From assembly GCA_031278655.1 (NCBI GenBank), contig JAITJZ010000062.1, positions 82-64,081 of the forward strand: a DNA stretch of 64,000 nucleotides. The letters run 5' to 3'. Positions 1 through 64,000 of this stretch are shown in pieces. A program made the position numbers and the translations under genes. The first letter of the stretch is position 1; each line of letters starts with the position of its first letter. The stretch is from Bifidobacteriaceae bacterium. GTDB taxonomy: Bacteria; Actinomycetota; Actinomycetes; Actinomycetales; WQXJ01. The notes under the pieces were generated by a model that was not told the DNA's origin, did no database searches, and was given only the letters and a program-made list of their open reading frames with translations.

Positions 1-173
1 ACGTTCGACTTGCCGGAGGCGTTAGGTCCATACACTCCCGCCACCTTGACAAGGCTCTCGTTCAGCAGTCCGACGGGGATGACCTCGTCACGGTCTTTGT
101 CGACCGCGACCATGGACAACTCTGTCTCTGCTGCGATCGATCGAAAGTTCGTCGCCTCAAACCTGATCAGCAT
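1..173 (-). CDS. AAA-family ATPase (AAA_15/AAA_21-like); only the N-terminal 57 codons are present and the gene continues beyond the left edge
   Basis: Not in the ORF track because it runs off the window. The reverse complement of 173..1 reads MLIRFEATNFRSIAAETELSMVAVDKDRDEVIPVGLLNESLVKVAGVYGPNASGKSNV. The xNFRS opening and the GPNASGKSN Walker-A P-loop about 50 residues in are typical of SMC/OLD/ABC-like AAA ATPases. Confidence 0.6.
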   Translation of the reverse strand, partial: MLIRFEATNFRSIAAETELSMVAVDKDRDEVIPVGLLNESLVKVAGVYGPNASGKSN

Positions 174-300
174 GGTTCCATGCTACACGCCTTACCTGCG
201 AAAGTACACCCTGTTTCGTCACGAACGAACGAAATCATGCCTCTCTCTGCATTTCGGGTGCAGAGATGGGGGTGGCCAGCAGGCGGAGCGCGGACGGGTG

Positions 301-603
301 GGAGACGCCAGTCCGGGCGGCGACCTGGTCGCGTGCGCCACCAGGGCGATCATAGACGCCGTGTTCGCGCCGACCGGGGTCGGGGAGACCACCTTGGCGC
401 CCGAAGCGCTGGCCGCGGCCCGCCCGGGCACGCTCGTGCTGGCGGACCGCAACTTCGACGCGAAGGGGGTGATGGGCGCTGTCCGGTCCGCGGGCGGGGA
501 CTTCTTGACACGGGCCAAGACCATCCGCAAACTACCGGTCCTCGACCGCACATGCCGCAAGGCCCACATCGACATCGCCCTCCTCACCGGCGATCCCCCT
601 TGA
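301..603 (+). pseudogene. IS4-family DDE transposase relic (internal fragment only)
   Basis: The frame of ORF 10..603 reads TRAIIDAVFAPTGVGETTLAPEALAAARPGTLVLADRNFDAKGVMGAVRSAGGDFLTRAKTIRKLPVLDR. This resembles the region around the first catalytic Asp (LADRNF) of actinobacterial IS4 transposases. The flanking sequence is unrelated and the ORF is far too short for an intact transposase. Confidence 0.45.
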
Positions 604-640
604 CAACCCCACCACCGGGCTTAACTTCACGGCCTTGCGG

Positions 641-1606
641 CTAGCGCGCCAGGAGGCGGTCGAGCCAGTTCTGGCGGGCCTGGACGGCGAGGCGGCTGAC
701 TGCGGCCTGGGCCGAGAAACCGGCGAAGCCGTGGTGGGCGCCCTCGTAAACATGCAGCTCGCACGGCGTCCCGGCGGCGCCGAGCGCGAGCGCGTATTTG
801 ATCGCCTCATCGCGGAAGACCTCAGCGGCGCCGACTTCGATGAAGGTGGGCGGCAGGCGTGAGAGGTCGGTCTCCCGGGCGGGCGCCGCATGGGGAGACA
901 CGTCAGGCCCGCCCGCCGCCGCGCCGAGCAGCGCCGCCCAGGCGGTCAGGTTGTCGTTTCTATCCCAGACGCCGATGCCGTCGTACTGGCGCGATGACGC
1001 GGTGTCGTTGCGGTCGTCGATCATCGGCGCGTCGAGCAGTTGGCCGATCAGCGGCGGCCCGCCGCGGTCGCGGGCCAGCAGCGCGAGCCCGGCGGCGAGG
1101 CCGCCGCCGGCCGACGTCCCGGTGACCAGGATTCGCCCAGGGTCGGCGCCGAGTTCGCCGGCCCGCTCCGCGAACCAGGTCAGCCCGGTGTAGCAGTCCT
1201 CCAGGCCTGCCGGGAACGGGTGCTCGGGGGCGAGGCGGTACTCGACTGAGACCACCACCGCCCCGTGGCGTTCGACCAGTTCGGCGGCCTGGGGCGCGGT
1301 CATGGAGCGGTTGCCCAGCACCATGCCGCCGCCGTGGATGATATAGACAGCGGGCGCGCCTTGTGCCCCGGGCGCGCCTTGGCGGGGAAGGGCTATGGTC
1401 AGCGCGACCTCATTGCCCCCGGGTCCGATGACGCTGGCCTCGCGCCAGGCGACGGCCGCGCTCTGAGGCCGGGGCAGCGTCGCCAGCAGTTTGTCGACGT
1501 GTTCGCGGCTTGGCCCGATGGTGTCGGCCCGCAACGGCACTGGTTCGAAGCATTGGCGCATCGTCTCCATGCCCGCCAGCAGGTCCGGGTCGTAGGGCGC
1601 CCTCAT
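641..1606 (-). CDS. alpha/beta hydrolase, hormone-sensitive-lipase-type esterase
   Basis: Has the HGGG oxyanion motif (YIIHGGGMVLG) and a GxSxG nucleophile (GTSAGGGLAA). Start taken at MRAPYDPD (ATG at 1606), preceded by GAGGA and lying 10 nt after the upstream stop. Confidence 0.85.
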   Translation of the reverse strand: MRAPYDPDLLAGMETMRQCFEPVPLRADTIGPSREHVDKLLATLPRPQSAAVAWREASVIGPGGNEVALTIALPRQGAPGAQGAPAVYIIHGGGMVLGNRSMTAPQAAELVERHGAVVVSVEYRLAPEHPFPAGLEDCYTGLTWFAERAGELGADPGRILVTGTSAGGGLAAGLALLARDRGGPPLIGQLLDAPMIDDRNDTASSRQYDGIGVWDRNDNLTAWAALLGAAAGGPDVSPHAAPARETDLSRLPPTFIEVGAAEVFRDEAIKYALALGAAGTPCELHVYEGAHHGFAGFSAQAAVSRLAVQARQNWLDRLLAR

Positions 1607-1616
1607 GGCCGCATCC

Positions 1617-2585
1617 TCACAGACCGAGCAGGCGGCGCAGCCAGGTGAGGCGCGCTTGGATCGCCGCCCGGGCGATCCGCGAGCCGGGGGCGAAAAAGTC
1701 GAAGCCATGGAAGCCGCCGCCCCAGACGTGAAGCTCTGCCTCGCCGCCGGCCGCCCAAATCCGCCGCGCGTAGTCGACGTCCTCGTCGCGGAACATCTCG
1801 GCGCTGCCGACCTCGATGAAGGCGGGCGGCAAACCTGATAGATCTACGGCGCGGGCGGGCGCGGCATCGGCGGGGGCGTCGGTCGAGGCGGCCAAGGCGT
1901 CGCCGAGGACCATGCGCCAGGCCAACTGGTTGTTCTCCAATGCCCAAGCCGCCAACGCTGGTTCGCCGTACTGCAAGGCTGAAAGCGTCGAACTGGTGTT
2001 GTCAAGCATGGGGCAGAGCAGAAGCTGGCCGGCGATCTCCGGCCCGCGGCGGTCTCTGGCCCGCAGGGCGACGGCGGCGGCGAAGCCACCGCCCGCCGAG
2101 CCGCCCATGACGACGATCCGGCCCGGGTCGATCCCCAAGACGGCGGCGTGCGCCGCCGTCCACTCGAAGGCGGCGTAGATGTCGTCGATCCCGGCCGGGT
2201 AGGGATGGCGCGGCGCCAGCCGGTACTCGACATTGACCGCCACCACGCCTAATTCGGACACAATTTCGACCAGCCGCGCGTTGTCCATCTCCTTGGTGCC
2301 GGTGACCATGCCCCCGCCATGGGCGTTGCAGAACCCGGGGACCGGTCCCGCCAGCTCGGCCGGGCGGATCACGGTCAGCCCAATGGCACCGCCCGGACCG
2401 GGGATGGTGATGTCTTCCCATTCAATCGCCCGGCCGTCTATGACCTGCTCATGCGGCGTCTCCGGGAGGCCTGGCTGAGGATTGCGGAGGTCCTCCTCGG
2501 TCATGGCGCGCACGCCTTGGCTGACCTGCTCTAGGGCTGGGACTGTTTCCGGGTCGACCCGGAAGGGAAAGCGTGGATCGGTCAT
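1617..2585 (-). CDS. alpha/beta hydrolase, HSL-type esterase (tandem paralogue of 641..1606)
   Basis: Carries NAHGGGMVTG and GGSAGGGFAA and is collinear with its neighbour. Start taken at MTDPRFPF (ATG at 2585) rather than the ORF-track start at 2708. Confidence 0.85.
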   Translation of the reverse strand: MTDPRFPFRVDPETVPALEQVSQGVRAMTEEDLRNPQPGLPETPHEQVIDGRAIEWEDITIPGPGGAIGLTVIRPAELAGPVPGFCNAHGGGMVTGTKEMDNARLVEIVSELGVVAVNVEYRLAPRHPYPAGIDDIYAAFEWTAAHAAVLGIDPGRIVVMGGSAGGGFAAAVALRARDRRGPEIAGQLLLCPMLDNTSSTLSALQYGEPALAAWALENNQLAWRMVLGDALAASTDAPADAAPARAVDLSGLPPAFIEVGSAEMFRDEDVDYARRIWAAGGEAELHVWGGGFHGFDFFAPGSRIARAAIQARLTWLRRLLGL

Positions 2586-2613
2586 GACGGTCCTCTCGGC
2601 TGGCGGAAGCGGT

Positions 2614-3573
2614 TCACGGGCCTTCGGGGGAGACCACGTCTTTGTCGGCCCAGAACGGGGCGACGGCGGCGCGGATGGCGTCCGCGCCGAGCGATTCGAC
2701 AAGGTCAAGGGCGGCGATGTTGGACTCGAGCTGGCTGAGGCGGGTGGCGCCGAAAAGTGTGACGGCGTTCGCCGGATGCGTCAGGGAGAAGGCCACGGCC
2801 AGTTGCGCCGGCGTTGTGCCGAGTTCGGCCGCGACTCGCGCGAATTCGTCCAACGAGCCGATCAACCGCTCGCGCACGCCGCCTGGGTCGGCCCCCACCT
2901 CCCGGCCGACCTGACGGTGTCCGGCCAGGTGGCCGCCCTCGAGCACGTCCGAGGCCTCGAAGGCGAAACCGCGCGCGAACAGCCGCGCGAACGGCTCGCC
3001 GTCAGGGATGGACCGCCGGGCGACTGAGTACTTCAACTGGGCGAAGGCCGGCGCCGTCATGCCCTCGGCCTGGGCGAAGTCAATGAGCGCGTCGATGTTG
3101 GCGGCGGACCAGTTGTTGACGCCCCAGGCGCGGATCAGCCCGGCGTCGATGAGTTCCTGCATGGCGGCGACGATCTCCGGCATTGTCAGGTCGTCGCGGT
3201 GGAGGTCGCCGAGGACGGCCAAGTCGGCGTGGTCGGTTCCGGCGCGGAAAAGGGCTTTGCTCAGTTGGTCTCGGAAGCCGTGGTCGTAGCCGCTCATCCA
3301 CAGTTTCTCGGACAGCAGCCAGCCCTCGCGCTTGACGCCGGCGCCCCGGATGATGGCCGAGAACAGGACATCGGTGATGGCCGGTGGCTGTTGGCCGGGC
3401 GAGCCGTAGACGCCCACGTCGAACAGGTTGACACCGCGGTCGATGGCGGTGGCGACAACCTCGACGGCGTCCTCGAAGTCCATCCTGTCGTAGGTGTGCC
3501 ACGAGCCGAGCGCGAGTCGCGGGACTTCGACGCCGGAGGCGCCGAGTTGGCGGCGGGGGACTGTGTTGGTCAT
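2614..3573 (-). CDS. aldo/keto reductase
   Basis: Opens MTNTVPRRQLGASGVEVPRLALGSWHTY and contains FDVGVYG, SEKLW and WGVNNW. The ATG at 3571-3573 overlaps the ADH stop (ATGA). The 553-aa track ORF is an N-extension artefact. Confidence 0.85.
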   Translation of the reverse strand: MTNTVPRRQLGASGVEVPRLALGSWHTYDRMDFEDAVEVVATAIDRGVNLFDVGVYGSPGQQPPAITDVLFSAIIRGAGVKREGWLLSEKLWMSGYDHGFRDQLSKALFRAGTDHADLAVLGDLHRDDLTMPEIVAAMQELIDAGLIRAWGVNNWSAANIDALIDFAQAEGMTAPAFAQLKYSVARRSIPDGEPFARLFARGFAFEASDVLEGGHLAGHRQVGREVGADPGGVRERLIGSLDEFARVAAELGTTPAQLAVAFSLTHPANAVTLFGATRLSQLESNIAALDLVESLGADAIRAAVAPFWADKDVVSPEGP

Positions 3574-4754
3574 GCGGGTGCTCCTTGTCGCGGTGGTTGC
3601 GGTGGTTGCGGTGGTTGCGGTGGTTGCGGTGGTTGGCGGTGCTCGGCCGCGATGGCGGGGTCGATGACGGCCTTGATTTCGACGCCCCGGCTCATGCGCT
3701 GGATCGAGTCGGTCGCGTCCGCCAGGCCGACCGCCGCGGAGAAGAGGTCGTCCCAGGCGAAGCGGTCGGCGAAGGCCGTGAAGAACTCGATCGCGTGGGC
3801 GTAGTCGGAGACGTCGCCGTTGAGCGAGCCGACCACGGTCAGCTCCTTGCCCATGACGGCGCTCAGCGGGAAAGGTTTGGCGTTCGCCCCGGTTGAGCCG
3901 ACGATGGCGTAGACGCCGCGTTGGGCGGCCATGCCGACGCCCTCTTGGCCCACGCTTGGGGCGCCGGCCAGGTCGATGACCAGGTCGGCGCCGCTGCCGC
4001 CGGTCAGGTCCAGGACCTCGGCGACGATCCCCTCGGAACCGACGCCGATGTCGACGGTGTGGTCGGCGCCGAAGTTGCGCGCCATCGTCAACCGTTCGGC
4101 CGGCGCGCCGATGGTGATGACTTTGCCCGCGCCCGCCACGCGGGCGACGGCCGTGGCGAAGATGCCCAGCGCCCCCGCCCCCTGGATGGCGACGGTCGAG
4201 GCCGGGCGGACGCCCCCGGCCCGGTCGAAGGCCCGCAGCACGGTCTTGGCCGCGCACCCGGCCATGGCCGCCCAAGTCGACGGCGTCGAATCGGGGATGA
4301 TCAGCTTTTGGGCCTGGGGGGTGACGTAGGCGTATTCGGACAGGCCGGCGGTCGCCCAGGGCGGGGTGTCACTGCGCTGGAGGAAGCCGTAGCCGCGGCT
4401 GGGGCACAGGACCGGCTGGCGCAGAATGGCGCAGGCGTGGCAGTGGCCGCAGACCGACTCCGACCAGCCGATGCGTTGCCCGGCCTGGAGCGGGCGGCCA
4501 AGCGCGTCGGCGGCGCCCTCCCCGGCGGCGATGACCTCTCCGACCATCTCGTGCCCCAGGACCATTGGCAGCATGCCCGGGAAGGACATCGCGCCTTGCC
4601 AGATCTCGATGTCTGTGCCGCAGAGGGTGGCCCGCAGGATCGCCACCAGCGCGGCGCCGGGCGCGACCGCGTCTGGCAGCGCCAACTCCTGCAACTGGAG
4701 CGGCTGGTTGTGCGCGACCAGCACGGCGGCCCGTGACGTTGTCGGCAGTCGCAT
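3570..4754 (-). CDS. zinc-dependent alcohol dehydrogenase (MDR family) with a C-terminal (QPP)5 tail
   Basis: Contains GHEMVGEV and the structural-zinc cluster CGHCHACAILRQPVLC. Start taken at MRLPTTS (ATG at 4754), with GAGGAG upstream. Confidence 0.85.
   Translation of the reverse strand: MRLPTTSRAAVLVAHNQPLQLQELALPDAVAPGAALVAILRATLCGTDIEIWQGAMSFPGMLPMVLGHEMVGEVIAAGEGAADALGRPLQAGQRIGWSESVCGHCHACAILRQPVLCPSRGYGFLQRSDTPPWATAGLSEYAYVTPQAQKLIIPDSTPSTWAAMAGCAAKTVLRAFDRAGGVRPASTVAIQGAGALGIFATAVARVAGAGKVITIGAPAERLTMARNFGADHTVDIGVGSEGIVAEVLDLTGGSGADLVIDLAGAPSVGQEGVGMAAQRGVYAIVGSTGANAKPFPLSAVMGKELTVVGSLNGDVSDYAHAIEFFTAFADRFAWDDLFSAAVGLADATDSIQRMSRGVEIKAVIDPAIAAEHRQPPQPPQPPQPPQPPRQGAPA
3592..3636. 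repeat. 9-bp tandem repeat ggtggttgc x5 (last copy ggtggttgg)
   Basis: Read directly from the sequence. It encodes QPPQPPQPPQPPQPP at the ADH C-terminus, about 20 nt from the ADH stop / AKR start overlap. Confidence 0.95.
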
Positions 4755-4846
4755 CGGCGTTTCTCCTCGGGATCGGTGGCCGTGGGGCGAATGGTGCACG
4801 GCAGACGTTAGTCTACAACAGTTGAATAAAAACCGAGGAGGACGAT

Positions 4847-6235
4847 GTGATGGAAGCCGACCTTGTGTTTCGCGGTGGAACGGTGCTGACCCTCGACGAG
4901 GCCGACACCACGGCTACGGCGCTCGCCGTCCTGGGCGGGCGGATCGTGGCCGTAGGGGGCGACGCGGCCGTGTCGGCGCACATCGGGCCGCGCACGCGCG
5001 TCGAGGACATCTCCGGCCGCGCGGTCTTGCCCGGCATCAATGACACGCACATGCACGCCGCCTGGGTCGGCGCCACCTGGCCCATGGTCTTCTTCAGCGA
5101 CGACCCGCCGGCCTTCGACCAGCGGTTGGTCTCGACCGAGGAGGAACGCCTCGCAGCCCTGCTCGGCGCCGCCGACGTCGCGGCCTCCTTCGGCATCACC
5201 AGTTACACCGAGCCCGGGATCGGCCCGGGCGAGGACCACGGCCCGACCGGCGCGATGGGCACCGCCACCCTGCGCCTGTACCAGCGCCTGGCGCGCGAGG
5301 GACGGCTCAAGCAGCGCGTCAACCTGTTGATGCTGTTCGGGCCGATCGACGGCCCGTCGAACTTGGCCGGACTGGTGGAAGGCCTGGCGGACTACGACAC
5401 GGCCACCCCCGATCCGCGCCGGTTCCGCGTCGCCGGGGTCAAGATTTTCGCCGATGGCGTGCCCATCACCCAGACGTCCTGGGTCCACTGCCACTACGCC
5501 GACGGCAGCCAGGGCCGGCTGACGGTCGAAGGCGCCGATGAAGCCGCGCGCGCCGAGGCGCTCCGGCGGATGGTGGTCGCCGCCCTGCGCGCCGGCCACC
5601 AGGTCGGCGTCCACGCGACCGGCGACAGGTCGATCGACACCATCCTCGATGCGGTCGCGGAGGCGGACGTCCGCGACCAAGATCTGCGGCCCTATGTCAT
5701 CCATGGCGACCTGGCGACGCCGGCGCAGCTTGACCGCATGGCGGAACTGGGCGTGGGCGTGACCTATCAGGCGGGCATCGGGACCGCGACCGAGCCGTGG
5801 GTGTCTGAGACGCTTGGCGCCGCGCGCGCGCGTGCCGGTTGGGCCTACGCAGAGGCCTGGCGGCGGGGTGTGCCCGCCTCGCTCAGCTCCGACGCGCCCT
5901 TCCTGTCCCTCGACTGGCGCCGTGAGGTCGCCAACGCCGACGCCTGGATGGGGCCGGCCGGCGACCAGCGAGCGCGGCTGACGCAACTGTTGCGCGCCTG
6001 GACGGCGATTCCCGCCTGGTTCGACCACGCCGAGAGCTGGAAAGGCGTCATCGGCGTTGGTCAGGCGGCCGACCTGGTGGTGCTGGACCGGGCGCCCACC
6101 TGCGCCGCCGAAATGCCGGCCGTCGAGGTCGATGCGACCTACCTGGACGGCCTGCCCACCTATCGGCGCGGTTTGGCGCCGCGCCGGGCGCGCCTGGCTA
6201 GACCAGAAGCTGACCGCCGTCGACCGGCAAGCTGA
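4847..6235 (+). CDS. metal-dependent amidohydrolase (amidohydrolase-3 / YtcJ-like)
   Basis: Opens MMEADLVFRGGTVLT and has the INDTHMHA HxH motif. GAGGAGG lies upstream. The start is GTG 4847 or ATG 4850. Confidence 0.8.
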   Translation: MMEADLVFRGGTVLTLDEADTTATALAVLGGRIVAVGGDAAVSAHIGPRTRVEDISGRAVLPGINDTHMHAAWVGATWPMVFFSDDPPAFDQRLVSTEEERLAALLGAADVAASFGITSYTEPGIGPGEDHGPTGAMGTATLRLYQRLAREGRLKQRVNLLMLFGPIDGPSNLAGLVEGLADYDTATPDPRRFRVAGVKIFADGVPITQTSWVHCHYADGSQGRLTVEGADEAARAEALRRMVVAALRAGHQVGVHATGDRSIDTILDAVAEADVRDQDLRPYVIHGDLATPAQLDRMAELGVGVTYQAGIGTATEPWVSETLGAARARAGWAYAEAWRRGVPASLSSDAPFLSLDWRREVANADAWMGPAGDQRARLTQLLRAWTAIPAWFDHAESWKGVIGVGQAADLVVLDRAPTCAAEMPAVEVDATYLDGLPTYRRGLAPRRARLARPEADRRRPAS

Positions 6236-6932
6236 CGCCGGTGATGCCGTCTGCCTCGTCGCTGGCGAGGAAGACGGCGGCGGCCGCGACCCGGGCGGGG
6301 TCGGCCAGCCGCCTCAGCGGGATGCGCGCCAGCCACTGCTCGCGCGCCGCCGAGCCTTCGGGCATGTCGATTCTCATCATCGGGGTGTCGATCGGCCCGG
6401 GGGCGACGGCGTTGACGCGGATGCCGTGGGCGGCGAATTCGATCGCCGCCCAGCGGGTCAGCTGGTCGATGGCCGCCTTGGAGGACTCGTAGGCGCCCAT
6501 GCCGGGCGTCGGCTGGCGCCCGCCGATCGAAGACACGTTGACGATCGCCCCCGGGGTCCCGGCCGCGATCATCTGCCGGGCGACGGCCTGGGTGACGGCG
6601 AAAGTTCCGATGACGTTGACGCGGAAGATGGCCTCGATGTCCGCGACCGGCAGGTCGACCACCGACCCGTGCAGGTGCAACAGGCCGGCGTTGTTGACGA
6701 GCACGTCCAAGCCGCCGTTGTCCGAGGCGATGAGTTCGACTGCGGCGCGGACGGCGGCGGCGTCCGTGATGTCCAGGGCGACGGCCTCCACCGCCGGTTC
6801 GGCGGCGGCCGTGTCCAGTCTTGGGCCGGGCAGGTCGGCGATCACGACTCTGTCGCCGCGCGCGCTGAAGGCGGCGGTGAGGGCCGCGCCGAGGCCGCCG
6901 GCCCCGCCGGTGATGAGGACGGTCCTGGCCAT
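6198..6932 (-). CDS. short-chain dehydrogenase/reductase (SDR)
   Basis: Opens MARTVLITGGAGGLGAAL (TGxxxGxG) and has YESSK (YxxxK). Start at ATG 6932. The 3' end overlaps the convergent amidohydrolase gene by 38 nt. Confidence 0.85.
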   Translation of the reverse strand: MARTVLITGGAGGLGAALTAAFSARGDRVVIADLPGPRLDTAAAEPAVEAVALDITDAAAVRAAVELIASDNGGLDVLVNNAGLLHLHGSVVDLPVADIEAIFRVNVIGTFAVTQAVARQMIAAGTPGAIVNVSSIGGRQPTPGMGAYESSKAAIDQLTRWAAIEFAAHGIRVNAVAPGPIDTPMMRIDMPEGSAAREQWLARIPLRRLADPARVAAAAVFLASDEADGITGVSLPVDGGQLLV

Positions 6933-7014
6933 GTCGCTCCTTCGGTACAGGCGAGGACGGCGCCACGCTCCGCTAATGTATACGCACGTAGAAAAATACA
7001 CTTCAGGAGGGGTC

Positions 7015-7974
7015 ATGACAATGGCAGGAGCCGTGCCGCGGCGCCGGATCGCTCCCGGGGAGGACGTTCCGGTCCTCGCCCTCGGCTCATGGAACGTCTG
7101 GGACCGGACCACGCCCAAGGACGCCGTGGCGCTTCTCAGGCGCGCGGCCGAGGTCGGCGCGACCTTCTTTGACGTCGGCAATTACAATCTTGGCCCCCAC
7201 GCCGAGGGGTCGAGGACGGACATCCTCTTCGGCGAGTACAGCCGCCAGGCCGGCCTGGCCCGCGAGGATTACGTGCTCTGCGGCAAGCTCTGGCTTTGGG
7301 ATTACCCGCGCACGGGCTTCGCCGCCTGGATGGAGGAATCGCTGGCCCGGATCGGGGTCGCGGCCGCGGACTGCGTGGTGGTCGGCGACCATGTCGATCC
7401 GGTCGACATCCGCCGGGTCGTGGTCGACGTCAACCGCGAGATCGAGGCCGGCAGGTTCCGGTATTGGGGCGTCAACAACTGGCCCGTGTCCGAAGCGCGC
7501 GAGGCGATCGCCTTCGCCGCCGCCGAGGGGCTCATCCCCCCGACCTTCGCGCAGCTGAAGTACGGGCTGGCGCGCCGGTCGATGGCGGAGGGCCGGCCCT
7601 ACGGCGAGTTGTTCGACGCCGGACGGCTGACCCTGCAGGCGTCGGACGTCTTTGAGGGGGGCATCCTCGTCGGCAAGACCCAGCCCAGCCGCAAGATCGG
7701 CGCCGATGTCGGGGGCGTCCGCGAGCAGATCATCGCCAGTTGGCCGCGGGTCGAGTCGGCGGTGCGGGAGCTGGGGGTGACCCCGGCGCAGCTGGGCATC
7801 GCCTTTTGCCTGACCCATCCGGCGACGGCCAACGTGCTGGTCGGGGTGTCGAGCGTGGCGCAGCTCGAGGACGGCGTTGGCGCCCTGGGGCTGGTCGGCG
7901 CGCTTGGCGCCGCCCGCCTGCGCGAGGCGGCGGCCGAGTTGTGGATCGACCGCGAGGTCCCGCCCGGCGGTTGA
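7015..7974 (+). CDS. aldo/keto reductase (paralogue of 2614..3573)
   Basis: Opens MTMAGAVPRRRIAPGEDVPVLALGSWNVW and contains FDVGNYN, CGKLW, WGVNNW and FAQLKYGLARRS. AGGAGG lies 5 nt upstream of ATG 7015. Confidence 0.85.
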   Translation: MTMAGAVPRRRIAPGEDVPVLALGSWNVWDRTTPKDAVALLRRAAEVGATFFDVGNYNLGPHAEGSRTDILFGEYSRQAGLAREDYVLCGKLWLWDYPRTGFAAWMEESLARIGVAAADCVVVGDHVDPVDIRRVVVDVNREIEAGRFRYWGVNNWPVSEAREAIAFAAAEGLIPPTFAQLKYGLARRSMAEGRPYGELFDAGRLTLQASDVFEGGILVGKTQPSRKIGADVGGVREQIIASWPRVESAVRELGVTPAQLGIAFCLTHPATANVLVGVSSVAQLEDGVGALGLVGALGAARLREAAAELWIDREVPPGG

Positions 7975-7984
7975 TCGCCCCGGG

Positions 7985-8692
7985 TCAGGGTCGGGTCACG
8001 AAGGCGATCGCGGCCCGGGCGTATTGCGGCGACGCCAGGGCGCCCTCGTGGTCGCCGGGGACGCTGATGAAGTCGCCCTGGGGGAGTCCGGCGGCGATCT
8101 GGTCCGCGCCCCGCGCCATGGCGTCATCGGCGCCCGCGACCAGCAGGACGGGGACGGACGGCCGGTTCGCCGCGGCGGGGTCGAAGGGCGAGGCGCCGAC
8201 GCCTTCGATCAGCGCGACGGCCGATGCCGTGTGCAGGCCGGGGCCTTGGACGAGTTGGGCGAACATGCCGATGAGCGGATCCGGCGCGGCCGCGCCCGCG
8301 ATCACCGACTCGAGGGCGGCGATGTCGAGCCTGGCGAACGGGTCGAGGGGCGCCAGAGCGTCGAGCACGGCCCGGCGAACGACGCCGGCGCCCGCCAGCT
8401 CCCAGGCGATCCGCGCCCCCAGCGAGTGCGCGAAGACGTCGGCCTGGTCCTGCCCCGACTCGCGCACGGCTTCAGCCAGGTCGGCGACCAGTGAGGGAAG
8501 CGAGACTTCGCCCCTGGCGACCTGCGGGCCGCCCGGATGCCCCGGCAGCCCCACAACCAGGGCGCCGCGTCCGGCGGCGGCGAGGGCGGCCACCACGCCG
8601 GTGTCCAACCAGTTGAGCCGACCGCTGGCGCCGAGTCCATGGATGAGAAGAACGGGCCGGGGGCCCGGGTAAGCCTGCGTCGAGATTGTCAT
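7985..8692 (-). CDS. alpha/beta hydrolase
   Basis: Contains PVLLIHGLGASG and a FAHSLGA nucleophile elbow. TACCCT lies 6 nt upstream of the ATG. Confidence 0.75.
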   Translation of the reverse strand: MTISTQAYPGPRPVLLIHGLGASGRLNWLDTGVVAALAAAGRGALVVGLPGHPGGPQVARGEVSLPSLVADLAEAVRESGQDQADVFAHSLGARIAWELAGAGVVRRAVLDALAPLDPFARLDIAALESVIAGAAAPDPLIGMFAQLVQGPGLHTASAVALIEGVGASPFDPAAANRPSVPVLLVAGADDAMARGADQIAAGLPQGDFISVPGDHEGALASPQYARAAIAFVTRP

Positions 8693-8781
8693 AGTCTGAG
8701 GGTAGCGGACTTTTTTCCACGCATGTAGACTGCTGGCTGTTCACCCTCGCCGCCACGCGGCCCGAATGAAAGCAGCCTCCC

Positions 8782-9753
8782 ATGACAGCAGATCCCTCGC
8801 GCCTGATCGACATCGCGACCGGTTACATGGCTTCGAAGACGCTCTTCGGCGCCGCCCGGGTCGGCTTGTTCCAGGCGGTCGCCGATGGCGCGGACACGGT
8901 CGAAGCCGCCGCTGCGGCCATCGGCCGCAGCCAACGCCAGACCAGGATTCTGCTCGACGGCGTTCACGCGTCGGGCCTGATGACGCGCTCAAACGGCCGC
9001 TACGCCCTGGAGGCCGACGCCCGCGACTATCTGACCGGCGGCGACCTCGACCTCACCCCCTTCTTGAACTTCCTCGAGATCGGCAGTTTCCACTCCTTCG
9101 ACGATCACTGGCGGCGGACGGTCGACACCGACCAGGGCGGCGCCTTCGACGCCAGCGATGAAGCCTTCATGACCGCCTTCATGGCGGGAGTCATGCGCTA
9201 CAACGCCCTGCACGCCCACTGGTTCGCCCATGAGTTCCCGACCGAGGGCCGCACCCGCGTCCTCGACTTCGGCGGCTTCACCGCCGGCTGGTCGATCGAA
9301 CTGATGCGGCGCAACCCCGATCTGACGGTCACATTCGCCTACCCCGACTCGACCGCCCTGCGCGCGGACGTCGAGGCCGCCGGGCTGGGCGGGCGCGTGA
9401 CCTTCGCCGACATGCCGACCGAGACCGGCGTGCCCGGAGGCAATCACGACTTGGTCCTGGCCATCCACGTCATCCACCGCTTCTCCGACCCGGAGAACCG
9501 CGCCATCCTGGCGCACCTGCGGACCTCGGCCCGACCCGGCGCGAAGCTGGCGGTGTTCGACTTCTTCCACGACACGTCATCGGCCCAGCGCGACCTCGAC
9601 GCCCGGCACGCCGCCGAATACATCAACTTCGACGGCACCGTGGTCTGGCCGGAGGAGACGGTGGTCTCCTGGTTGGACGAGGCCGGCTGGTCCTTCGAGG
9701 GCTATGTGCCGGTGCCCGGCAGCCCCCGCGTGCTGGTCGCACGCGCGGTCTGA
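8782..9753 (+). CDS. SAM-dependent O-methyltransferase (class I, with N-terminal dimerisation/winged-helix region)
   Basis: The N-terminal IDIATGYMASKTLFGAARVGLF resembles plant/actinomycete OMT dimerisation domains. VLDFGGFTAGW is an SAM motif-I-like sequence. Confidence 0.7.
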   Translation: MTADPSRLIDIATGYMASKTLFGAARVGLFQAVADGADTVEAAAAAIGRSQRQTRILLDGVHASGLMTRSNGRYALEADARDYLTGGDLDLTPFLNFLEIGSFHSFDDHWRRTVDTDQGGAFDASDEAFMTAFMAGVMRYNALHAHWFAHEFPTEGRTRVLDFGGFTAGWSIELMRRNPDLTVTFAYPDSTALRADVEAAGLGGRVTFADMPTETGVPGGNHDLVLAIHVIHRFSDPENRAILAHLRTSARPGAKLAVFDFFHDTSSAQRDLDARHAAEYINFDGTVVWPEETVVSWLDEAGWSFEGYVPVPGSPRVLVARAV

Positions 9754-9868
9754 GAGCCGCGCGACCATTGGGCCTTGTCCGGGCGGGTAACCAGATCGAA
9801 ACCCAATCAGGCCCGCGCGATCCAAGACCGTAACTTCGCCGAAACTGCCCAGGGCCCCCGCCTCGGCT

Positions 9869-9895
9869 AGATTGTCTACGTCTGTAGAGCAATCT
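9869..9895. promoter_or_regulatory. 27-bp imperfect palindrome upstream of the ABC operon (candidate operator or 5' hairpin)
   Basis: agattgtctac-gtct-gtagaGcaatct: 11-bp arms with one bulged G and a 4-nt loop, ending 19 nt before ATG 9914. TAGATT (9868-9873) overlaps the left arm. Confidence 0.35.
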
Positions 9896-9913
9896 TGCAG
9901 GAGAGAAGGAGCC

Positions 9914-11473
9914 ATGAAAAGACTCACCAAGGCCGCCGCTGTTTGCTTCGCCGCGTCGGCCAGCCTCGCGTTCGGCGGGTGCTCCCCGTCCGACGAAGCC
10001 GCCACGCCAACCAATGACGACTCCGGCTACTCCGGACCAGACCACATCTCAATCACCCAATCGTTCTCCATGAACGGCTGGGAGATCGGCCAAAGCGGCT
10101 CCGCCTTCGCGGGGACCTTCTATTCGGCCGTCTACGACCCGCTCTACCTGATCGACGGCGCCAACGAGCCTTACGGGGTTGTCGCCCAGGACACCGAGAT
10201 CTCTGAAGACGGGTTGACTTACACCTTCAACGTGCGTCCCGGGGTTGTCTTCACCGATGGCACCGAGTTGGACGCCGCCGGCGTGGTGACCAACCTGGAA
10301 TACCTCGCCGCCGGCTTCGGCACCGCCAGCACCTACGCCAAAGTCGCTGGCTTCGCCGCGCTCGACGAGGACACCGTCGAGATGACCCTGTCGAGCCCCG
10401 ACCCGGTGCTCCTCTACAACATGGGACTCGGCGGCAGCTACTTGGCCTCGCCGACAGCCTTGGCAAGCCCGGACTACGCCGAGGCGACGGCCCCGTCCGG
10501 GTCGGGGCCCTACGTCTTCGACGAAGCCGCCTCCCTGGTGCCGACTGATTACGTCTTCACCCGCAACGAGAACCATTGGGAGGCCGACCGCTGGCCGTGG
10601 TCCTACCTCGAGATCCATGTGGTCCAAGACTTCACCGGCGCTGGCACGGCCCAAAACATGCTCACGGCCGGCGACACCAACGTCATGTACGCGTCGTGGA
10701 GGCCGGGCCTTGAAGACGACGCCGAAGCCAACGGCTGGGAGATGGTCGAGAACTACTCCGCCTGGGACGGCGTCATGATCGCCGACCGGGCGGGCGACGT
10801 CATCGAACCCCTGGCCGACCCGAAGGTGCGCCTCGCCCTCAACCTGGTCATGGACCGCGAGGCCCGCCTGGCTGGCGCCACCGTCGACCCCGGCACCTAC
10901 GTCACCAACCAGGTCTTCGCCAAAGTCGACCCGGACGTCGAAAGCTACCCCTACGACATCGAGCAGGCCAAAGCCCTGCTGGCGGAGGCCGGCTACGCGG
11001 ACGGCTTCAGCTTCGACGTCCCGGCCGGCGGCTACTTCGATGACACGATGGCGTTGATCGCCCAGGAGTGGGCCGAGGTCGGCGTCATCGCCAACATGGT
11101 CCAGCTAACCCCCGACGTCTACAACCAACAGGTGTTCGCGGGCAAGTGGCCGGTCTTCGCCGCCAAGCTGCAGCTCTACGGCAATCCGATGAAGACGGTC
11201 CAGGACTATTTCACGACCGGCGCCATGAACAACCCGTTCGACTCGTCAGCCAAGGACCCGGTCATGACCGACCTGATCGCGCAGTTCTACGAGGCGGGGG
11301 CCGACACCGACGCGATCTCCAAACAGATCAATGAGCACATCACGGCCGAGTCGTGGTTCGGGATCACCGCGCACACCCGCGACCTCTACGTCCTGGCCGA
11401 CGGCCTGACGGTGAAGCCGGTCCAAGGGCTGTACGTGCCGAATTTCCAGCAGTTCCTGCCAGACGCCAAGTGA
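9914..11473 (+). CDS. ABC transporter substrate-binding lipoprotein (family 5, peptide/nickel type)
   Basis: MKRLTKAAAVCFAASASLAFGGCSP is a lipoprotein signal with a lipobox Cys. The length and composition fit a family-5 SBP. GGAGAGAAGGAG lies upstream. Confidence 0.85.
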   Translation: MKRLTKAAAVCFAASASLAFGGCSPSDEAATPTNDDSGYSGPDHISITQSFSMNGWEIGQSGSAFAGTFYSAVYDPLYLIDGANEPYGVVAQDTEISEDGLTYTFNVRPGVVFTDGTELDAAGVVTNLEYLAAGFGTASTYAKVAGFAALDEDTVEMTLSSPDPVLLYNMGLGGSYLASPTALASPDYAEATAPSGSGPYVFDEAASLVPTDYVFTRNENHWEADRWPWSYLEIHVVQDFTGAGTAQNMLTAGDTNVMYASWRPGLEDDAEANGWEMVENYSAWDGVMIADRAGDVIEPLADPKVRLALNLVMDREARLAGATVDPGTYVTNQVFAKVDPDVESYPYDIEQAKALLAEAGYADGFSFDVPAGGYFDDTMALIAQEWAEVGVIANMVQLTPDVYNQQVFAGKWPVFAAKLQLYGNPMKTVQDYFTTGAMNNPFDSSAKDPVMTDLIAQFYEAGADTDAISKQINEHITAESWFGITAHTRDLYVLADGLTVKPVQGLYVPNFQQFLPDAK

Positions 11474-11540
11474 CGGGAGGCCAACCGGGTTCCGGCGGCC
11501 AAGCCGGAACCCGGGGCCAACCGAGGGAAGCGAGGCTCAG

Positions 11541-12488
11541 ATGCTGAAGTTCACGGTCAAGCGGCTGGTGAGCGCGGTCGCGCTGATGGTGTTCGTGGCG
11601 ACGGGCACCTTCTTCATGGCCCACAAGGCGATTCCGGACCCGGTGGCCAACCTCTTCGGGAAGGTCAGTTTCACGGCCGAGCAATACGAGGCCAAGAAGG
11701 CGCAACTGGGTCTGGACCAGCCGATCCTGACGCAGTTCTGGAACTGGTTCCGCCACCTGCTGACCGGGGACTTCGGCACCACCTGGGTGGGGGCGCCGAC
11801 CCCAATCATCAAGGACCTGGCCGTGCGCCTGCCCGTGACCCTCTCGATCGTGATCCTGGGGCTGGCGGTCATGGCCGTCCTAGGCGCCATCCTCGGGGTG
11901 CTGGCTGGCATCCGGCCGGGCAGCTGGGGAGACCGGATGATCAGCGCGTCATCGGTCGTCTTCTTCGCCGTGCCCGGGTTCCTGGTGTCGATCGCCCTGC
12001 TCTGGGTGCTGGCGGTCAAGCTCGGTTGGTTCCCCGTCAGCGGCTACATCAAACCGGAGCGCGATCTGTTGGGCTGGTTGCGGAGCATAACGTTGCCGGC
12101 CGTCTCGCTCGCCCTCGGCGGCGTGGTCATGATCGCGGTCCAACTGCGCAACGCCATCGTCACCGCCAACTCGTCTGACTATGTGCGCACGCTGCGGGCT
12201 CGGGGCCTGCCGCCGCGGGCGGTGGCGCTGCACCTGCTCCGCAGCGCCGCCCCGGCTGCGATCACAATCATCGCCTTGATGTTTGTAAGCCTGCTGAGCG
12301 GAGCCGTGATCCTCGAAAGCATGTTCAATATGCCAGGAATTGGGTCGGCCACGAAGGACGCCTCCCAGACCGGCAACATCCCCATGATCCTGGCGCTGAC
12401 GGTGGTCAGCGTGTTGTTCGTGGTGATCGTCAACTTCCTGCTCGACCTGGTGCTCGGGTGGATCAATCCAAAAGCGAGGATCAAGTGA
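11541..12488 (+). CDS. ABC transporter permease (DppB/OppB-like)
   Basis: Opens MLKFTVKRLVSAVALMVFV and has multiple transmembrane segments and an EAA-like loop. Confidence 0.9.
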   Translation: MLKFTVKRLVSAVALMVFVATGTFFMAHKAIPDPVANLFGKVSFTAEQYEAKKAQLGLDQPILTQFWNWFRHLLTGDFGTTWVGAPTPIIKDLAVRLPVTLSIVILGLAVMAVLGAILGVLAGIRPGSWGDRMISASSVVFFAVPGFLVSIALLWVLAVKLGWFPVSGYIKPERDLLGWLRSITLPAVSLALGGVVMIAVQLRNAIVTANSSDYVRTLRARGLPPRAVALHLLRSAAPAAITIIALMFVSLLSGAVILESMFNMPGIGSATKDASQTGNIPMILALTVVSVLFVVIVNFLLDLVLGWINPKARIK

Positions 12489-14311
12489 GCGAGACCGTCG
12501 CCCTGGCCACGGCAGAGGTCCTGCCGGCCGTGCAGCCGGCGGAGGCGAGGCCCCAGAACCGCTCGGTCGCCTTCCGCTTCCTGACCCAGCCCGGGGGCTG
12601 GATTCCGCTGCTCTTGGTCCTGGCCATCTTGGTGCTGGCGTTCGGGGCGCCGCTGTGGGGTCTGCAAGACCCCATGCACATCGACCCCCGCGTCGCCGAC
12701 CAGGCGCCAAGCGCCGACCACTGGCTGGGGACGGACTCGACCGGCCGCGACCTCTGGTCGCGCCTGGTCTGGGGAGGGCAGGACGCCTTCAGAGGCGCGG
12801 CCATAGTGCTGGTGGTGGCGCTGATCCTGGGGGTGCCGACAGGACTGATCGCCGGCTACCACGGTGGGCTGGCGGACGGGCTGCTGGGGTGGGTGAGCGA
12901 CGTCCTGATGTCGCTGCCGAGCATCATCATCCTGCTCATAGTCGCGGGCCTGACCCATCAAAACGCCGACGTGCTGATGGCCGCGATGGGGGTCTTCATG
13001 GCCCCGGGCTACTTCCGGTTGACCCGGTCCTCGACCATTGCCGTGCGCGCCGAGCCATACATTGACGCCGCCCGGGTGGCCGGCATCTCGCACACCCGGA
13101 TCGTCTTTGTGCACATCTGGCGGGTCATCGCGGCGCCAATCGTCATTCAAACGGCGATGACGATCGGCGTGGCCCTCGGCATGCAGGCCGGCCTGCAGAT
13201 TCTTGGCGTCGGCGACTCACAGGCGCCGAGTTGGGGCGGGATGATGTCCTCGGCCATGGGGTCGCTGCGCACAAACGCCTGGCTGATAGTCCCGCCGGCC
13301 GCCATGCTGGGGCTGGTGATCGCGGCCTTCGCCATCATGGGCGCGCGGCTGGGGGAGATCACCGGCAACCGGTCGGAGAAAGCCAAGCACCTGACCCGCG
13401 CCGAGAAGGCCGAACTGGCCGGCGCCGCAGCGGCGCGGGCGGCCGAGGCGACTCAGCCTAACCAAGACTTGATGGTGGCGGTCAAGGGGCTGAAGGTCAC
13501 CTACGCCACGGCCAAGGCCCGCGTCGAGGTTGTGCACGGCGTTGACCTGGCGGTCCGCAAAGGCGAGGTCCTTGGCTTGGTCGGCGAGTCGGGTTCCGGC
13601 AAGTCGCAGTCGATCTTCGCGCTGCTCGGCCTGCTGGCTGGCAACGGCTACGCCGAGGCGGAGGCGATCTGGGTGGACGGGCAGAACGTGCTGACGCTCC
13701 CGGCGGCGAAGCGCCGGGCGCTGCTCGGCAGGACGATCGGCTACGTGCCGCAGGAGCCGATTTCCAACCTTGACCCGATGTACACCATTGGCCACCAACT
13801 GGTCGAGCCGATGCGCAAGGTCCTTGGCATGGGCAAGGCCGAGGCGCGGGCCTACGCCCTGGAACTGTTGGCGCGGGTCGGCATCGAAGACCCGGCCCGC
13901 GTCATGGGACTCCACCCGCACGAGGTGTCCGGCGGCATGGCCCAGCGCGTGCTGATAGCCGGCGCCGTCGCAGGACATCCCAAGGTCATCGTGGCCGACG
14001 AGCCGACCACCGCACTGGACGTGACCGTGCAGGCAGAAGTGCTGGAACTGCTGCGCGAGCTCCAGCGCGAGCAGGGCATGGCGCTGGTGATCGTGACACA
14101 CAACTTTGGCGTGGTGGCGGACATCGCCGACACGGTGACGGTGATGAAAGACGGCCTGGTGGTCGAGTCCGGCGCCGTGGGCTCGATCTTCGCCCACGCG
14201 GCCGACCCGTACACGCGCGAGTTGATCGAGGCTTCGTCCAAGACGCCCAGCCGGGCGGCGCTCGACGAGGGCGGCGTCGGCGCGGGCGCGCCCGCGAAGG
14301 GAGGGGTCTGA
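12458..14311 (+). CDS. fused ABC permease (DppC-like) and ATP-binding protein (DppD-like)
   Basis: The N-terminal half is a permease (GTDSTGRDLWSRLVWG). The C-terminal half has Walker A GESGSGKSQ, the signature VSGGMAQRV and Walker B VIVADEPTTALD. An alternative GTG at 12485 overlaps the upstream stop (GTGA). Confidence 0.85.
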   Translation: MDQSKSEDQVSETVALATAEVLPAVQPAEARPQNRSVAFRFLTQPGGWIPLLLVLAILVLAFGAPLWGLQDPMHIDPRVADQAPSADHWLGTDSTGRDLWSRLVWGGQDAFRGAAIVLVVALILGVPTGLIAGYHGGLADGLLGWVSDVLMSLPSIIILLIVAGLTHQNADVLMAAMGVFMAPGYFRLTRSSTIAVRAEPYIDAARVAGISHTRIVFVHIWRVIAAPIVIQTAMTIGVALGMQAGLQILGVGDSQAPSWGGMMSSAMGSLRTNAWLIVPPAAMLGLVIAAFAIMGARLGEITGNRSEKAKHLTRAEKAELAGAAAARAAEATQPNQDLMVAVKGLKVTYATAKARVEVVHGVDLAVRKGEVLGLVGESGSGKSQSIFALLGLLAGNGYAEAEAIWVDGQNVLTLPAAKRRALLGRTIGYVPQEPISNLDPMYTIGHQLVEPMRKVLGMGKAEARAYALELLARVGIEDPARVMGLHPHEVSGGMAQRVLIAGAVAGHPKVIVADEPTTALDVTVQAEVLELLRELQREQGMALVIVTHNFGVVADIADTVTVMKDGLVVESGAVGSIFAHAADPYTRELIEASSKTPSRAALDEGGVGAGAPAKGGV

Positions 14312-15139
14312 ATGGCCGACGCGCCGCTGTTAGAGGTCAACGACCTCAGCCTTGACTATGGCCGGGGCAAGTCGTTGTTCCGAGCCCTCGACCACGTGTC
14401 GCTGGAAATCCACCGGGGGGAGTGCCTCGGGCTGGTCGGGGAGTCTGGTTCGGGCAAGTCGACCCTCGGCAAGGCGATCCTCGGGCTGGCACAGTCGGTC
14501 GGGGGCGAGATCGTCTTCGACGGCCGTGAGATCCAAAGGCTGCCCCCGCCGATGCGTCGGCGCCTGGCGAAAGACCTGCAGGTGATTTTCCAGGACCCCT
14601 ACGGGTCGTTGTCGCCGGCCATGACGATCGGCCGGATTCTGGCCGAGCCGCTGCGGGTTGGCGGCATGCGTTATGAGCAGGCCAAGACCGCGGTCGGGGA
14701 AATGCTGGAACGGGTGAGCCTGCCCCGGGAGTGGATCGACCGCTATCCCTCGGAGTTCTCCGGCGGCCAGCGCCAACGCATCGCCATCGCCCGGGCGCTG
14801 ATCCGCCAGCCGCGGTTGATAGTCTGCGACGAGCCGGTCTCCGCGCTCGACGTCACCACCCAGTCCACGATCATTGACCTGCTGATCGAGCTGCAGCGGG
14901 AGACGGGCGTCGCCTACCTGTTCATCTCTCACGACCTGGCCGTGGTGCGCCGCATCTGTCATCGGGTGGCGGTGCTGTTCAAGGGCCAGATTGTGGAGCA
15001 GGGCGGGGGCGAGAAGATGACCACCAACCCTGACCACCCCTATTCGAAGCGCCTGCTGATGGCCTCGCCGGTGGCCGACCCGACCGAGCAGGCGCGCCGC
15101 CGCGAAGCCTGGCTGCAGGTGCGGACGGGACAGGCGTGA
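14312..15139 (+). CDS. ABC transporter ATP-binding protein (DppF-like)
   Basis: Has Walker A GESGSGKST, the signature FSGGQRQRIAIARAL, Walker B LIVCDEPVSALD and the H-loop FISHDL. Confidence 0.9.
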   Translation: MADAPLLEVNDLSLDYGRGKSLFRALDHVSLEIHRGECLGLVGESGSGKSTLGKAILGLAQSVGGEIVFDGREIQRLPPPMRRRLAKDLQVIFQDPYGSLSPAMTIGRILAEPLRVGGMRYEQAKTAVGEMLERVSLPREWIDRYPSEFSGGQRQRIAIARALIRQPRLIVCDEPVSALDVTTQSTIIDLLIELQRETGVAYLFISHDLAVVRRICHRVAVLFKGQIVEQGGGEKMTTNPDHPYSKRLLMASPVADPTEQARRREAWLQVRTGQA

Positions 15140-15171
15140 GCGGGACAGGCGTGAGCGGGACAGGCGTGAGA
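15127..15171. repeat. 15-bp tandem repeat gggacaggcgtgagc x3 spanning a stop/start junction
   Basis: Read directly from the sequence. Each copy carries GTGA. The first TGA (15137-15139) is the DppF stop, and GTGs at 15136, 15151 and 15166 are all in frame with the downstream ORF. Confidence 0.95.
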
Positions 15172-16011
15172 GGGGAGAGCGCCAGCGGGGCCGGGCCTTC
15201 GGCGCGGGAACGCAACCGCCGGATCGTCACCGACTTCTACACCCTCGCCTTCATCCGTCTGGAGCACGAGGCGGCCGCCGCCGCCCACCTGACCCGGGAT
15301 TACATCCAGCACAATCCGTTCGTCCCGGACGGCAGGGACGGCTTTGTCCAATTCTTCAAGGACTTCGACCTTGCCCGCGAGCCCGGTTACGAGCACAGGA
15401 TCCTGCGGACGGTCGCGGACGAGGACCTGGTCGCGGTCCACTGCCTGATGAAGAGTTCCCGCTCGCCTTTCGGCGTGGCCCTGGTCGACATCTTCCACGT
15501 CACTGCCGAGGGCCTGATCGACGAGCACTGGGACGTTTTCAAGGAGCTGGCCGATCCGGCGACCTTGCCCCACGCCAACGGTGAGATCGACGACATCGTG
15601 CGCGTTCGGCCCGGCGACGCCAACCTCAACCGTTGGGCGTTGGTCGACTTTTGGACCATGGCCTTTGTCCAAAAGCGGTACGCGGCGGCGGCGGCGAAGC
15701 ACTTCGGCGACCGGTACGTGCAGCACAATTCTTTCGTGGCCGATGCCGTCGAGGGCTTCACCTGCCATTTCGAGGGTTCCAGCGGCCATCGCCAGGAGAC
15801 GTATTGCCAGATTCCGCTGCGTTTCATCGTTGACGAGGAGTATGGGGCCGTGCATGAGTGGTTGCGTCCCGACGTCACCGACACCGCCGACCGCGGCGTG
15901 ATGATTGTGGACATCTTCCGCTTCGACCGGGGAAAGATCGTCGAGCACTGGGACGTGTTCACGCCCCGCTGGGCGCCGGCGGATTCCGCCAACGCTCGCG
16001 GGATGATCTGA
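15136..16011 (+). CDS. tandem SnoaL-like / NTF2-fold protein (two domains)
   Basis: The two halves align with each other: RIVTDFYTLAFIR..YIQHNPFVPDG..VDIFHVTAEGLIDEHWDVF versus RWALVDFWTMAFVQ..YVQHNSFVADA..VDIFRFDRGKIVEHWDVF. The true start among the three repeated GTGs is uncertain. Confidence 0.7.
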   Translation: MSGTGVSGTGVRGESASGAGPSARERNRRIVTDFYTLAFIRLEHEAAAAAHLTRDYIQHNPFVPDGRDGFVQFFKDFDLAREPGYEHRILRTVADEDLVAVHCLMKSSRSPFGVALVDIFHVTAEGLIDEHWDVFKELADPATLPHANGEIDDIVRVRPGDANLNRWALVDFWTMAFVQKRYAAAAAKHFGDRYVQHNSFVADAVEGFTCHFEGSSGHRQETYCQIPLRFIVDEEYGAVHEWLRPDVTDTADRGVMIVDIFRFDRGKIVEHWDVFTPRWAPADSANARGMI

Positions 16012-16020
16012 GGCCGCCGC

Positions 16021-18033
16021 TCAGGCGGCGTTGTAGCCGGCGAAGTAGCCGGCCAGGACGGCCTCGTTCATTTGGCCGGCCTTGGCGCAGTCGCCGACCA
16101 GCCGGACGCTCGGGGCCGATCCGATGAACGCCTCCGCGCCCGCGCGCAGGGGGACCAGGCCGGCGGCGATCAAGATCAGGTCGGCGGGCAGGACCTCGTC
16201 CGGCGCGGCGGCGGCGGCGTGGGCGCCGGCGGGGCGCCCGGCCACGCCGCGCGGCTCGATCGCTGACGCCCGCCAGCCCAGGCGCAGCTCCAGATTGTCG
16301 AGAAGCTCGATCTGCTCCGTCAGGGCCAGGTGATGAAGATAGGGCGCGTCGGCCGCGAAGGACTCGGTCATTTCGACAATTGTGGTCGAGGCGCCGGCTT
16401 TGGCCCAGGCCAGCCCCTCCTCGACGCCGACCTGGCCGCCGCCTATGACCACGACCCTGAAAGAGCGGTCGCAGGGCGCCGGCTCGGGCCTGGCGGCGGA
16501 CGCGGCCCAGGCGACGCGCGGGTCGTCCAAGCCGGCGATGGGCGGCACGGCCGGGCGCGCGCCGATGGCCACGATCAGGCAGTCTGGCGCCTCGCGTTCG
16601 ACCAGCGCCGGCGTGGCCTCTTGGCCCAGCCGCAGGTCGATCAGCGGGTGGGTCGCCACGCGGGCGGCCAGGACGGCCACAAAGCGCCCGATGTCGGCCT
16701 TGAAGTCAGCCCGCCCGGCCAGTTCGAGCATGCCGCCCACCCGCTCAGACTTCTCCCACAGGCTGACGGCGTGGCCGCGTTCGGCCGCGCCCAGCGCGGC
16801 CTCAAGACCGGCCGGTCCGGCGCCAACGACCATGACCCGGAGCGGCGGGGCGGCGGGCACGCGGTCGCGGCGCAGGAAGGCGGCGTCGAGGCCGAACCAC
16901 GGGTTGACCGCGCAGTGGGCCACGCCGGCGTCGAATTTGACGTAGGGGACGAATCCGACCGACAGGCAGGTGTTGCAGCGCACGCAGGGCGTGATGTCGC
17001 CGGCCCGTCCGCGCAAGGCCTTGCGCGGCATCATCGGGTCGGCCACCAGCGTCCTGGCCAGGGCGACGGCGTCGGCTTGGCCGGTGGCGAGGATCTCCTC
17101 CAACTGGCGCGGGTCGCCAAGGCCGCCCACGGTCACCACCGGAATCGAGACGCGCCGCTTGACGGCGGCCGCCAGGTAAACGTTGACGCCGCGGGGGGTG
17201 AACATTGATGGGAACATCCGCAGGCCGGCGCGGCGGTTGTGGAAGTTGGCGGCGGACACATGGATCAAGTCGATCTTCGGCGCCAGCAATTCGGCGAAGT
17301 CAAGCAGGTCCTCTTGGGTGGCGCCGCCGGGCATCAGGTCGTCGCCGCTGATCCTGAACTCGATCGGGAAATCGGGTCCGCATTTGGCGCGGATGGATTC
17401 GGCCACCATCAGGGCGAACCGGGCCCGGTTCGCCAGCGGGCCGCCGAAGCGGTCTTCGCGCCGATTCGTCGCCGGGGCCAGGAACTGCGAGATCAGCCAG
17501 CCGTGGCCGGCGTGGACGGTGACGAAGTCGCAGCCGCCCCATTGGGCCAGTTCGGCGGCGTCGCCGAAGGCCGCCGCGATGACGGCGATCAACTCCTCGT
17601 CCAGTTGTTCGACGCGGTGCGACCCGTCGCCGTAATGCTCGAAGCCAGCGGACGGCCCGTAGACCTTGCCCTCGGCGTTGTAGGCCGGGTCGGCCCGCTC
17701 GCCGGGATGGAGCAGTTCGATCGACGCCAGGGCGCCGTGGCGGTGGATGGCGTCGGTGCAGCGGCTGAGGTGGGGCAGGAGGGTCGGGGTGTCCAGGCGC
17801 AAGAAGCCGCCGTGATTGTTGCCGGTGGCCGGGTGGACCAGCGTCTCGCCGATCACCACGGCCGCGGCCCCGCCCTTGGCGATGAGCTCGTATTGCGCCA
17901 CGCCGCTCTCCAAGAGCGAGCCGTAGTCCTTGACCTCTGCGCGCAGGCTCATCGGCGCCGAGGCGATCCGGTTCTTCCAGGTGGTCTTGCCCACACGCAG
18001 TGGGCTGAAAAGGGTTGGGAATTGGTGATGCAT
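16021..18033 (-). CDS. NADH:flavin oxidoreductase (Old Yellow Enzyme domain) fused to an FAD/NAD(P)-binding domain, 2,4-dienoyl-CoA-reductase-like
   Basis: The N-terminus FSPLRVGKTTWKNRIASAPM fits an OYE TIM barrel. There is a CVRCNTC...C Fe-S cluster motif and a VMVVGAGPAGLEAA Rossmann motif. Confidence 0.85.
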   Translation of the reverse strand: MHHQFPTLFSPLRVGKTTWKNRIASAPMSLRAEVKDYGSLLESGVAQYELIAKGGAAAVVIGETLVHPATGNNHGGFLRLDTPTLLPHLSRCTDAIHRHGALASIELLHPGERADPAYNAEGKVYGPSAGFEHYGDGSHRVEQLDEELIAVIAAAFGDAAELAQWGGCDFVTVHAGHGWLISQFLAPATNRREDRFGGPLANRARFALMVAESIRAKCGPDFPIEFRISGDDLMPGGATQEDLLDFAELLAPKIDLIHVSAANFHNRRAGLRMFPSMFTPRGVNVYLAAAVKRRVSIPVVTVGGLGDPRQLEEILATGQADAVALARTLVADPMMPRKALRGRAGDITPCVRCNTCLSVGFVPYVKFDAGVAHCAVNPWFGLDAAFLRRDRVPAAPPLRVMVVGAGPAGLEAALGAAERGHAVSLWEKSERVGGMLELAGRADFKADIGRFVAVLAARVATHPLIDLRLGQEATPALVEREAPDCLIVAIGARPAVPPIAGLDDPRVAWAASAARPEPAPCDRSFRVVVIGGGQVGVEEGLAWAKAGASTTIVEMTESFAADAPYLHHLALTEQIELLDNLELRLGWRASAIEPRGVAGRPAGAHAAAAAPDEVLPADLILIAAGLVPLRAGAEAFIGSAPSVRLVGDCAKAGQMNEAVLAGYFAGYNAA

Positions 18034-18120
18034 TCTGAGGCCTCCGCATCAATAATGCCGCCGCGGCGGCGAGCGCGCCATGAGTCTGGCGCCGGGGATT
18101 TGATTGGCCGTGGCCGCGGG

Positions 18121-18141
18121 CCGCCGGCAGGCGGCCGGCGG
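18121..18141 (-). terminator. GC hairpin immediately after the E2 stop
   Basis: ccgccggc (18121-18128) pairs perfectly with gccggcgg (18134-18141) across a 5-nt loop. There is no U-tract, which is common in actinobacteria. Confidence 0.4.
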
Positions 18142-19764
18142 TTAGAGCCCGAGTTCGGCCTCGAAGCCGGTGGCTTCGAGGCGCTGTTTGATGGCGGCCA
18201 GGAACTTGGCCGCGTCCGATGGCGTGATCAGCCGCGAGTCGTAGGACAGGGCCAGGTAGGAGGTCGACCGCACGGCGATGCCCTCGCCGACCACCACCGG
18301 GCGGCGGGTGACGGCGCCCACGGACAGCACCGCCGCCTGCGGCGGCTCGATGATCGGGAAGTCCAGCATCAGGTCGGGTCCGGCCGGCGCGGTCAGGGTG
18401 AAGGTGCCGGCCGCCAGGTCGCTCGGGGCCAGCGCGCTGGACGCCGCCCTGGCCTTGACCCCGGCGATGGCCCGCGCCATGCCCACCAGCCCCAACGATC
18501 CGGCGTCATTGACGACCGGCACCAGCGGCCCGGACGGCGTGAAGACGGTCACGCCCAGGTTCTCCTGGGCGTAATAGGTCACGTCCCCGTCCACGATGGC
18601 GGCGTTGAAGACCGGGTTGGCCTTCAGCGCCTCGACGGTGGCGCGGGCGAAGAACGGGTCGGCGGTCAGTTCGACGCCCTCGCGCTCGAGGAAGCGCCGC
18701 CCGCCGCGGGCGATCAGCCGGACCACTTCGGTGACGTCGACCTCGGCCACGGATGTCAGCTGCGTCGGTTGGTAGACCTCGTGCAGTTGGCGCTCGATGG
18801 CGCGCAGGCGCGGCAGCCGCTCCAGTTCCGCCGCCGAGGCCGCCTGGGTGGGCGGTTCCGGCGGCGCCGCGGCCGCCAGCACGTCTTCGCGCCGGATGCG
18901 CCCGCCAACGCCGCTGCCTTGGACGCCGGCCAGGTCGACGCCGACTTCGTGGGCCAGTTTGCGCACCAGCGGGGTGATGTAGGGCGCGGTGTCCGATGCC
19001 GTCTGGCCGCTCCCAGCGGCCGTCTCGGCGGCGGTCGGGGCGGCGGTCGGGGCGGCGGCCGGAGCGGCGGCCGGGGTGGGCGGTTCCGCGGTGGCGGTCG
19101 GGGCGGGCGGTTCCGGAGCGGCGGGCGGTTCCGGGGCGGCGGCCGGGGCGGGCCACGGGCCTGGGGCCGGCGCTGGCGCGGGCTCTGGCGCGGGCTCTGG
19201 CGCGGCCGACTCGGCGGCGGGCCCGGGCCACGGGCTCGGCTCAGGCTCAGCTTGAGGCTCAGGCGCCGAGGCCTGGGCCTGGCTGGGCGCGGGCTCCGAC
19301 CAGGCGATCGGCATGGGCTCAGGCTGAGGCTCAGGCTGAGCCGCCCGGCTCGGGGCCGGCTCGGGCTCAGGCGGTTCGAAGGCCAGCCGCGACGAGGGCG
19401 CCGCGTGCGCCGGGGCGTAGGCGCTCGGCTGCACGGCTGGGGCCGGCTGCGCGGCTGGGAACGGCTGCGCGGCTGGGACTGGGGCGACGGCATCGGGCAA
19501 CGGTGGGCTCGACGGCGCCTCCCCGGGCTCGCCAACGACAGCCAACGGCGCCCCGACCTCAACCACCGCGTCCTCGGCGGCCAAAATCTCCAGCAGGACC
19601 CCGCCGAAGGGCGACGGGATCTCGGTGTCAACCTTGTCGGTGGAAATCTCCACCAGCGGCTCGTCGACGGCCACCGGGTCGCCGACCTTCTTCAGCCACT
19701 GGGTGACGGTGCCCTCGGTGACGGACTCGCCCAGGGCTGGCATGGGGACCTGCTGAGACATCAT
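18142..19764 (-). CDS. sucB: 2-oxoacid dehydrogenase E2 (dihydrolipoyllysine acyltransferase homologue) with a degenerate catalytic motif
   Basis: Has a lipoyl domain (LVEISTDKVDTEIPSP), a roughly 190-aa Pro/Ala linker, a PSBD (YITPLVRKLAHEVGVDLAGVQGSGVGGRIRREDV) and a catalytic-domain fold ending ..FLAAIKQRLEATGFEAELGL. However, DHRxxDG is replaced by DSRLITPSD. Start at ATGATG 19764 with GGAG upstream. Confidence 0.85.
   Translation of the reverse strand: MMSQQVPMPALGESVTEGTVTQWLKKVGDPVAVDEPLVEISTDKVDTEIPSPFGGVLLEILAAEDAVVEVGAPLAVVGEPGEAPSSPPLPDAVAPVPAAQPFPAAQPAPAVQPSAYAPAHAAPSSRLAFEPPEPEPAPSRAAQPEPQPEPMPIAWSEPAPSQAQASAPEPQAEPEPSPWPGPAAESAAPEPAPEPAPAPAPGPWPAPAAAPEPPAAPEPPAPTATAEPPTPAAAPAAAPTAAPTAAETAAGSGQTASDTAPYITPLVRKLAHEVGVDLAGVQGSGVGGRIRREDVLAAAAPPEPPTQAASAAELERLPRLRAIERQLHEVYQPTQLTSVAEVDVTEVVRLIARGGRRFLEREGVELTADPFFARATVEALKANPVFNAAIVDGDVTYYAQENLGVTVFTPSGPLVPVVNDAGSLGLVGMARAIAGVKARAASSALAPSDLAAGTFTLTAPAGPDLMLDFPIIEPPQAAVLSVGAVTRRPVVVGEGIAVRSTSYLALSYDSRLITPSDAAKFLAAIKQRLEATGFEAELGL
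19029..19076. repeat. 12-bp tandem repeats (cggcggtcgggg x2, cggcggccggag, cggcggccgggg) within the E2 linker
   Basis: Read directly from the sequence. They encode AAPAAAPTAAPTAA-type linker units. Further 12-bp units (ctggcgcgggct x2) lie at 19173-19196. Confidence 0.85.
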
Positions 19765-19800
19765 TGCTCCGATTCTGTTGGTCTGGGTCTTCGCCGCCGC

Positions 19801-19828
19801 GGCGGTCAAGCGTGGGCGGTCAAGCGTG
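19801..19828. repeat. 14-bp perfect tandem duplication ggcggtcaagcgtg x2 that includes the lpd stop codon
   Basis: Read directly from the sequence. The lpd stop (tca, 19820-19822) is in copy 2, and copy 1 carries the same tca at 19806-19808, in the lpd-sucB spacer. Confidence 0.9.
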
Positions 19829-21199
19829 GGCATGGAGTGGTTTGCCGGCCAAGGCCAGGAAGGCTTCGCCGATGGCCTCGTCCTGGGTGGGGTGGGCGTG
19901 GACCAATTCGGCCACGTCCTCAGGGTAGGCCTCCCAGTTGACGATCAGTTGGGCTTCGCCGACCAGTTCGCCGATGCGCCGGCCGAGCATGTGGACGCCC
20001 AGCACCGGCCCGCCCGCCAGGCGCACCAGTTTGACGAAGCCCTGCGCGCCCAAGACCTGGCTCTTGCCGTTGCCGGCCAGGTTGTATTCGACGGTCTCGA
20101 TGGCGTCCTCGCCGTGCTCGGCCTTGGCGGCGGCCTCGGTCAGGCCGACGGAGGCGATCTCCGGGTCGCAGTAGGTCACGCGCGGGATGCCGGACTCGAT
20201 CAGCGGGGCCGGGCTCAGCCCGGCGAGGCGCTCGGCCACAGCTATCCCCTGGGCGAAGCCCCGATGGGCCAGTTGCAGCCCGGGCACAATGTCCCCGACC
20301 GCCCAAACCCCGGGCAGATTGGTGCGCAGCTGAGGGTCGGTCGGCACAAAGCCGCGGTCCATCGCCAGGCCGACGCGCTCGAGCCCGGCGCCCCCGGTGT
20401 TGGGGCCGCGCCCGACCGCCACCAGCAGCACGTCGCCGCTGAGCTGCTCGCCGTTCTCGAGCCGGACCGAGACCTGGTGGTCCTCTTGCCAGACCTCGGC
20501 CACCTTGACGCCCAGTTTGTAGCCGATGCCGCGCTTCCTGAATGAGCGCTCCAGCAGTTTCGAGACGGCCAAGTCCTCGTTCGGGGCCAGATGGTCCAGC
20601 GCCTCGACCACTGTCGGCTTGGCCCCGAAGGACGCCCACAGCGAGGCGAACTCCAGGCCGATCACCCCGCCGCCCAACACCAACGGGTTGGTCGGCGCCC
20701 AATCCAGCTCAAGGGCCTGGTCCGAGGTCATGACCCGGCGCCCAATCGTCACGCCGGGCAGCGAGCGCGGGCTCGAGCCCGTGGCCAGGACCAGCTGGCG
20801 GCCCTCGATCACTTGGTCGCCGACTTTCACCTGGGTGGCCGAGACGACCTCGCCCCGGCCTTCGACCAGGCGCACGCCCCGGCCCGAGACCAGGCCCAGC
20901 AGTCCCTTGTGGAGGCGGTCGATGACGCCGTTCTTGAAGGCGTTGACGCCGTTCATGTCGATCCCGCCGAGGGCCGAATGGACGCCGTATTTGGCCGATT
21001 CCCGAATCTGGTCGGCGACCTCGGCCGAGTGCAGCATGGCCTTGGTCGGGATGCAGCCGCGGTGCAGACAGGTCCCGCCGACTTTGTCGGCCTCGACCAG
21101 GGCCACGTCCAGGCCCAGTTGGGCCGCGCGCAGGGCGGCGGCGTAGCCGCCGCTCCCCGCGCCCAAGATGACGACGTCGTGAACGGCTGGTTCGGCCAC
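19820..21199 (-). CDS. lpd: dihydrolipoyl dehydrogenase (E3)
   Basis: Has VVILGAGSGGYAAA, the redox disulfide GGTCLHRGCIPTK and the C-terminal HAHPT His-Glu motif. Start taken at GTG 21199 (VAEPAVHD), with GAGGAAGG upstream. Confidence 0.9.
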   Translation of the reverse strand: MAEPAVHDVVILGAGSGGYAAALRAAQLGLDVALVEADKVGGTCLHRGCIPTKAMLHSAEVADQIRESAKYGVHSALGGIDMNGVNAFKNGVIDRLHKGLLGLVSGRGVRLVEGRGEVVSATQVKVGDQVIEGRQLVLATGSSPRSLPGVTIGRRVMTSDQALELDWAPTNPLVLGGGVIGLEFASLWASFGAKPTVVEALDHLAPNEDLAVSKLLERSFRKRGIGYKLGVKVAEVWQEDHQVSVRLENGEQLSGDVLLVAVGRGPNTGGAGLERVGLAMDRGFVPTDPQLRTNLPGVWAVGDIVPGLQLAHRGFAQGIAVAERLAGLSPAPLIESGIPRVTYCDPEIASVGLTEAAAKAEHGEDAIETVEYNLAGNGKSQVLGAQGFVKLVRLAGGPVLGVHMLGRRIGELVGEAQLIVNWEAYPEDVAELVHAHPTQDEAIGEAFLALAGKPLHAHA

Positions 21200-21358
21200 T
21201 GCTGGCCCCTTCCTCGGATCATGCGGTCGGTTGGGACCAGCCCGCCTCGGGGCTGAAGTCCTAGACCAATTTTGACACGGATTCTCCCCCCACCCGTCCG
21301 CGCCCCCGGCCGGCCGCCGGGCGGCGGCGCCAGGGGGCGGTCCATTAGGCTGGCGGGT

Positions 21359-21766
21359 GTGAGTTGGCGGCCATTCGGCAAGCGCAAGCGCCCTGGGGCG
21401 CCCGCGGGCGGCGACGCCAAGCGCGAGACGCTTGAGCACCTTCGCGGCTTCGCCGCCACGCGGGTCGGGGTCGAGGCCTACATCGAGCCGCCCAACGCGC
21501 AGATTCAGACCACGCTGCTGCTGGTCGCCACGACCGGCGAGTGGACCAGGCGCAAGGTGCCGGACGCGGCCACCGGCCGATCAATCGCCGTCGCGCTCGG
21601 CATCCCGGTCTATGACGTCAACTTCACCGGCTACCCGCAGCGCATGCGCGATTGGACGGCGGCCCAGCGGGCCGCCCAGCGCCAAGCGCAGCGTTCGCGC
21701 CCCTCCGGGGCGCCGGGCCAATCCTGGACGCCGGGCCCCTCCGGGGCGCCGGGCCAATCCGGGGCG

Positions 21767-21793
<27 letters not shown>
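21359..21793 (+). CDS. conserved hypothetical protein
   Basis: The body reads LEHLRGFAATRVGVEAYIEPPNAQIQTTLLLVATTGEWTRRKVPD...IPVYDVNFTGYPQRMRDW. GTG 21359 lies 7 nt after TAGGCT (21346-21351). The tail is low-complexity. No function is assignable. Confidence 0.5.
21700..21760. repeat. 36-bp-period duplication (25-nt core cccctccggggcgccgggccaatcc x2)
   Basis: The two copies are at 21700-21724 and 21736-21760. They encode PSGAPGQSWTPG / PSGAPGQSGASG in the + gene and lie just outside the stop (21767) of the convergent pepA. Confidence 0.9.
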
Positions 21794-23245
<1,452 letters not shown>

Positions 23246-23251
23246 CTGGCA

Positions 23252-23270
23252 ATGTTAGGGCAGGTAACCT
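23252..23270. promoter_or_regulatory. back-to-back -10 hexamers for divergent, probably leaderless, pepA and pyrD
   Basis: On the minus strand TAACAT (23257-23252) is followed by 6 nt and GTG 23245. On the plus strand TAACCT (23265-23270) is followed by 8 nt and GTG 23279. Confidence 0.45.
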
Positions 23271-23278
23271 GGGGAACC

Positions 23279-24496
23279 GTGTATCGGGCGCTTTTCAACC
23301 TTTTCTTCCGGCGGCTGTCGCCGGAGCGGGCGCACGGCCTGGCGCTGGCGCTGATCGCGGCCATGGGCGAGTTCGGGCCCGGCCGGGCATTGGCCCGGGC
23401 CTGCTTCCGGGTTGGGCGCGTGGGTTGGCCCACGCTCCCGGCGGGCGGCGGGGAGCGGCCGGGCCGGCTAGACCCGGCGGCATCGTCCGATGACGACCGG
23501 GCGGGCCAGGCGGTCCCGGCGGGCGGCGGGGAGCGAACGGACCCGGCCGGCCGCCAACTGACGGGCCGGGCCGGCCGCCAACTGTTCGGGCGCGACCTGC
23601 CCGGTCCGCTCGGCCTGGCGGCCGGTTTCGACAAGGACGCCAAGGCGGTCAAGGGCCTGGCGGCCCTCGGGTTCAGCTTTGTCGAGGTCGGCACGGTGAC
23701 GCGCTTCCCGCAGCCGGGCAATCCGCGCCCGCGGCTGTGGCGGCTGATCGACCAGCGGGCCCTGCGCAACGCCATGGGCTTCAACAACGCCGGCTCGACG
23801 GCGGTGGCCCGGACCCTGCGGCGGCTGCGGGCCTCGGCCGGCGGCGGCGACCTGGTGGTGGGCGTGAACATCGGCAAATCAAAGGTGACCGATCCGTCCG
23901 AGGCGGCCGGGGACTACTTCGTGTCCGCCCGCAGGCTCGCCAAATACGCCGATTACCTGGTGGTGAACGTGTCCTCGCCGAACACCCCGGGCCTGCGGGA
24001 CCTGCAAGCGGTGGCCGCCCTCAGACCGATCCTCCAAGCCGCCCGCGCCGGGGCGGATCAGTCCCTGGCCCGGGCGGGGCGCCCGGGCCGGACGCCGCTG
24101 CTGGTCAAGATCGCGCCGGACCTGTCTGACGCGGACGTGGACGCCGTGGCGGCCCTGGTCGAGGAACTGGACCTGGACGGCATCGTGGCGGTCAACACGA
24201 CTGTGGCGCATGACCTGGGGGCGGGCGGGCTGTCCGGCCCGCCGCTGCGCCAGCGCGGCCTGGAGGTGGTGCGCCGCCTGCGCGGCCAACTCGGGGCCGG
24301 CCGCACGGTCATGGGCGTGGGCGGGATCGCCAGCGCCGCCGACATCGCGGACTACCTGGCCGCCGGCGCCGACGCGGTCCAGGCCTACACGGCTTTCATC
24401 TACCAGGGGCCGGCCTGGCCGGCGCGCGTCCAACGGGCCCCGGCCCGCGGCCGGGCGGCGCCAGGCGCCCTCAGGAAGGGTATTCGCCCCTCTTGA
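23279..24496 (+). CDS. pyrD: dihydroorotate dehydrogenase (quinone), class 2, with a ~50-aa repeat-built insertion
   Basis: Opens [19 protein letters not shown] (class-2 N-terminus) and contains [18 protein letters not shown] and [15 protein letters not shown]. An alternative ATG lies at 23252. The 775-aa track ORF is an antisense-of-pepA extension. Confidence 0.85.
23436..23584. repeat. nested direct repeats inside pyrD (22-nt core at 78-bp period; 16-nt core at 24-bp period)
   Basis: tcccggcgggcggcggggagcg occurs at 23436-23457 and 23514-23535. ggccggccgccaactg occurs at 23545-23560 and 23569-23584. All periods preserve the frame. Confidence 0.9.
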
Positions 24497-25091
24497 CCTG
24501 CGGGTTTGGCATGCGGCTGCGACGCATTTGGAGGGAGCGGTTGATTCCGTACCAGACCGAGCCGCGCGGCAGGCGATCCTCGCCGAACTTCGCCACCAGC
24601 GCCTTTTTCAGTTTGCGGCCCCGGATGATGGCGTCTATCACCACCGCGATCAGGACCACGTAAAGAGACAGCATGACCACCGACGCCACCACTGGCGCCA
24701 ATTGGATCAGGAAGAACAGCAAGATCAGCGACCCCAGCGCCAAGAAGACGATGTACTCCCCGAGCGAGCGGCGCGAGTCGATGTAATCGCGGGTCCACCG
24801 CTTGACCGGGCCCTTGTCGCGCGCCGGCAGATAACGCTCGTCGCCGTTCTTCATGGCCAGGTCCCAGCGCTCGCGGGCCTTGGCCCGCTCGGCCTTCTGC
24901 TGCTCCTTGGTCAGATTCGCCTTCGGGCGCCCACCCGCGCCGCCCAAGGGTCGCTTGTGGGCCGCCTCGGCCTGTTTGCGCGTCGGAGTCGGCCGGCCCT
25001 TGCCGTCCGATTTGGCGGCCGGGGAGGCTTGGGTTTTGGCGGTGGCCTTGTTGGGCGTCTTGGCGACAGTTTTGTCAGGCTTCAATGGCAC
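24471..25091 (-). CDS. DUF3043 domain-containing membrane protein
   Basis: Has a Lys/Ala-rich N-terminus, [38 protein letters not shown] and two C-terminal transmembrane helices. GTG start at 25091. Confidence 0.75.
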
Positions 25092-25098
25092 GCCGTCA

Positions 25099-25116
25099 AG
25101 TCTATGGCGTTACGGT
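25099..25116. promoter_or_regulatory. back-to-back -10 hexamers for the DUF3043 gene and the M20 peptidase gene
   Basis: On the minus strand TAGACT (25104-25099) is followed by 7 nt and GTG 25091. On the plus strand TACGGT (25111-25116) is followed by 7 nt and ATG 25124. Confidence 0.4.
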
Positions 25117-25123
25117 TGGAGGC

Positions 25124-26506
25124 ATGGTTAGCACGCCCCAGCCCCGGGTCGACCCCGCCGCCATCGCCGCGCGCGTCGACGCCCAGTTCCCCGACACCGT
25201 CCGCGTCCTTCAGCGATTGGTGGCCGTGCCCTCGCACGCCGCCCCGTCCGCCCCGCCCGGCGCGCTGCGGCGCTCCGCCGAACTGGTCGCGGACCTGCTG
25301 CGCGGCCTGGGCGCGGACAGCGTGGAGATCGTTTCCGCTGGTGGCGGGCCCGGCGTCATCGGACAGTTGTGGGTGTCCGATGACGCGCCGACGGTCCTCC
25401 TCTACGCCCACCACGACGTCCAGCCGGTCGCGGACGACTGGTCGACCGACCCGTGGACGCCGGTCGTCAGGGACGGCCGGCTGTACGGGCGGGGCGCGGC
25501 TGACGACGGCGCCGGGGTGGCGACGCACGTCGGGGCGCTGGCGGCGCTGGGCGGCGACCTGGGCGTGAACGTGCGCCTCTTCATCGAGGGGGAGGAGGAG
25601 TCCGGCTCGCCGACCTTCGGACGGCTGTTGCGCCAGCACCGGGACCGTTTGGCCGCCGATGTCGTGGTTGTGGCGGACAGCGACAATCCGGCTGTGGACG
25701 TGCCCGGGTTGACAGCCTCGCTGCGCGGGGTGGCCGACCTGACCGTGACCCTCAGGGTGTTAGGGCACGCCGTCCATTCGGGCAGTTTCGGGGGACCCGT
25801 GCTGGACGCGCCGACGGTGCTGGCGCGGCTGATCGCCACCCTCCACGACGCCTCCGGGGCGGTGGCCGTGGCCGGCCTGGGGCCGACCGGGCGCAGCGGC
25901 GTGACGCTGGCCGAGGACGCCTTTCGGCGTGCCGCCGGGCTGGTCGACGGCCTGGTCCTGGCCGGGCGCGGGCCGCTGGCGGATCGGCTCTGGTGGAGCC
26001 CGGCCATCAGCCTGATCGGCTTCGACGCCACCGGCGTGGACGAGGCCTCGAACACCATTCAGCCGCTGGCGCGGGCGCGGCTGTCGCTGCGGGTGGCGCC
26101 GGGCGTGGACGCGTCCGCCGCCCTGGCGGCGCTGAAACGGCATTTGGCCGAGCGGGTCGAGTTCGGCGCCGAGTTGACCATTGAGGATGGCGCCTGCGCC
26201 GATGGCTTCGTGGCCGACCGGTCGGGTCCGGCCTACGCCGCGGCGGAGCGCGCCCTGGCGGAGGCCTTCGGCTCGCCGGTCGTTTTCCAGGGGCAGGGCG
26301 GGTCGATCCCCCTGGCTCTGGAGATTTCCGAGGTCTTTCCCGAGGCCGAGATTCTGTTGACCGGCGTCGAGGACCCCGATTCGCGGGCCCATTCCGGTGA
26401 CGAGTCGGTGTCGTTGCCGATGCTCCGCCGCGCGGTTCTGGGCGAGGCGCTGCTGCTGGCGTATTTGCCGGAGTTCTTGGGCGCCGGGCGGGGCGCCGCG
26501 AAATGA
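25124..26506 (+). CDS. M20-family dipeptidase
   Basis: Contains LLYAHHDVQPV and FIEGEEESGS. Start taken at MVSTPQP (ATG 25124) because of the -10 spacing. The track start is 25085. Confidence 0.8.
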   Translation: MVSTPQPRVDPAAIAARVDAQFPDTVRVLQRLVAVPSHAAPSAPPGALRRSAELVADLLRGLGADSVEIVSAGGGPGVIGQLWVSDDAPTVLLYAHHDVQPVADDWSTDPWTPVVRDGRLYGRGAADDGAGVATHVGALAALGGDLGVNVRLFIEGEEESGSPTFGRLLRQHRDRLAADVVVVADSDNPAVDVPGLTASLRGVADLTVTLRVLGHAVHSGSFGGPVLDAPTVLARLIATLHDASGAVAVAGLGPTGRSGVTLAEDAFRRAAGLVDGLVLAGRGPLADRLWWSPAISLIGFDATGVDEASNTIQPLARARLSLRVAPGVDASAALAALKRHLAERVEFGAELTIEDGACADGFVADRSGPAYAAAERALAEAFGSPVVFQGQGGSIPLALEISEVFPEAEILLTGVEDPDSRAHSGDESVSLPMLRRAVLGEALLLAYLPEFLGAGRGAAK

Positions 26507-27216
26507 TCCTGGGGGAGCTGAACGCGCTCATCCAGGGCGAGGGTCCGCCGGTGGTGCTGCTGCACGGCAATTCCGAGGATTGCTCGGTCTTCGAACGCAT
26601 GACGCCGTATCTTGACGGCTTCAAGCTGATCGCGCTGGATTCGCGCGGGCACGGCGCGACGCCCATGGGCGACGCGCCCATGACCATCCCCCAGTTGGGG
26701 ATCGACTGCTTCCGGGCGCTGGCCGATTACCGCCGCCGCTTCCACTACGACGGCCGCTTCGGGCTGATCGGGTTCTCAGACGGCGCCAACATTGGCCTGG
26801 AACTGGCCATCCACCGCCCCGACTTGTTGGCGGCCGAGGTCTTGATCGGCGGCAACACCACCCAATCCGCCCTCAAACCGATGACGAACGCGCTGGTCAC
26901 CGCGGGTTATTGGGCAATGCGCGCGGTCGGGCTGGTGTCCGCGGCCGCCCGGCGGCGGGCGGCGGTCTGGGGCTTGATGATCGGGCAGCCGAACCACACC
27001 GACGAGCTGCTGCGATCAGTGTCGGTGCCGACCCTGATAATGGTCGGCGCCCGCGACATCGTCCCGCGCCGCGAATCGCGGCGGACCGCCCGCCTGATCC
27101 CCGGCGCCGAATGGGTGGAGATCGCCGGGCAGAACCACTACCTGCCCTCTCGCGCTCCCCGCGAGGTCGGCCACTTGGCCGCCGAGTTCTTGGCGCGGCA
27201 CTTGCGGGCGAGGTAA
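26503..27216 (+). CDS. alpha/beta hydrolase
   Basis: Contains PPVVLLHGNSED and a GFSDGAN nucleophile elbow. Its ATG overlaps the upstream stop (ATGA). Confidence 0.75.
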   Translation: MILGELNALIQGEGPPVVLLHGNSEDCSVFERMTPYLDGFKLIALDSRGHGATPMGDAPMTIPQLGIDCFRALADYRRRFHYDGRFGLIGFSDGANIGLELAIHRPDLLAAEVLIGGNTTQSALKPMTNALVTAGYWAMRAVGLVSAAARRRAAVWGLMIGQPNHTDELLRSVSVPTLIMVGARDIVPRRESRRTARLIPGAEWVEIAGQNHYLPSRAPREVGHLAAEFLARHLRAR

Positions 27217-27291
27217 GGTGGGCCTCAGCGTTTTGAGTCAGCTTTGATTGGTTGGCGCGCCGAAGGGCGCGGCCCAGGAACGGAGAACCAG

Positions 27292-27642
27292 ATGACGATC
27301 GCCGCCACGGACAAGACCCACGGCGTCAAATTGACCCCGGCCGCCGCCGTCAAGGTCAAGGAACTGCTGGACCGCGAGGGCAAGCCGGAGCTGCGTCTGC
27401 GCTTGGCGGTCGAGCCCGGCGGCTGCGCCGGCATGCAGTATGACCTCGGCTTTGACGACTCGTCGCTGGAGGGCGACGCCATCGTCCTGTTCGACGGCGT
27501 GCCGCTGGTGGTGGACCAACTGTCCGCCCCGATGGTGGACGGCGCCGTCATCGACTTCGAGGATTCCATCTCGTCGCAAGGCTTCTCCATCGACAACCCC
27601 AACGCCAGCCAGGGCTGCGCCTGCGGCAAATCGTTCTGCTGA
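27292..27642 (+). CDS. erpA: iron-sulfur cluster insertion protein (HesB/ErpA/IscA family)
   Basis: Contains VKLTPAAAVKVKELL, GGCAGMQY and the C-terminal GCACGKSF. ATG 27292 has GGAG upstream. Confidence 0.85.
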   Translation: MTIAATDKTHGVKLTPAAAVKVKELLDREGKPELRLRLAVEPGGCAGMQYDLGFDDSSLEGDAIVLFDGVPLVVDQLSAPMVDGAVIDFEDSISSQGFSIDNPNASQGCACGKSFC

Positions 27643-27679
27643 GCCTCCCGGCGCCGAGGCCGGCCCCGGCGCCCGGCGG

Positions 27680-28381
27680 CTACGAGTGGCTGTCCGGCAA
27701 CAGGGGGTTGAGCGCGGCCGCGAAAGTCTCCATGTTGAGAGACTGGATGAAAACCTTGCCGGTGCCGCTGAAGGTGTTGACCACGCCCTCGCCGGTGCCG
27801 ATCGAGCCGAAGAAGCCGCTCTCCAACCCGATGTGGTAATCGAGATTGCGGTCCCAAGCGACCACGTGCCCGTTGTCGACCACGAAGCCTGAGGCGTTCA
27901 CCAGCGGAATCTCGGTGATGGAGCCGAAGGCGTTGACGAGCAGCGCGCCGTGGCCGTCGGTGGTCATGACGTAGAGGCCGCCCTGGCCGCCGAAGGCCGC
28001 GCGACCCACGCTCTGACGCTCCATGGTGTAGGCGACGGTCGACTCCATGGCCAAGAAGGCGCCATCGGTCAAACGGTACTGGGACGCGCCGATGTCGAGC
28101 TGCGCGATCGTGCCCGGATAGGTGGGCGCGATGGCGAGCTCGCCGGTTGGCGCCTGGCAGGCGACTTCGGTGATGAGGGCCGACTCGCCGGAGACGGCGC
28201 TGCGCGCCATCGCCTTGACGAACTTGCCCAGGCCCTGCCCGGAGGCGTTGAGCCTGGCGCTCAATTCAACGCCGGCGGAGCGGTAGATCATCGATCCCCG
28301 CTGAATGCGGGCGGTCTCTCCCTGGGTCATCATCAGGCGGGCCATCGGGAACTGCATCTGGGTTTCGATTTGGAAGCGCAT
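27680..28381 (-). CDS. AIM24 / TIGR00266 family protein
   Basis: MRFQIETQMQFPMARLMMTQGETARIQRGSMIY and GEGVVNTFSGTGKVFIQSL are typical of the family. AGGAGA lies upstream. Confidence 0.75.
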   Translation of the reverse strand: MRFQIETQMQFPMARLMMTQGETARIQRGSMIYRSAGVELSARLNASGQGLGKFVKAMARSAVSGESALITEVACQAPTGELAIAPTYPGTIAQLDIGASQYRLTDGAFLAMESTVAYTMERQSVGRAAFGGQGGLYVMTTDGHGALLVNAFGSITEIPLVNASGFVVDNGHVVAWDRNLDYHIGLESGFFGSIGTGEGVVNTFSGTGKVFIQSLNMETFAAALNPLLPDSHS

Positions 28382-28476
28382 TGGGTTCTCCTGTTGGGTC
28401 GTCCGGCGGTTTTGCCGTGGCGGCGTGGCGCTCGGGTCGCGCCCAGACTATCCCACCGCGCCAGCCGGTCGAGGGG

Positions 28477-28902
28477 TCAGGCGTGGTTGCGGGGATCGGT
28501 CCAGCGCAGGAGGGCCAGGCCGAGGACGCAGCCGGCGATGTCGGCCGCCAAGTCGAGCGGGTCCGAGGCGCGGGCGGGCAGCAAAGCCGCCTGGATCGGC
28601 TCGGAGGCGAGGGCGTTGAGCGCGAACAGCGCGGTCACCAGCCAGGGGCGCCTGGTCAGGCGTCCCCAGGCCCACACCGGCAGGGCGAAAATCACCAGGT
28701 GGGCCAGTTTGTCCAGGTGCAGTTCGCCCAGCCGCCCGATGTCCGGGCCGCTGGGCATGTAAAGCGCCACCAACTGCAGCGCCAGCAGCGTGGCCGCCAG
28801 CACTGCCAGCGGCCGCCCGGTCAGCGCCCGGGTCATCCGTGCGGGCAGGCGCTCCGACCGCGCCGGCTCGGCCGGCCCGGCGCCGCCTGAGTTTCCTGGC
28901 AA
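28477..28902 (-). CDS. VanZ-like membrane protein
   Basis: Contains DKLAHLVIFALPVWAWG, EPIQAALLPARASDPLDLAADIAG and three to four transmembrane segments. The start is uncertain (TTG 28902 or ATG 28836). Confidence 0.5.
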   Translation of the reverse strand: MPGNSGGAGPAEPARSERLPARMTRALTGRPLAVLAATLLALQLVALYMPSGPDIGRLGELHLDKLAHLVIFALPVWAWGRLTRRPWLVTALFALNALASEPIQAALLPARASDPLDLAADIAGCVLGLALLRWTDPRNHA

Positions 28903-28906
28903 AGCG

Positions 28907-29437
28907 CTACTTGACCTGGTAGGTGGGGGCGATCAGCGCGCGGGCGAGGGTGTGAAAGAGGGCGTTGAAGGCCGCCACCGTGGACGATGCCGCCGGACCT
29001 ATCGGCAGCGTCTCGACACTCAGCGCGTGGACGGCGAAGTAGTAGCGGTGCGGGTGATCGCCCGGCGGCGGCGCGGCGCCCATGTAGCCCACGGCGCCGG
29101 CGTCGTTGCGCAGTTGGAAGATCGGGTCCTGGAAGGCGGCGTCCGGCGCGCCCGCGCCTTGGTCCAATTCGGTGACCGAGGCGGGCAGATTCACCAGCGT
29201 CCAGTGCCAGAAGCCGGCCGGGGTGGGAGCGTCCGGGTCGAAGCAGTTGACGAGGAAACTCTTGGTCTGGGCTGGGAAGCCGCTCCAGGACAGGTGCGGC
29301 GAGAAGTTGCCGCCGGCCTGGGCGAAGGTGGCGGCCATAGGAGTGTCAGAGGTGACGTCCAGACTGGTGAGTGTGAACGACGGAACTTGCGGAAGGAGTG
29401 AATAGGGATTGGGCGGCAGCGGTCGGGTCAAGTCCAT
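28907..29437 (-). CDS. YbhB/YbcL family Raf-kinase-inhibitor-like (PEBP) protein
   Basis: Contains [15 protein letters not shown] and [23 protein letters not shown] lies 6 nt upstream of ATG 29437. Confidence 0.8.
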
Positions 29438-29508
29438 GGAGTGAGTTTACCCAGCGCGCTGGGACTCGGTCCGGTGGCGCGCGCCGGTCCGGGCGCGTGC
29501 TCAGCAGG

Positions 29509-29592
29509 GCGAGCGGCGGCGTGAGCGGCGGGGCGAGCGGCAGGGCGAGCGGCGGCGTGAGCGGCGGCGTGAGCGGCGGGGCGAGCGGGCAG
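29509..29592. repeat. intergenic 12-bp minisatellite, 7 copies (g[c/t]gagcggc[g/a]g[c/g])
   Basis: Units read directly from the sequence: gcgagcggcggc, gtgagcggcggg, gcgagcggcagg, gcgagcggcggc, gtgagcggcggc, gtgagcggcggg, gcgagcgggcag. They are contiguous with no spacers. Confidence 0.95.
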
Positions 29593-29670
29593 CCATTCCG
29601 AGGCGAGGTCGGCTGATTCGGGCGTCGATTCGACTTGACACAAGTGTACGAACAAGGTTAACTAGATACC

Positions 29671-29686
29671 TCGAACAAGCGTTGTA
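29671..29686. promoter_or_regulatory. putative LexA (SOS) box upstream of imuA'
   Basis: TCGAACaagcGTTgta compared with the actinobacterial consensus TCGAAC-N4-GTTCGA. The left half is perfect and the right half matches 3 of 6. It lies 10 nt before GTG 29696. TTGACA is present at 29635-29640. Confidence 0.5.
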
Positions 29687-29695
29687 GATGGAAAG

Positions 29696-30460
29696 GTGAA
29701 GGCTGTGACGACACTCGGGACTTCTATGCCTCGGCAAGCAGCCCCAGCGTCGGTGCTGGACAAGGCCAGACGGATGCTCCGATTGGCCGAGGCGAAGACC
29801 GGCGTTGGCGCTGTCGGCGCCAATCCGGAGGTTCGCCCCGCCCGGCGGGATCCGTGGGGCGAGCCTGAAAACCGGTCCAGCGGCCAGCTAGGTCAGTCCC
29901 TTGTCAGCACGCGATTCGGTGGCGCGGTCGAGCATGAAAGCCTCCACACCGATTGGCGCCAGCTGACACCGGCGGAACTGGCGCGGCTGGCCGGGCCGTC
30001 CTTCCTGCCCGGCACGGTGGCCCAAGTCAGCGGCTCGCTGGCGGCTTTCTGGGCGGTGGCCGCGACTGGGATGGGGGCCGAGGACTGGGCCGCCATCGCC
30101 GGCTTGCCGGAGGCCGGTTTGCTGGCGGCGGCCGAGGCCGGGCTGGTCCTCAGCCGCACGGTGGTGGTCCCAGACCTCGGCGCGCGGCCGCTCAAGGTGC
30201 TGGCCGGGCTGGTGGACGCTTACGGCCTGGTGCTGGCCGGGCGGTTGAGCCTCGGCGGCGGCGACCGCCGCCGGATCGAGGCGCGCTTGCGCTTCACCGG
30301 CGGACGGTTGATCACAACCGGCGAATGGGGTGGCGCCAAACTGATCGTCAAGGTCAAAGCCCGGCGCGGGGAGTCCCTGGGGGAGGGGCGGGGAGCGACT
30401 GGCCAACCGCGCCTGGACCTGGAGCTGACCCGCAAAGGCAGTTTCGGGGCCTGGCCATGA
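29696..30460 (+). CDS. imuA': ImuA' (inactive RecA/SulA-like mutasome accessory protein)
   Basis: Called from its position as the first gene of the imuA'-imuB-dnaE2 cassette, its size (about 250 aa) and the ATGA coupling to imuB. Sequence conservation is weak, as is usual for this family. The start is uncertain (GTG 29696 or ATG 29726). Confidence 0.65.
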   Translation: MKAVTTLGTSMPRQAAPASVLDKARRMLRLAEAKTGVGAVGANPEVRPARRDPWGEPENRSSGQLGQSLVSTRFGGAVEHESLHTDWRQLTPAELARLAGPSFLPGTVAQVSGSLAAFWAVAATGMGAEDWAAIAGLPEAGLLAAAEAGLVLSRTVVVPDLGARPLKVLAGLVDAYGLVLAGRLSLGGGDRRRIEARLRFTGGRLITTGEWGGAKLIVKVKARRGESLGEGRGATGQPRLDLELTRKGSFGAWP

Positions 30461-32109
30461 GCGGCGGCGGCGCGGCTGGAGCGGCGGCGGCTGGAACGGC
30501 GGCGGCTGGTACGGCGGCGGCTGGTACGGCGGCGGCGGCTCAAGGCGGTCCGGCGGTCCGGCGGTTGGCGGCGATCTGGATTCCCGATTGGCCGGTGGTG
30601 GCGGCCATCGGCGCTGGGGCGGCGCCAGCCGGGAAGCCGGTCGTGGTGGCGGACGCCCATCGCGTCAAAGCGGTCAGCGCGGCCGCGCGCGCGGCCGGGG
30701 TCAGGCGCGGCATGAAGCGGCGCACGGCCATGTCGCTCAGCCCGGGAGCGACGGTGGTCCAGGCGGACCGGGCGCGGGATGCCCGCGCTTTCGAGGAACT
30801 CGTCATCGTGGTGCAGGCGTTGGCGCCGGCCGTCGAATTGCTGCGGCCGGGGTTGATGGTCTGCCCGGCCATCGGCGCCGCCCGCTATTACGGCGGCGAC
30901 GAGGCTTTCGCGGAACAGATTCTGACCGAGGTGGCCGCCGAGGTCGGGACCGAGGCCTGGGCCGGGGTGGCGGACGGCTTGCTGGCCGCGACCCTGGCCG
31001 CCCGCGACGGGCGGGTGGTGGCGCGGGGGGACTCGCGCCGTTATCTGGCGCCGCGCCCGCTGGCGGATCTGGGCGTGGCCCTGCGCGGCACCGCCAACGG
31101 CGAGAACCTGGACGCGCTGATGGACCTGCTGACCCGTCTGGGCATCAAAACTCTGGGCGAGCTGGCCGCTTTGCCGACGCGCAACGTGACCGAGCGGTTC
31201 GGCGCGGTCGGCGTCTGGGCGCAGCGTTTGGCCAGGGCGGAGGACGGGCTGGGCGCGCCCGGCCACGAGTTGCCCCGCAAGTTCGCAGCGGTCGTGGACG
31301 CCGATCCGCCGATGACGCGGGTCGATCAGGCCGTGGCGGCGGCCCGGCGGTTGGCGCAGGACTTGCACGCGGAATTGGTCGCGCGCGGCCAGGCCTACGA
31401 CCGGTTGCGGATCAGCGCCATCACGGAGACCGGTCAGCAATTGGAGCGGACGTGGCGTTTGGACGGGGTCGACGCCGCCGGCGTCAAAGACCGCGTGCGC
31501 TGGCAGCTCGAGGGCTGGTTGGCGGGGCGCAGCGGCGTGGCGCCGACCGGCGCCCTGACACGGCTCAGCCTTGAGGCCGAGGAAGTCCATCCGGCCGGCG
31601 CCGGTTCGTCGCGGTTGTGGGGGAGCGGCGGCTACGCCGCGGCGCGGGCGGTTCGCGGGGCCGAGCGGATTCACACCATGTTGGGGGGAGGCGGCGTCTA
31701 TCAGCCGGTGGCGCAGGGCGGCCGGGAGCCGCGCGGACGGGTGCGGCTGGTCGAATGGGGTGAGGACACCGTTCCGCTCAGGCCCCTCGACCGGCCTTGG
31801 CCGGGGGCGGTGCCGGAGCCGGCCCCGAGCCTGGTGCCGCCCAACCCCCTGCCGGTGGAACTGGTCGACTCCGACGGCCGGACGGTCCGGGTGGGGCCGG
31901 CGCTCGAGTTCAGCGCCGGACCCGCCCGCTTGGACGAGGCTGTCGTCAAGGGCTGGGCGGGGCCCTGGCCGGTGGTGGAGCGGTGGTGGGGGCCGCAGCC
32001 GAAACGGCGGGTTTACCTCCAGGTCCAAACCCAGTGCGGCGAGCGGGAGGAGACCGTTTTGCTGTCCTGCGAAGCTGGCCGATGGCGTTTGGAGGGGGTT
32101 TATGACTGA
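30457..32109 (+). CDS. imuB: ImuB, Y-family-polymerase-like mutasome protein
   Basis: LAAIWIPDWPVVAA is a typical ImuB opening, and the body is Y-family-like. ATG 30457 overlaps the imuA' stop. The 718-aa track ORF is an N-extension. Confidence 0.85.
   Translation: MSGGGAAGAAAAGTAAAGTAAAGTAAAAQGGPAVRRLAAIWIPDWPVVAAIGAGAAPAGKPVVVADAHRVKAVSAAARAAGVRRGMKRRTAMSLSPGATVVQADRARDARAFEELVIVVQALAPAVELLRPGLMVCPAIGAARYYGGDEAFAEQILTEVAAEVGTEAWAGVADGLLAATLAARDGRVVARGDSRRYLAPRPLADLGVALRGTANGENLDALMDLLTRLGIKTLGELAALPTRNVTERFGAVGVWAQRLARAEDGLGAPGHELPRKFAAVVDADPPMTRVDQAVAAARRLAQDLHAELVARGQAYDRLRISAITETGQQLERTWRLDGVDAAGVKDRVRWQLEGWLAGRSGVAPTGALTRLSLEAEEVHPAGAGSSRLWGSGGYAAARAVRGAERIHTMLGGGGVYQPVAQGGREPRGRVRLVEWGEDTVPLRPLDRPWPGAVPEPAPSLVPPNPLPVELVDSDGRTVRVGPALEFSAGPARLDEAVVKGWAGPWPVVERWWGPQPKRRVYLQVQTQCGEREETVLLSCEAGRWRLEGVYD
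30474..30533. repeat. 15-bp tandem repeat ggctgg[a/t][g/a]cggcggc x4 at the imuB N-terminus
   Basis: Read directly from the sequence. It encodes AAGAAAAGTAAAGTAAAGTAAAA. Confidence 0.9.
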
Positions 32110-35100
32110 TTACGCCGAACTGCACGCGCACAGCGCTTTCAGCTTCCTGGACGGTTGCAGCCAGCCGGCGGATTTGGCCTATCAGGCGGCCAGGCTTGGG
32201 CTCAGCGCCATGGCCATCACCGACCACGACGGCCTTTACGGCGTGGTCCAATTCGCCGAGGCGGCCCGGGAAGTCGGCTTGCCGACGGTCTTTGGCGCCG
32301 AATTGACGCTCGACGGCGGCGATGAGGCGCCCGGCGCCGATGACCCTCCCGGCACGCATTTGCTGGCGTTGGCGCGGGGCCCGGACGGCTACAAGCGCCT
32401 CAGCCGGGCGATCGCCGAGAGCTATTTGGCGGTCGGGGCCAAGGGTCCGCCGCGCTACCGGTTGGAAGATTTGGCCGATGCCGCCGGCGGCGAATGGTTG
32501 GTTTTGACCGGTTGCCGCAAAGGGGCTGTCCGCCGCGCCCTGGCCTCGCGCCCGCAGGCGGCCGGGCGATCGGCCGCGTGGGAGTTGGACCGGCTGGCGA
32601 GCCTGTTCGGCCGGGACAACGTGGCGGTCGAGATCACCGATTCGGGCAGCCCCGAAGACCCGGCCGTGATCGCGGCGCTGAGCGAATTGGCGGCCTCCGC
32701 CGGCCTGCCGCTGGTCGCCACCGGCAACGTCCACTACGCCCAGACCGGCCAATTCACCATGGCCGCCGCCATGTCCGCCATCCGCGGGCGGCGCAGCCTC
32801 GAGGAAATGGATGGTTACCTGCCCGCCGGCCCAACGGCGGCGCTGCGTTCACCGGCGCAAATGGTCTCGCGTTTGAGCCGCCACGGACCTGCGGCGCCGT
32901 CCGCCGTGGCGGCCGCCGGGGTGATCGGCGCTGAGTGCGCCTTCGACCTGAAGCTGATCGCGCCCAAGTTGCCGCCGGCAAATGTGCCCCCCGGCCATGA
33001 CGAAGACAGCTGGCTCGAGGAGCTGACTTGGCGTGGCGCCGAGAGCCGCTACGGCCCGCGCGGATTTGGCAGCGCCAAGGCGTACCAGATCCTCGAACAC
33101 GAGTTGAAGGTCATCAAAGACTTGGGCTTTCCCGGTTATTTCCTGATCATGCATGAGGTTGTCGAGTTCTGCCGGGAGCGCGGCATCCTCTGCCAGGGGC
33201 GGGGCTCGGCCGCCAACTCGGCGGTCTGCTACGCGCTCGGCATCACCGCCGTCGACGCGGTTCGCCACGGCCTGCTGTTCGAGCGCTTCTTGGCGCCGGA
33301 GCGCGAGGAATACCCCGACATCGACCTCGACATCGAGTCCGGCCGCCGCGAGGAGGTCATCCAACACGTTTACCAGCGTTACGGCCGCGACCGGGCGGCC
33401 CTGGTCGGGTCGGTCATCACTTACCGGCCGAAGCTGGCCCTGCGTGACGCGGCGCGCGCTCTCGGCTACGACATCGGGCAACAAGACGCCTGGTCCAAAC
33501 AGGTCGAACGCTGGGGCCATCTCCACCGCGGCCGGGTCCGTTACGTCCCCTGGGGCCGGGGCGGCGCCGGGCCGGTCGACGCCGACGACGACCTCAGCGC
33601 CATCCCCGAAGACGTTCTTGGCCTGGCCGAGACGTTCATGCATTTGCCGCGCCACCTCGGCATTCACCCCGGCGGCATGGTCCTGGCGGACCAACCGGTG
33701 ATCGACGTCTGCCCGGTGCAGTGGGGCCGGATGGAGGACCGGTCGGTCTTGCAGTGGGACAAGGACGATGCCGCCGCCGCCGGTTTGGTCAAATTCGACC
33801 TGTTGGGTTTGGGCATGTTGGGCGCCGTCAGGTTGGCGTTCGAGGAGATCGAGAGGGTCGAGGGCGTCAGCTGGCAGATGCACACCATCCCGGCGGAACG
33901 CCCGGAAGTCTACGACCTGCTGTGCGCGGCCGACACGGTCGGGGTTTTCCAGGTCGAGTCGCGGGCCCAGATCGCCACCCTGCCGCGGCTGCGGCCGCGG
34001 CGGTTCTACGACATCGTGGTGGAAGTGGCGTTGATCCGTCCGGGGCCGATCCAAGGCGGCTCGGTCCATCCTTACATCGAGCGGGTCCGGGGCCGCCAAC
34101 CGGTCACCTATGACCACGAATTGCTGCGCCCGGCCTTGGAGCGGACCCTGGGCGTGCCGCTGTTCCAGGAGCAACTGATGCAGATGGCCATCGCTGCGGC
34201 TGGTTTCAGCCCCGGCCAGGCCGATCAACTGCGCCGGGCGATGGGCTCGAAGCGATCGGTCGAACGCATGGAGGCTCTGCGCCAAGATCTGATGGACGGC
34301 ATGCGGGAGCGGGGGATCGGCCCGGCCGCGCGGTTGAAGATCTACGACCAGTTGAAGGCCTTCGCCGACTTCGGTTTCCCGGAGTCGCACTCGTTCTCCT
34401 TCGCCCTGATCGTCTATGTCTCGGCCTGGTTGAAGGTGTTCCACCCGGCGGCTTTCTACGCCGCCATCTTGGCCTCGCAGCCGATGGGTTTCTATTCGCC
34501 GCAATCGCTGGTGGCGGACGCCCGCCGTCACGGATTGGCCGTGCGCGGGCCGGATGTGCAGCTTTCGCCCGCCCAGGCGGGCGTTGAACGGACCGGGCCG
34601 GGCGACCGGCCCCGCAGCCAACTGCTGCGCGGCGACCCGAACCTGGGTGTGAGACTGGGTTTGGCGTCGGTTCGAGGGATCGGCCTGAAGAAAGCCGAGG
34701 CCATCCAGGCCGAACGCGAGCAAGGCGGCGCCTTCCGGTCGCTGACCGATCTGGCCCACCGCTGCCGATTGACGCCCTATCAAATGGAGGCGCTGGCCAC
34801 CGCCGGGGCGTTGACCGCCCTGGAGCCGGAGCGGCGCAAGGCGTTGTGGGCGGCGGGCGCGACCGGCGCGGCCGGGGAGTTGCCGGGCACCACCCCCGGC
34901 CTCAACGCCCCGACCCTGCCGGGCATGTCTGACGAGGAACTGGCGCTGGCGGACATGTGGGCGACCGGCGTGACCTTGGCCGAATACCCGACCGTCCATG
35001 TCCGCGCCGAATTGGACAGGGCGGAGGTCGTCCCGAACAACCAGGTGGCAGCCCACCCGGACGGGGAGTGGATCAAGGTGGCCGGGGTGGTGACCCACCG

Positions 35101-35338
35101 CCAGCGTCCCGGCACCGCCGGCGGCGTCACCTTCTTGAACCTTGAGGACGAGACCGGCCAGGTCAACGTCATCTGCACGGCCGATGTCTGGAACCGGTTC
35201 CGGAAAATCGGCCGGACGGCATCGGCCATGGTGGTGGCGGGCCGGCTGGAGAACCGCGACGGGAGCGTCGGGGTCAAGGCCGGCCACCTGCACCCGCTGT
35301 ACCTGAAAGTGCCGACCCGGTCGCGCGATTTCCACTGA
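32102..35338 (+). CDS. dnaE2: error-prone DNA polymerase III alpha-subunit paralogue
   Basis: MTDYAELHAHSAFSFLDGCSQP is a PHP domain. The body is Pol IIIalpha-like and the OB-fold tail reads VAGVVTHRQRPGTAGGVTFLNLEDETG. It overlaps the imuB stop by 8 nt. Confidence 0.92.
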   Translation: MTDYAELHAHSAFSFLDGCSQPADLAYQAARLGLSAMAITDHDGLYGVVQFAEAAREVGLPTVFGAELTLDGGDEAPGADDPPGTHLLALARGPDGYKRLSRAIAESYLAVGAKGPPRYRLEDLADAAGGEWLVLTGCRKGAVRRALASRPQAAGRSAAWELDRLASLFGRDNVAVEITDSGSPEDPAVIAALSELAASAGLPLVATGNVHYAQTGQFTMAAAMSAIRGRRSLEEMDGYLPAGPTAALRSPAQMVSRLSRHGPAAPSAVAAAGVIGAECAFDLKLIAPKLPPANVPPGHDEDSWLEELTWRGAESRYGPRGFGSAKAYQILEHELKVIKDLGFPGYFLIMHEVVEFCRERGILCQGRGSAANSAVCYALGITAVDAVRHGLLFERFLAPEREEYPDIDLDIESGRREEVIQHVYQRYGRDRAALVGSVITYRPKLALRDAARALGYDIGQQDAWSKQVERWGHLHRGRVRYVPWGRGGAGPVDADDDLSAIPEDVLGLAETFMHLPRHLGIHPGGMVLADQPVIDVCPVQWGRMEDRSVLQWDKDDAAAAGLVKFDLLGLGMLGAVRLAFEEIERVEGVSWQMHTIPAERPEVYDLLCAADTVGVFQVESRAQIATLPRLRPRRFYDIVVEVALIRPGPIQGGSVHPYIERVRGRQPVTYDHELLRPALERTLGVPLFQEQLMQMAIAAAGFSPGQADQLRRAMGSKRSVERMEALRQDLMDGMRERGIGPAARLKIYDQLKAFADFGFPESHSFSFALIVYVSAWLKVFHPAAFYAAILASQPMGFYSPQSLVADARRHGLAVRGPDVQLSPAQAGVERTGPGDRPRSQLLRGDPNLGVRLGLASVRGIGLKKAEAIQAEREQGGAFRSLTDLAHRCRLTPYQMEALATAGALTALEPERRKALWAAGATGAAGELPGTTPGLNAPTLPGMSDEELALADMWATGVTLAEYPTVHVRAELDRAEVVPNNQVAAHPDGEWIKVAGVVTHRQRPGTAGGVTFLNLEDETGQVNVICTADVWNRFRKIGRTASAMVVAGRLENRDGSVGVKAGHLHPLYLKVPTRSRDFH

Positions 35339-35378
35339 CAACCCATGTTTTTGGCCGGCGATGTGGTAGAGCAGACTG

Positions 35379-36152
35379 GTGGACCGCGACGCCCCGGCGC
35401 CCGAGCGACTTCAGGCGCGCCAACTCCAGGACATGATCGACGCCTCCGGCCGGATAGTTTTCTTTGGCGGGGCCGGCGTCTCGACCGAGTCTGGCATCCC
35501 CGATTTCCGCTCGGCCGACGGCCTGTACACGGCTGGCGGCCCAATCCCGCCGGAGGTCGTGCTGTCGCGCGAGTTCGCGGACGGCCAGACTCTCAGCTTC
35601 TTCGAGTTCTACCGCCGGCATTTGGTCCATCCCGAGGCGCGGCCGAACGCGGCCCACCTGAAACTGGCCGCCCTCGAGCGGGCCGGGCGCCTGCGCGCCG
35701 TCGTCACCCAGAACATCGACGGCCTGCATCAGGCGGCGGGTTCCAAACGGGTGATCGAGTTGCACGGCTCGGTCCACCGCAACCGCTGCCGCGCCTGCGG
35801 GCGGCGGCACTCGTTGGAGCGGGTCATGGGCGCCCAGGGGGTCGCGTTTTGCGACTGCGGCGGCGTGATCATGCCGGAGGTGGTGCTCTACGGCGACCCG
35901 CTGGACGCGGACGTCTGGGCCGCGGCGGCGGATGAGGTCGCGCGCGCGGACATGCTCATCCTCGGTGGGACCTCTTTGACCGTCTTCCCGGCGGCGGCGC
36001 TGGTCGACTACTTCGAGGGCGAGCGTCTGGCGGTCATCAACAAGACCCGGCCGGACGGCATCGGGCGCTGGGGCGGCCGGGCGCTGACCATGACCCGGCC
36101 CATCGGCGAGGTCATGGCCGGCGTCGAGGCCAAACCGGTGGGCCGTGGCTGA
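35379..36152 (+). CDS. cobB: NAD-dependent protein deacylase (Sir2 family)
   Basis: Contains FFGGAGVSTESGIPDFRS, TQNIDGLH and the zinc ribbon CRACG...CDCGG. It is 257 aa with no extra domains. Confidence 0.85.
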   Translation: MDRDAPAPERLQARQLQDMIDASGRIVFFGGAGVSTESGIPDFRSADGLYTAGGPIPPEVVLSREFADGQTLSFFEFYRRHLVHPEARPNAAHLKLAALERAGRLRAVVTQNIDGLHQAAGSKRVIELHGSVHRNRCRACGRRHSLERVMGAQGVAFCDCGGVIMPEVVLYGDPLDADVWAAAADEVARADMLILGGTSLTVFPAAALVDYFEGERLAVINKTRPDGIGRWGGRALTMTRPIGEVMAGVEAKPVGRG

Positions 36153-37191
36153 GGCGGCCGCCGGGCGGGGCCGACCCGCGCCCGGCGGCCGGACGCCCGG
36201 TCACGGCCCGGGCGGGCGCCGGGCCGGGCTGGCGCTGGGGATCGGCTCATACGCCATGTGGGGCGTGCTGCCGCTGTACCTGGTCTTGACGCGCCCGGCG
36301 GGCGCGCTGGAAGTGATCGCGCACCGCGTCATCTGGTCGGCGCTGGCGCTGGTCGTCATCGGCGCGGCCACCAGGCAGACGGCGGAGCTGAGGCGGGCCT
36401 TCGCCGACAGCAAGACATTGGCCGTGCTGACCGCCGCCGGCGCCCTGCTGACCGTCAACTGGCTGGTCTTCGTCTGGGCCGTCTTCCATGACCGCCTGGT
36501 CGACGCCGCCCTCGGCTACTTCATGAACCCCCTGATCAGCGTGCTGCTCGGGGTTGTGCTCCTGGGCGAGCGGCTGCGCCCGGCGCAGTGGGCGGCGGTT
36601 GGGATCGGCGCTGGCGCAGTGATCGTGGTGGGGATCGGCGTCGATTCCTTCCCCTGGGTGGCGCCGGCGCTGGCCTTCAGCTTCGGCTTCTACGGCTACA
36701 TCGAGAAGCGGGTCGGCGCCCGCGTCACGGCGCTGACCTCGCTGAGCGTCGAGACCCTGGTCGTGGCGCCGGCGGCGCTGGTCTGCGCGGCGGCGCTGAT
36801 GGCGGGCGGCCAGGCCGCATTCGGCGTCCGAGGCCCCTGGCACACGCTGGCGATGATCGGCCTCGGCCTGGCCACAGTCGCGCCGCTGCTGGCCTTCAAC
36901 GGGGCCGCGCGGCGCCTGCCGCTGTCGGTGCTCGGCTTCCTGCAGTACCTGGCGCCGGTGATGCAGTTCGTCATCGGCGTGGTCGTCTTCCGCGAAACCA
37001 TGCCGGCCGCCCGCTGGGCCGGTTTCGTGATCGTTTGGGTGGCGTTGATCGTTTTGTCCGCCGATGCCGTCTGGTCCGGTCGGCGGGTCCGGCGGGTCCG
37101 GCGGGTCCGGCGGGTCCGGCGGGTCCGGCGGGCCCAACCGGGGGCAGGCCGGGCGTCGCGGCGCCTCAGGTCGCCTCGACCAGAGCCTTGA
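36145..37191 (+). CDS. rarD: EamA/RarD-family transporter with an Arg-rich repeat tail
   Basis: GIGSYAMWGVLPLY is an RarD-type opening and the protein has 10 predicted transmembrane segments. The C-terminus reads RRVRRVRRVRRVRRV. Confidence 0.8.
   Translation: MAEAAAGRGRPAPGGRTPGHGPGGRRAGLALGIGSYAMWGVLPLYLVLTRPAGALEVIAHRVIWSALALVVIGAATRQTAELRRAFADSKTLAVLTAAGALLTVNWLVFVWAVFHDRLVDAALGYFMNPLISVLLGVVLLGERLRPAQWAAVGIGAGAVIVVGIGVDSFPWVAPALAFSFGFYGYIEKRVGARVTALTSLSVETLVVAPAALVCAAALMAGGQAAFGVRGPWHTLAMIGLGLATVAPLLAFNGAARRLPLSVLGFLQYLAPVMQFVIGVVVFRETMPAARWAGFVIVWVALIVLSADAVWSGRRVRRVRRVRRVRRVRRAQPGAGRASRRLRSPRPEP
37081..37134. repeat. 9-bp tandem repeat cggcgggtc x5 plus one variant copy
   Basis: Read directly from the sequence. 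It encodes (RRV)n at the RarD C-terminus. Confidence 0.95.
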
Positions 37192-37807
37192 GGTTCTTCA
37201 ACTGGCGGCGCGTGGCCCAGAACCAGATCCAGCCGGTGACGGCGGTGGCGGCCCCGACCCATCGGCGCGTCCACGACGAGCGCTCGCGCACCAGCAGGCG
37301 GGTGGCTCCGCCCTCGAGCGGCTCGAGCACAAAGGCCCAGGTCTTGATCCAGGGCTGGAGGGGAACTTGGTGCTCGTCGGCGTGCAGCACCAAGGCCCGG
37401 TTCGGCCGCAGGTCCTTGACCTGGAAGACCATGCGGTCGCCCAGTTCGACGGCGTCCCCCAGGCGCAGGTTCTGGAACTTTGGGATGATCCTTGAGGCGG
37501 ACGCGGTCGGCACCGATGAGATCAGCGCGGCCCACGAGTCGTAGGAGTACCAGCCGCCCCGGCCCATGCCCATCTGCACCAACCAGGGCCAGACGGAGTC
37601 AGGCGCGGCCTGAATGGTGATGGCGCGAGTCGATTCGAAAACCGGGTTGGCGATGAGGTCGTCGCCGGGCAGGGGGGCGGCTCGCTCGTCGGCGGTGGCG
37701 CCCCAACCGCGGTGCAACCGCGCTCCTATGGCGATCCCGCCGACCACAGCCAAACCGGCGCCGACGCCCCAAACTCTGCGCAACGTCATCGGACAATCAT
37801 GGCACAT
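37166..37807 (-). CDS. SRPBCC-fold protein
   Basis: Contains AAPDSVWPWLVQMGMGRGGWYSYD and RLLVRERS. An N-terminal hydrophobic segment is present. An alternative start lies at 37789. Confidence 0.55.
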   Translation of the reverse strand: MCHDCPMTLRRVWGVGAGLAVVGGIAIGARLHRGWGATADERAAPLPGDDLIANPVFESTRAITIQAAPDSVWPWLVQMGMGRGGWYSYDSWAALISSVPTASASRIIPKFQNLRLGDAVELGDRMVFQVKDLRPNRALVLHADEHQVPLQPWIKTWAFVLEPLEGGATRLLVRERSSWTRRWVGAATAVTGWIWFWATRRQLKNLKALVEAT

Positions 37808-37840
37808 TCGGGGCCAAGTGTGACCTGGGTCACATCGGCC

Positions 37841-38923
37841 TCAGGCGTCCAGGAGCGGCGCCGACGTCTCGTCGAACGCCCGCAGGCGGGTGAAGACCGC
37901 CCAGACCACAGCCACGCACGGCACCGCCACTATGGCCCCGACCACCCCGGCCACCAGGGCGCCCGCCACAACCGTGCTGGCGACGACCACCGGATGCAGG
38001 CGCACCTGTTTGGACATGATCAGCGGCTGCAGCAGGTGGCCCTCGATCTGGCCGATCAGCGCCACCAGCGCCACCACCGCCAGCGCCCACCACGGCCCCT
38101 TGGCGGCGAGGGCCACAACCACGGCGACGGTCATGGCGATGGCTGAGCCGACGTAAGGGATGAAGGTGCCCATGGCCACCAGCACGCCTATGGGCGTGGC
38201 CAGCGGTATGCCCATGATGGTCAGGGCCAGTCCGGCGAAGATCCCGTTGGTCAGGCCGACGATGGCGATCCCGCGGGTGTAGCCGGAGAAGGTCGCCCAG
38301 GCGGCGCGGCCGGCGGCGTCGAGTTTGGCGGCGGCGGCGGGGCGCACCTGGCTCAGCGCCCAGCGCCACATCGAGGTCCCGGAGTTGACGAAGAAAATGG
38401 AGCAGAACAGCGCCAGGACCAGCCCCGTCAGGACTTCGGCCACAAAGCCGAAGCGGGTGATGACCTCGCCCAGCAGCATTGACGAGTTCTTCTCGATCCA
38501 GTCGCTGAGGGCGCCGGTGACCTTGCCCAGGTCGAGGTCCTCGTAGGGCGGCGGCAGCCTCGAGAGCATGTCGTTGATGGCGTCGATGCCGTTGACCAGC
38601 TCCTGCGTCAGGCGCGGGATTTGGTTGGCGACGCTGACCCCCACAAAGGTGCCGATTCCGCCCATCGCCGCCACCGCCACGACGAAGCCGATGGCCGTGG
38701 CCAGGGCTCGCGGCATCCAGGCGATCCGGCCGATCAGGCCGACCAGCGGCCGCAGCACGGCCGCGATCACGAAGGAGCCGAACAGGGCCACCGCCACCAA
38801 CTCGACCTGCCCCACTATCACCAGGGCCACATAGGCGGCGCCCGCCAAGACCAGGACGCGCCAGGCGTTCCCGGCCGCGGTCTTGAGCCAGGCGGGAACT
38901 TCGGGGGTGCGCTCAGGCGTCAT
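37841..38923 (-). CDS. AI-2E family transporter (PerM-like)
   Basis: Eight transmembrane segments, and GTFIPYVGSAIA is typical of the family. AGGAGG lies upstream of ATG 38923. Confidence 0.8.
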   Translation of the reverse strand: MTPERTPEVPAWLKTAAGNAWRVLVLAGAAYVALVIVGQVELVAVALFGSFVIAAVLRPLVGLIGRIAWMPRALATAIGFVVAVAAMGGIGTFVGVSVANQIPRLTQELVNGIDAINDMLSRLPPPYEDLDLGKVTGALSDWIEKNSSMLLGEVITRFGFVAEVLTGLVLALFCSIFFVNSGTSMWRWALSQVRPAAAAKLDAAGRAAWATFSGYTRGIAIVGLTNGIFAGLALTIMGIPLATPIGVLVAMGTFIPYVGSAIAMTVAVVVALAAKGPWWALAVVALVALIGQIEGHLLQPLIMSKQVRLHPVVVASTVVAGALVAGVVGAIVAVPCVAVVWAVFTRLRAFDETSAPLLDA

Positions 38924-38996
38924 TCCGGCCTCCTAGGTGTCTGCTCGCGGCTTCGGGGGTGAGTCAACTGGCCATGGTATCTTGTCTTGGCTACGA

Positions 38997-39082
38997 GTCC
39001 GAGTGGCGGAATTGGCAGACGCGCTAGCTTGAGGTGCTAGTGCCCTTAACGGGGCATGGGGGTTCAAGTCCCCCCTCGGACA
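38997..39082 (+). tRNA. tRNA-Leu (anticodon GAG), class II with a long variable arm; CCA not encoded
   Basis: The acceptor stem gtccgag/ctcggac is perfect. The D-arm is gcggaattggcagacgc. The anticodon stem is ctagc/gctag with loop ttGAGgt. The variable arm is tgcccttaacggggca, and the T-arm ggggg-ttcaagt-ccccc. Confidence 0.9.
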
Positions 39083-39097
39083 CAGTAAACCCGCAGG

Positions 39098-39475
39098 TCA
39101 GTGGGATGGGCGGCCCCTCAGGCGGTCGAGTTGGCGGCGCTCGGCCTTGGTCGGGCGCCCCGAGCCGCGCTCGCGGCGGGCCAGGGGGATGGCCTCGGCT
39201 TGGTGGCGCGGTGCCGGCGGCGGCGAATGATCTTCCAGCGCCTCGGCCGCCAAGGCCGCTCCGACGCGCTTGACCAGCGGTTTCACAACGATCACAATCC
39301 GCTCGCGGGGGCCGCCGCGAACATGGACCTCGTCGCCGGGGGCGACCAGCTGGGACGGCTTGGCCTTGTCGCCGTTGACGCGGACATGCCCGGCCTTGCA
39401 GGCCGCCGCCGCCAGGGAACGCGACCTGAACAGCCGCACCGCCCACATCCAGGAATCGACCCGCGCCTTGTCCAC
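39098..39475 (-). CDS. S4-domain RNA-binding protein (Hsp15-like)
   Basis: The S4 fold is recognisable in RVDSWMWAVRLFRSRSLAAAACKAGHVRVNGDKAKPSQLVAPGDEVHV. Confidence 0.8.
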   Translation of the reverse strand: MDKARVDSWMWAVRLFRSRSLAAAACKAGHVRVNGDKAKPSQLVAPGDEVHVRGGPRERIVIVVKPLVKRVGAALAAEALEDHSPPPAPRHQAEAIPLARRERGSGRPTKAERRQLDRLRGRPSH

Positions 39476-39549
39476 GCGGTCTATTCCACCACGGGAACGG
39501 CCCCGGCCACGAGTCCGGCCCGGCCGCGGCGACGGCCTAACCTAGAGGC

Positions 39550-40359
39550 ATGAGAATCGGCTTTGTCGGCGCCGGCAACATGGCTGGCGCCATCATCACT
39601 GGAGTGGTCGAGGGCGGGCTCGTCGCCGCCGGGGAGATCGGCGCGCATGACCCGGACGCGCGCAAGGTCAAAGAACTCGCCGAACGCGCCGGGATCGTGG
39701 CGCTGGCTGGGAACGAAGAAGTCGTGGCGACATCGGACACGGTGGTGTTGGCGGTCAAACCGCAGTACGTTCCCGGCGTCCTGGAACAGATCGGCGGCCT
39801 GATCGTCGCCAAACGCCCGCTGGTGGTCTCGATCGCGGCCGGGCTGACGCTGAAGCACTTGGACGGCTGGTTGGGGCCGAACGTGCCGGTGGTCCGCGTC
39901 ATGCCGAACATCAACGCCATGGTTGGCCAGAGCATGTCGGCGGTGACGGGCAACGCGGTGGCGACCGACTCCCAAATTGACTCGGTGCTGAGACTGTTCG
40001 GCGGCATCGGACGGGCGATCCGCCTCGAGGAGCGGCTGTTCCCGGCCTTCGGGGCGGTGGCGGGGGCCTCGCCGGCCTGGGTTTTCCTGTTCGTGGACGC
40101 GCTGGCGCGCGGGGGGCTGGCCGCTGGCATGACCAAGCAGGAGGCGCGCGAGGCCGCCGTCCAAGCGGTGCTGGGCTCGGCGGCGCTGCTGCAGCAGACC
40201 GGCGAGCACCCCTGGCAGTTGATCGACAAGGTGTCCTCGCCCGGCGGCACCACCGTGGCGGGGATGAACGCGCTGGAGGACAGGGGGTTCTCGGCCGCGG
40301 TGGTGGCGGCCGTGGCCGCCAGCGTCAGGCGCGACGGCGAATTGGGCGTCAGCCGCTGA
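39550..40359 (+). CDS. proC: pyrroline-5-carboxylate reductase
   Basis: Contains MRIGFVGAGNMAGAII and SSPGGTTVAG. TAACCT lies 6 nt upstream of the ATG. Confidence 0.9.
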   Translation: MRIGFVGAGNMAGAIITGVVEGGLVAAGEIGAHDPDARKVKELAERAGIVALAGNEEVVATSDTVVLAVKPQYVPGVLEQIGGLIVAKRPLVVSIAAGLTLKHLDGWLGPNVPVVRVMPNINAMVGQSMSAVTGNAVATDSQIDSVLRLFGGIGRAIRLEERLFPAFGAVAGASPAWVFLFVDALARGGLAAGMTKQEAREAAVQAVLGSAALLQQTGEHPWQLIDKVSSPGGTTVAGMNALEDRGFSAAVVAAVAASVRRDGELGVSR

Positions 40360-40390
40360 CCGCCGCCGGCGCGCCGCCGCCCGCGGGCGC

Positions 40391-41431
40391 TCAGTTCTTC
40401 AGCGCAGCGGTCAGCTTGACCGGGTTGTGGTCTGAGAACTCGAAGTCCTCGTCGAGCGTCTGGACCGCTTTGACCTCGACGTTCGGCGAGGCGATGAAGC
40501 CGTCGATGCCGTAGAGCTGGTTGTCGCCGTCCCAGGGCGCGTCGTTCAGCCGCGAGGTCGGGGCTGAGGCGTCGTTGGCGACGGTCCAACCGGCGGGCAG
40601 GGCCGCGGCGTCGAAGACGCCGGGCGTCCAGTTGTCGGAGACCTTGGGGTAGTCCACGCCGGGGAAGGACTGGTTGAAGTCGCCGCCGGCGATCACGTAG
40701 TTGCCCTTGGCGTATTCGTCCAGCAGCAATTCGACCAGCATGGCCATCTGCTCGGCCCGGCCGGCGCCGTCCTCATAGGCCTCCAGGTGCAGGTTGACCA
40801 GCACCAATTCCTTGCCGCCGGCCACTTCGACGCGCTCCACCAGCAGGCAGCGTTTGAGGTTGAACAGCCGCACCGGCCAGTCGAACGGCACCGGCAGCGC
40901 CACCCGCGTCGCCTCGGTCGCTTCCAGTCCGGTGATGGTGACCAGGCCGGAGTCGACTTTGCCGATCGGCGGCCAGGGGTAGGGCGTGAACATCGACTTG
41001 AAGTTGGGCGCGTAGGCGGCCGTGGCGCCGATGGTGTCGCTCAGGCGGGCGACCTGGTCCAGGTCGTAGGACCGGTGCGAGTCGGAGTCGACTTCTTGCA
41101 GCAGGTAGACGTCGGCCGGGTTGTCTTTGATGGTGGTGACGATCCCGTCGAGGTTGGCCTCGACGTCGGCGCGTTCTGGCGGGCGCACCATGTCGCCGCC
41201 GTCCATGAAGAAGTCCTGGTTCTTGCCCAGCCCGCCGTAGCCGATGTTGAAGCTGAGCAGTGTCAACTCGTCGCCCGGGGCCAGGTCCGGGGCGGTCGCC
41301 TCGCCCCTGATGGTCAGCGCCTCGCTGGCCTTGGGACGGTATTCGGTGACGCTGGCGACCCCCAGGAAGACGGCGGCGGCGACCACCACCGCCAGGACGA
41401 GCGTGCCGATGAGCTTGATCAAGGTGCGCAT
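40391..41431 (-). CDS. endonuclease/exonuclease/phosphatase (EEP) family protein with an N-terminal membrane anchor
   Basis: MRTLIKLIGTLVLAVVVAAAVFL forms the anchor. LLSFNIGYGG, LLQEVD and SDHNPV are EEP motifs. The 517-aa track ORF is an N-extension. Confidence 0.8.
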   Translation of the reverse strand: MRTLIKLIGTLVLAVVVAAAVFLGVASVTEYRPKASEALTIRGEATAPDLAPGDELTLLSFNIGYGGLGKNQDFFMDGGDMVRPPERADVEANLDGIVTTIKDNPADVYLLQEVDSDSHRSYDLDQVARLSDTIGATAAYAPNFKSMFTPYPWPPIGKVDSGLVTITGLEATEATRVALPVPFDWPVRLFNLKRCLLVERVEVAGGKELVLVNLHLEAYEDGAGRAEQMAMLVELLLDEYAKGNYVIAGGDFNQSFPGVDYPKVSDNWTPGVFDAAALPAGWTVANDASAPTSRLNDAPWDGDNQLYGIDGFIASPNVEVKAVQTLDEDFEFSDHNPVKLTAALKN

Positions 41432-41444
41432 AGGATCGAGTCTA
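41431..41444. promoter_or_regulatory. interlocked -10 hexamers in the 12-bp gap between the divergent EEP and LMW-PTP genes
   Basis: On the plus strand TAGGAT (41431-41436) is followed by 7 nt and ATG 41444. On the minus strand TAGACT (41444-41439) is followed by 7 nt and ATG 41431. Each hexamer shares a base with the other gene's start codon. Confidence 0.45.
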
Positions 41445-41941
41445 TGGCCCGTTCCCCGTTTCTCATCCAAACCGTCTGCACCGGCAACATTTGCCGTTCG
41501 CCGATGGCCGCCGCCGTCTTGGCGGCTTTTTTCGACGATGCCGTCTGGTCCGGCAGAGTTCGGATCGGCTCGTCCGGGGTTTCCGCCGAGGAGCACGGCA
41601 ACCCGATCGACCCGCGCGCGGCCCGCGCCTTGCGCCGGCGCGGCTACAGCCCGGACCTCGGCCACCGGGCGCATCGCATCACCCGGGAGGAGATCGAGAC
41701 CACGGACCTGATCCTGCCGGCGACTTTTCATCACTACCGGGCTTTGACCGCGCGCGGGGCCGACCGGGGCGCGGTCAAGATGATGCGGCAGTTCGACCCG
41801 GCCGCGGCCGGGACGCCGCCGGGCTTCGCCCTCGACATCGAGGACCCCTGGTACGGGGTGGACCAGGACTTTGACATTGCCCTGGATCAGATTGAGGCGG
41901 CCGCCCCCGGCGTGGTCGAATATGTCCGTGGCCGCATCTGA
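41444..41941 (+). CDS. low-molecular-weight protein-tyrosine phosphatase
   Basis: CTGNICRSPMA is the CX5R(S/T) P-loop, and DPWYG is the DP loop. The protein is 165 aa. Confidence 0.9.
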   Translation: MARSPFLIQTVCTGNICRSPMAAAVLAAFFDDAVWSGRVRIGSSGVSAEEHGNPIDPRAARALRRRGYSPDLGHRAHRITREEIETTDLILPATFHHYRALTARGADRGAVKMMRQFDPAAAGTPPGFALDIEDPWYGVDQDFDIALDQIEAAAPGVVEYVRGRI

Positions 41942-42932
41942 CAAGGTGGGGGACCAGGGCCGGCGCGACCCGGCCGACGCCTGGTTCGACTGCGCCTGCG
42001 GCCAGCGGCATTGGGGTTCCAGGGGCGCGGCCGGGCTGCTGGTCTGGCGCGGCGACCGGGTGCTGCTGCAACTGCGCGGCCCCCGCTCGCACCACGGCGG
42101 CAGTTGGGGTCTGCCGGGCGGCGCCCGCCAGACCGGCGAGCCGCCGCTGGCGGCGGCCCTGCGCGAGGGCCGCGAGGAGACCGGGCTGAATCCGGCCGGG
42201 CTGCGCCCGGCCTGGTGGTCGATCGCCGACCACGGCGGCTGGTCCTACACCACCATCGCGGCCGAGGCGGCCGCCGACCCCGCCCTGATCGACCCCGCCC
42301 CAGCTGAGGCTGGGGCCGCGAAGGCGGGCGGCGCCGGCGCGCCCGCCGGCCCGGCGCCGGGCGGCGACCGGCTGATCGGCGGCCAGCCGAACTGGGAGAC
42401 CAGCGCCCTGGCCTGGGTGGCGCGCGAGCGCGTCGCCGACCGCCAACTGCACCCGGGCCTGGCGGCCGCCTGGCCGGCGCTGGAACCATTGATCGGGCGG
42501 CGCCTGACGGTGGTTGTGGACGCCGCCAACGTGGTCGGATCGCGCCCGGACGGCTGGTGGCGGGACCGGGCCGGGGCCGCCGCCAGGCTCCGCGACCGAC
42601 TCGAGGCCGTGGTGGCCGCCGGCCTGGCCAACATCTGGTCCGAACAACCAAACGGTTGGTGGCCGGAACTGGTGATGGTGGTCGAAGGCCAGGCGCGCGG
42701 CATCGGGCAAGGTGAGAGCGTGCGCGTGGTGGCCGCCCCGGGTGAGGGCGACGACGAGATCGCGGCCCAGGCGCGGCGGGCGGCTGCGGCCGGGGGCGGG
42801 CCGGTGACGGTGGTGACCGCGGACAAAGGCTTGATCGGGCGGCTCGGCGCGGGCGTCGGCGTGATGCGTCCCGGCGAACTGCTGGGGCTCTTGGACCGCG
42901 CCGAGGGCCCGGGCCAGGAGCGTGGCGAATAA
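41922..42932 (+). CDS. NUDIX hydrolase fused to a C-terminal NYN/YacP-like (PIN-like) domain
   Basis: The NUDIX box is GGSWGLPGGARQTGEPPLAAALREGREETGL. The C-terminal region LTVVVDAANVVGSRPDGWWRDRAGAA...VTVVTADKGL resembles YacP/Rae1-type NYN domains. The start is uncertain (41871, 41922 or 41928). Confidence 0.6.
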   Translation: MSVAASDKVGDQGRRDPADAWFDCACGQRHWGSRGAAGLLVWRGDRVLLQLRGPRSHHGGSWGLPGGARQTGEPPLAAALREGREETGLNPAGLRPAWWSIADHGGWSYTTIAAEAAADPALIDPAPAEAGAAKAGGAGAPAGPAPGGDRLIGGQPNWETSALAWVARERVADRQLHPGLAAAWPALEPLIGRRLTVVVDAANVVGSRPDGWWRDRAGAAARLRDRLEAVVAAGLANIWSEQPNGWWPELVMVVEGQARGIGQGESVRVVAAPGEGDDEIAAQARRAAAAGGGPVTVVTADKGLIGRLGAGVGVMRPGELLGLLDRAEGPGQERGE

Positions 42933-42943
42933 CCGCGCTCGGC

Positions 42944-42968
42944 CGTGCCCGCACCGGGCAGCGGCACG
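42944..42968 (+). terminator. hairpin 12 nt after the NUDIX-NYN stop
   Basis: cgtgcc (42944-42949) pairs with ggcacg (42963-42968). An alternative inner stem is gcccg/cgggc. There is no U-tract. Confidence 0.3.
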
Positions 42969-43173
42969 CTGACCAGCGGAAACGCGGAAGGCAAGGACAG
43001 GTTTGGGCTAGCAATCCGGGTTCCTAAGCCGGATTCCCAGGCCGGGACGGCGCCATCACGGTCGCTGAGCGCAACTGGGCGATCCGCTTTCCGGACGCCG
43101 CCGCCGGCAAGCCGCGCCTGGCCGTCCGCCGCGGTTTCAAGGTCGAGGGCGCCCGACCGGGTAAGTTTGGCGG

Positions 43174-44517
43174 ATGGACACCCCAGCCGCGTCGGCCGCG
43201 TCGGCCGAACTCACGGAATTGGCGGACGATGCCGTGCGCATAGTCCGCGACCTCATCCGGTTTGACACCACCAACACCGGCGACGAGCGCTCGAAGGGTG
43301 AGCGCGAGGCCGCCGAATACGTCATCGGGCTGCTCCAGGATTGGGGGTTGGACCCGACCTATGTCGAATCGGCGCCCAGGCGGGGCTCGTTGATGGTCCG
43401 CCTCGAGGGGCGCGACCCGGGCCGTCCGGCCCTGGTCCTGCACGGCCACCTGGATGTGGTGGCGGCCGATCCGGCCGAGTGGGCGGCCGATCCCTTCGGC
43501 GCCGAGATCCGTGACGGCGCCATCTGGGGGCGGGGCGCGGTCGACATGAAGGACATGGACGCGATGATGCTGGCGGTTGTCGGCCATTGGCGGCGGCGCG
43601 GCCTGAAACCGCCGCGCGACGTCATCCTGTGCTTCTTCGCTGACGAGGAGGCGGGCGGGAAACTCGGCAGCCACTGGCTGGTCGACAACCGCCCGGAGTG
43701 GTTCGCGGGCGCGACGGAGGCGGTCTCTGAAGTTGGCGGCTTCTCGGTCGACCTGGCCGGGAGGCGGGCCTACCTGCTGCAGACGGCGGAGAAAGGCATC
43801 GCTTGGTTGCGGCTGGTGGCGCGCGGGACGCCGGGCCACGGCAGCGCCGTCAACCCTGACAACGGCATCGGGCATCTGGTGGCGGCCCTCAGCCGGATCG
43901 CCGCCCAGCCCTGGCCGATCCGCCTGACCCCGACCACCGAGCGGCTGCTGCGCGGCGCCGCCGAACTGACCGGGCTGGCCTTCGACCCGGCCGACCCCGC
44001 CTCGCTCGAGGCCGTCATCGCGGCCTTCGGCCCGGCCAAGCGGTTCGTCGGGGCCTCGGCCGCCACCGGCCTGAATCTGACCTCGCTGGCCGCCGGGTCC
44101 AAGGTCAACGTGGTGCCCGGCCGGGCCGAGGCGACCGTCGACCTGCGGCCGTTGCCGGGCGCGGCCGAATCGGCGTTGGCCCAGGTCGAGCGCCTGGCCG
44201 GCCCGGCGGTCGCGGTCGAGCCGATCCACTTCGATCAGGCGCTGGAGGCGCCGGCGGACGCGCCCATCGTGGACGCCATGCGGGCGGCGCTGGCGGCGGC
44301 CGACCCGCAGGCGGCGGCGCTGCCCTACATGCTGGCCGGCGGCACCGACGGCAAGGCCCTGGCGCGGCTGGGGATCGCCTCCTACGGCTTCGCGCCGCTG
44401 CGCCTGCCCGCAGATTTCGACTTCACCGCCCTGTTCCACGGCGTTGACGAGCGCGTGCCGGTCGACGCTCTGCGCTGGGGCGCCGGCGTGCTGGCCGATT
44501 TCCTGTCCCGCAGTTAA
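43174..44517 (+). CDS. M20/M25/M40 family metallohydrolase
   Basis: Contains LVLHGHLDVV, GRGAVDMKD and FFADEEAGG. TAAGTT lies 6 nt upstream of ATG 43174. Confidence 0.8.
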   Translation: MDTPAASAASAELTELADDAVRIVRDLIRFDTTNTGDERSKGEREAAEYVIGLLQDWGLDPTYVESAPRRGSLMVRLEGRDPGRPALVLHGHLDVVAADPAEWAADPFGAEIRDGAIWGRGAVDMKDMDAMMLAVVGHWRRRGLKPPRDVILCFFADEEAGGKLGSHWLVDNRPEWFAGATEAVSEVGGFSVDLAGRRAYLLQTAEKGIAWLRLVARGTPGHGSAVNPDNGIGHLVAALSRIAAQPWPIRLTPTTERLLRGAAELTGLAFDPADPASLEAVIAAFGPAKRFVGASAATGLNLTSLAAGSKVNVVPGRAEATVDLRPLPGAAESALAQVERLAGPAVAVEPIHFDQALEAPADAPIVDAMRAALAAADPQAAALPYMLAGGTDGKALARLGIASYGFAPLRLPADFDFTALFHGVDERVPVDALRWGAGVLADFLSRS

Positions 44518-45824
44518 TCCGCGGCCGGCCGAGTCCCGGCCCCTGCCCCTGGCCCGGGCTCCGGCCCCGGCTCCGGCCCGGGCTGCTCCGGCCCGGGCTG
44601 CTCCGGCCCAGCTTGGACGGGCCTGACGGCGGCGGGCGCGCGGATGGCCAGCGCGGCCGTGCCGGCGGCCGCGGCCAGGCCCGTGACCAGCAGGATCCAG
44701 CGCACCGGCGCCTGCGGCAAATCCATCAGCGGGGCCAGCGCCAGGACGCCTATCGGCGTGGCCAAAAGCATCACGGTGGTCGTCAGGCCCATCACCCGCC
44801 CCAGCGCCTCAGGCGGGCTGTGCTCCTGGAGGACGGTCATCGAAGTGGTCGTCAGACCTGGGGCCACCAGGCCGAATGCGCCCCACAGGGCGATGTAGAC
44901 CCAGACCGAGGGCGAGGCCGCCTGGGCGGCCGTGAACAGGCCCCAGGCCAGGCAGGCCACCAGCATCATGGTCATGCGATTGCGCAAACCGCCCCAGGCC
45001 GCCAGGATGGCGGTGCCCGCCATCATGGCCGCGGAGTAGGCCAGTTCGACACCCGCCAGCATCCAAGGCTCCGAGCCGAACAGTTTCACAACCACGATCG
45101 GCGCCATCACGGCCGCGGGCATGATCAGGCTGTAACAGACCAGGCCCAGCCAGAAGGTCCGGCTCAGCACCGGGCCGGCGCGCATCACGGCGACGCCCTC
45201 GGCCACCTCGCGGACCAGGTGGCGGCGCGGCTGGTCGGCCCCCGGCGGGCGCGGCACGGGGATGAATCCCAGGATGGCTATGGCGACGGCCGCCGTCGCC
45301 ACGTCGATCATCAAGATCGGGGCCAGGTTCCAGACCATCATCAGCCCGGCGGCGGCTGCCGGGGCGACCAGGAAGCAGGCGGATTGGATGCCGGCGTTGA
45401 TGGCGTTGACCCGGAGCAACTGGGCCGGCGGCGTCAACTGCGGCAAGATGGCGGCCTCGGCCGGCATCTGCACCCCGGCGCCGATCGAGCGCGCCAGCAA
45501 GGCGGCGGCCAACAGCCAAAGCTGGTCCAAACCCAGGCTGAGGGCCACGGCCAGGGCCAACGTGACCGCGGCGATGGCGGCATCGGACCAAATCACCAGC
45601 GCCTTGCGCGAATGGCGGTCGGCCCAAACCCCGGCTGGGACGCCGATCAGCCCCTGGGGCAGGACGGACGCCAGCGACAGTAACGCGAACTGCCAGGCCG
45701 AACCGGTGTCGATGGCGACGTGCCAGATGACGGCGTAACCGACCACGGCCGACCCGAACAATGAGACCGCCTGCCCGGTCAAGTAGAGGGCGACCTGGTG
45801 GCGCCAGTTCGGCCGGGGGCTCAT
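44514..45824 (-). CDS. MFS transporter with a Pro/Gly/Glu repeat tail
   Basis: Twelve transmembrane segments. Start taken at MSPRPNW (ATG 45824), 8 nt after TAGGGT. The track start is TTG 45842. Confidence 0.8.
   Translation of the reverse strand: MSPRPNWRHQVALYLTGQAVSLFGSAVVGYAVIWHVAIDTGSAWQFALLSLASVLPQGLIGVPAGVWADRHSRKALVIWSDAAIAAVTLALAVALSLGLDQLWLLAAALLARSIGAGVQMPAEAAILPQLTPPAQLLRVNAINAGIQSACFLVAPAAAAGLMMVWNLAPILMIDVATAAVAIAILGFIPVPRPPGADQPRRHLVREVAEGVAVMRAGPVLSRTFWLGLVCYSLIMPAAVMAPIVVVKLFGSEPWMLAGVELAYSAAMMAGTAILAAWGGLRNRMTMMLVACLAWGLFTAAQAASPSVWVYIALWGAFGLVAPGLTTTSMTVLQEHSPPEALGRVMGLTTTVMLLATPIGVLALAPLMDLPQAPVRWILLVTGLAAAAGTAALAIRAPAAVRPVQAGPEQPGPEQPGPEPGPEPGPGAGAGTRPAAD
44557..44610. 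repeat. 12-bp x2 (ggctccggccc[c/g]) followed by 15-bp x2 (ggctgctccggccc[g/a])
   Basis: Read directly from the sequence. It encodes PEQPGPEQPGPEPGPEPG at the MFS C-terminus. Confidence 0.9.
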
Positions 45825-45853
45825 GACCGACCACCCTAGCAACGCCGCCCCGG

Positions 45854-46072
45854 CTACCAGCCCCAGAGGGTCGACTCGACGCGCAGGGTCTTGCGCCGCA
45901 GCCAGACCCGTTTGGCGCCGCCCCAGTAGCGGGCTGACTTGGCCAGCTCCCAGCGGCCGTACTCGGCCTGGTCGGCGATCAGTTTCTGGGCGGCGGCGGG
46001 CGCCATTTGCGGCGGGACGTTGACCACGCGGTATTCATAGGAGCCGCCGCGCTCCAACCAGGAGTCGATCAT
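45854..46072 (-). CDS. DUF5703-like small protein
   Basis: The whole 72-aa protein (MIDSWLERGGSYEYRVVNVPPQMAPAAAQKLIADQAEYGRWELAKSARYWGGAKRVWLRRK...) has the YEYR...AEYG.WEL...R.WLRR pattern of the family. Confidence 0.55.
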   Translation of the reverse strand: MIDSWLERGGSYEYRVVNVPPQMAPAAAQKLIADQAEYGRWELAKSARYWGGAKRVWLRRKTLRVESTLWGW

Positions 46073-46117
46073 CACCCTCAATGGTAATGAAGCCGCAAAA
46101 CCGGTAACGTCTAAAGC

Positions 46118-46405
46118 ATGAACGCCGAACCTCGCACGGCCCTGGAACACCTGATCGCCGCCCTGGAACGCCACTTTGAGGCGGCGGCGAGCGGCCGGGG
46201 AGACGAGGATCCCGCCTATGTGGCGGCTTACCGGCAACTGATAGACGCCTTTGAGGCTTATGACGACGCGCTGTATGACGCCTACGGCGTCGACGCCGCC
46301 TTCTTGGTCTATGACGATGACGAAGACGACCTGGTCGACGTCGACGCGGACGCCGAGGAGGACGACTTGGAAGACCCCGGCCTGCGGGAGCAGTTCGACC
46401 TCTGA
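46118..46405 (+). CDS. small acidic hypothetical protein
   Basis: 95 aa with a strongly acidic C-terminal half (DDDEDDLVDVDADAEEDDLED). TAACGT lies 7 nt upstream of the ATG. No function is assignable. Confidence 0.5.
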   Translation: MNAEPRTALEHLIAALERHFEAAASGRGDEDPAYVAAYRQLIDAFEAYDDALYDAYGVDAAFLVYDDDEDDLVDVDADAEEDDLEDPGLREQFDL

Positions 46406-46423
46406 GCGCGCGCGGCGCGCCGG

Positions 46424-47377
46424 TCAGTCGGGCGCCGAGACCTCGTCGAGGGCGTCTTCGATTTCCGGCGGCAGGACCAAGTCCGCGCCCACCAGGCTGG
46501 TGTGCAGTTGGGCGGCGGTGCGCGCCCCCAGGATCGCGCTGGCGACGCCCGCCCGTCCCCGCACCCAGGCCAGCGCCACATCCAGCGGGGCCACGCCCAG
46601 GCCGTCGGCCGCCGTCGCCACCGCTTCGACCACCGCCGCCGCGGCGCTGGTCAGGTAGGGGGTGACGAAGCCCTGGAGGTGCGGTGAGGCGGCCCGCGAG
46701 TCGGCCGGCACGCCGTGGCGGTATTTGCCGGTCAGCACGCCGCGGCCGAGCGGGCTCCAGGCCAGCAAGCCCAAACCCATGGCCGATGCCGCCGGGGCCA
46801 GTTCGCGCTCGACGCGCCGGTTGAGCAGGGAGTATTCGACCTCGACGGCCGTCAGGCCGGCGCCCAGGCCGGCGTTCTGGACGAGGCTGTGGGCGCGGGC
46901 CGTCACCCAGGCGGGGTGGTTGGAGAGCCCGATGTAGCGGGCTTTGCCGGTGTCGACCGCCCATTGCAGCGCCCCCAGGGTTTCCTCCAGCGGGACGGCC
47001 GGGTCGGGGCGCTGGACCAGCCACAGGTCGACGCGGTCGGTGCCGAGGCGGCACAGCGACTCGGTCAGGTTGTCGATCAGGTTGCCGCGCGAGGCGTCCG
47101 TCTGGAAATGCTGTCCGCGCAGCTTGGAGCCTGATTTGGTGCAGATGACCAGGTCGTCGCGGTCGGCCAGGCCGGAACGCATGAGCGAGCCGAGCAGTTC
47201 CTCGGCGGCGCCGTCGCCGTAAGAAGCAGCGGTGTCGACCAGGGTGCCGCCCGCCTGCGTGAACTCCGCCAACTGGTCGGCCGCGTCCATCTCATCGGTG
47301 TCGCGCCCCCAGGTCATAGTGCCCAAGGCGATTGACGAAACCTTCAAGCCGCTGGCGCCAACATTCCGGTAGTCCAC
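46424..47377 (-). CDS. aldo/keto reductase
   Basis: Contains MDYRNVGASGLKVSSIALGTMTWG, DTAASYG and CTKSG. GTG start at 47377. Confidence 0.85.
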   Translation of the reverse strand: MDYRNVGASGLKVSSIALGTMTWGRDTDEMDAADQLAEFTQAGGTLVDTAASYGDGAAEELLGSLMRSGLADRDDLVICTKSGSKLRGQHFQTDASRGNLIDNLTESLCRLGTDRVDLWLVQRPDPAVPLEETLGALQWAVDTGKARYIGLSNHPAWVTARAHSLVQNAGLGAGLTAVEVEYSLLNRRVERELAPAASAMGLGLLAWSPLGRGVLTGKYRHGVPADSRAASPHLQGFVTPYLTSAAAAVVEAVATAADGLGVAPLDVALAWVRGRAGVASAILGARTAAQLHTSLVGADLVLPPEIEDALDEVSAPD

Positions 47378-47383
47378 GCCACC

Positions 47384-47393
47384 AGCCTATAGT
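47384..47393. promoter_or_regulatory. overlapping -10 hexamers in the 23-bp gap between the divergent AKR and uppP genes
   Basis: On the minus strand TAGGCT (47389-47384) is followed by 6 nt and GTG 47377. On the plus strand TATAGT (47388-47393) is followed by 7 nt and GTG 47401. The two hexamers share 2 bp. Confidence 0.45.
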
Positions 47394-47400
47394 TGAGCGG

Positions 47401-48252
47401 GTGACTCTTTGGGAAGCCCTCCTTTTGGGCCTGGTGCAAGGCTTGACCGAGTTTCTGCCGATCTCGTCCTCCGCCCACATCAGGATCATCGGGGAGTTCT
47501 TGCCCTCGGCCGCGGACCCGGGCGCGGCCTTCACCGCCATCATCCAGATCGGCACAGAGTTGGCGGTCCTGGTCTACTTCCGCCGCGAGGTCTGGGCCAT
47601 CATCCGGTCCTGGACCTTGTCCTGGCGCCAGGGCGGGCGGCCGATCAACCAGGACGCCCGCATGGGCTGGCTGATCATCCTCGGCTCGGCGCCAATAGTG
47701 ATTCTCGGGGTCCTGTTCCAGGAGTCGATCGAAACCCACCTGCGCAACCTTTACATCCCCGGCGCCACCCTGGTCGGCTTCGGGCTGGTGCTGGGGGCGG
47801 CCGACCTCTACGCCGGGCGGCGGGCGGCGACGTTCGAGCCCAAGTCCTTGGACGGCATCGGCGGCCGTGACGGGCTGCTTTACGGCCTGGCGCAAGCGTT
47901 GGCGCTGATCCCGGGCGTCTCCCGGTCCGGCGGGACCATCACCGCCGGGCTCCTGATGGGCTACTCGCGGGAGGCGGCGGCGCGGTACTCGTTCCTGCTG
48001 GCCATGCCCGCCGTCTTCGGGGCCGGCGTGCTGGAATTGGTCAAGGCGCTGGGCGACCAGGCAGCGCTGGCGGCCGGCTGGGGCAACACCCTGGCCGCCG
48101 GGGCGGTCGCCTTCGCGGTCGGCTACCTGGTCATCATCGCCTTCCTGAAGATCGTCTCGACCTATTCCTACAAACCCTTCGTCTTTTACCGCGTGGCATT
48201 GGGCCTGGCGGTGATAGCGCTGCTGGCGGCGGGCGTCTTGTACCCTAGCTAG
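47401..48252 (+). CDS. uppP: undecaprenyl-diphosphate phosphatase
   Basis: Opens VTLWEALLLGLVQGLTEFLPISSSAH and contains PGVSRSGGTI. Confidence 0.9.
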   Translation: MTLWEALLLGLVQGLTEFLPISSSAHIRIIGEFLPSAADPGAAFTAIIQIGTELAVLVYFRREVWAIIRSWTLSWRQGGRPINQDARMGWLIILGSAPIVILGVLFQESIETHLRNLYIPGATLVGFGLVLGAADLYAGRRAATFEPKSLDGIGGRDGLLYGLAQALALIPGVSRSGGTITAGLLMGYSREAAARYSFLLAMPAVFGAGVLELVKALGDQAALAAGWGNTLAAGAVAFAVGYLVIIAFLKIVSTYSYKPFVFYRVALGLAVIALLAAGVLYPS

Positions 48253-49515
48253 GTGCACCCCTGGACCGGCCCGATAGTCAGCGTCATCCCTGGCACCGGC
48301 GAGGTCCCCCAGATTCACGACGACATCAGCGGCGGGCTGCGCCCGAGCGTCGTCGGCGAGCGCGCCAACCTCTATGTTTGCGGGATCACGCCCTACGACT
48401 CGACCCATCTGGGGCACGCCTTCACCTATCTGGCCTTCGACCTGTTGGTCCGGGCCTGGCGCGACCTGGGCGTGGGCGTGCGCTACGCCCAAGGGTTGAC
48501 GGACGTTGACGACCCGCTGCTGGAGCGCGCGCGCGCGACCGGCAAAGACTGGCGGAAGATCGCCGCCCAACAGACGGCGCTTTACAAGGCCGACATGGCG
48601 GCGCTGCGCGTGATCCCGCCGGACTCCTACCGGGGGGTGGTCGAATCGGTGCCGCAGATCGTGGCCGCGGTCGAACGGATGATCGACGCCGGGCGGGCTT
48701 ACCGCGTGCCGGTGGCCGGATCGGGCGCCTCCAGTTTGGGCGACGTCTACGCCGACCTCGGCGCCGACCCGGACTACGGCGGCCTCAGCCGCCTCAGCCG
48801 CGAGGCCCAGGACCGGTTGTTCTCCGAACGCGGCGGCGACCCGGACCGGCCCGGCAAACGCGACCGGCTCGACCCGCTGCTGTGGCGGGCGGCGCGCGCG
48901 GGCGAGCCGTCGTGGGACGGGCGGACCCTGGGCCGCGGGCGGCCCGGCTGGCACATCGAGTGCGCCGTCATCGCCTCGGCCGAGTTGGACCAGCCTTTCG
49001 ACGTCCTGGGCGGCGGGCGCGACCTGGTCTTCCCGCATCACGAGATGTCGGTCTCGCATTCGCGCGCGCTGAGCGGGCTGGAGGCGCCCGCCCGCTTGTC
49101 GATGCACACCGGCATGGTCCATTACGACGGCCAGAAGATGTCCAAATCCGTTGGCAACCTGGTGTTCGTGTCCGAGTTGCTGGATCGCGGCGTCAACCCG
49201 GCCGCCTTGCGCCTGGCGCTGATCGGCCACCACTACCGGGGCGACTGGGAGTGGCGCGGGCGCGAGTTGGCCCTGGCCGAGGCCCGCCTGGCGCGCTGGC
49301 GCGAGGCCATCGGCTCGGTCAAACCGCAAGGGCCCTCCGGTGAGACGATCGCCAAAATCCGCTCGGCCCTGGCCCGGGACCTGGACACGGCCGCCGCCAT
49401 CGCCGCCGTCGATGATTGGGTCAGCGCGGCGCCGCTGGCGCGCGAGCGCTCGCCGTACGCGGCCGCCGATCTGCGCCGGGCCATCGACGCGCTGTTGGGG
49501 ATCAAGCTTTACTGA
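48253..49515 (+). CDS. mshC: cysteine--1-D-myo-inosityl 2-amino-2-deoxy-alpha-D-glucopyranoside ligase (mycothiol biosynthesis)
   Basis: A CysRS-like class I enzyme with YVCGITPYDSTHLGHAFTY and KMSKSVGN. It lacks a tRNA anticodon-binding extension. GTG 48253 directly abuts the uppP stop. Confidence 0.9.
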   Translation: MHPWTGPIVSVIPGTGEVPQIHDDISGGLRPSVVGERANLYVCGITPYDSTHLGHAFTYLAFDLLVRAWRDLGVGVRYAQGLTDVDDPLLERARATGKDWRKIAAQQTALYKADMAALRVIPPDSYRGVVESVPQIVAAVERMIDAGRAYRVPVAGSGASSLGDVYADLGADPDYGGLSRLSREAQDRLFSERGGDPDRPGKRDRLDPLLWRAARAGEPSWDGRTLGRGRPGWHIECAVIASAELDQPFDVLGGGRDLVFPHHEMSVSHSRALSGLEAPARLSMHTGMVHYDGQKMSKSVGNLVFVSELLDRGVNPAALRLALIGHHYRGDWEWRGRELALAEARLARWREAIGSVKPQGPSGETIAKIRSALARDLDTAAAIAAVDDWVSAAPLARERSPYAAADLRRAIDALLGIKLY

Positions 49516-49591
49516 GGGGCGCCGGGTCCGGCCGCGCCGCGCCGGGGCGCCCGATGCCGCCGCCGGCCTTGGCGGCCGGGGCCCGGCTCGG

Positions 49592-49650
49592 CTTGGGGTC
49601 ACTTTTCGGCCGGCCTTGGGTCTTGCTGGTCGGCCGGCCTTGGGGTCACT
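49592..49650. repeat. about 24-bp unit x3 (cttgggg-tcact../..cggccggc) between the convergent mshC and PAC2 genes
   Basis: cttggggtcact occurs at 49592-49603 and 49639-49650. cggccggccttggg occurs at 49607 and 49631. The last copy contains the PAC2 stop (49646-49648). The two GGCCGGCC palindromes could pair as a bidirectional terminator. Confidence 0.75.
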
Positions 49651-50461
49651 GGTTGCCGCGACGGCGCAGGTAGCGCTCGAACTCTTTGGCCAGGGCCTCG
49701 CCGGAGGCGGCGGGCGAGTCGAGGGCGTCGTTGGCGGCCTCGAGCGAGGCGATGTAGCCGGCGATCTCCGGGTCGCTGGCGGCCAGAGAATTGACGCCTT
49801 CGGTCCAGGCCCGGGCTTCGTCCGCGAGTTCGGCGGTGGGCAGATCGTCCAGGCCGAGGATCTCCGCCAGCTTGCCGATGATGGCCAGCTCGGCCTTGGG
49901 CGAGGGCGGGTTGGCGACATAGTGAGGCACCGGCGCCCACAGCGCCATCGACTCGATCCCGTGATCTTCGAAGGCCGTTTGCTCCAGCACTGAGACGATC
50001 CCGGTGGGGCCTTCGTAGCTGGGCTGGTCGCCGCCGAACTGGCGGCGCAAGCTCTCCGACTCGGAAGTGATCTGAACCGGGATGGACCGCGAGTGGGGCA
50101 CATCTGCCAGCAGCGCTCCGACCACGATCAACTGGTCGACCTCCCATTGCCTCAGCCGCTCGATGACCTCTGCGGTGAACGTTTGCCAATGAAAGGACGG
50201 CTCGACGCCGCAGACAAGAATCAGCGGCTCGCCGCCGGGGGTCTCGGTGGTCCAAAAGTCGGTGCTGGGCCAACGCAGGTGGCGCCTCCCGTCCGCGTCG
50301 ACGCGGACCAGTGGGCGGTTGACCTGGAAATCGCAGTAGTCCTCGGGGCTGATCGAACCGGCGTCCTCCGCGCCTAGGCTGTGAGCCAAGAAGGTGATGG
50401 CGTCGCTGGCCGCCGACCCGGCGTCGTTCCAACCGGCGAAGGCGGCAATGGCTGTGGACAC
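49646..50461 (-). CDS. PAC2 (proteasome assembly chaperone 2-like) family protein
   Basis: Contains FAGWNDAG, EPSFHW and PTGIVSVLE. TAAAGT lies 6 nt upstream of GTG 50461. Confidence 0.8.
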   Translation of the reverse strand: MSTAIAAFAGWNDAGSAASDAITFLAHSLGAEDAGSISPEDYCDFQVNRPLVRVDADGRRHLRWPSTDFWTTETPGGEPLILVCGVEPSFHWQTFTAEVIERLRQWEVDQLIVVGALLADVPHSRSIPVQITSESESLRRQFGGDQPSYEGPTGIVSVLEQTAFEDHGIESMALWAPVPHYVANPPSPKAELAIIGKLAEILGLDDLPTAELADEARAWTEGVNSLAASDPEIAGYIASLEAANDALDSPAASGEALAKEFERYLRRRGNQ

Positions 50462-50558
50462 CCGCTCACTTTACTAGGGGGATATCATTCGACCTGACCG
50501 GCGCGCCGTCCGCGCCGCCGCAGTCGCCAACCAACCACGTCAACGTCAGGAAGACCGC

Positions 50559-51377
50559 ATGACCGGCGCCACGCCACCCGTCCCGACCAATCCGACGGCC
50601 CTGGCCGCCGCTCCGGCCGCCGCCGCGGCCCCGGCCGCGGCCCCGAAGCTGGCCGGCGTGCTCTGGGACCTCGACGGCACCGTGGTCGACTCCGAACCGG
50701 CCTGGTTCGCGGCCGAGACCGCCCTGGTCGAACGCCACGGCGGAGCCTGGTCGGGCGAACAAGCCATGCGCCTGATCGGCTCCGACCTCACCCACACGGC
50801 CCAGGTCTTGCAGCGCGCGGGCGTCCGGCTGGAGACGAAGGAACTGGTCAACGCGCTCCTTGAGATGGTCGCTGAGCAGGTGATGGCGACCCGGCCGTGG
50901 CGGCCGGGGGTGCTCGACGCGCTCGCCGAATGCCGGGCGGCGGGGCTCAGAAGCGCGCTGGTGTCGATGTCCTGGCGGCGGTTCACAACCGCCGTGGCCG
51001 GCCTGGCCCCGGGGATGTTCGAGGTCGTCGTCTCCGGCGACGACGTGCGTCGCGGCAAACCCGACCCTGAGGCCTATCTCCTTGGGGTCGCCAAGCTCGG
51101 CCTGTCCCGGGCCGAGTGCGTGGCCGTCGAGGATTCGCCCACGGGGGTGGCGTCCGCCCTGGCGGCGGGCCTGGCCACCGTCGCGGTGCCCAACCCGGTG
51201 ATGGGCGGCGCGCCCACCGAGCCGATCACGCCGGCGCCGGGGTTGACGATCCTCGGCTCGACCGCGCAGATCACGGTGGAACTGCTGCGTCGGGTTCATC
51301 TGGAAACTCAAGCGGCCGCCCGCCGAACAGCGGGCATCTGTCCTGAAACGAGCACCAGCCGCAGAGCGGCCCTTTGA
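50559..51377 (+). CDS. HAD-family hydrolase
   Basis: Has VLWDLDGTVVDSE (motif I), VSMS and GKPDPEAY. AGGAAG lies upstream. The C-terminal roughly 35 aa overlap the convergent gene and may be run-on. Confidence 0.8.
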   Translation: MTGATPPVPTNPTALAAAPAAAAAPAAAPKLAGVLWDLDGTVVDSEPAWFAAETALVERHGGAWSGEQAMRLIGSDLTHTAQVLQRAGVRLETKELVNALLEMVAEQVMATRPWRPGVLDALAECRAAGLRSALVSMSWRRFTTAVAGLAPGMFEVVVSGDDVRRGKPDPEAYLLGVAKLGLSRAECVAVEDSPTGVASALAAGLATVAVPNPVMGGAPTEPITPAPGLTILGSTAQITVELLRRVHLETQAAARRTAGICPETSTSRRAAL

Positions 51378-52086
51378 CCGGCGGGAAGTCGCGGGCCTCG
51401 ACCATCCTGACGATCTGAGACCAGATGGTCTCAAGGCGCAGCCCGGTGTGCTCCAGTTGGGACGCGGTCGGCTCGGCCGTCAGCACCTGCCGGTTGCCCA
51501 GGTAGATCAGTTTGACCTGTTCCGCGGCCTGGCCCCGGGCCAGCCAAATGACCAGGGCGTAGAAGCGGAGTTGGAACAGCGTCTCGCTCTGGTAGCGCGG
51601 CGCCGGCGCCTTGCCGGTCTTGTAATCGACTATCCGGATGGCGCCCGAGCCGGGGGCCACGTCCAGGCGGTCGATGTACCCGCGCAGCAGCGGCCCGCCC
51701 GCCAGCGGCGCCTCCACCAGCAGTTCGCGCGACTCGGGCGCGAGGCGCGTCGGGTCCTCCAGCGTGAAATATGAGTCGACCAGGTCGCGGGCGGCGCCGA
51801 TGAACGCCTCCGGCGTCAGCGATCCGTCCGCGAACAATTGGTCGACCCGCCCGTCGCGCTCCCGCAGCGCCTGGTACGCCCCCGCGACCAGGGATTGCGC
51901 CGCCTCGGGCGTTCGCTCGGCGGCGGCCAGGTCGAACAGCGCCTCCAGCACCGCGTGCACCAGCGTGCCGCGCATCGCCGCTGCCGAGGCCGGCTCCTCC
52001 AGCCGGTCGATCGCCCGGTAGCGGTAGAGCAGCGGGCAGCGCATGAAATCCGACGCCCGCGAGGGCGAGAGGGTCGAGACCAACAT
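51271..52086 (-). CDS. PD-(D/E)XK / RecB-family exonuclease with a C-terminal Cys cluster
   Basis: Contains LSPSRASDFMRCPLLYRYR, RIVDYKTGK and CGWCSFQDRC. Start taken at ATG 52086, 7 nt after TAGGGT. The track start is GTG 52095. Confidence 0.8.
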   Translation of the reverse strand: MLVSTLSPSRASDFMRCPLLYRYRAIDRLEEPASAAAMRGTLVHAVLEALFDLAAAERTPEAAQSLVAGAYQALRERDGRVDQLFADGSLTPEAFIGAARDLVDSYFTLEDPTRLAPESRELLVEAPLAGGPLLRGYIDRLDVAPGSGAIRIVDYKTGKAPAPRYQSETLFQLRFYALVIWLARGQAAEQVKLIYLGNRQVLTAEPTASQLEHTGLRLETIWSQIVRMVEARDFPPVKGPLCGWCSFQDRCPLFGGRPLEFPDEPDAAVPP

Positions 52087-52258
52087 GGCTACCACCCTAG
52101 GCCGGACCGCCAGCGGTCGGGTCCCGTCGCGTCTGCCCAGGCCGGGCGGCGCGTGTGACGTTTCTGTTTCGCGCGTTCCACCAGCGCAAATGACCCGCTA
52201 TTCTGGCCACTTGGGCTTTGCCGCCCGACCAGAGGCGGCCTCACCGGAAGGTAGAACC

Positions 52259-53872
52259 ATGATTTTGACGAAGAACTTGCGAATTCGGGCGGCGGCTGTG
52301 ATCGGCGCGGCGGCCCTTTTGACCTCGGCGTGCGGGGGCGCCGATGACGATTCGGGGGGCTCGGGCGGCGGTCAGACGGGCGGCGGCGGCGGCTCCGACG
52401 CCGCTCAGATCGTGGTCGACACCACCTTTGACATCAAGACCGTGGACCCCGGGCGGGAATATGAGCCGACCGGGCAGATCCTGGTCAAGGCTCTTTACGA
52501 CACCCTGCTGACCTTCGCGGACGACGACACCACCACAGTCATCCCGGACCTGGCCAGTTATGAGTCGAATGACGACCAGACCGAATTCACCTTCACCGTG
52601 GCGGAGGGCCGGGTCTTCTCAGACGGCACCGCCGTCACCGCCGCGGACGCGGTCTTCTCGCTGCAGCGGCTGCAAGGCTTGAAAGGCAACCCATCGTTCC
52701 TGCTCGACGGCGTGACCGTCACAGAAGTGGACGAGATGACCCTGAAACTGACCACAGCCGAGCCCTCTCCGGCGCTGCCCGCCATCTTGGCGACGCCATC
52801 GTGCGGGATTCTCAACTCAAAGGTGGTGCTGGAGAACGGCGGCGCCACCGACGAATCCGATCAGGCGGAGCAGTTCCTGAACGAGACCTCGGCCGGGTCC
52901 GGGCCGTACACCCTTGACAAACTCGACGCCGCCTCCGAGGCGATCCTGGTCAAGAACCCGAAGTACAACGGCCCGCAGACGCCCGCCTATGACACGGTCA
53001 TCCTGCGCAACACCGAGCCCGCCACGCAGAAGATGAACGTTGAGCGGGGGGACTCGCAGGTGGCTTTGGGGCTGAGCGGGGACATGATCGACTCGCTGGC
53101 CGAAGGCGTCGAAGTCGAGTCCGTGCCCTCGGCCACAGTCGTGTTCCTGCTGATCAACTCGGACGCGGCGACCTCGGCCGTGACCGCCAAGCCGGAATTC
53201 GTCAAAGCGGTCAAGGCGGCCATCGACTATGACAGCCTGCTGGAGATCGCCGGTCGCGGCGCCGCCCAAGCCACCGGCTTGGTGCCGTCTGTGTTCCTGG
53301 GCGCGCTGCCGGCTTCTGAGGCGCTGAAATACGACGCCGACGCCGCCAAAGCCGCCGCTGAGGCGGCCGGGGCGGCGGGCCAGAAGCTGACCTTGTCCTT
53401 CCCGAACGACATCGACCCGACCGGCCTGAATCTGACGACGCTGGCCGAACGGGTGCAGGCCCAGTTGGCGGCGGTCGGGATCGATGTCGACTTGGCGCCG
53501 GCGCCGTTCGCCACCGAGGTCGACGCCTACCGCGACGGCAAGGAGCAGATCGGGCTCTGGTATTGGAATCCTGACTACATGGACCCGGCCAACTACCTGG
53601 CCTTCGGCCCAGGCCAGACTGTCGGCCTGAGGGCCGGCTGGCCCGCCGGCGCCAATACGGCGATCGAGGAACTGGTGGCGAAGGGTTACACCACCGGCGA
53701 CCTGGCCGAGCGCAAGACGGTCTTCGAGGAATGGGGCAAAGCCATGAACGCGGACGGACCGTTCGTGCCGTTGGTCCAGCCGGGCTCGAATGTGGTGTAC
53801 CAGCCGACTGTCACGGGGGTCTATTACAACCCGGTCTGGCTGATCAATGTCGCTGGCCTCTCCCCAGCCTGA
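52259..53872 (+). CDS. ABC transporter substrate-binding lipoprotein (family 5)
   Basis: MILTKNLRIRAAAVIGAAALLTSACGG is a lipoprotein signal. GGAAGG lies upstream of ATG 52259. Confidence 0.85.
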   Translation: MILTKNLRIRAAAVIGAAALLTSACGGADDDSGGSGGGQTGGGGGSDAAQIVVDTTFDIKTVDPGREYEPTGQILVKALYDTLLTFADDDTTTVIPDLASYESNDDQTEFTFTVAEGRVFSDGTAVTAADAVFSLQRLQGLKGNPSFLLDGVTVTEVDEMTLKLTTAEPSPALPAILATPSCGILNSKVVLENGGATDESDQAEQFLNETSAGSGPYTLDKLDAASEAILVKNPKYNGPQTPAYDTVILRNTEPATQKMNVERGDSQVALGLSGDMIDSLAEGVEVESVPSATVVFLLINSDAATSAVTAKPEFVKAVKAAIDYDSLLEIAGRGAAQATGLVPSVFLGALPASEALKYDADAAKAAAEAAGAAGQKLTLSFPNDIDPTGLNLTTLAERVQAQLAAVGIDVDLAPAPFATEVDAYRDGKEQIGLWYWNPDYMDPANYLAFGPGQTVGLRAGWPAGANTAIEELVAKGYTTGDLAERKTVFEEWGKAMNADGPFVPLVQPGSNVVYQPTVTGVYYNPVWLINVAGLSPA

Positions 53873-54929
53873 CGCCAAGGGCCGGCGCGGCGGCGGCGGA
53901 CGCCACGCCGCGCTGGCGCGTTACATCGCCAAACGGTTGGTCATCGCCATCGGACTGCTGTTCGGCATGACCTTGGTGACCTTCTGCCTGACCAACTTGG
54001 TTCCCGGCGACCCGGTGGCGGCGGCCCTGGGCCAGCGGGCGGCGGACGACCCGGAGACGGTGGCCCGCTTCCGCGCCGAATACGGGCTCGACCAATCGCT
54101 GCCGGCGCAGTACGTGGCCTACCTGGGGCGGCTGATCCACTTCGACCTGGGGACCTCGTGGCAGACGCACCGGCCGGTCAGCGCGGACCTGGCCAAGGCC
54201 GTCCCGGCCACCATGGAGATCGCCTTCGGGGCGATCGTCTGCGCCGCCGTCATCGGCATCACCTTCGGGGCGTGGTCGGCTTACCGCCGCGGCCGGCTGA
54301 CCGACCAAAGCCTGCGGCTGGTGTCGTTGGTCGGGATTTCGCTGCCGACCTTTTGGACGGCCATCGTCTGCTTCTACGTCTTCTACTACCGACTGGGTTG
54401 GGCGCCCGGGTCGGGGCGGCTGACGCCGGGGGTGGCCGCGCCGCCCCGGGTCACCGGCATGTACACGGTCGACGCCCTGCTGGCTGGCGAGTGGCGGACG
54501 TTCGTGGACGCCAGCGCGCATTTGGCGCTGCCAACCCTGGTGCTGACTCTTTACACGGTGGGGCTGTTGACCAGGTTCTCGCGGACGTCGATCCTTGAGG
54601 TCTTGGACCAGGATTATGTGCGGGCGGCCAAGGCCAAGGGCCTGCCCGGGCGCACCGTCTTCTTCCGCTACGTGCTCCGGGGCGCGGCTGTGCCCATTTT
54701 GACGGTGGTCGGCCTGGCCTTCGGCTCGTTGCTGAGCGGCACCGTCCTGGTCGAGTCCATCTTCGGCTGGCCGGGGCTCGGCTCCTACGCCTATCAGGCG
54801 TCCTCGAAACTCGATTTGCTGGCGGTGATGGGCGTGGGCCTGGTGGTCGGGTTGGTCTACCTGTGCGTCAACTTGGTGGTGGATTTGGCTTACGGTTTCA
54901 TCGACCCGAGGGTGAGGGTTGGACGATGA
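53847..54929 (+). CDS. ABC transporter permease (DppB-like)
   Basis: Contains RYIAKRLVIAIGLLFGMTLVTF and an EAA loop (YVRAAKAKGLPG). Confidence 0.9.
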   Translation: MSLASPQPDAKGRRGGGGRHAALARYIAKRLVIAIGLLFGMTLVTFCLTNLVPGDPVAAALGQRAADDPETVARFRAEYGLDQSLPAQYVAYLGRLIHFDLGTSWQTHRPVSADLAKAVPATMEIAFGAIVCAAVIGITFGAWSAYRRGRLTDQSLRLVSLVGISLPTFWTAIVCFYVFYYRLGWAPGSGRLTPGVAAPPRVTGMYTVDALLAGEWRTFVDASAHLALPTLVLTLYTVGLLTRFSRTSILEVLDQDYVRAAKAKGLPGRTVFFRYVLRGAAVPILTVVGLAFGSLLSGTVLVESIFGWPGLGSYAYQASSKLDLLAVMGVGLVVGLVYLCVNLVVDLAYGFIDPRVRVGR

Positions 54930-55816
54930 CGCGCGTCGAGACCCAGGACCGCCGCCAGCAGGCCCCGCGCCGGTCGTTGACCAGGCGATTGTGGCGGGCG
55001 GCGCCGCCGGGCCTGCGCCAGCCGCTTGGTCTGGTGGCCGCCCTGGTGGCGGCCGCCTGGTTGGTGATTTGCCTGATCGGCCCGGTCATCGCGCCGCATG
55101 ACCCGCTGGCGCAGGAGCTGCCTCGGTTCACCCCGCCCGGGGAGATCGCCTTCTTGGGCACGGACGAGCTGGGCCGGGATTTGCTGTCGCGGATTCTGGC
55201 CGGCGCCAGGGTGACGATCGGCCTGTCCCTGCTGCTGGTGTGCCTGTCGATGTTGATCGGCTCGGTGCTGGGGTTGTTGGCCGGGTTCTTCGGCCGTTGG
55301 GTGGATGAGACCATCATGCGTTTCACCGACCTGGTGCTGGCCTTTCCCACCGTCATCTTGGCGATGGTGACCGCCGCCGCCCTGGGCGCCTCGCTGTTCA
55401 ACGCGGTCTTGGCGGCGCTGGTGGTGTCGTGGCCGCCTTATGCCAGGGTGGTCCGGTCGATTGTGCTGGGCTTGCGCGGCAACGACTTCGTCTTCTCGGG
55501 GCGGTTGCTCGGTTTCTCGGCGGCGCGCTCCATCCGGGTCGACATCCTGCCCAACACCCTGGGCCCAACACTGGTTCTGGCCAGCCTGGACATCGGGACG
55601 GCGGCGCTGTTGCTGTCGGGGCTGTCCTTCTTGGGCCTGGGCGCCAAGCCGCCAACCCCGGAGTGGGGCTCGATGGTCTCCGCGGCGGTGTCGCATTTCG
55701 ACAAATGGTGGCTGGGCGTGTTCCCGGGGCTGGCCATTTTGACCGTGGTGATGAGTTTCAATTTCATCGGCGACGCCTTGCGCGACGCCCTCGACCCGGG
55801 GGTGGAGCGGCGATGA
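54926..55816 (+). CDS. ABC transporter permease (DppC-like)
   Basis: Contains FLGTDELGRDLLSRILAG. ATG 54926 overlaps the upstream stop (ATGA). Confidence 0.9.
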   Translation: MTRVETQDRRQQAPRRSLTRRLWRAAPPGLRQPLGLVAALVAAAWLVICLIGPVIAPHDPLAQELPRFTPPGEIAFLGTDELGRDLLSRILAGARVTIGLSLLLVCLSMLIGSVLGLLAGFFGRWVDETIMRFTDLVLAFPTVILAMVTAAALGASLFNAVLAALVVSWPPYARVVRSIVLGLRGNDFVFSGRLLGFSAARSIRVDILPNTLGPTLVLASLDIGTAALLLSGLSFLGLGAKPPTPEWGSMVSAAVSHFDKWWLGVFPGLAILTVVMSFNFIGDALRDALDPGVERR

Positions 55817-56694
55817 CGGCGCCAGCCTTGCGGATCGAGTCTCTCAGCCTGGGCATCCGGGGCGAGGACGGCCTGACGCCGATCCTCGACCAGGTGTCGC
55901 TGGACGTGGGCCGGGGCGAGGTTCAAGGCTTGGCCGGGGAGTCCGGCTCCGGCAAGACCATCACCGGCCTGACGGTGATCGGTTTGGAGCCCGCCAAGTC
56001 TGAGGTCACCGGGCACATTTGGATGGACGGCGACGATCTGTTGAAGATCACCGGGTCGGCTTTGAACGCCGTCAGGGGCAGCCGCGTCGGCATGGTCTTC
56101 CAGGACCCGGGGACTTCGCTGCACCCGCAGTTGAAGGTCGGCGCCCAGTTGACCGATCATGTCCGCTACCACCTGAAGGTGGGCAAGGGTGAGGCCCTGG
56201 ACCGGGCGGCGGCGGCCCTCGACCGGGTTGGTGTGGGCGGCGGCCGGGACACGCTGAGCCGTTATCCGCACGAGTTCTCCGGCGGCCAGCGCCAACGCAT
56301 CGCCATCGCCATCGCCCTGGCTTGCGACCCGGCCGTGCTGATCGCGGACGAGCCGACCACTGCCCTGGACGTGACGGTGCAGGCCGGGGTGCTGGCGCTG
56401 ATCCGCTCGCTGGTGGACTCGCTCGGCCTGGCGGTCTTGTTCATCACTCATGACCTGGGCGTCATGAGCGCGGTGGCTGACCGGGTGGCCATCATGCGGC
56501 ACGGCCGGATTGTGGAGAACGGCGACCGCCGCCAGGTCTTCACCGCCCCGGCCCACGCCTACACCCGCGAACTGCTGGCCTCGCTGCCGGGGGCGGCCGG
56601 CGGGTTGCGCTCGCGCGAGGATCTGGCGCGGATCGACCCCTTCGGCGCCGGCGAAGGCTCCGGCGAAGGCCAAGGCGAAAGGAGCGCGCCATGA
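55813..56694 (+). CDS. ABC transporter ATP-binding protein
   Basis: Contains GESGSGKT, FSGGQRQRIAIAIAL, LIADEPTTALD and FITHDL. ATGA couples it to the upstream gene. Confidence 0.9.
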   Translation: MTAPALRIESLSLGIRGEDGLTPILDQVSLDVGRGEVQGLAGESGSGKTITGLTVIGLEPAKSEVTGHIWMDGDDLLKITGSALNAVRGSRVGMVFQDPGTSLHPQLKVGAQLTDHVRYHLKVGKGEALDRAAAALDRVGVGGGRDTLSRYPHEFSGGQRQRIAIAIALACDPAVLIADEPTTALDVTVQAGVLALIRSLVDSLGLAVLFITHDLGVMSAVADRVAIMRHGRIVENGDRRQVFTAPAHAYTRELLASLPGAAGGLRSREDLARIDPFGAGEGSGEGQGERSAP

Positions 56695-57653
56695 GCGGCC
56701 GGGCCCCGGTGATCGCGGCGCGCGATCTGGAGGTCACCTATCCCGGCCACCCGCCCGTCCACGCGGTCCGGGGGGTCTCCTTCGAGTTGTTCCGGGGCGA
56801 GGTCGTGGGCCTGGTGGGCGAGTCCGGCTGCGGCAAGTCGACCATCGCCAAGGTGTTGACCGGGCTGGTCAGGCCGGCGGCGGGGGAGGTCGAGTATCAC
56901 GGCCGCCCGGTCCGCCCGCTCGGCGTTGGCCGGCGGCCCCTGGCCCAGACCGGCATCCAGATGGTCTTCCAGGACCCCGGCTCGTCGCTGAACCCGCGCC
57001 GCCCGGTCGGGGCGCAGATTCAGGACGGCCTCGACTTGGCCGCCAAACGGGCGCGGCGCTCGGGCCGCCGGTCGGGCGCCGGTCCGGTGGGAGAACCGCC
57101 CGCCGATCCCGCCAACGTTCGGCGCGTCATCGGGCAGCCCGCCGATGCCGCCGTGTCGCCAACCGCCGCCCGGCTCCTCCCAGCCGGGTCGCCCGGGCGG
57201 TGGCTGGAGCGCGTCGGGCTGGAGGCCGCCGATCAGTCCCGTTATCCGCGCAGTTTCTCCGGCGGCCAACGCCAACGCATCGCCACCGCCCGGGCGCTGG
57301 CGGCCGAGCCGGACGTGCTGATCGGAGACGAGCCAATCAGCGCCCTGGACGCGTCCACCCAGGCCAAGGTCGCCTACCTGATGTCGCGGCTGGCCCTGTC
57401 GCAGGGCGCCGTGCTGCTGTTCATCTCCCACGACCTGTCGGTGGTGCGGCTGATCGCCGACCGCCTGCTGGTGATGTGGGCGGGGCGGATAGTCGAGTCC
57501 GGCCCCACCGAGGCGGTCTGGTCGAATCCGGGCCACCCGTACACCAAGGTCCTGCTCGGCGCCATCCCCGCCCCAGACGGCGCCGGCCGCCTGCCCCTGG
57601 TCCCGCCCAGCGCGGCCGCCTTCGACGCGCCCCCGGTCATCCATGCCCCCTGA
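56691..57653 (+). CDS. ABC transporter ATP-binding protein with a ~50-aa low-complexity insertion between the Q-loop and the signature motif
   Basis: Contains GESGCGKST, FQDP, FSGGQRQRIATARAL, LIGDEPISALD and FISHDL. The insert reads AKRARRSGRRSGAGPVGEPPADP.... Confidence 0.88.
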   Translation: MSGRAPVIAARDLEVTYPGHPPVHAVRGVSFELFRGEVVGLVGESGCGKSTIAKVLTGLVRPAAGEVEYHGRPVRPLGVGRRPLAQTGIQMVFQDPGSSLNPRRPVGAQIQDGLDLAAKRARRSGRRSGAGPVGEPPADPANVRRVIGQPADAAVSPTAARLLPAGSPGRWLERVGLEAADQSRYPRSFSGGQRQRIATARALAAEPDVLIGDEPISALDASTQAKVAYLMSRLALSQGAVLLFISHDLSVVRLIADRLLVMWAGRIVESGPTEAVWSNPGHPYTKVLLGAIPAPDGAGRLPLVPPSAAAFDAPPVIHAP

Positions 57654-57744
57654 CCCCCGGGCCAGCGGCTCCGTCAACACAACGCGTAGCCGCCCACGCC
57701 CCGAAAACCAAGTTGTTTCATCGAGGCTTAGGGCCGTGGCGCTG

Positions 57745-57764
57745 GCCGCCGCAGTGGCGGCGGC
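57745..57764 (+). terminator. perfect 8-bp GC hairpin downstream of the ABC operon
   Basis: gccgccgc-agtg-gcggcggc. Confidence 0.4.
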
Positions 57765-57814
57765 TGCTACGACCCTTGGTTGTTCGCCAGGGGTCTATGG
57801 GTTCTGAACGCGCG

Positions 57815-57832
57815 CCCCGCCCCGGGGCGGGG
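57815..57832 (+). terminator. perfect 18-bp GC palindrome ccccgcccc/ggggcgggg
   Basis: Read directly from the sequence. It lies between the ABC operon and the arg promoter and could act as a terminator or insulator in either direction. Confidence 0.4.
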
Positions 57833-57853
57833 ATGAATGGTTTTGCGGTGTGA

Positions 57854-57867
57854 CGCATAATCATGCG
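57854..57867. promoter_or_regulatory. putative ARG box (ArgR operator) overlapping the argC promoter
   Basis: CGCATaatcATGCG is a perfect palindrome, similar to actinobacterial ARG boxes (..TGCATa..tATGCA..). It abuts the -10 TAGGCT (57869-57874), which sits 6 nt before ATG 57881. Confidence 0.5.
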
Positions 57868-57880
57868 GTAGGCTGGGGCG

Positions 57881-59014
57881 ATGAGTTTCACGGTGGCGGT
57901 GGCGGGGGCGTCGGGCTACGCCGGGGGAGAGGTCCTGCGCCTGTTGGCGGCCCATCCGCTGGCCCGGGTCGGCGCGGTGACCGGCAACTCCAGCGCCGGT
58001 CAGGCGCTGGGGCGCCACCACCCGCACCTGGTCTGCCTGGCTGATCGCGTCATCGAGCCGACCGCGCCGGCGGCGCTGGCCGGGCACGACGTGATTGTCC
58101 TGGCCCTGCCGCACGGCAAGTCCGGAGCCGTCGCCGCCCAACTGGAGGCGGCCGGGACCGAGGCGGTCCTGGTCGACCTGGGCGCCGACCACCGGCTGAT
58201 CAGCCCGAAGGACTGGGCCGATTATTACGGCGGCGACCACCCCGGGACCTGGACCTACGGGATGCCGGAGCTGCTGACGGGATGGCCGCCGGTGAAACAG
58301 CGGGCGGCGCTGGCCGGGGCCAAGCGCATCGCCGTGCCGGGCTGCAACGTCACCGCCGTGACCCTGGCCCTGGCGCCGGGCGTGGCGGCGGGCTGGCTGA
58401 GCCCGCAAGACTTGGTGGCGGTGCTGGCCAACGGCGTCTCAGGGGCGGGCAAGGCCCTGAAGGCGCATTTGGCGGCGGCCGAAATCCTGGGCTCGGCCAG
58501 CCCTTACGCGGTTGGCGGCAGCCACCGCCACATCCCGGAGATCGTTCAGAACCTCGCCCCGCTGGCCAGCGCCAACGCGGGCGCCAGCGCGGGCGCGGAC
58601 GCGGGCGCCAGCGCAGAGGCGGGCCAAGGCGGCGCGGCAGCAGCGGCCATGCCCACCATCAGCTTCACCCCCACCCTGGTGCCGATGAGCCGAGGCATCC
58701 TGGCCACCGTCAGCGCCAAGCCGGGACCGCGCTTCGACCCGGAGGCGGCGCGCCAGCCATGGGAGCGGGCCTACGGCGACGAGCGTTTCGTCAGGCTCCT
58801 GCCCGCCGGCGTCTGGCCCTCGACCGCACACACCCTCGGCGCCAACAGCGCCCTCATCCAGGTCGCCTTCGACCGGCGGGCCGGCCGCGTGGTCGTCATC
58901 GCCGCCATCGACAACCTGGTCAAGGGCACGGCTGGCGCCGCCGTCCAATCGATTAATCTGGCTTTGGGACTGCCGGAGGAGACCGGCCTGGAATTGAATG
59001 GAGTCGCCCCATGA
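57881..59014 (+). CDS. argC: N-acetyl-gamma-glutamyl-phosphate reductase
   Basis: Contains VAVAGASGYAGGE, the active-site Cys in VPGCNVTA and GGSHRHIPEI. It carries an Ala/Gly-rich insertion. Confidence 0.92.
   Translation: MSFTVAVAGASGYAGGEVLRLLAAHPLARVGAVTGNSSAGQALGRHHPHLVCLADRVIEPTAPAALAGHDVIVLALPHGKSGAVAAQLEAAGTEAVLVDLGADHRLISPKDWADYYGGDHPGTWTYGMPELLTGWPPVKQRAALAGAKRIAVPGCNVTAVTLALAPGVAAGWLSPQDLVAVLANGVSGAGKALKAHLAAAEILGSASPYAVGGSHRHIPEIVQNLAPLASANAGASAGADAGASAEAGQGGAAAAAMPTISFTPTLVPMSRGILATVSAKPGPRFDPEAARQPWERAYGDERFVRLLPAGVWPSTAHTLGANSALIQVAFDRRAGRVVVIAAIDNLVKGTAGAAVQSINLALGLPEETGLELNGVAP
58577..58624. repeat. 12-bp repeat gcgggcgc[c/g][a/g][g/a]c x3 plus one degenerate copy inside argC
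   Basis: Read directly from the sequence. It encodes AGAS AGAD AGAS AEAG. Confidence 0.85.
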
Positions 59015-60246
59015 CCGTGACAACGCCTGAAGGGTTCCGCGCCGCCGGTTTGGCGGCCGGGCTCAAGACCGATGGCGCCAAGGACATCGCCCTGGTGGTG
59101 AACGATGCCGCCGCCGCGACTTCCGCCGCCGCCGCCGTTTTCACCGTCAACCGTTTCGCGGCCGCCCCGGTGGCGCTCAGCCGCGAGGCTTTGGCGGTGG
59201 CCAAGGGCGGTTACGCGGTGCCCCGGGCCGTCATCTTGAACTCGGGCGGCGCCAATGCCTGCACCGGCCCGGACGGCTTGGAGGACGCCAAGCAGTCGGC
59301 TGGGGCGCTGGCGCGCCGCCTCGGGCTGAAGACCGAGGAAGTGCTGGTCTGCTCGACGGGGCTGATCGGCGAACGCCTGCCCATCGGCAAGATTCTGGCC
59401 GGGATGCATCATGCCGTGATCGCCTTGGCCGCGACCGAGGCGGCCGGCCTGGCGGCCGCAGAGGCGATCATGACCACCGACACCGTGCCCAAGACCGCCG
59501 CGGTTCACGTCGGCGGGGGCGCGGACGGCGGGGGCGCGGACGGCGGCGGGGGCGCGGACGGCGGTTACGCCATCGGCGGCATGGCCAAAGGCGCCGGCAT
59601 GCTGGCGCCGGAACTGGCCACCATGCTGGTGGTCATCACCACCGACGCCCTGATCGACTCGGCCACCGCCCAATCCGCCCTCGAACAGGCCTGCCGCCTG
59701 TCCTTCGAGCGCATCGACTCGGACGGCTGCATGTCCACCAACGACACTGTCATCCTGCTGTCCTCGGGCGCCTCCGGCGTCCAACCCGACCCGTCCGAGT
59801 TCGCCGCCCAACTGACCGCCGTCAGCCAGGACCTTGCGCGCCAACTGATCGCCGACGCAGAGGGCGCCGACCACGAGATCGCCATCAAGGTGACCGGGGC
59901 GCTGACGGAAGACGGGGCGCTGACGGTGGCGCGCGCCATCGGACGGTCAAGCCTTGTCAAAACGGCCATCGCCGGCGCCGACCCGAACTGGGGCCGGATC
60001 CTGAGCGCGGCCGGGACGGTGGCGCCGGAAGTCGCGCCCTTCGACCCGGAGCGCGTCGAGGTGGCCATCAACGGCGTGACCGTGGCCCGGGCGGGCGGCC
60101 CGGGCGAACCGCGCGAACTGGTCGACCTCAGCGGGCGCCAGGTCGAGATCCGGGTCGACCTGGGCGCCGGCGCGGCGTCTGCGACCATCTGGACCAACGA
60201 CCTGACCCGCGCGTACGTCTCGATCAACGCGGACTACCCCTCGTGA
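59011..60246 (+). CDS. argJ: bifunctional glutamate N-acetyltransferase / amino-acid acetyltransferase
   Basis: [25 protein letters not shown] contains the ATML self-cleavage site. ATGA couples the gene to argC. Confidence 0.92.
59512..59559. repeat. 15-bp repeat ggcgggggcgcggac x2 plus an 18-bp variant inside argJ
   Basis: Read directly from the sequence. It encodes [16 protein letters not shown]. Confidence 0.9.
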
Positions 60247-61148
60247 CGGGCGCGGCCCCGGGCCTCAGCCCGGACCAGAAGGCGGCGGTGCTGATCGAGG
60301 CGCTGCCGTGGTTGGAACGCTTCGGCGGCGCCATCGTGGTGGTCAAATACGGCGGCAACGCCATGATCGACGCCGACCTCAAGGCGGCCTTCGCCGAGGA
60401 CATGGTCTTCCTGCGCCGGGTTGGGCTCCGGCCCGTCGTGGTCCACGGCGGCGGCCCCCAGATCAGCGCCATGCTGCGCCGGCTGGGCGTCGAATCCGAG
60501 TTCCAGGGCGGCCTGCGCGTGACCACGCCGGAGACCATCGACGTTGTCCGCATGGTGCTGACCGGCCAGGTCAGCCGCGAATTGGTGGGCCTGATCAACA
60601 CCCACGGACCGTTCGCCGTCGGCATGTCCGGCGAGGACGCCGCCCTTTTTCAAGCCCGCCGCCGCCCGGCCAACGTTGGGGGCGTCGAGCTGGACCTCGG
60701 CCTGGTCGGAGACGTGGTCAAGGTCAACCCGGGCGCGGTCAGCGACCTGCTGGAGGCCGGGCGCATCCCCGTCATCTCCGGGATCGCGCCGGACATCGAG
60801 GACCCCGCCCAGGTCTTGAACATCAACGCCGATTCGGCGGCGGCCGCCCTGGCGGTGGCGCTGCGCGCGCGCAAACTGGTCATTTTGACGAATGTCGAGG
60901 GCCTTTACCGCGACTGGCCGGACCGCGCCTCGCTGGTGGACCGGATCGCCGTGGCCGAGCTGGAGGCCATGATGCCCCAGCTCGACGCCGGCATGCGGCC
61001 CAAGATGGAGGCCTGCCTGCGGGCGGTGCACGGCGGCGTGCCCCAGGCGCACGTCATCGACGGGCGCCAGCCGCACTCCCTGCTGACGGAGATTTTCACC
61101 GATCAGGGCGTCGGCACAATGGTCGTGGAGCGGTCCGATGCCGTCTAG
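60243..61148 (+). CDS. argB: acetylglutamate kinase
   Basis: Contains [19 protein letters not shown] and NINADSAA. Confidence 0.92.
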
Positions 61149-62433
61149 CCGGGCCGCGTTGGAGCGCTACGACCAGCGTTTGTGGCCGGTTTTCAAGCCT
61201 TCCTTGGTGCTGGCGGGCGGCAGCGGGGCGGTGGTCTGGGACGTCGACGGGCGCGAGTACTTGGACCTGTTGGGCGGGATCGCGGTCAACGCCATCGGCC
61301 ACGCCCATCCGGTCTGGGTCGAGGCGGTCTCCCGCCAAGCCGCCACCTTGGGACACGTCTCCAATCTCTACGCCTCGGCGCCGCAGATCGAACTGGCCGG
61401 GCGGCTGCTGGAGATCACCGGCGCCGGCCCCGGCGGCCGGGTCTTCTTCACCAACTCCGGCACGGAGGCCAATGAGGCGGCGCTGAAAGCGGTCTTGCGC
61501 CGTCCGGCGCCATCCGGGCGCGGTCACCGCCTGGCGGCGCTGGAGGGCTCTTTCCACGGCCGGACCCTGGGCGCGCTGGCGCTGACGGCGAAGGCGGCTT
61601 ACCGCGAGCCGTTCCGCGAGTTCACCGGCGAGGTCGACTTCTTGCCCTTCGGCGACCTGGGCGCGTTGGAGGCGGCCCTGCGCCGGGGCGGCCTCGACGC
61701 CCTGGTCATCGAGGTCATCCAGGGCGAGGCCGGGGCCAGGCCGCTGCCGCCTGGCTACCTGGCCGAGGCCCGGCGGCTGACCGCCCGCCACGGCGCCCTG
61801 CTCTGGATCGATGAGATCCAGACCGGGATTGGGCGCACCGGCGCCTGGACGGCCTACCTCAACCCCGACTTGGGCGGCCCGCTGACGGGCGCGCCCCGCC
61901 AAGTCAGAAGGGTGGCGCTGGCCGAATTGGCGCGTCAGGCGGACGTCGGGGCGCGGGCGCCCCGGGCCGGCGGCGCCCCTGACCTGGTGACGCTGGCGAA
62001 AGGACTGGGCGGGGGCTTCCCGATCGGCGCGGTGGTGGCGATGAACGGCGAGGTGGCCGCCCGGCTGGGGCCGGGCGACCACGGCACCACCTTTGGCGGC
62101 GGCCCGCTGGCGGCGGCGGCCGCCCTGGCCACGCTTCAGGTGATCGAGGACGAGGGCCTGATGGCGCGGGCCGCGGCCTTGGGCGCGGCCTGGCGCGAGG
62201 CCTTGGCGCGGGTCCCCGGCGTCCAATCAGCGCGCGGCGGCGGTTTGCTGATCGGCCTGGTGCTGGCGCGGGCGAACGCGCCCGCCGTGGTCCAAGCCGC
62301 CCAGGCGGCGGGTTTCCTGATCAACGCCACCGGCCCGGATGTGATCCGCCTGGCCCCGCCCCTGATCTTGACCACAGAACAGGCCGAGCGCTTCGCGGCG
62401 GCGCTCCCGAGAATCATCCAGGAGGCGGCGTGA
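61138..62433 (+). CDS. argD: acetylornithine aminotransferase with a 38-aa insertion just before the PLP-lysine
   Basis: Contains [26 protein letters not shown] and [14 protein letters not shown]. Confidence 0.9.
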
Positions 62434-63371
62434 GCGTCCGGCATTTCCTCAAAGACAGTTCGATCAGCCCGGCCGAACAGGCCGAGATCCTGCGCCTGGC
62501 GATCGAGGTCAAAGCCGACCGGTTGCGCCGCCAGCCGCTCAAGGGCCCCAGGGCGGTGGCGGTGCTGACCGACAAGCCGACCCTGAGGACGCAGTTGTCG
62601 TTCTGCGTCGGGATCGCGGAACTGGGCGGCTACCCGATGTTCGTGGACGGCAAGCTGGCCGGGGTGGGTGAGCGCGAGTCGATCGCGGACGTCGCCCGGG
62701 TGCTTGGCCGCCAGGTGGCGGCCATCGTCTGGCGGACCCACGGCCAGGACCGGATCGAGGAGATGGCGGCGCACGCCGGCGTGCCGGTGGTCAACGCCCT
62801 GACCGACGACTACCACCCCTGTCAGGTGCTGGCCGACCTGTTGACGGTGGCCGAGCAGCGCGGCGGCGTCGACCGCCTGGCGGGGGCCAAACTGGCCTAT
62901 TTCGGGGACGGCGCCAACAACATGGCCCAGTCTTATCTGCTCGGCGGGGCCATGGCCGGGATGGAAGTGGTCATCGCCACCCCGCCCGCCTACCGGCCGA
63001 AGGCCGAGATCCTGGCCGAGGCCGAGGCGATCGCGGACCGGACCGGCGCCAAGGTGAGCGTGACAGCGGATGTGGCGGCGGCGGCATCGGCGGCTGACGT
63101 GGTCGCCACCGACACCTGGGTGTCGATGGGCCAAGAGGCGGACGCGGCCGCCCGGCGCTCGCCGTTCGTCCCCTTCCGGGTCGATGACGCGCTCATGGCG
63201 CTGGCCGCGCCGGAGGCTGTCTTCATCCACTGCCTGCCGGCCTACCGGGGCAAGGAGATGACGGCATCGGTCATCGACGGGCCGCGCTCACGGGTCTGGG
63301 ACGAGGCCGAGAACCGGCTCCACGCCCAAAAAGCCCTGCTCATCTGGCTGCTGGCGGGCTCGGATGGCTGA
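62430..63371 (+). CDS. argF: ornithine carbamoyltransferase
   Basis: Contains [20 protein letters not shown] and the HCLPAYRG motif. Confidence 0.92.
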
Positions 63372-63888
63372 GGCGGAGGGCGGCGCGCCGGCCACCAAGA
63401 CCGCCCGCCAGGCGCTCATCCGGCAGTTGATCCGCTCGCAGGCGATCCGCTCGCAGGCGCAGTTGGCTGATCGGCTGGCCGAGGGCGGGCTGGAGGTCAC
63501 CCAGGCGACGCTCAGCCGCGACCTGGTGGAACTGCGGGCCGACAAGATCCGCCTGGCGGACGGCTCGCGCGTCTACGCCGTGGCGGCGGAGGGCGCCGAG
63601 GCCGCCTGGGAGGGCGACCTCAGCCGCGAGATGCTGGCCGCGCGCCTGCGCCGGCTGGTGGCGGAACTGCTGGTCAGCGCCGAGGGCAGCGCCAATATGG
63701 TGGTGCTGCGGACGCCGCCGGGGGCGGCTCACTTCTTGGCCTCGGCGATCGACCAGTCCTTTTTCCCCGGTGTCATGGGGACCATCGCGGGCGATGACAC
63801 GATTGTGCTGGTGACCCGCGAACCGAGCGGCGGCCCGGAGATCGCGGCCCGCTTCATCGAATTGGCGAACGAAGGAGAAGGAACATGA
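63364..63888 (+). CDS. argR: arginine repressor
   Basis: The N-terminal winged helix reads [26 protein letters not shown]. The C-terminal region [12 protein letters not shown] is the oligomerisation/arginine-binding domain. Confidence 0.9.
63429..63458. repeat. perfect 15-bp tandem duplication gatccgctcgcaggc x2 in the argR DNA-binding domain
   Basis: Read directly from the sequence. It encodes [10 protein letters not shown]. Confidence 0.95.
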
Positions 63889-64000
63889 CCGAGCGCGTGG
63901 TGCTGGCCTATTCGGGCGGGTTGGACACGTCGGTGGCGATCGGCTGGATCGGCGAGGCCACCGGCGCCGAAGTGGTGGCCGTGGCGGTGGATGTGGGCCA
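63885..64000 (+). CDS. argG: argininosuccinate synthase (5' part; continues past the right edge)
   Basis: Opens [21 protein letters not shown] (the [12 protein letters not shown]-binding motif). ATG 63885 overlaps the argR stop (ATGA). Confidence 0.85.

Follow-up and report, generated by a model that had tools for sequence, protein, structure and literature searches.

Excess of near-perfect short tandem duplications in 64 kb of a GC-rich actinobacterial genome

Bacterial VNTRs and other slipped-strand repeats consist of short units placed head to tail, with high identity between copies and a sequence particular to each locus; within genes their units are multiples of three (3n), and further arrays lie in spacers. 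A VNTR is defined by copy-number polymorphism, and the classical coding examples belong to surface or virulence proteins. The contingency loci of host-adapted pathogens carry units of 1-8 nt that are not 3n, in surface or restriction-modification genes, either within the ORF or in the promoter, where slippage switches the gene. In Plasmodium falciparum, lineage-specific, low-complexity, disordered insertions occur in surface loops of conserved enzymes and are attributed to slippage in a compositionally biased genome. Finally, Mycobacterium tuberculosis, an actinobacterium that lacks MutS and MutL, carries promoter repeats and MIRU-VNTR loci in intergenic DNA near promoters and junctions, with units of about 40-100 bp and demonstrated copy-number variation, and an in-frame bias of structural variants has been reported there (PMC12817950). 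Here we describe a 64 kb stretch (the window) of an uncultured, GC-rich actinobacterial genome, a metagenome-assembled contig, which stands out by the number of its young tandem duplications and not by their kind.

Arrays and their placement

A preliminary description of this DNA had claimed at least 15 tandem-repeat loci. Indeed, Tandem Repeats Finder (TRF) reported an array at all 15, along with several further arrays. The individual arrays are 20-137 bp long, the longest TRF row being 125 bp. An exact-match scan (units of 4-60 bp, at least two copies, total at least 20 bp) revealed 17 perfect arrays, 15 of them with 3n units. The repeats had been called perfect, which is true of many loci but not of the arrays beginning at 49584 and 58565, both imperfect. 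The arrays are as follows.

3590-3641, minus strand: 9-bp unit, 5.7 copies, 97% match, encoding (QPP)5 in the C-terminal tail of a Zn-dependent alcohol dehydrogenase (3570-4799), past the end of the family profiles
15126-15174, plus strand: 15-bp unit, 3.3 copies, triplicating the GTGA stop/start overlap of two genes
19015-19478, minus strand: series of 12- and 18-bp arrays (12-bp at 19015-19205) in the Ala/Pro/Glu-rich inter-domain linker of E2
19801-19831, minus strand: perfect 14-bp unit, 2.2 copies, the final lpd codons and TGA stop copied into the lpd-sucB spacer
21699-21774, minus strand: 36-bp unit with an 18-bp sub-period, 2.1 copies, 90% match, running from the pepA stop codon into the pepA-lpd spacer
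23433-23584, plus strand: 33-nt direct repeat, 78 bp apart and 88% identical, and a 24-bp unit in 2.0 copies (23537-23584), in PyrD
29504-29588, divergent intergenic region: 12-bp unit, 6.7 copies, with a 36-bp super-unit in 2.4 copies, 93% match, about 110 nt upstream of imuA'
30461-30565, plus strand: 15-bp unit, 4.7 copies (30468-30536), and 8-bp unit, 2.75 copies, between imuA' and imuB
37081-37132, plus strand: perfect 9-bp unit, 5.8 copies, encoding (RRV)6 outside the family profile, in the C-terminal tail of RarD (36145-37191)
38057-38097, minus strand: 9-bp unit, 2.9 copies, within an AI-2E family transporter gene (37841-38923)
43186-43207, plus strand: perfect 9-bp unit, 2.4 copies, giving AAS repeats in an M20 peptidase (43174-44517), residues 5-12
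44534-44609, minus strand: 12-bp unit, 4 copies, and perfect 15-bp unit, 2.7 copies, GPEQP/GPEP C-terminal tail of an MFS transporter (44514-45842)
48782-48801, plus strand: perfect 9-bp unit, 2.2 copies, within a class-I (Cys-type) tRNA-synthetase-like gene (48253-49515)
49584-49653, between convergent genes: imperfect 24-bp unit, 3.0 copies, 75% match
50603-50645, plus strand: 12-bp unit, 3.3 copies, extending a HAD hydrolase (50559-51377) at its N-terminus with Ala/Pro
56644-56679, plus strand: 12-bp unit, 2.2-2.5 copies, in an oligopeptide-type ABC ATPase (55429-56694), C-terminal tail
58565-58622, plus strand: 12/24-bp array, Ala/Gly/Ser-rich insertion of 22-25 aa in an ArgC loop
59507-59580, plus strand: 15/18-bp array, GGGAD repeats, 14-aa insertion in an ArgJ loop
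63429-63459, plus strand: perfect 15-bp unit, 2.07 copies, ten residues of the ArgR N-terminal domain

Several of these arrays sit on gene boundaries. For example, the array at 15126-15174 joins a DppF/OppF-like ABC ATPase gene (14312-15139) to a SnoaL-like gene (15136-16011) and supplies three TGA codons in frame and as many candidate GTG starts, leaving the ATPase protein unaltered. Similarly, the second copy at 19801-19831 is non-coding, and the lpd-sucB spacer of relatives is short and has no duplication. At the end of pepA, which encodes leucyl aminopeptidase, one relative (L002) carries a different, perfect 12-bp array of 3.5 copies at the same spot. After the imuA' stop (30460), the arrays at 30461-30565 take up the whole stretch before the conserved N-terminus of ImuB (LAAIWIPDWP, with an in-frame TTG at 30565); this stretch could serve as a spacer or, read from the ATG at 30457, extend the ImuB N-terminus by 36 aa. 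No convincing ORF crosses the array at 29504-29588. The imperfect array at 49584-49653 is flanked by the tRNA-synthetase-like gene (plus strand) and a PAC2-family gene (49646-50461, minus strand), and the domain of the HAD hydrolase begins at residue 33, after its repetitive extension.

Within proteins, several of the arrays encode insertions that relatives lack, as had been proposed. The closest relatives are at about 75% identity, and no match above about 76% (ArgC) or 54% (PepA, metagenome scan) was found. The PyrD repeats lengthen the N-terminal region of the protein in frame by about 50 aa, an insertion missing in both closest relatives; the ArgC insertion is missing in the closest relatives and that of ArgJ in the 11 closest homologues. 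Both of the latter are predicted to be disordered, the loops having pLDDT values under 50 although each model is otherwise confident (pTM 0.87 in both cases). The E2 succinyl/acetyltransferase (gene at about 18142-19761, minus strand) is 539 aa long, as compared to 488 and 413 aa in its two closest relatives, and the surplus lies in the linker, which holds 3 of the 17 perfect arrays and four or five of 23 arrays overall. Together with the perfect copies, the absence of these insertions and of the extra linker length from the closest relatives bears out the recent origin claimed for many arrays. The argR repeat, in contrast, is no insertion, since an imperfect repeat of equal length is present in relatives and is homogenised in the window; gain of a unit followed by loss of a unit would produce a perfect repeat of unchanged length.

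Across 10 orthologue sets, internal insertions unique to the window number 11 events and 147 aa, as compared to 0-4 events and 0-25 aa in relatives. Insertions do nevertheless recur in the clade. In two relatives (L121 and L122), ArgC reaches 462 and 428 aa, and its inserts occupy the same two loops but are built from different arrays (9 bp in 7.1 copies, 21 bp in 4.6 and 9 bp in 5.2), and ArgC exceeds 365 aa in 5 of the 12 closest homologues versus 2 of 107 others among the matches listed. ArgD of the window has a 21-aa insertion that lacks repeat structure.

Abundance relative to chance and to other Actinobacteria

Shuffled sequences (Markov-2, Markov-4 and local triplet models) yielded 0.55-0.84 perfect arrays of at least 20 bp as compared to the 17 observed, and about 0.01 of at least 30 bp as compared to 11. 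We also scanned 889 kb of actinobacterial loci with a GC content of at least 0.65, drawn from two neighbourhoods (lpd and arg) and mostly in 21-kb pieces. These comparators contain 4.9 arrays per 64 kb, a 3.5-fold excess for the window, which rises to 5.3-fold when the E2 gene is left out (14.4 versus 2.7 per 64 kb). The remaining window arrays are spread over 14 separate loci, whereas dense comparators have theirs concentrated in one repetitive gene. High-identity TRF arrays (score at least 70, match at least 90%) number 10 per 64 kb in the window and 1.7 in the comparators, and within 10 kb on either side of lpd the window has 6 arrays, as compared to 0-3 at each of 48 comparator loci. A pool from the closest relatives (160.6 kb, two sets summed) has 11.2 arrays per 64 kb and 2.0 high-identity ones; the window has 30 and 10. 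Total TRF content, however, is ordinary (25.7 versus 20.7 bp per kb; the window ranks 19th of 84). The unusual density that had been claimed therefore holds for near-perfect arrays (3.5-6-fold) but not for tandem repeats as a whole (1.2-fold), and the enrichment, at 3-6-fold, falls short of orders of magnitude.

The preference for 3n units, which had been taken as special, proved ordinary for coding-dense, GC-rich DNA, since 85-86% of comparator arrays are likewise 3n. In the window, every clearly coding array has a 3n unit; the 14-bp unit falls in a spacer that is non-coding, and the 8-bp unit at the imuA'/imuB junction, which is of ambiguous coding status. Because of codon periodicity, microhomology is 3.1-7.3 times commoner at 3n lags than at others, and the 3n bias is partly a product of selection and partly mutational. 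That intergenic arrays also keep frame did not hold up as a distinctive feature: the claim rests on three or four arrays, and 7 of 12 non-coding comparator arrays are 3n as well. Array density is 0.25 per kb in the coding DNA of the window (comparators 0.087) and 0.43 in its non-coding DNA (comparators 0.097), a class set by a rough GC3 mask that comprises three window arrays, of which two may be coding. Relative to the comparators, the increase outside coding DNA is at least as large as that within it.

Probable slippage with selection, and rival explanations

We consider it probable that these arrays reflect slipped-strand duplication at high input or turnover in this lineage, followed by a selective sieve. 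Each duplication would be made independently and locally by replication slippage, either slipped-strand or microhomology-mediated misalignment of the nascent strand. Input or turnover would be several-fold higher than in the other sampled Actinobacteria, so that many arrays are still perfect, and expansion and contraction are probably ongoing. Purifying selection would then purge duplications that break frame or structure. Those surviving in proteins would have 3n units in tails, inter-domain linkers and disordered surface loops, and survivors elsewhere could have units of any size, lying in spacers or spanning stop and start codons without altering the protein. Of the earlier suggestion of slippage filtered by selection, the duplications are real and local and their placement fits a sieve, but the 3n bias is not distinctive of it. 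The link to mismatch repair and NucS, which does not correct indels (PMC7015689), is weak, as the comparators share this background and have far fewer arrays.

The strongest rival would keep an ordinary slippage rate and relax selection, with mildly deleterious in-frame insertions drifting to fixation in a small-population, possibly host-associated lineage. Clade-wide drift could indeed explain the build-up without a higher mutation rate, given that relatives show the same type of insertion and that the habit is clade-wide, as seen in the ArgC lengths and in the shared loops of L121 and L122. Window proteins also systematically exceed their orthologues in length, and the ArgD insertion suggests that older insertions are kept too. 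However, the excess lies in perfect, young arrays (6-fold) and not in total repeat content, arrays are 3-5 times fewer in the closest relatives, and density is also up where protein selection does not act, in spacers and in the stop-spanning duplications at 15126, 19801 and 21699. Moreover, every clearly coding array is in frame and no gene of the window was seen to be broken, and therefore selection is still effective. We regard weak selection as possible though unlikely, and raised mutational input as the better account of the excess.

Functional repeats, in the manner of contingency loci or promoter repeats kept because copy-number change switches or tunes expression, are improbable. The array upstream of imuA' lies near SOS-box-like sequences, further arrays lie at translationally coupled junctions, and copy-number variation of promoter repeats is documented in M. 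tuberculosis (PMC12817950). Most arrays, however, are in frame within housekeeping proteins or their tails, and so copy change cannot switch the gene off; the units have no common motif, the arrays are not conserved in relatives, and no special RNA structure was apparent (z-scores between +1.26 and -1.17, and -2.87 for one of the six folds). An origin of the arrays or their copy numbers in assembly or polishing deserves mention for a metagenome-assembled contig and is more doubtful still. Artefacts would not respect the tolerated positions at which coding arrays stay in frame, and independently assembled relatives from other samples show the same type of array in the same loops. In addition, most arrays, at 20-137 bp, would fit within one short read, and long reads are known to err by homopolymer indels and not by perfect duplications of 9-36 bp. 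Least credible of all is an interspersed or mobile family (MIRU-, REP- or CRISPR-like), although many loci are packed into little DNA and several G-rich units seem similar on inspection, with GGCGG cores. When units of equal length are compared at their best rotation and strand, their identity matches that of composition-matched shuffles (0.64 versus 0.63, 0.64 versus 0.63 and 0.59 versus 0.59); the units are mutually unrelated, and each array therefore arose locally. The copies lie head to tail without spacers, and an Rfam scan of the window found one tRNA and nothing else.

Comparison with known repeat systems

As seen in this one sequence, the arrays match bacterial VNTRs in organisation. 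Unlike classical coding VNTRs, they occur across cytoplasmic housekeeping enzymes and transporters, and perfect arrays are about five times as dense as in other Actinobacteria. Contingency loci have the slippage mechanism in common with them but differ in that the coding units here are 3n and the genes housekeeping. The likeness to P. falciparum lies in compositionally biased, disordered loop insertions that are absent from relatives and recur at the same loops; here, however, the genome is bacterial, the bias is GC-rich, Ala, Gly, Pro and Arg take the place of Asn and Lys, and the insertions are short (5-50 aa), many still being perfect DNA repeats. Ala/Pro-rich linkers are typical of 2-oxo-acid dehydrogenase E2 proteins and are exactly what 19015-19478 encodes; comparators have arrays there too, and the window protein is longer than both of its closest relatives. 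M. tuberculosis is similar as an actinobacterium that lacks MutS and MutL, in its intergenic repeats near promoters and junctions and in the in-frame bias reported for its structural variants, and the window arrays differ from these in having units of 8-36 bp that are mostly coding.

An excess of near-perfect arrays

The window has a G+C content of 70.6% and holds housekeeping genes of actinobacterial type, together with some genes of other kinds:

641-1708 and 1617-2708, minus strand, two adjoining paralogous alpha/beta-hydrolase (Abhydrolase_3) genes
Zn-dependent alcohol dehydrogenase (ADH) gene
two oligopeptide ABC systems
pepA-lpd-sucB (E2), with divergent pyrD; the lpd ORF at 19820-21439
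29696-35338, complete imuA'-imuB-dnaE2 mutagenesis cassette
rarD, an MFS transporter gene and, at 38997-39083, tRNA-Leu (anticodon GAG)
argCJBDFR

The tRNA is the sole match in the window to Rfam or by ARAGORN. An overlap of about 90 bp between the two Abhydrolase_3 ORFs makes it probable that one of their starts is miscalled. In the lpd ORF about 86 residues without a Pfam match precede the FAD domain; tblastn similarity with the relative locus L002 covers them, and this N-terminal extension may therefore be real and shared. The ArgC protein has one identical counterpart in the database, MDR2373343.1, which forms a one-member cluster. The nearest relatives located, likewise uncultured MAGs, have a protein identity of about 75-80% (about 76% for the best ArgC among them), and the top identity was 76% in a genome scan with Lpd as query and 54% in a metagenome scan with PepA.

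A preliminary description had listed 15 tandem-repeat loci in this DNA, at a density that it called unusual. Indeed, Tandem Repeats Finder (TRF) places an array at every one of the 15, and the 78-bp period described for pyrD has an underlying 33-nt direct repeat that is 88% identical. An exact-match scan for units of 4-60 bp, present in two or more copies and spanning 20 bp or more, found 17 perfect arrays in the window, 11 of them at least 30 bp long, and in 15 of the 17 the unit length is a multiple of three (3n). Null models, built as second- and fourth-order Markov simulations or by shuffling triplets inside 600-bp blocks, predict 0.55-0.84 such arrays, and about 0.01 for the class of 30 bp or longer. 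As in VNTRs, the copies lie head to tail with high identity between them, and, beside the 17 perfect arrays, TRF reports 10 with a score of at least 70 and at least 90% match, hereafter high-identity arrays.

The matched neighbourhood for comparison consisted of 80 actinobacterial loci, each with lpd at its centre. Per 64 kb, the window has 17 perfect arrays as compared to 4.9 in 889 kb of comparator DNA with a GC fraction of at least 0.65, a comparison in which the comparator loci overall are drawn from two neighbourhoods and the window itself is 64 kb of a genome. The E2 linker, prone to repeats, is present in all comparators; with E2 left out of the count, the densities are 14.4 and 2.7 per 64 kb, respectively. 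For high-identity arrays the window has 10 and the comparators 1.7 per 64 kb. Within 10 kb on either side of lpd the window holds six of these, whereas among 48 full-length comparators 32 loci have none, 11 have one, four have two and a single locus has three. Lowering the TRF score to at least 50 shrinks the lead of the window to 1.8-fold for the number of arrays and 1.2-fold for the bases they cover, where its rank is 19 of 84. The closest relatives, pooled over ten loci (160.6 kb), have a density per 64 kb of 11.2 for arrays and 2.0 for the high-identity class. Three comparator loci, L057, L040 and L048, appeared equally dense, but their arrays crowd into one repetitive gene plus E2, unlike the 14 arrays of the window outside E2, which occupy 14 separate places. 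The excess of near-perfect arrays in the window is real, and the unusual density is borne out as an excess of about 3-6-fold that is specific to such arrays.

Placement and nature of the arrays

The arrays lie at the following sites:

ADH (QPP x5), RarD (RRV x6), the MFS transporter and an ABC ATPase: C-terminal tails past the ends of the family profiles
HAD hydrolase, M20 peptidase and ImuB: N-terminal extensions
E2: inter-domain linker
ArgC and ArgJ: loops
PyrD: N-terminal region
15126: 15-bp triplication copying a GTGA stop/start overlap, with the DppF-like protein unaltered
19801: 14-bp duplication copying the end of lpd and its TGA into the lpd-sucB spacer
21699: 36-bp array starting at the pepA stop
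63412-63480: 15-bp x2 repeat in argR
other spacers

Three of the arrays (15126, 19801 and 21699) span stop codons. Through the triplication at 15126 the downstream gene gains three possible GTG starts, and the lpd-sucB spacer, which carries the duplication at 19801, is short and without it in relatives. In L002 a perfect 12-bp x3.5 array (9445-9486), unrelated to the 36-bp array of the window, directly follows the pepA stop; the pepA-lpd spacer is thus a recurrent array site. Only two units are not 3n, namely the 14-bp unit, which is non-coding and lies after a stop codon, and an 8-bp unit at the imuA'/ImuB junction. The latter follows the imuA' stop and precedes the conserved N-terminus of ImuB, and its coding status there is ambiguous; in a Cellulomonas relative ImuB begins only a few residues ahead of the conserved motif. 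Within this cassette imuA' (29696-30460) has no Pfam match, ImuB has an IMS domain, and the DnaE2 ORF of 1255 aa has its PHP domain from residue 183, which places the true start probably near 32100. SOS-box-like sequences (TCGAAC...GTT; region 29600-29700) occur just upstream of imuA' and downstream of the 12-bp array.

When consensus units were compared in every rotation and on both strands, their similarity equalled that of composition-matched shuffles. Units are therefore unrelated between loci, each array having been made where it lies, and there is no dispersed repeat family. An interspersed family (MIRU, REP) or CRISPR arrays can be set aside, as the units share no consensus and the copies are contiguous, without spacers. 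An Rfam search of the window returned no family besides tRNA and nothing at the arrays, and RNA folds of six arrays were unremarkable; structured RNAs or terminators were rejected on these grounds, the lone fold with z = -2.87 failing multiple testing. Contingency loci, or phase-variable SSRs, are likewise a poor match in unit length, since all clearly coding arrays are 3n, and in host genes, none of which is a surface, virulence or restriction-modification gene; the hosts are ADH, ABC ATPase, E2, Lpd, PepA, PyrD, ImuB, RarD, MFS transporter, ArgC, ArgJ and ArgR. The arrays are G-rich, with a plus-strand GC skew of 0.19 versus 0.034 for the window, whatever the strand of the gene; this signal is weak, only 15 of 23 arrays being positive. 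Among the units inspected, a canonical G3-N6 motif could be recognised only in the rarD array (CGGCGGGTC x6), and a G-quadruplex or strand-biased mechanism was set aside as weakly indicated. The elements are of a known kind, slippage-derived tandem repeats and low-complexity insertions; their density and dispersion in one uncultured lineage are unusual.

Insertions relative to orthologues

The preliminary description had proposed that relatives have no insertion at several of these sites. This holds for ArgC, ArgJ, PyrD, the extra E2 linker and the lpd-sucB duplication, all missing in the closest relatives, and fails for argR, where length is conserved. The ArgC insertion comprises 22-25 aa rich in Ala/Gly/Ser, and the nearest homologues are without it. 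The ArgJ insertion (14 aa, GGGAD) is missing in 11 of 11 closest homologues at 66-81% identity, and that of PyrD, about 50 aa, derives from the 78-bp and 24-bp duplications. The E2 of the window is the longest of three compared, which its longer linker accounts for; alignment with relatives places its arrays (19015-19478) between the lipoyl and catalytic domains, where they form a repetitive Ala/Pro-rich segment like the known linkers of E2 acyltransferases. Among ten orthologue sets, 11 internal insertions with a total of 147 aa are unique to the window; the corresponding figures for relatives are 0-4 insertions and 0-25 aa. In the AlphaFold models, whose overall confidence is good for both ArgC and ArgJ (pTM 0.87 each), pLDDT falls below 50 at ArgC residues 238-252 and ArgJ residues 171-182, between confident secondary-structure elements. 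The two insertions are thus predicted to lie in unstructured loops, and, being rich in Ala/Gly/Ser/Asp, they have the character of low-complexity loop insertions. In ArgD (61138-62433) a 21-aa insertion at 61885-61970 is missing in three relatives. Its tandem origin was rejected, as no direct or inverted repeat accounts for it; some lineage-specific insertions here are therefore not recognisable duplications.

The 15-bp x2 repeat in argR is perfect and involves no insertion. In relatives the site holds an imperfect repeat of equal length, in which 10/15 and 9/15 bases are shared. Such homogenisation could have arisen by gain of one unit and later loss of another, or by a conversion-like template switch, and it suggests turnover in both directions.

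Insertion at the same loops recurs in related lineages. ArgC exceeds 365 aa in 5 of the 12 closest homologues versus 2 of the remaining 107 listed, and the extra residues of the long homologues fall in the same two loops, which carry differing inserts or arrays in the window, in the homologues P0004, P0011 and P0018 and in two relative loci:

L121, argC, 8616-10004: intact ORF of 462 aa; loop 1, 9-bp x7.1 array
L122, argC, 8718-10004: intact ORF of 428 aa; loop 1, 21-bp x4.6 array; loop 2, 9-bp x5.2 array (APP)

In L122 the gene that occupies the argR position opens with a further array, 18-bp x3.9, and the ArgJ loop bears other inserts in distant lineages. Because different units occupy the same tolerant sites, these are independent events. 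The public gene calls for argC of L121 and L122 are C-terminal fragments of only 173 and 109 aa, apparently because the repeat-rich inserts in the loops confused gene prediction. In a more distant Micrococcales MAG (L118, WQXJ01000011) a 176-bp x1.8 duplication with 97% match crosses the argC/argJ junction, with a small extra ORF, and 47-bp and 31-bp arrays lie near toxin-antitoxin genes:

L118, 11214-11532, 6019-6181 and 7202-7373: coordinates of these features

Probable slippage, frame and the cause of the excess

The multiple-of-three rule is present in the window but not peculiar to it, for 85-86% of comparator arrays follow it, as do 7 of 12 comparator arrays classed as non-coding by a crude GC3 mask. 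Outside arrays, exact matches of 6, 8 and 10 bp are 3.1, 4.5 and 7.3 times commoner at 3n than at other lags, owing to codon periodicity (base identity 0.33 at 3n versus 0.27 at other lags). If such matches seed misalignment, the share of 3n lengths among new duplications would already be 60-80% ahead of any selection. The rule is not purely selective. Replication slippage that makes tandem duplications, upon which a selective sieve then acts, fits the anatomy of the arrays. The observation of the preliminary description is confirmed, and its proposal of slippage filtered by selection for frame is supported in part: anatomy fits and frame is kept in clearly coding arrays, whereas the 3n rule has this further source.

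MutS is not known to act on loops as large as 8-36 nt, and such repeats are stabilised in E. coli by single-strand exonucleases. Almost all Actinobacteria are without MutS/MutL (PMC5290159), a background common to the phylum; in M. smegmatis the NucS pathway performs no indel correction, and short indels are held down by the PHP exonuclease of the polymerase (PMC7015689, PMC8228993). An explanation by NucS or mismatch repair was rejected, since NucS is inactive on indels and the absence of MutS-MutL is near-universal, and a phylum-wide repair background cannot account for the excess of this lineage over other Actinobacteria. The bacteria of a paper on termite-associated Bifidobacteriaceae are low-GC endosymbionts, unlike this 70% GC lineage.

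With moderate confidence we prefer raised input or turnover over weaker selection as the cause, because the excess is in young arrays, because clearly coding arrays strictly keep frame, because the argR repeat is homogenised, and because neutral sites also show an excess (0.43 versus 0.097 non-coding arrays per kb under the crude GC3 mask, from three arrays only). Weaker selection or drift is a live alternative, favoured by the frequency of long loop insertions throughout the clade and by the ArgD insertion without repeat structure. That the arrays are artefacts of assembly is unlikely, given that each one is short, that they conform to frame and protein structure, and that relatives assembled independently show such arrays as well. 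Going beyond raised input as such, we offer as a speculative and rather doubtful reading that the lineage, and to a lesser degree a clade of uncultured GC-rich 'Bifidobacteriaceae' MAGs, is in a heritable tandem-duplication mutator state, in which an altered replisome or altered single-strand exonuclease/flap processing would increase slippage of 8-36-bp units genome-wide and continuously seed core enzymes with disordered loops, tails and duplicated gene junctions.

If drift explains the excess, or if the window is an outlier locally, there is nothing out of the ordinary in the finding. If a raised rate is real, it would offer a natural experiment in how bacteria without MutS/MutL restrain slippage of units beyond mismatch repair, and in the birth of disordered loops and tails in conserved enzymes, for which the window displays insertions of several ages recurring in the same loops. 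The arrays could also serve directly as markers of strains in metagenomes; gene callers are misled by them, as for argC of the two array-carrying relatives, and duplicated stop/start junctions blur the assignment of start codons. A mutator lineage, if true, would be a bacterial counterpart of low-complexity expansion in Plasmodium, with its arrays caught while still perfect.

Follow-up and report, generated by a model that had tools for sequence, protein, structure and literature searches.

A SucB/DlaT-type E2 orthologue without the catalytic histidine in termite-gut actinobacteria: a candidate lipoyl carrier and Lpd dock

The pepA-lpd-E2 locus

2-oxoacid dehydrogenase complexes are built around E2 as their catalytic core. 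In the window, by which the whole 64-kb stretch of analysed DNA is meant, an uninterrupted gene of 540 codons for such a protein, orthologous to SucB/DlaT, is located behind pepA and lpd on the same strand (Table 1). The best phmmer matches of this E2 are the actinobacterial proteins DlaT (1e-125) and AceF (2e-60), whereas PDHX (6h60) reaches 2.4e-20, and on the NCBIfam equivalog model of actinobacterial SucB, TIGR02927, it scores 402.4 bits, which is under the cut-off of 423.45. The initial annotation had described the lipoyl domain, the peripheral-subunit-binding domain and a full-length catalytic fold as intact, and all three are recovered as Pfam matches; its alignment to DlaT likewise extends through the C-terminus, where the end of E2, RLEATGFEAELGL, matches RLEEGAFEADLGL of DlaT.

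The lipoyl-Lys is K44, located within EISTDKVDTEIPSP (codon 19633-19635), and the surrounding STDKVDTE is present in every full-length member of the termite-gut clade to which E2 belongs, while the GVGGRIRREDV stretch of the E3-binding domain is invariant across this clade. The fold of the catalytic domain is kept according to an AF2 model (pLDDT 78), which in a Foldseek search matches Mtb DlaT best (target-normalised TM-score 0.81), followed by Cg AceF (0.79). Additionally, Phe534 of the C-terminal insertion (...GFEAELGL) occurs in most members of the clade. Public gene calls shorten E2 to 274 aa, the lipoyl domain is missing from many gene calls, and the JGI product name reads 'dihydrolipoamide succinyltransferase'.

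Table 1. Coordinates of genes, domains and residues at the E2 locus (positions in the window)
Feature	Position	Strand	Remarks
E2 (SucB/DlaT orthologue) without catalytic His, 540 aa	18142..19764	-	Start MMSQQVPMPALGES agrees with orthologues
Lipoyl domain, aa 5-76	19537..19752	-	Pfam PF00364 (Biotin_lipoyl) 9.8e-21
Ala/Pro-rich flexible linker, aa 77-257	18994..19536	-	Longest of the clade
Peripheral-subunit (E3) binding domain, aa 261-296	18877..18984	-	Pfam PF02817 (E3_binding) 2.6e-14
Catalytic-domain fold, pseudo-catalytic, aa 321-540	18145..18804	-	Pfam PF00198 (2-oxoacid_dh) 2e-41
Ile351 at the CoA 3'-phosphate Arg position (Cg AceF Arg480 / A. vinelandii Arg450)	18712..18714	-	6zzi_A alignment
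FTLTAPAG replacing FTxTNxGS	18379..18402	-	Thr458 kept; Asn459 and Ser462 lost
D-S-R-L-I-T-P-S-D replacing DHRxxDG	18214..18240	-	Ser510 codon TCG at 18235-18237
Phe534, actinobacterial C-terminal Phe-containing insertion (trimer-only E2 signature), kept	18163..18165	-	
GC-rich hairpin CCGCCGGC-CGCCT-GCCGGCGG, no T-run, directly past the E2 stop codon	18121..18141	-	Read from sequence
lpd (dihydrolipoyl dehydrogenase), CxxxxC and HAHPT..E intact	19820..21199	-	55 nt upstream of E2, same strand
pepA (M17 leucyl aminopeptidase)	21767..23245	-	Conserved syntenic anchor of the pepA-lpd-E2 block

The Lpd encoded next to E2 is 66-69% identical to the Lpd of Cellulomonas and Kineosporia, and its intact motifs GGTCLHRGCIPTK and HAHPTQDE agree with the earlier description of a canonical-looking enzyme. 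The hairpin past the stop codon of E2 may mark the end of the lpd-E2 transcription unit; a scan for promoters and terminators was uninformative in this GC-rich DNA. The initial annotation had also remarked that lipB-lipA do not follow E2 as they do in mycobacteria; this usual place is vacant in all loci of the clade, where DUF4191-glnA come directly after E2. When LipB, LipA and GcvT of a live-E2 control were searched against all related loci, no clade match was obtained. An empty slot is nevertheless not proof that lipoate synthesis has been lost, since in the live-E2 outgroup L018 lipB-lipA are likewise not adjacent to E2.

Neither lipA, lipB nor lplA was found in the 64-kb window, for which essentially every plausible ORF was compared with Pfam/NCBIfam, or in the related loci. 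The window and about 200 kb of related loci also yielded no odhA/kgd, aceE or other E1 gene; a 1259-aa ORF (31559-35338) considered as a possible OdhA was rejected, as it corresponds to DnaE2. In relatives, a Fe-SOD gene lies near this locus; the window itself encodes a Cys ligase of the mycothiol type.

Residues lost and kept in the active site

In phmmer alignments against the PDB, the segment ...SYDSRLITPSDAAKFL... of E2 is aligned with ...TYDHRLIDGADAGRFL... of M. tuberculosis DlaT and with ...TYDHQVVDGADAGRFL... of C. glutamicum AceF, and these alignments identify Ser510 as the position of the catalytic His, while the Asp-Gly that is located 4 and 5 residues past this His corresponds to Thr-Pro in E2. 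The motif DSRLITPSD and the TCG codon at the His position, both reported in the initial annotation, can be read in the DNA at the coordinates given there (gac tcg cgg ctg atc acg cca tcg gac, 18240-18214, with TCG at 18237-18235), and inspection of the catalytic columns in a profile alignment places Ser510 where every active E2 has His.

The same annotation had regarded the oxyanion region as altered, which applies to only a part of it. FTLTAPAG does replace FT(I/L)TN(I/T)GS, but oxyanion stabilisation falls to the Thr/Ser preceding the Asn (Thr323 in E. coli E2o, placed from its distance to His375 of the same protein), and this residue is kept as Thr458. It is invariant in the termite clade, in which the Asn and the following loop alone are lost; Asp509 and Arg511, which flank the former His, are invariant as well.

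The loss extends to the binding of CoA. In C. glutamicum AceF, Arg480 binds the CoA 3'-phosphate (bioRxiv 10.1101/2020.07.24.212647), and the corresponding position is occupied by Arg in 89 of 89 active E2s and by Ile, Val, Thr or Met in the termite clade. Among the 135 columns that are at least 90% conserved in these 89 active E2s, the clade keeps 84; in 14 a different residue has become fixed, and 37 are relaxed. The lost near-invariant residues include Arg351, Lys355, Asp408, Arg441, Asn459, Ser462, Thr469, Gly481, His510, Asp514 and Gly515. The proposal that the acyltransferase site has been lost is strengthened by these further losses. From the sequence we infer that E2 is inactive, and this conclusion about activity stays conditional because His375 variants of E. 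coli E2o remain partly active: a 54-fold drop was reported for His375Ala, His375Gly retains 13% and His375Trp 60% of complex activity, and the variants overall retain 0.5-60% (PMC5986005).

Breadth, age and selection in the termite-gut clade

The relatives of E2 in the clade, which are 52-100% identical to it, come from at least 10 species-level uncultured termite-gut actinobacterial MAGs; sampling comprised 10 GTDB species-representative MAGs and the window sequence. The catalytic His is absent from all 30 clade relatives among the matches listed (27 Ser, 2 Pro and 1 Arg), whereas DHR is found in 89 of the other 90 proteins among the best 120 matches listed. A comparison of relatives for DHR versus DSR, as suggested at the outset, therefore reveals a clade-wide rather than a strain-specific absence, and the same His-less state is observed in independent assemblies from NCBI, JGI, ENA and Logan. 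The codons found at position 510 in the clade are TCG, TCC, CCG and CCC, so that the three-base difference from a His codon can be explained by a stepwise path, CAC>CCC>TCC>TCG, and positions 514-515 have drifted from DG through DS to TP. The change dates from early in the termite-gut lineage and is as old as the clade.

In 8 species the E2 genes are full-length single ORFs without stops or frameshifts. In comparisons inside the inner clade, dN/dS ranges from 0.06 to 0.19 in the catalytic domain, from 0.03 to 0.14 in the lipoyl domain and from 0.08 to 0.29 in Lpd; with all pairs included, the respective medians are 0.22, 0.10 and 0.16. Purifying selection acts on all three domains of E2. The lipoyl domain is about 72% identical to that of active E2s, which share 78% among themselves, whereas for the catalytic domain the values are 47% and 71%. 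Acceleration is limited to the catalytic domain, and the lipoyl domain has scarcely diverged.

The GC content of the clade studied here is 61-71%. Kästle Silva et al. described a low-GC endosymbiont lineage (33-43% GC) and stated that PDH is absent from it (PMC11707648); as this is a different lineage, the absence of PDH cannot be transferred to the E2 clade.

A proposed role as lipoyl carrier and Lpd dock

Since the residues for acyl transfer and CoA binding are lost and selection nevertheless keeps the protein, a role as swinging lipoyl arm and docking platform appears most likely. On balance, we lean towards the explanation that E2 is a pseudo-E2 retained as a lipoyl carrier and Lpd dock rather than as an acyltransferase, with an OdhA/Kgd-type enzyme as its likeliest partner. 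The gene would be the syntenic orthologue of actinobacterial SucB/DlaT/AceF, whose acyltransferase role would have been dropped early in the termite-gut lineage. What selection would maintain is a lipoylatable swinging arm, an E3-binding domain to which the Lpd from the neighbouring upstream gene is tethered, and a C-terminal fold that forms trimers and serves as a scaffold instead of a CoA-dependent catalyst. The lipoyl group on the carrier would be oxidised and reduced by Lpd with NAD(H), and any acyl transfer to CoA would be performed by another protein. The likeliest candidate for the latter would be an E1o-E2o fusion of the OdhA/Kgd type, which has its own succinyltransferase domain and would depend on lipoyl groups supplied in trans by an E2 of this kind.

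The role of lipoyl carrier and E3 scaffold, already put forward in the initial annotation, receives indirect support from the unaccelerated lipoyl domain, the conserved E3-binding domain, the canonical Lpd and the Phe-containing insertion, whereas an OdhA partner is hypothetical. Such a partner is disfavoured by the lack of any E1 gene in the window and about 200 kb of related loci, and by the report of Bruch et al. that OdhA is absent from Bifidobacteriales, which is the NCBI label of the clade MAGs (bioRxiv 10.1101/2020.07.24.212647). Counting against the carrier role itself is the constraint on the catalytic domain, which resembles that of a real enzyme and could likewise reflect an activity that was kept or has changed. 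E2 is predicted to be lipoylated at Lys44; against this stands that no ligase was seen in the window or the related loci and that lipB-lipA are absent after E2 in the clade loci.

Among the closest known systems are C. glutamicum AceF and M. tuberculosis DlaT, the E2p of hybrid PDH/ODH supercomplexes, whose lipoyl arms also serve OdhA/Kgd in trans. E2 is orthologous to them (E=1e-125 for Mtb DlaT) and shares the pepA-lpd-E2 synteny, the domain order and the C-terminal Phe-containing insertion. In contrast to these active acetyltransferases, which possess DH(R/Q)xxDG, the CoA Arg and two or three lipoyl domains, it has DSRxxTP, Ile and a single lipoyl domain, and it is not followed by lipB-lipA.

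If confirmed, these observations would describe a bacterial orthologue of E2 in which the His, the CoA Arg and dozens of invariant residues have gone, although purifying selection of enzyme-like strength acts on it throughout a clade. The lipoyl arm would then, together with the E3 dock and the trimer scaffold, constitute a selectable unit by itself. They would also provide a natural test of the model in which actinobacterial OdhA/Kgd needs E2p for lipoyl groups only, and would mean that annotation pipelines overcall acyltransferase activity for these proteins.

Alternative explanations

An antioxidant function of the lipoyl arm, although unlikely, accounts for several of the observations. Electrons would pass from NADH through Lpd and the lipoyl arm of E2 to a thioredoxin-like or peroxidase partner of the AhpD/AhpC or Ohr/OsmC type. 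Ohr is a lipoyl-dependent peroxidase. Such a relay would require neither E1 nor acyl transfer, which would be the reason for the decay of the catalytic residues; the conserved unit is exactly lpd-E2, with E1 not nearby, and the termite-gut habitat, the Fe-SOD gene and the Cys ligase mentioned above are consistent with it. DlaT of M. tuberculosis is the core of a peroxynitrite reductase/peroxidase, and E3 can use NADH to reduce its lipoate directly (PMC12995895). That Lpd-DlaT-AhpD-AhpC system uses just the Lpd-reducible lipoyl arm without acyl transfer, a reduction for which the lpd-E2 pair would presumably suffice, but DlaT is also active in PDH, and neither AhpD nor AhpC was found near the E2 locus; more broadly, ahpC, ahpD and ohr were not seen in the 64-kb window or the related loci. 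A relay alone would moreover leave unexplained why the trimeric pseudo-catalytic domain is selected as strongly as Lpd.

That E2 is still an acyltransferase of reduced, altered or differently catalysed activity, with the His dispensable or functionally replaced, we regard as decidedly improbable. The partial activity of the E. coli E2o His375Ala, His375Gly and His375Trp variants speaks for it, and the authors of that study concluded that the His works via hydrogen bonding and not as a base, and that the neighbouring Asp, equivalent to Asp509, is as important as the His (PMC5986005). Asp509, Arg511 and Thr458 are invariant in the clade, dN/dS of the catalytic domain equals that of Lpd, and 14 positions are fixed to new residues, such as Thr406, Pro413, Ser481, Met466-Leu467 and Phe469. 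Against this stand the loss of the CoA Arg, Asn459, Ser462, Asp514-Gly515 and about 45 further near-invariant positions, of which many vary in the clade, and the continuing drift of the site, with Ser, Pro or Arg at 510 and successive replacements at 514-515. DHR is, in addition, kept in nearly all other proteins among the matches listed (89/90), and the loop past Thr458 is modelled with low confidence.

To our knowledge, eukaryotic E3BP (protein X, PDHX) is the sole accepted non-catalytic relative of E2, and human E3BP carries a His-to-Ser replacement. A very improbable alternative is that E2 is a subunit of this kind, which would co-assemble with another, active E2 whose gene lies elsewhere and contribute no more than E3 and an extra lipoyl arm. 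The order of lipoyl, E3-binding and pseudo-catalytic E2-like C-terminal domains agrees with that of mammalian E3BP (PMC466950), as does the logic of a carrier with an E3 dock. The two proteins differ in descent, as E2 arose in place from a bacterial E2 and not by duplication, and no active E2 partner is known for it; it occupies the ancestral pepA-lpd-E2 place of the single SucB/DlaT-type E2 and not that of a duplicate. Among the matches listed, proteins under the organism name of these MAGs are His-less E2s only, and actinobacterial E2p cores are trimers or hexamers rather than large mixed shells.

A decaying gene, which the initial annotation had offered as its alternative, or an assembly error is extremely improbable, because the many substitutions at normally invariant sites and the 274-aa public gene calls that could suggest either are outweighed by the absence of the His in 30/30 relatives, the lack of stops and frameshifts in 8 species, dN/dS values far below 1 in all domains and like those of the adjacent lpd, and the agreement of independent assemblies.

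Other His-less actinobacterial E2s

Beyond the termite-gut clade, further His-less E2s comprise at least one well-populated 'D[SA]C' clade (P0151/P0154/P0283-P0292) and several unrelated sequences (P0191, P0129, P0127, P0149 and P0185). Of 12 representatives, 9 have also lost the CoA Arg; the TDKVDT motifs of their lipoyl domains remain intact, and the actinobacterial C-terminus is usually present. Most of these proteins lie nearer to active E2s than to the termite-clade proteins and therefore represent independent losses. It may be, as a tentative and rather doubtful proposition, that E2 scaffolds of a His-less, 'carrier-only' kind arose several times among Actinobacteria with an anaerobic or host-associated lifestyle, including the termite clade, the 'D[SA]C' clade and Propionibacteriaceae MAGs. 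The E2p catalytic site would then become dispensable once a lineage gives up pyruvate dehydrogenase, as actinobacterial OdhA has its own succinyltransferase domain, and such repeated losses would, if true, parallel mitochondrial E3BP by convergence in bacteria and amount to a dissection of the PDH/ODH supercomplex by nature.

In three loci of these other His-less E2s, lipB-lipA are located directly downstream, with E2 and lipB overlapping in two of the three. Given this adjacency and the intact lipoyl motifs, these proteins are probably still lipoylated. They possess two lipoyl domains and lipB-lipA as neighbours, whereas the termite-clade E2 has neither.

Identity and Conservation of the E2

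The E2 gene, a DlaT/AceF orthologue by descent, is open over 540 codons. Pfam matches cover all three domains: lipoyl (9.8e-21), E3-binding (2.6e-14), and 2-oxoacid dehydrogenase catalytic (2e-41). Its closest solved structure is that of Mycobacterium tuberculosis DlaT (E=1e-125), followed by Corynebacterium glutamicum AceF. Three defining features of an active E2 are missing, namely the DHRxxDG motif, the CoA-binding Arg, and a score reaching the trusted cut-off of the NCBI actinobacterial SucB equivalog (402.4 against 423.45). All four segments, from the lipoyl domain through the linker and the E3-binding domain to the catalytic domain, lie in a single uninterrupted frame in the window and in seven other species. 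The public gene calls (P0001 for the window E2; also P0003, P0004, P0006, and P0008) begin at the E3-binding domain, giving 274 aa at NCBI and leaving out both the in-frame lipoyl domain and the Ala/Pro-rich linker, which is about 180 aa long; at JGI, the His-less proteins are labelled 'dihydrolipoamide succinyltransferase'.

The NCBI MAG that the window matches is labelled 'Bifidobacteriaceae bacterium'. Close relatives of the window E2 occur in at least 10 GTDB species-representative MAGs (e.g., Nc350_bin167, Gsp477_bin170, and Md513_bin114) and many JGI metagenome contigs; isolate names and associated papers suggest the termite gut as the source. The family label may be loose: GC content is 61-71% in these MAGs, which also carry a mycothiol-type ligase and a PAC2 gene, and their Lpd is closest to that of Cellulomonas (in the window genome, also Kineosporia); the described termite Bifidobacteriaceae form a separate low-GC lineage.

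Coordinates of the features discussed
Feature	Location	Strand	Remarks
Paralogous Abhydrolase_3 esterase/lipase genes	window 641-2780		two, in tandem
OYE/pyridine-nucleotide-disulfide oxidoreductase fusion	window 16021-18033		670 aa; next gene downstream of E2; own ribosome-binding site
E2	window 18142-19764	-	also given as 18145-19764
lpd	window 19820-21199	-	55 nt between lpd and E2
pepA	window 21767-23245	-	ancestral actinobacterial block pepA-lpd-E2
Region with pepA and pyrD (DHO_dh)	window 21965-24496; L012 (clade locus) 3457-4506		in the place of gcvT beside pepA
Mutagenesis cassette	window 29938-35338		ImuB-like Y-family polymerase (IMS domain), then error-prone DnaE2 (NF004225, 1371 bits)
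Sir2/CobB-type NAD-dependent protein deacylase	window 35370-36152
MshC-like cysteine ligase (tRNA-synt_1e)	window 48253-49515		70% GC genome
PAC2-family gene	window 49646-50470		70% GC genome
argC, argJ, argB, argD, argF, argR	window 57872-63888		complete arginine cluster
'D[SA]C' loci	L015 10001-13765; L016 10001-13639		P0283, P0151, relatives P0286-P0292
DYR locus, Propionibacteriaceae MAG	L017 7888-13702		P0191

Loss of Active-Site Residues

In the DlaT and AceF structure alignments, SYDSRLITPSD of the window E2 corresponds to TYDHRLIDGAD, and the DNA at 18240-18214 reads gac-tcg-cgg-ctg-atc-acg-cca-tcg-gac, so that the initial reading of DSR for DHR, with TCG (18237-18235) at the His position, is confirmed. 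Among the matches listed, none of the 30 clade sequences, which share 52-100% identity with the window E2, has the His (27 DSR, 2 DPR, and 1 DRR), and DHR is present in 89 of the 90 other proteins. The clade codons at this position (TCG, TCC, CCG, and CCC) are compatible with the path CAC>CCC>TCC>TCG, which can account for the three-base difference. The deeper branches have TN with DSRLIDG and the inner clade TA with DSRLITP, and the site was therefore eroded stepwise.

The oxyanion region was also said to be altered, which holds for the segment, where FTLTAPAG replaces FTITNIGS, but not for the oxyanion residue, the Thr preceding Asn (Thr323 of E. coli E2o, placed by counting back from His375), whose equivalent Thr458 is invariant across the clade. 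When 23 clade sequences were compared with 89 active E2s, 84 of the 135 columns conserved to at least 90% in the active set were kept, 14 were fixed to another residue, and 37 were variable. Position 351 aligns with Arg480 of C. glutamicum AceF (6zzi_A), the guanidinium of which is described as binding the CoA 3'-phosphate through a salt bridge (preprint 10.1101/2020.07.24.212647); position 351 is Arg in 89 of 89 active E2s and Ile, Val, Thr, or Met in the clade. Lys355, Asp408, Arg441, Asn459, Ser462, Thr469, Gly481, Asp514, and Gly515 are likewise lost, as is the N-terminal RGT strand. Asp509, Arg511, and Tyr508 are retained, and so is Phe534 in the Phe-containing insertion found at the C-terminus of actinobacterial E2s. 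An AlphaFold model from the clade alignment (pLDDT 78) best matches DlaT and AceF (target-normalised TM-scores 0.81 and 0.79); the loop following FTLTAP is the one internal loop that is poorly defined.

Clade and active E2s share 72% identity in the lipoyl domain (active against active, 78%) and 47% in the catalytic domain (71%); judged from these alignments, divergence is limited to the catalytic domain. In pairwise comparisons of inner-clade members, Nei-Gojobori dN/dS is 0.06-0.19 for the catalytic, 0.03-0.14 for the lipoyl, and about 0.1-0.4 for the E3-binding domain, with medians over the same genome pairs of 0.22 (catalytic), 0.10 (lipoyl), and 0.16 (Lpd), values that are rough since dS often exceeds 1 and are still far from neutrality. 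Within the inner clade, the catalytic domain is indistinguishable from Lpd.

Gene Neighbourhood

The adjacent Lpd, as initially annotated, appears functional: both the redox disulfide GGTCLHRGCIPTK and, at the C-terminus, HAHPTQDE are present. At 66-69% identity to the Cellulomonas and Kineosporia enzymes, it is not unusually diverged. An 8-bp GC-rich hairpin directly follows the E2 stop codon, and the OYE fusion is specific to the window genome, its place being taken in relatives by DUF4191-glnA.

In one actinobacterium with a live E2, the classical order is pepA...lpd-E2-epimerase-x-LipB-LipA-DUF4191-glnA. In the clade, DUF4191-glnA1-panD-glnE-glnA2 comes straight after the E2 at L001, L002, L006, L008, L009, and L012/L013; L004 has the same order apart from an inverted DUF4191. 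Queries with LipB and LipA found zero matches in the clade loci or the window, extending to the whole clade the earlier remark that lipB-lipA is missing after the E2. The pair has thus been removed from its ancestral cluster, which does not imply genome-wide loss; a live-E2 outgroup (L018, Lpd 69% identical) likewise lacks lipB-lipA there. The 64-kb window encodes none of E1, OdhA, LipA, LipB, LplA, AhpC, and AhpD. Beside pepA, other actinobacteria (L014, L017, and L018) carry gcvT and the termite clade pyrD, and a second lipoate-dependent function is therefore missing from the cluster.

His-less E2s in Other Lineages

When 1.84 billion cluster representatives were searched exhaustively with a profile, the best 150 included 12 further His-less E2s, 9 of them also without the CoA Arg. 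One, from a 'Micrococcales bacterium' MAG, falls in the termite clade; most of the rest lie nearer to active E2s than to its members, indicating independent His losses. The 'D[SA]C' group (P0151, P0154, and P0283-P0292), in which D[SA]C replaces DHR, is diverse (43-77% identity), has lost the CoA Arg, and carries two lipoyl domains; it is well populated (289 sequences in one 90% cluster) and found only in Logan and ENA assemblies, with Dietzia and Corynebacterium as the nearest named relatives. In this group and the Propionibacteriaceae MAG, an independent case with DYR, LipB-LipA lies immediately downstream, the E2 overlaps lipB in two of three loci, and the TDKVDT lipoyl motifs are intact; this linkage argues that these E2s would still be lipoylated. 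At L017, the lpd position holds a FAD_binding_2/DAO-type protein and no clear Lpd.

Interpretation

On sequence grounds, these observations support the window E2 as a conserved pseudo-E2, in which the acyl-transfer/CoA site would have been abandoned and the lipoyl arm, E3 dock, and oligomerising fold maintained beside a canonical Lpd. The user of the lipoyl arm is one that we infer; the most likely candidate would be an OdhA/Kgd-type enzyme with its own succinyltransferase domain, as initially proposed. OdhA is reported to be absent from Bifidobacteriales (preprint 10.1101/2020.07.24.212647). A purely redox role is a serious rival, in which a relay would run from Lpd through the lipoyl-E2 to AhpD/AhpC or an Ohr-like peroxidase; such a relay is on record for M. 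tuberculosis DlaT, whose arm can be charged with no more than NADH and E3 (PMC12995895). A second rival is residual or altered catalysis. In its favour, replacing His375 of E. coli E2o by Ala lowers activity only 54-fold, 13% and 60% of activity remain with Gly and Trp, and Asp374, whose counterpart is kept in the window E2, matters as much as the His (PMC5986005). The many other losses, foremost that of the CoA Arg, make this reading less likely. A decaying gene, the alternative initially offered, is ruled out by full frames in eight species and low dN/dS in every domain.

The pseudo-E2 resembles in its logic the eukaryotic E3BP, a protein described as lacking catalytic activity and having a pseudo-catalytic domain at its C-terminus (PMC466950); it is, however, unrelated to it by descent and takes the place of an E2, whereas E3BP accompanies one. 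No description of comparable bacterial His-less E2s was found in the literature searched.

Other Genes in the Window

Elsewhere, the window carries a mutagenesis cassette, tandem esterase/lipase genes, an arginine cluster, and a Sir2/CobB-type deacylase; some sirtuins remove lipoyl groups.
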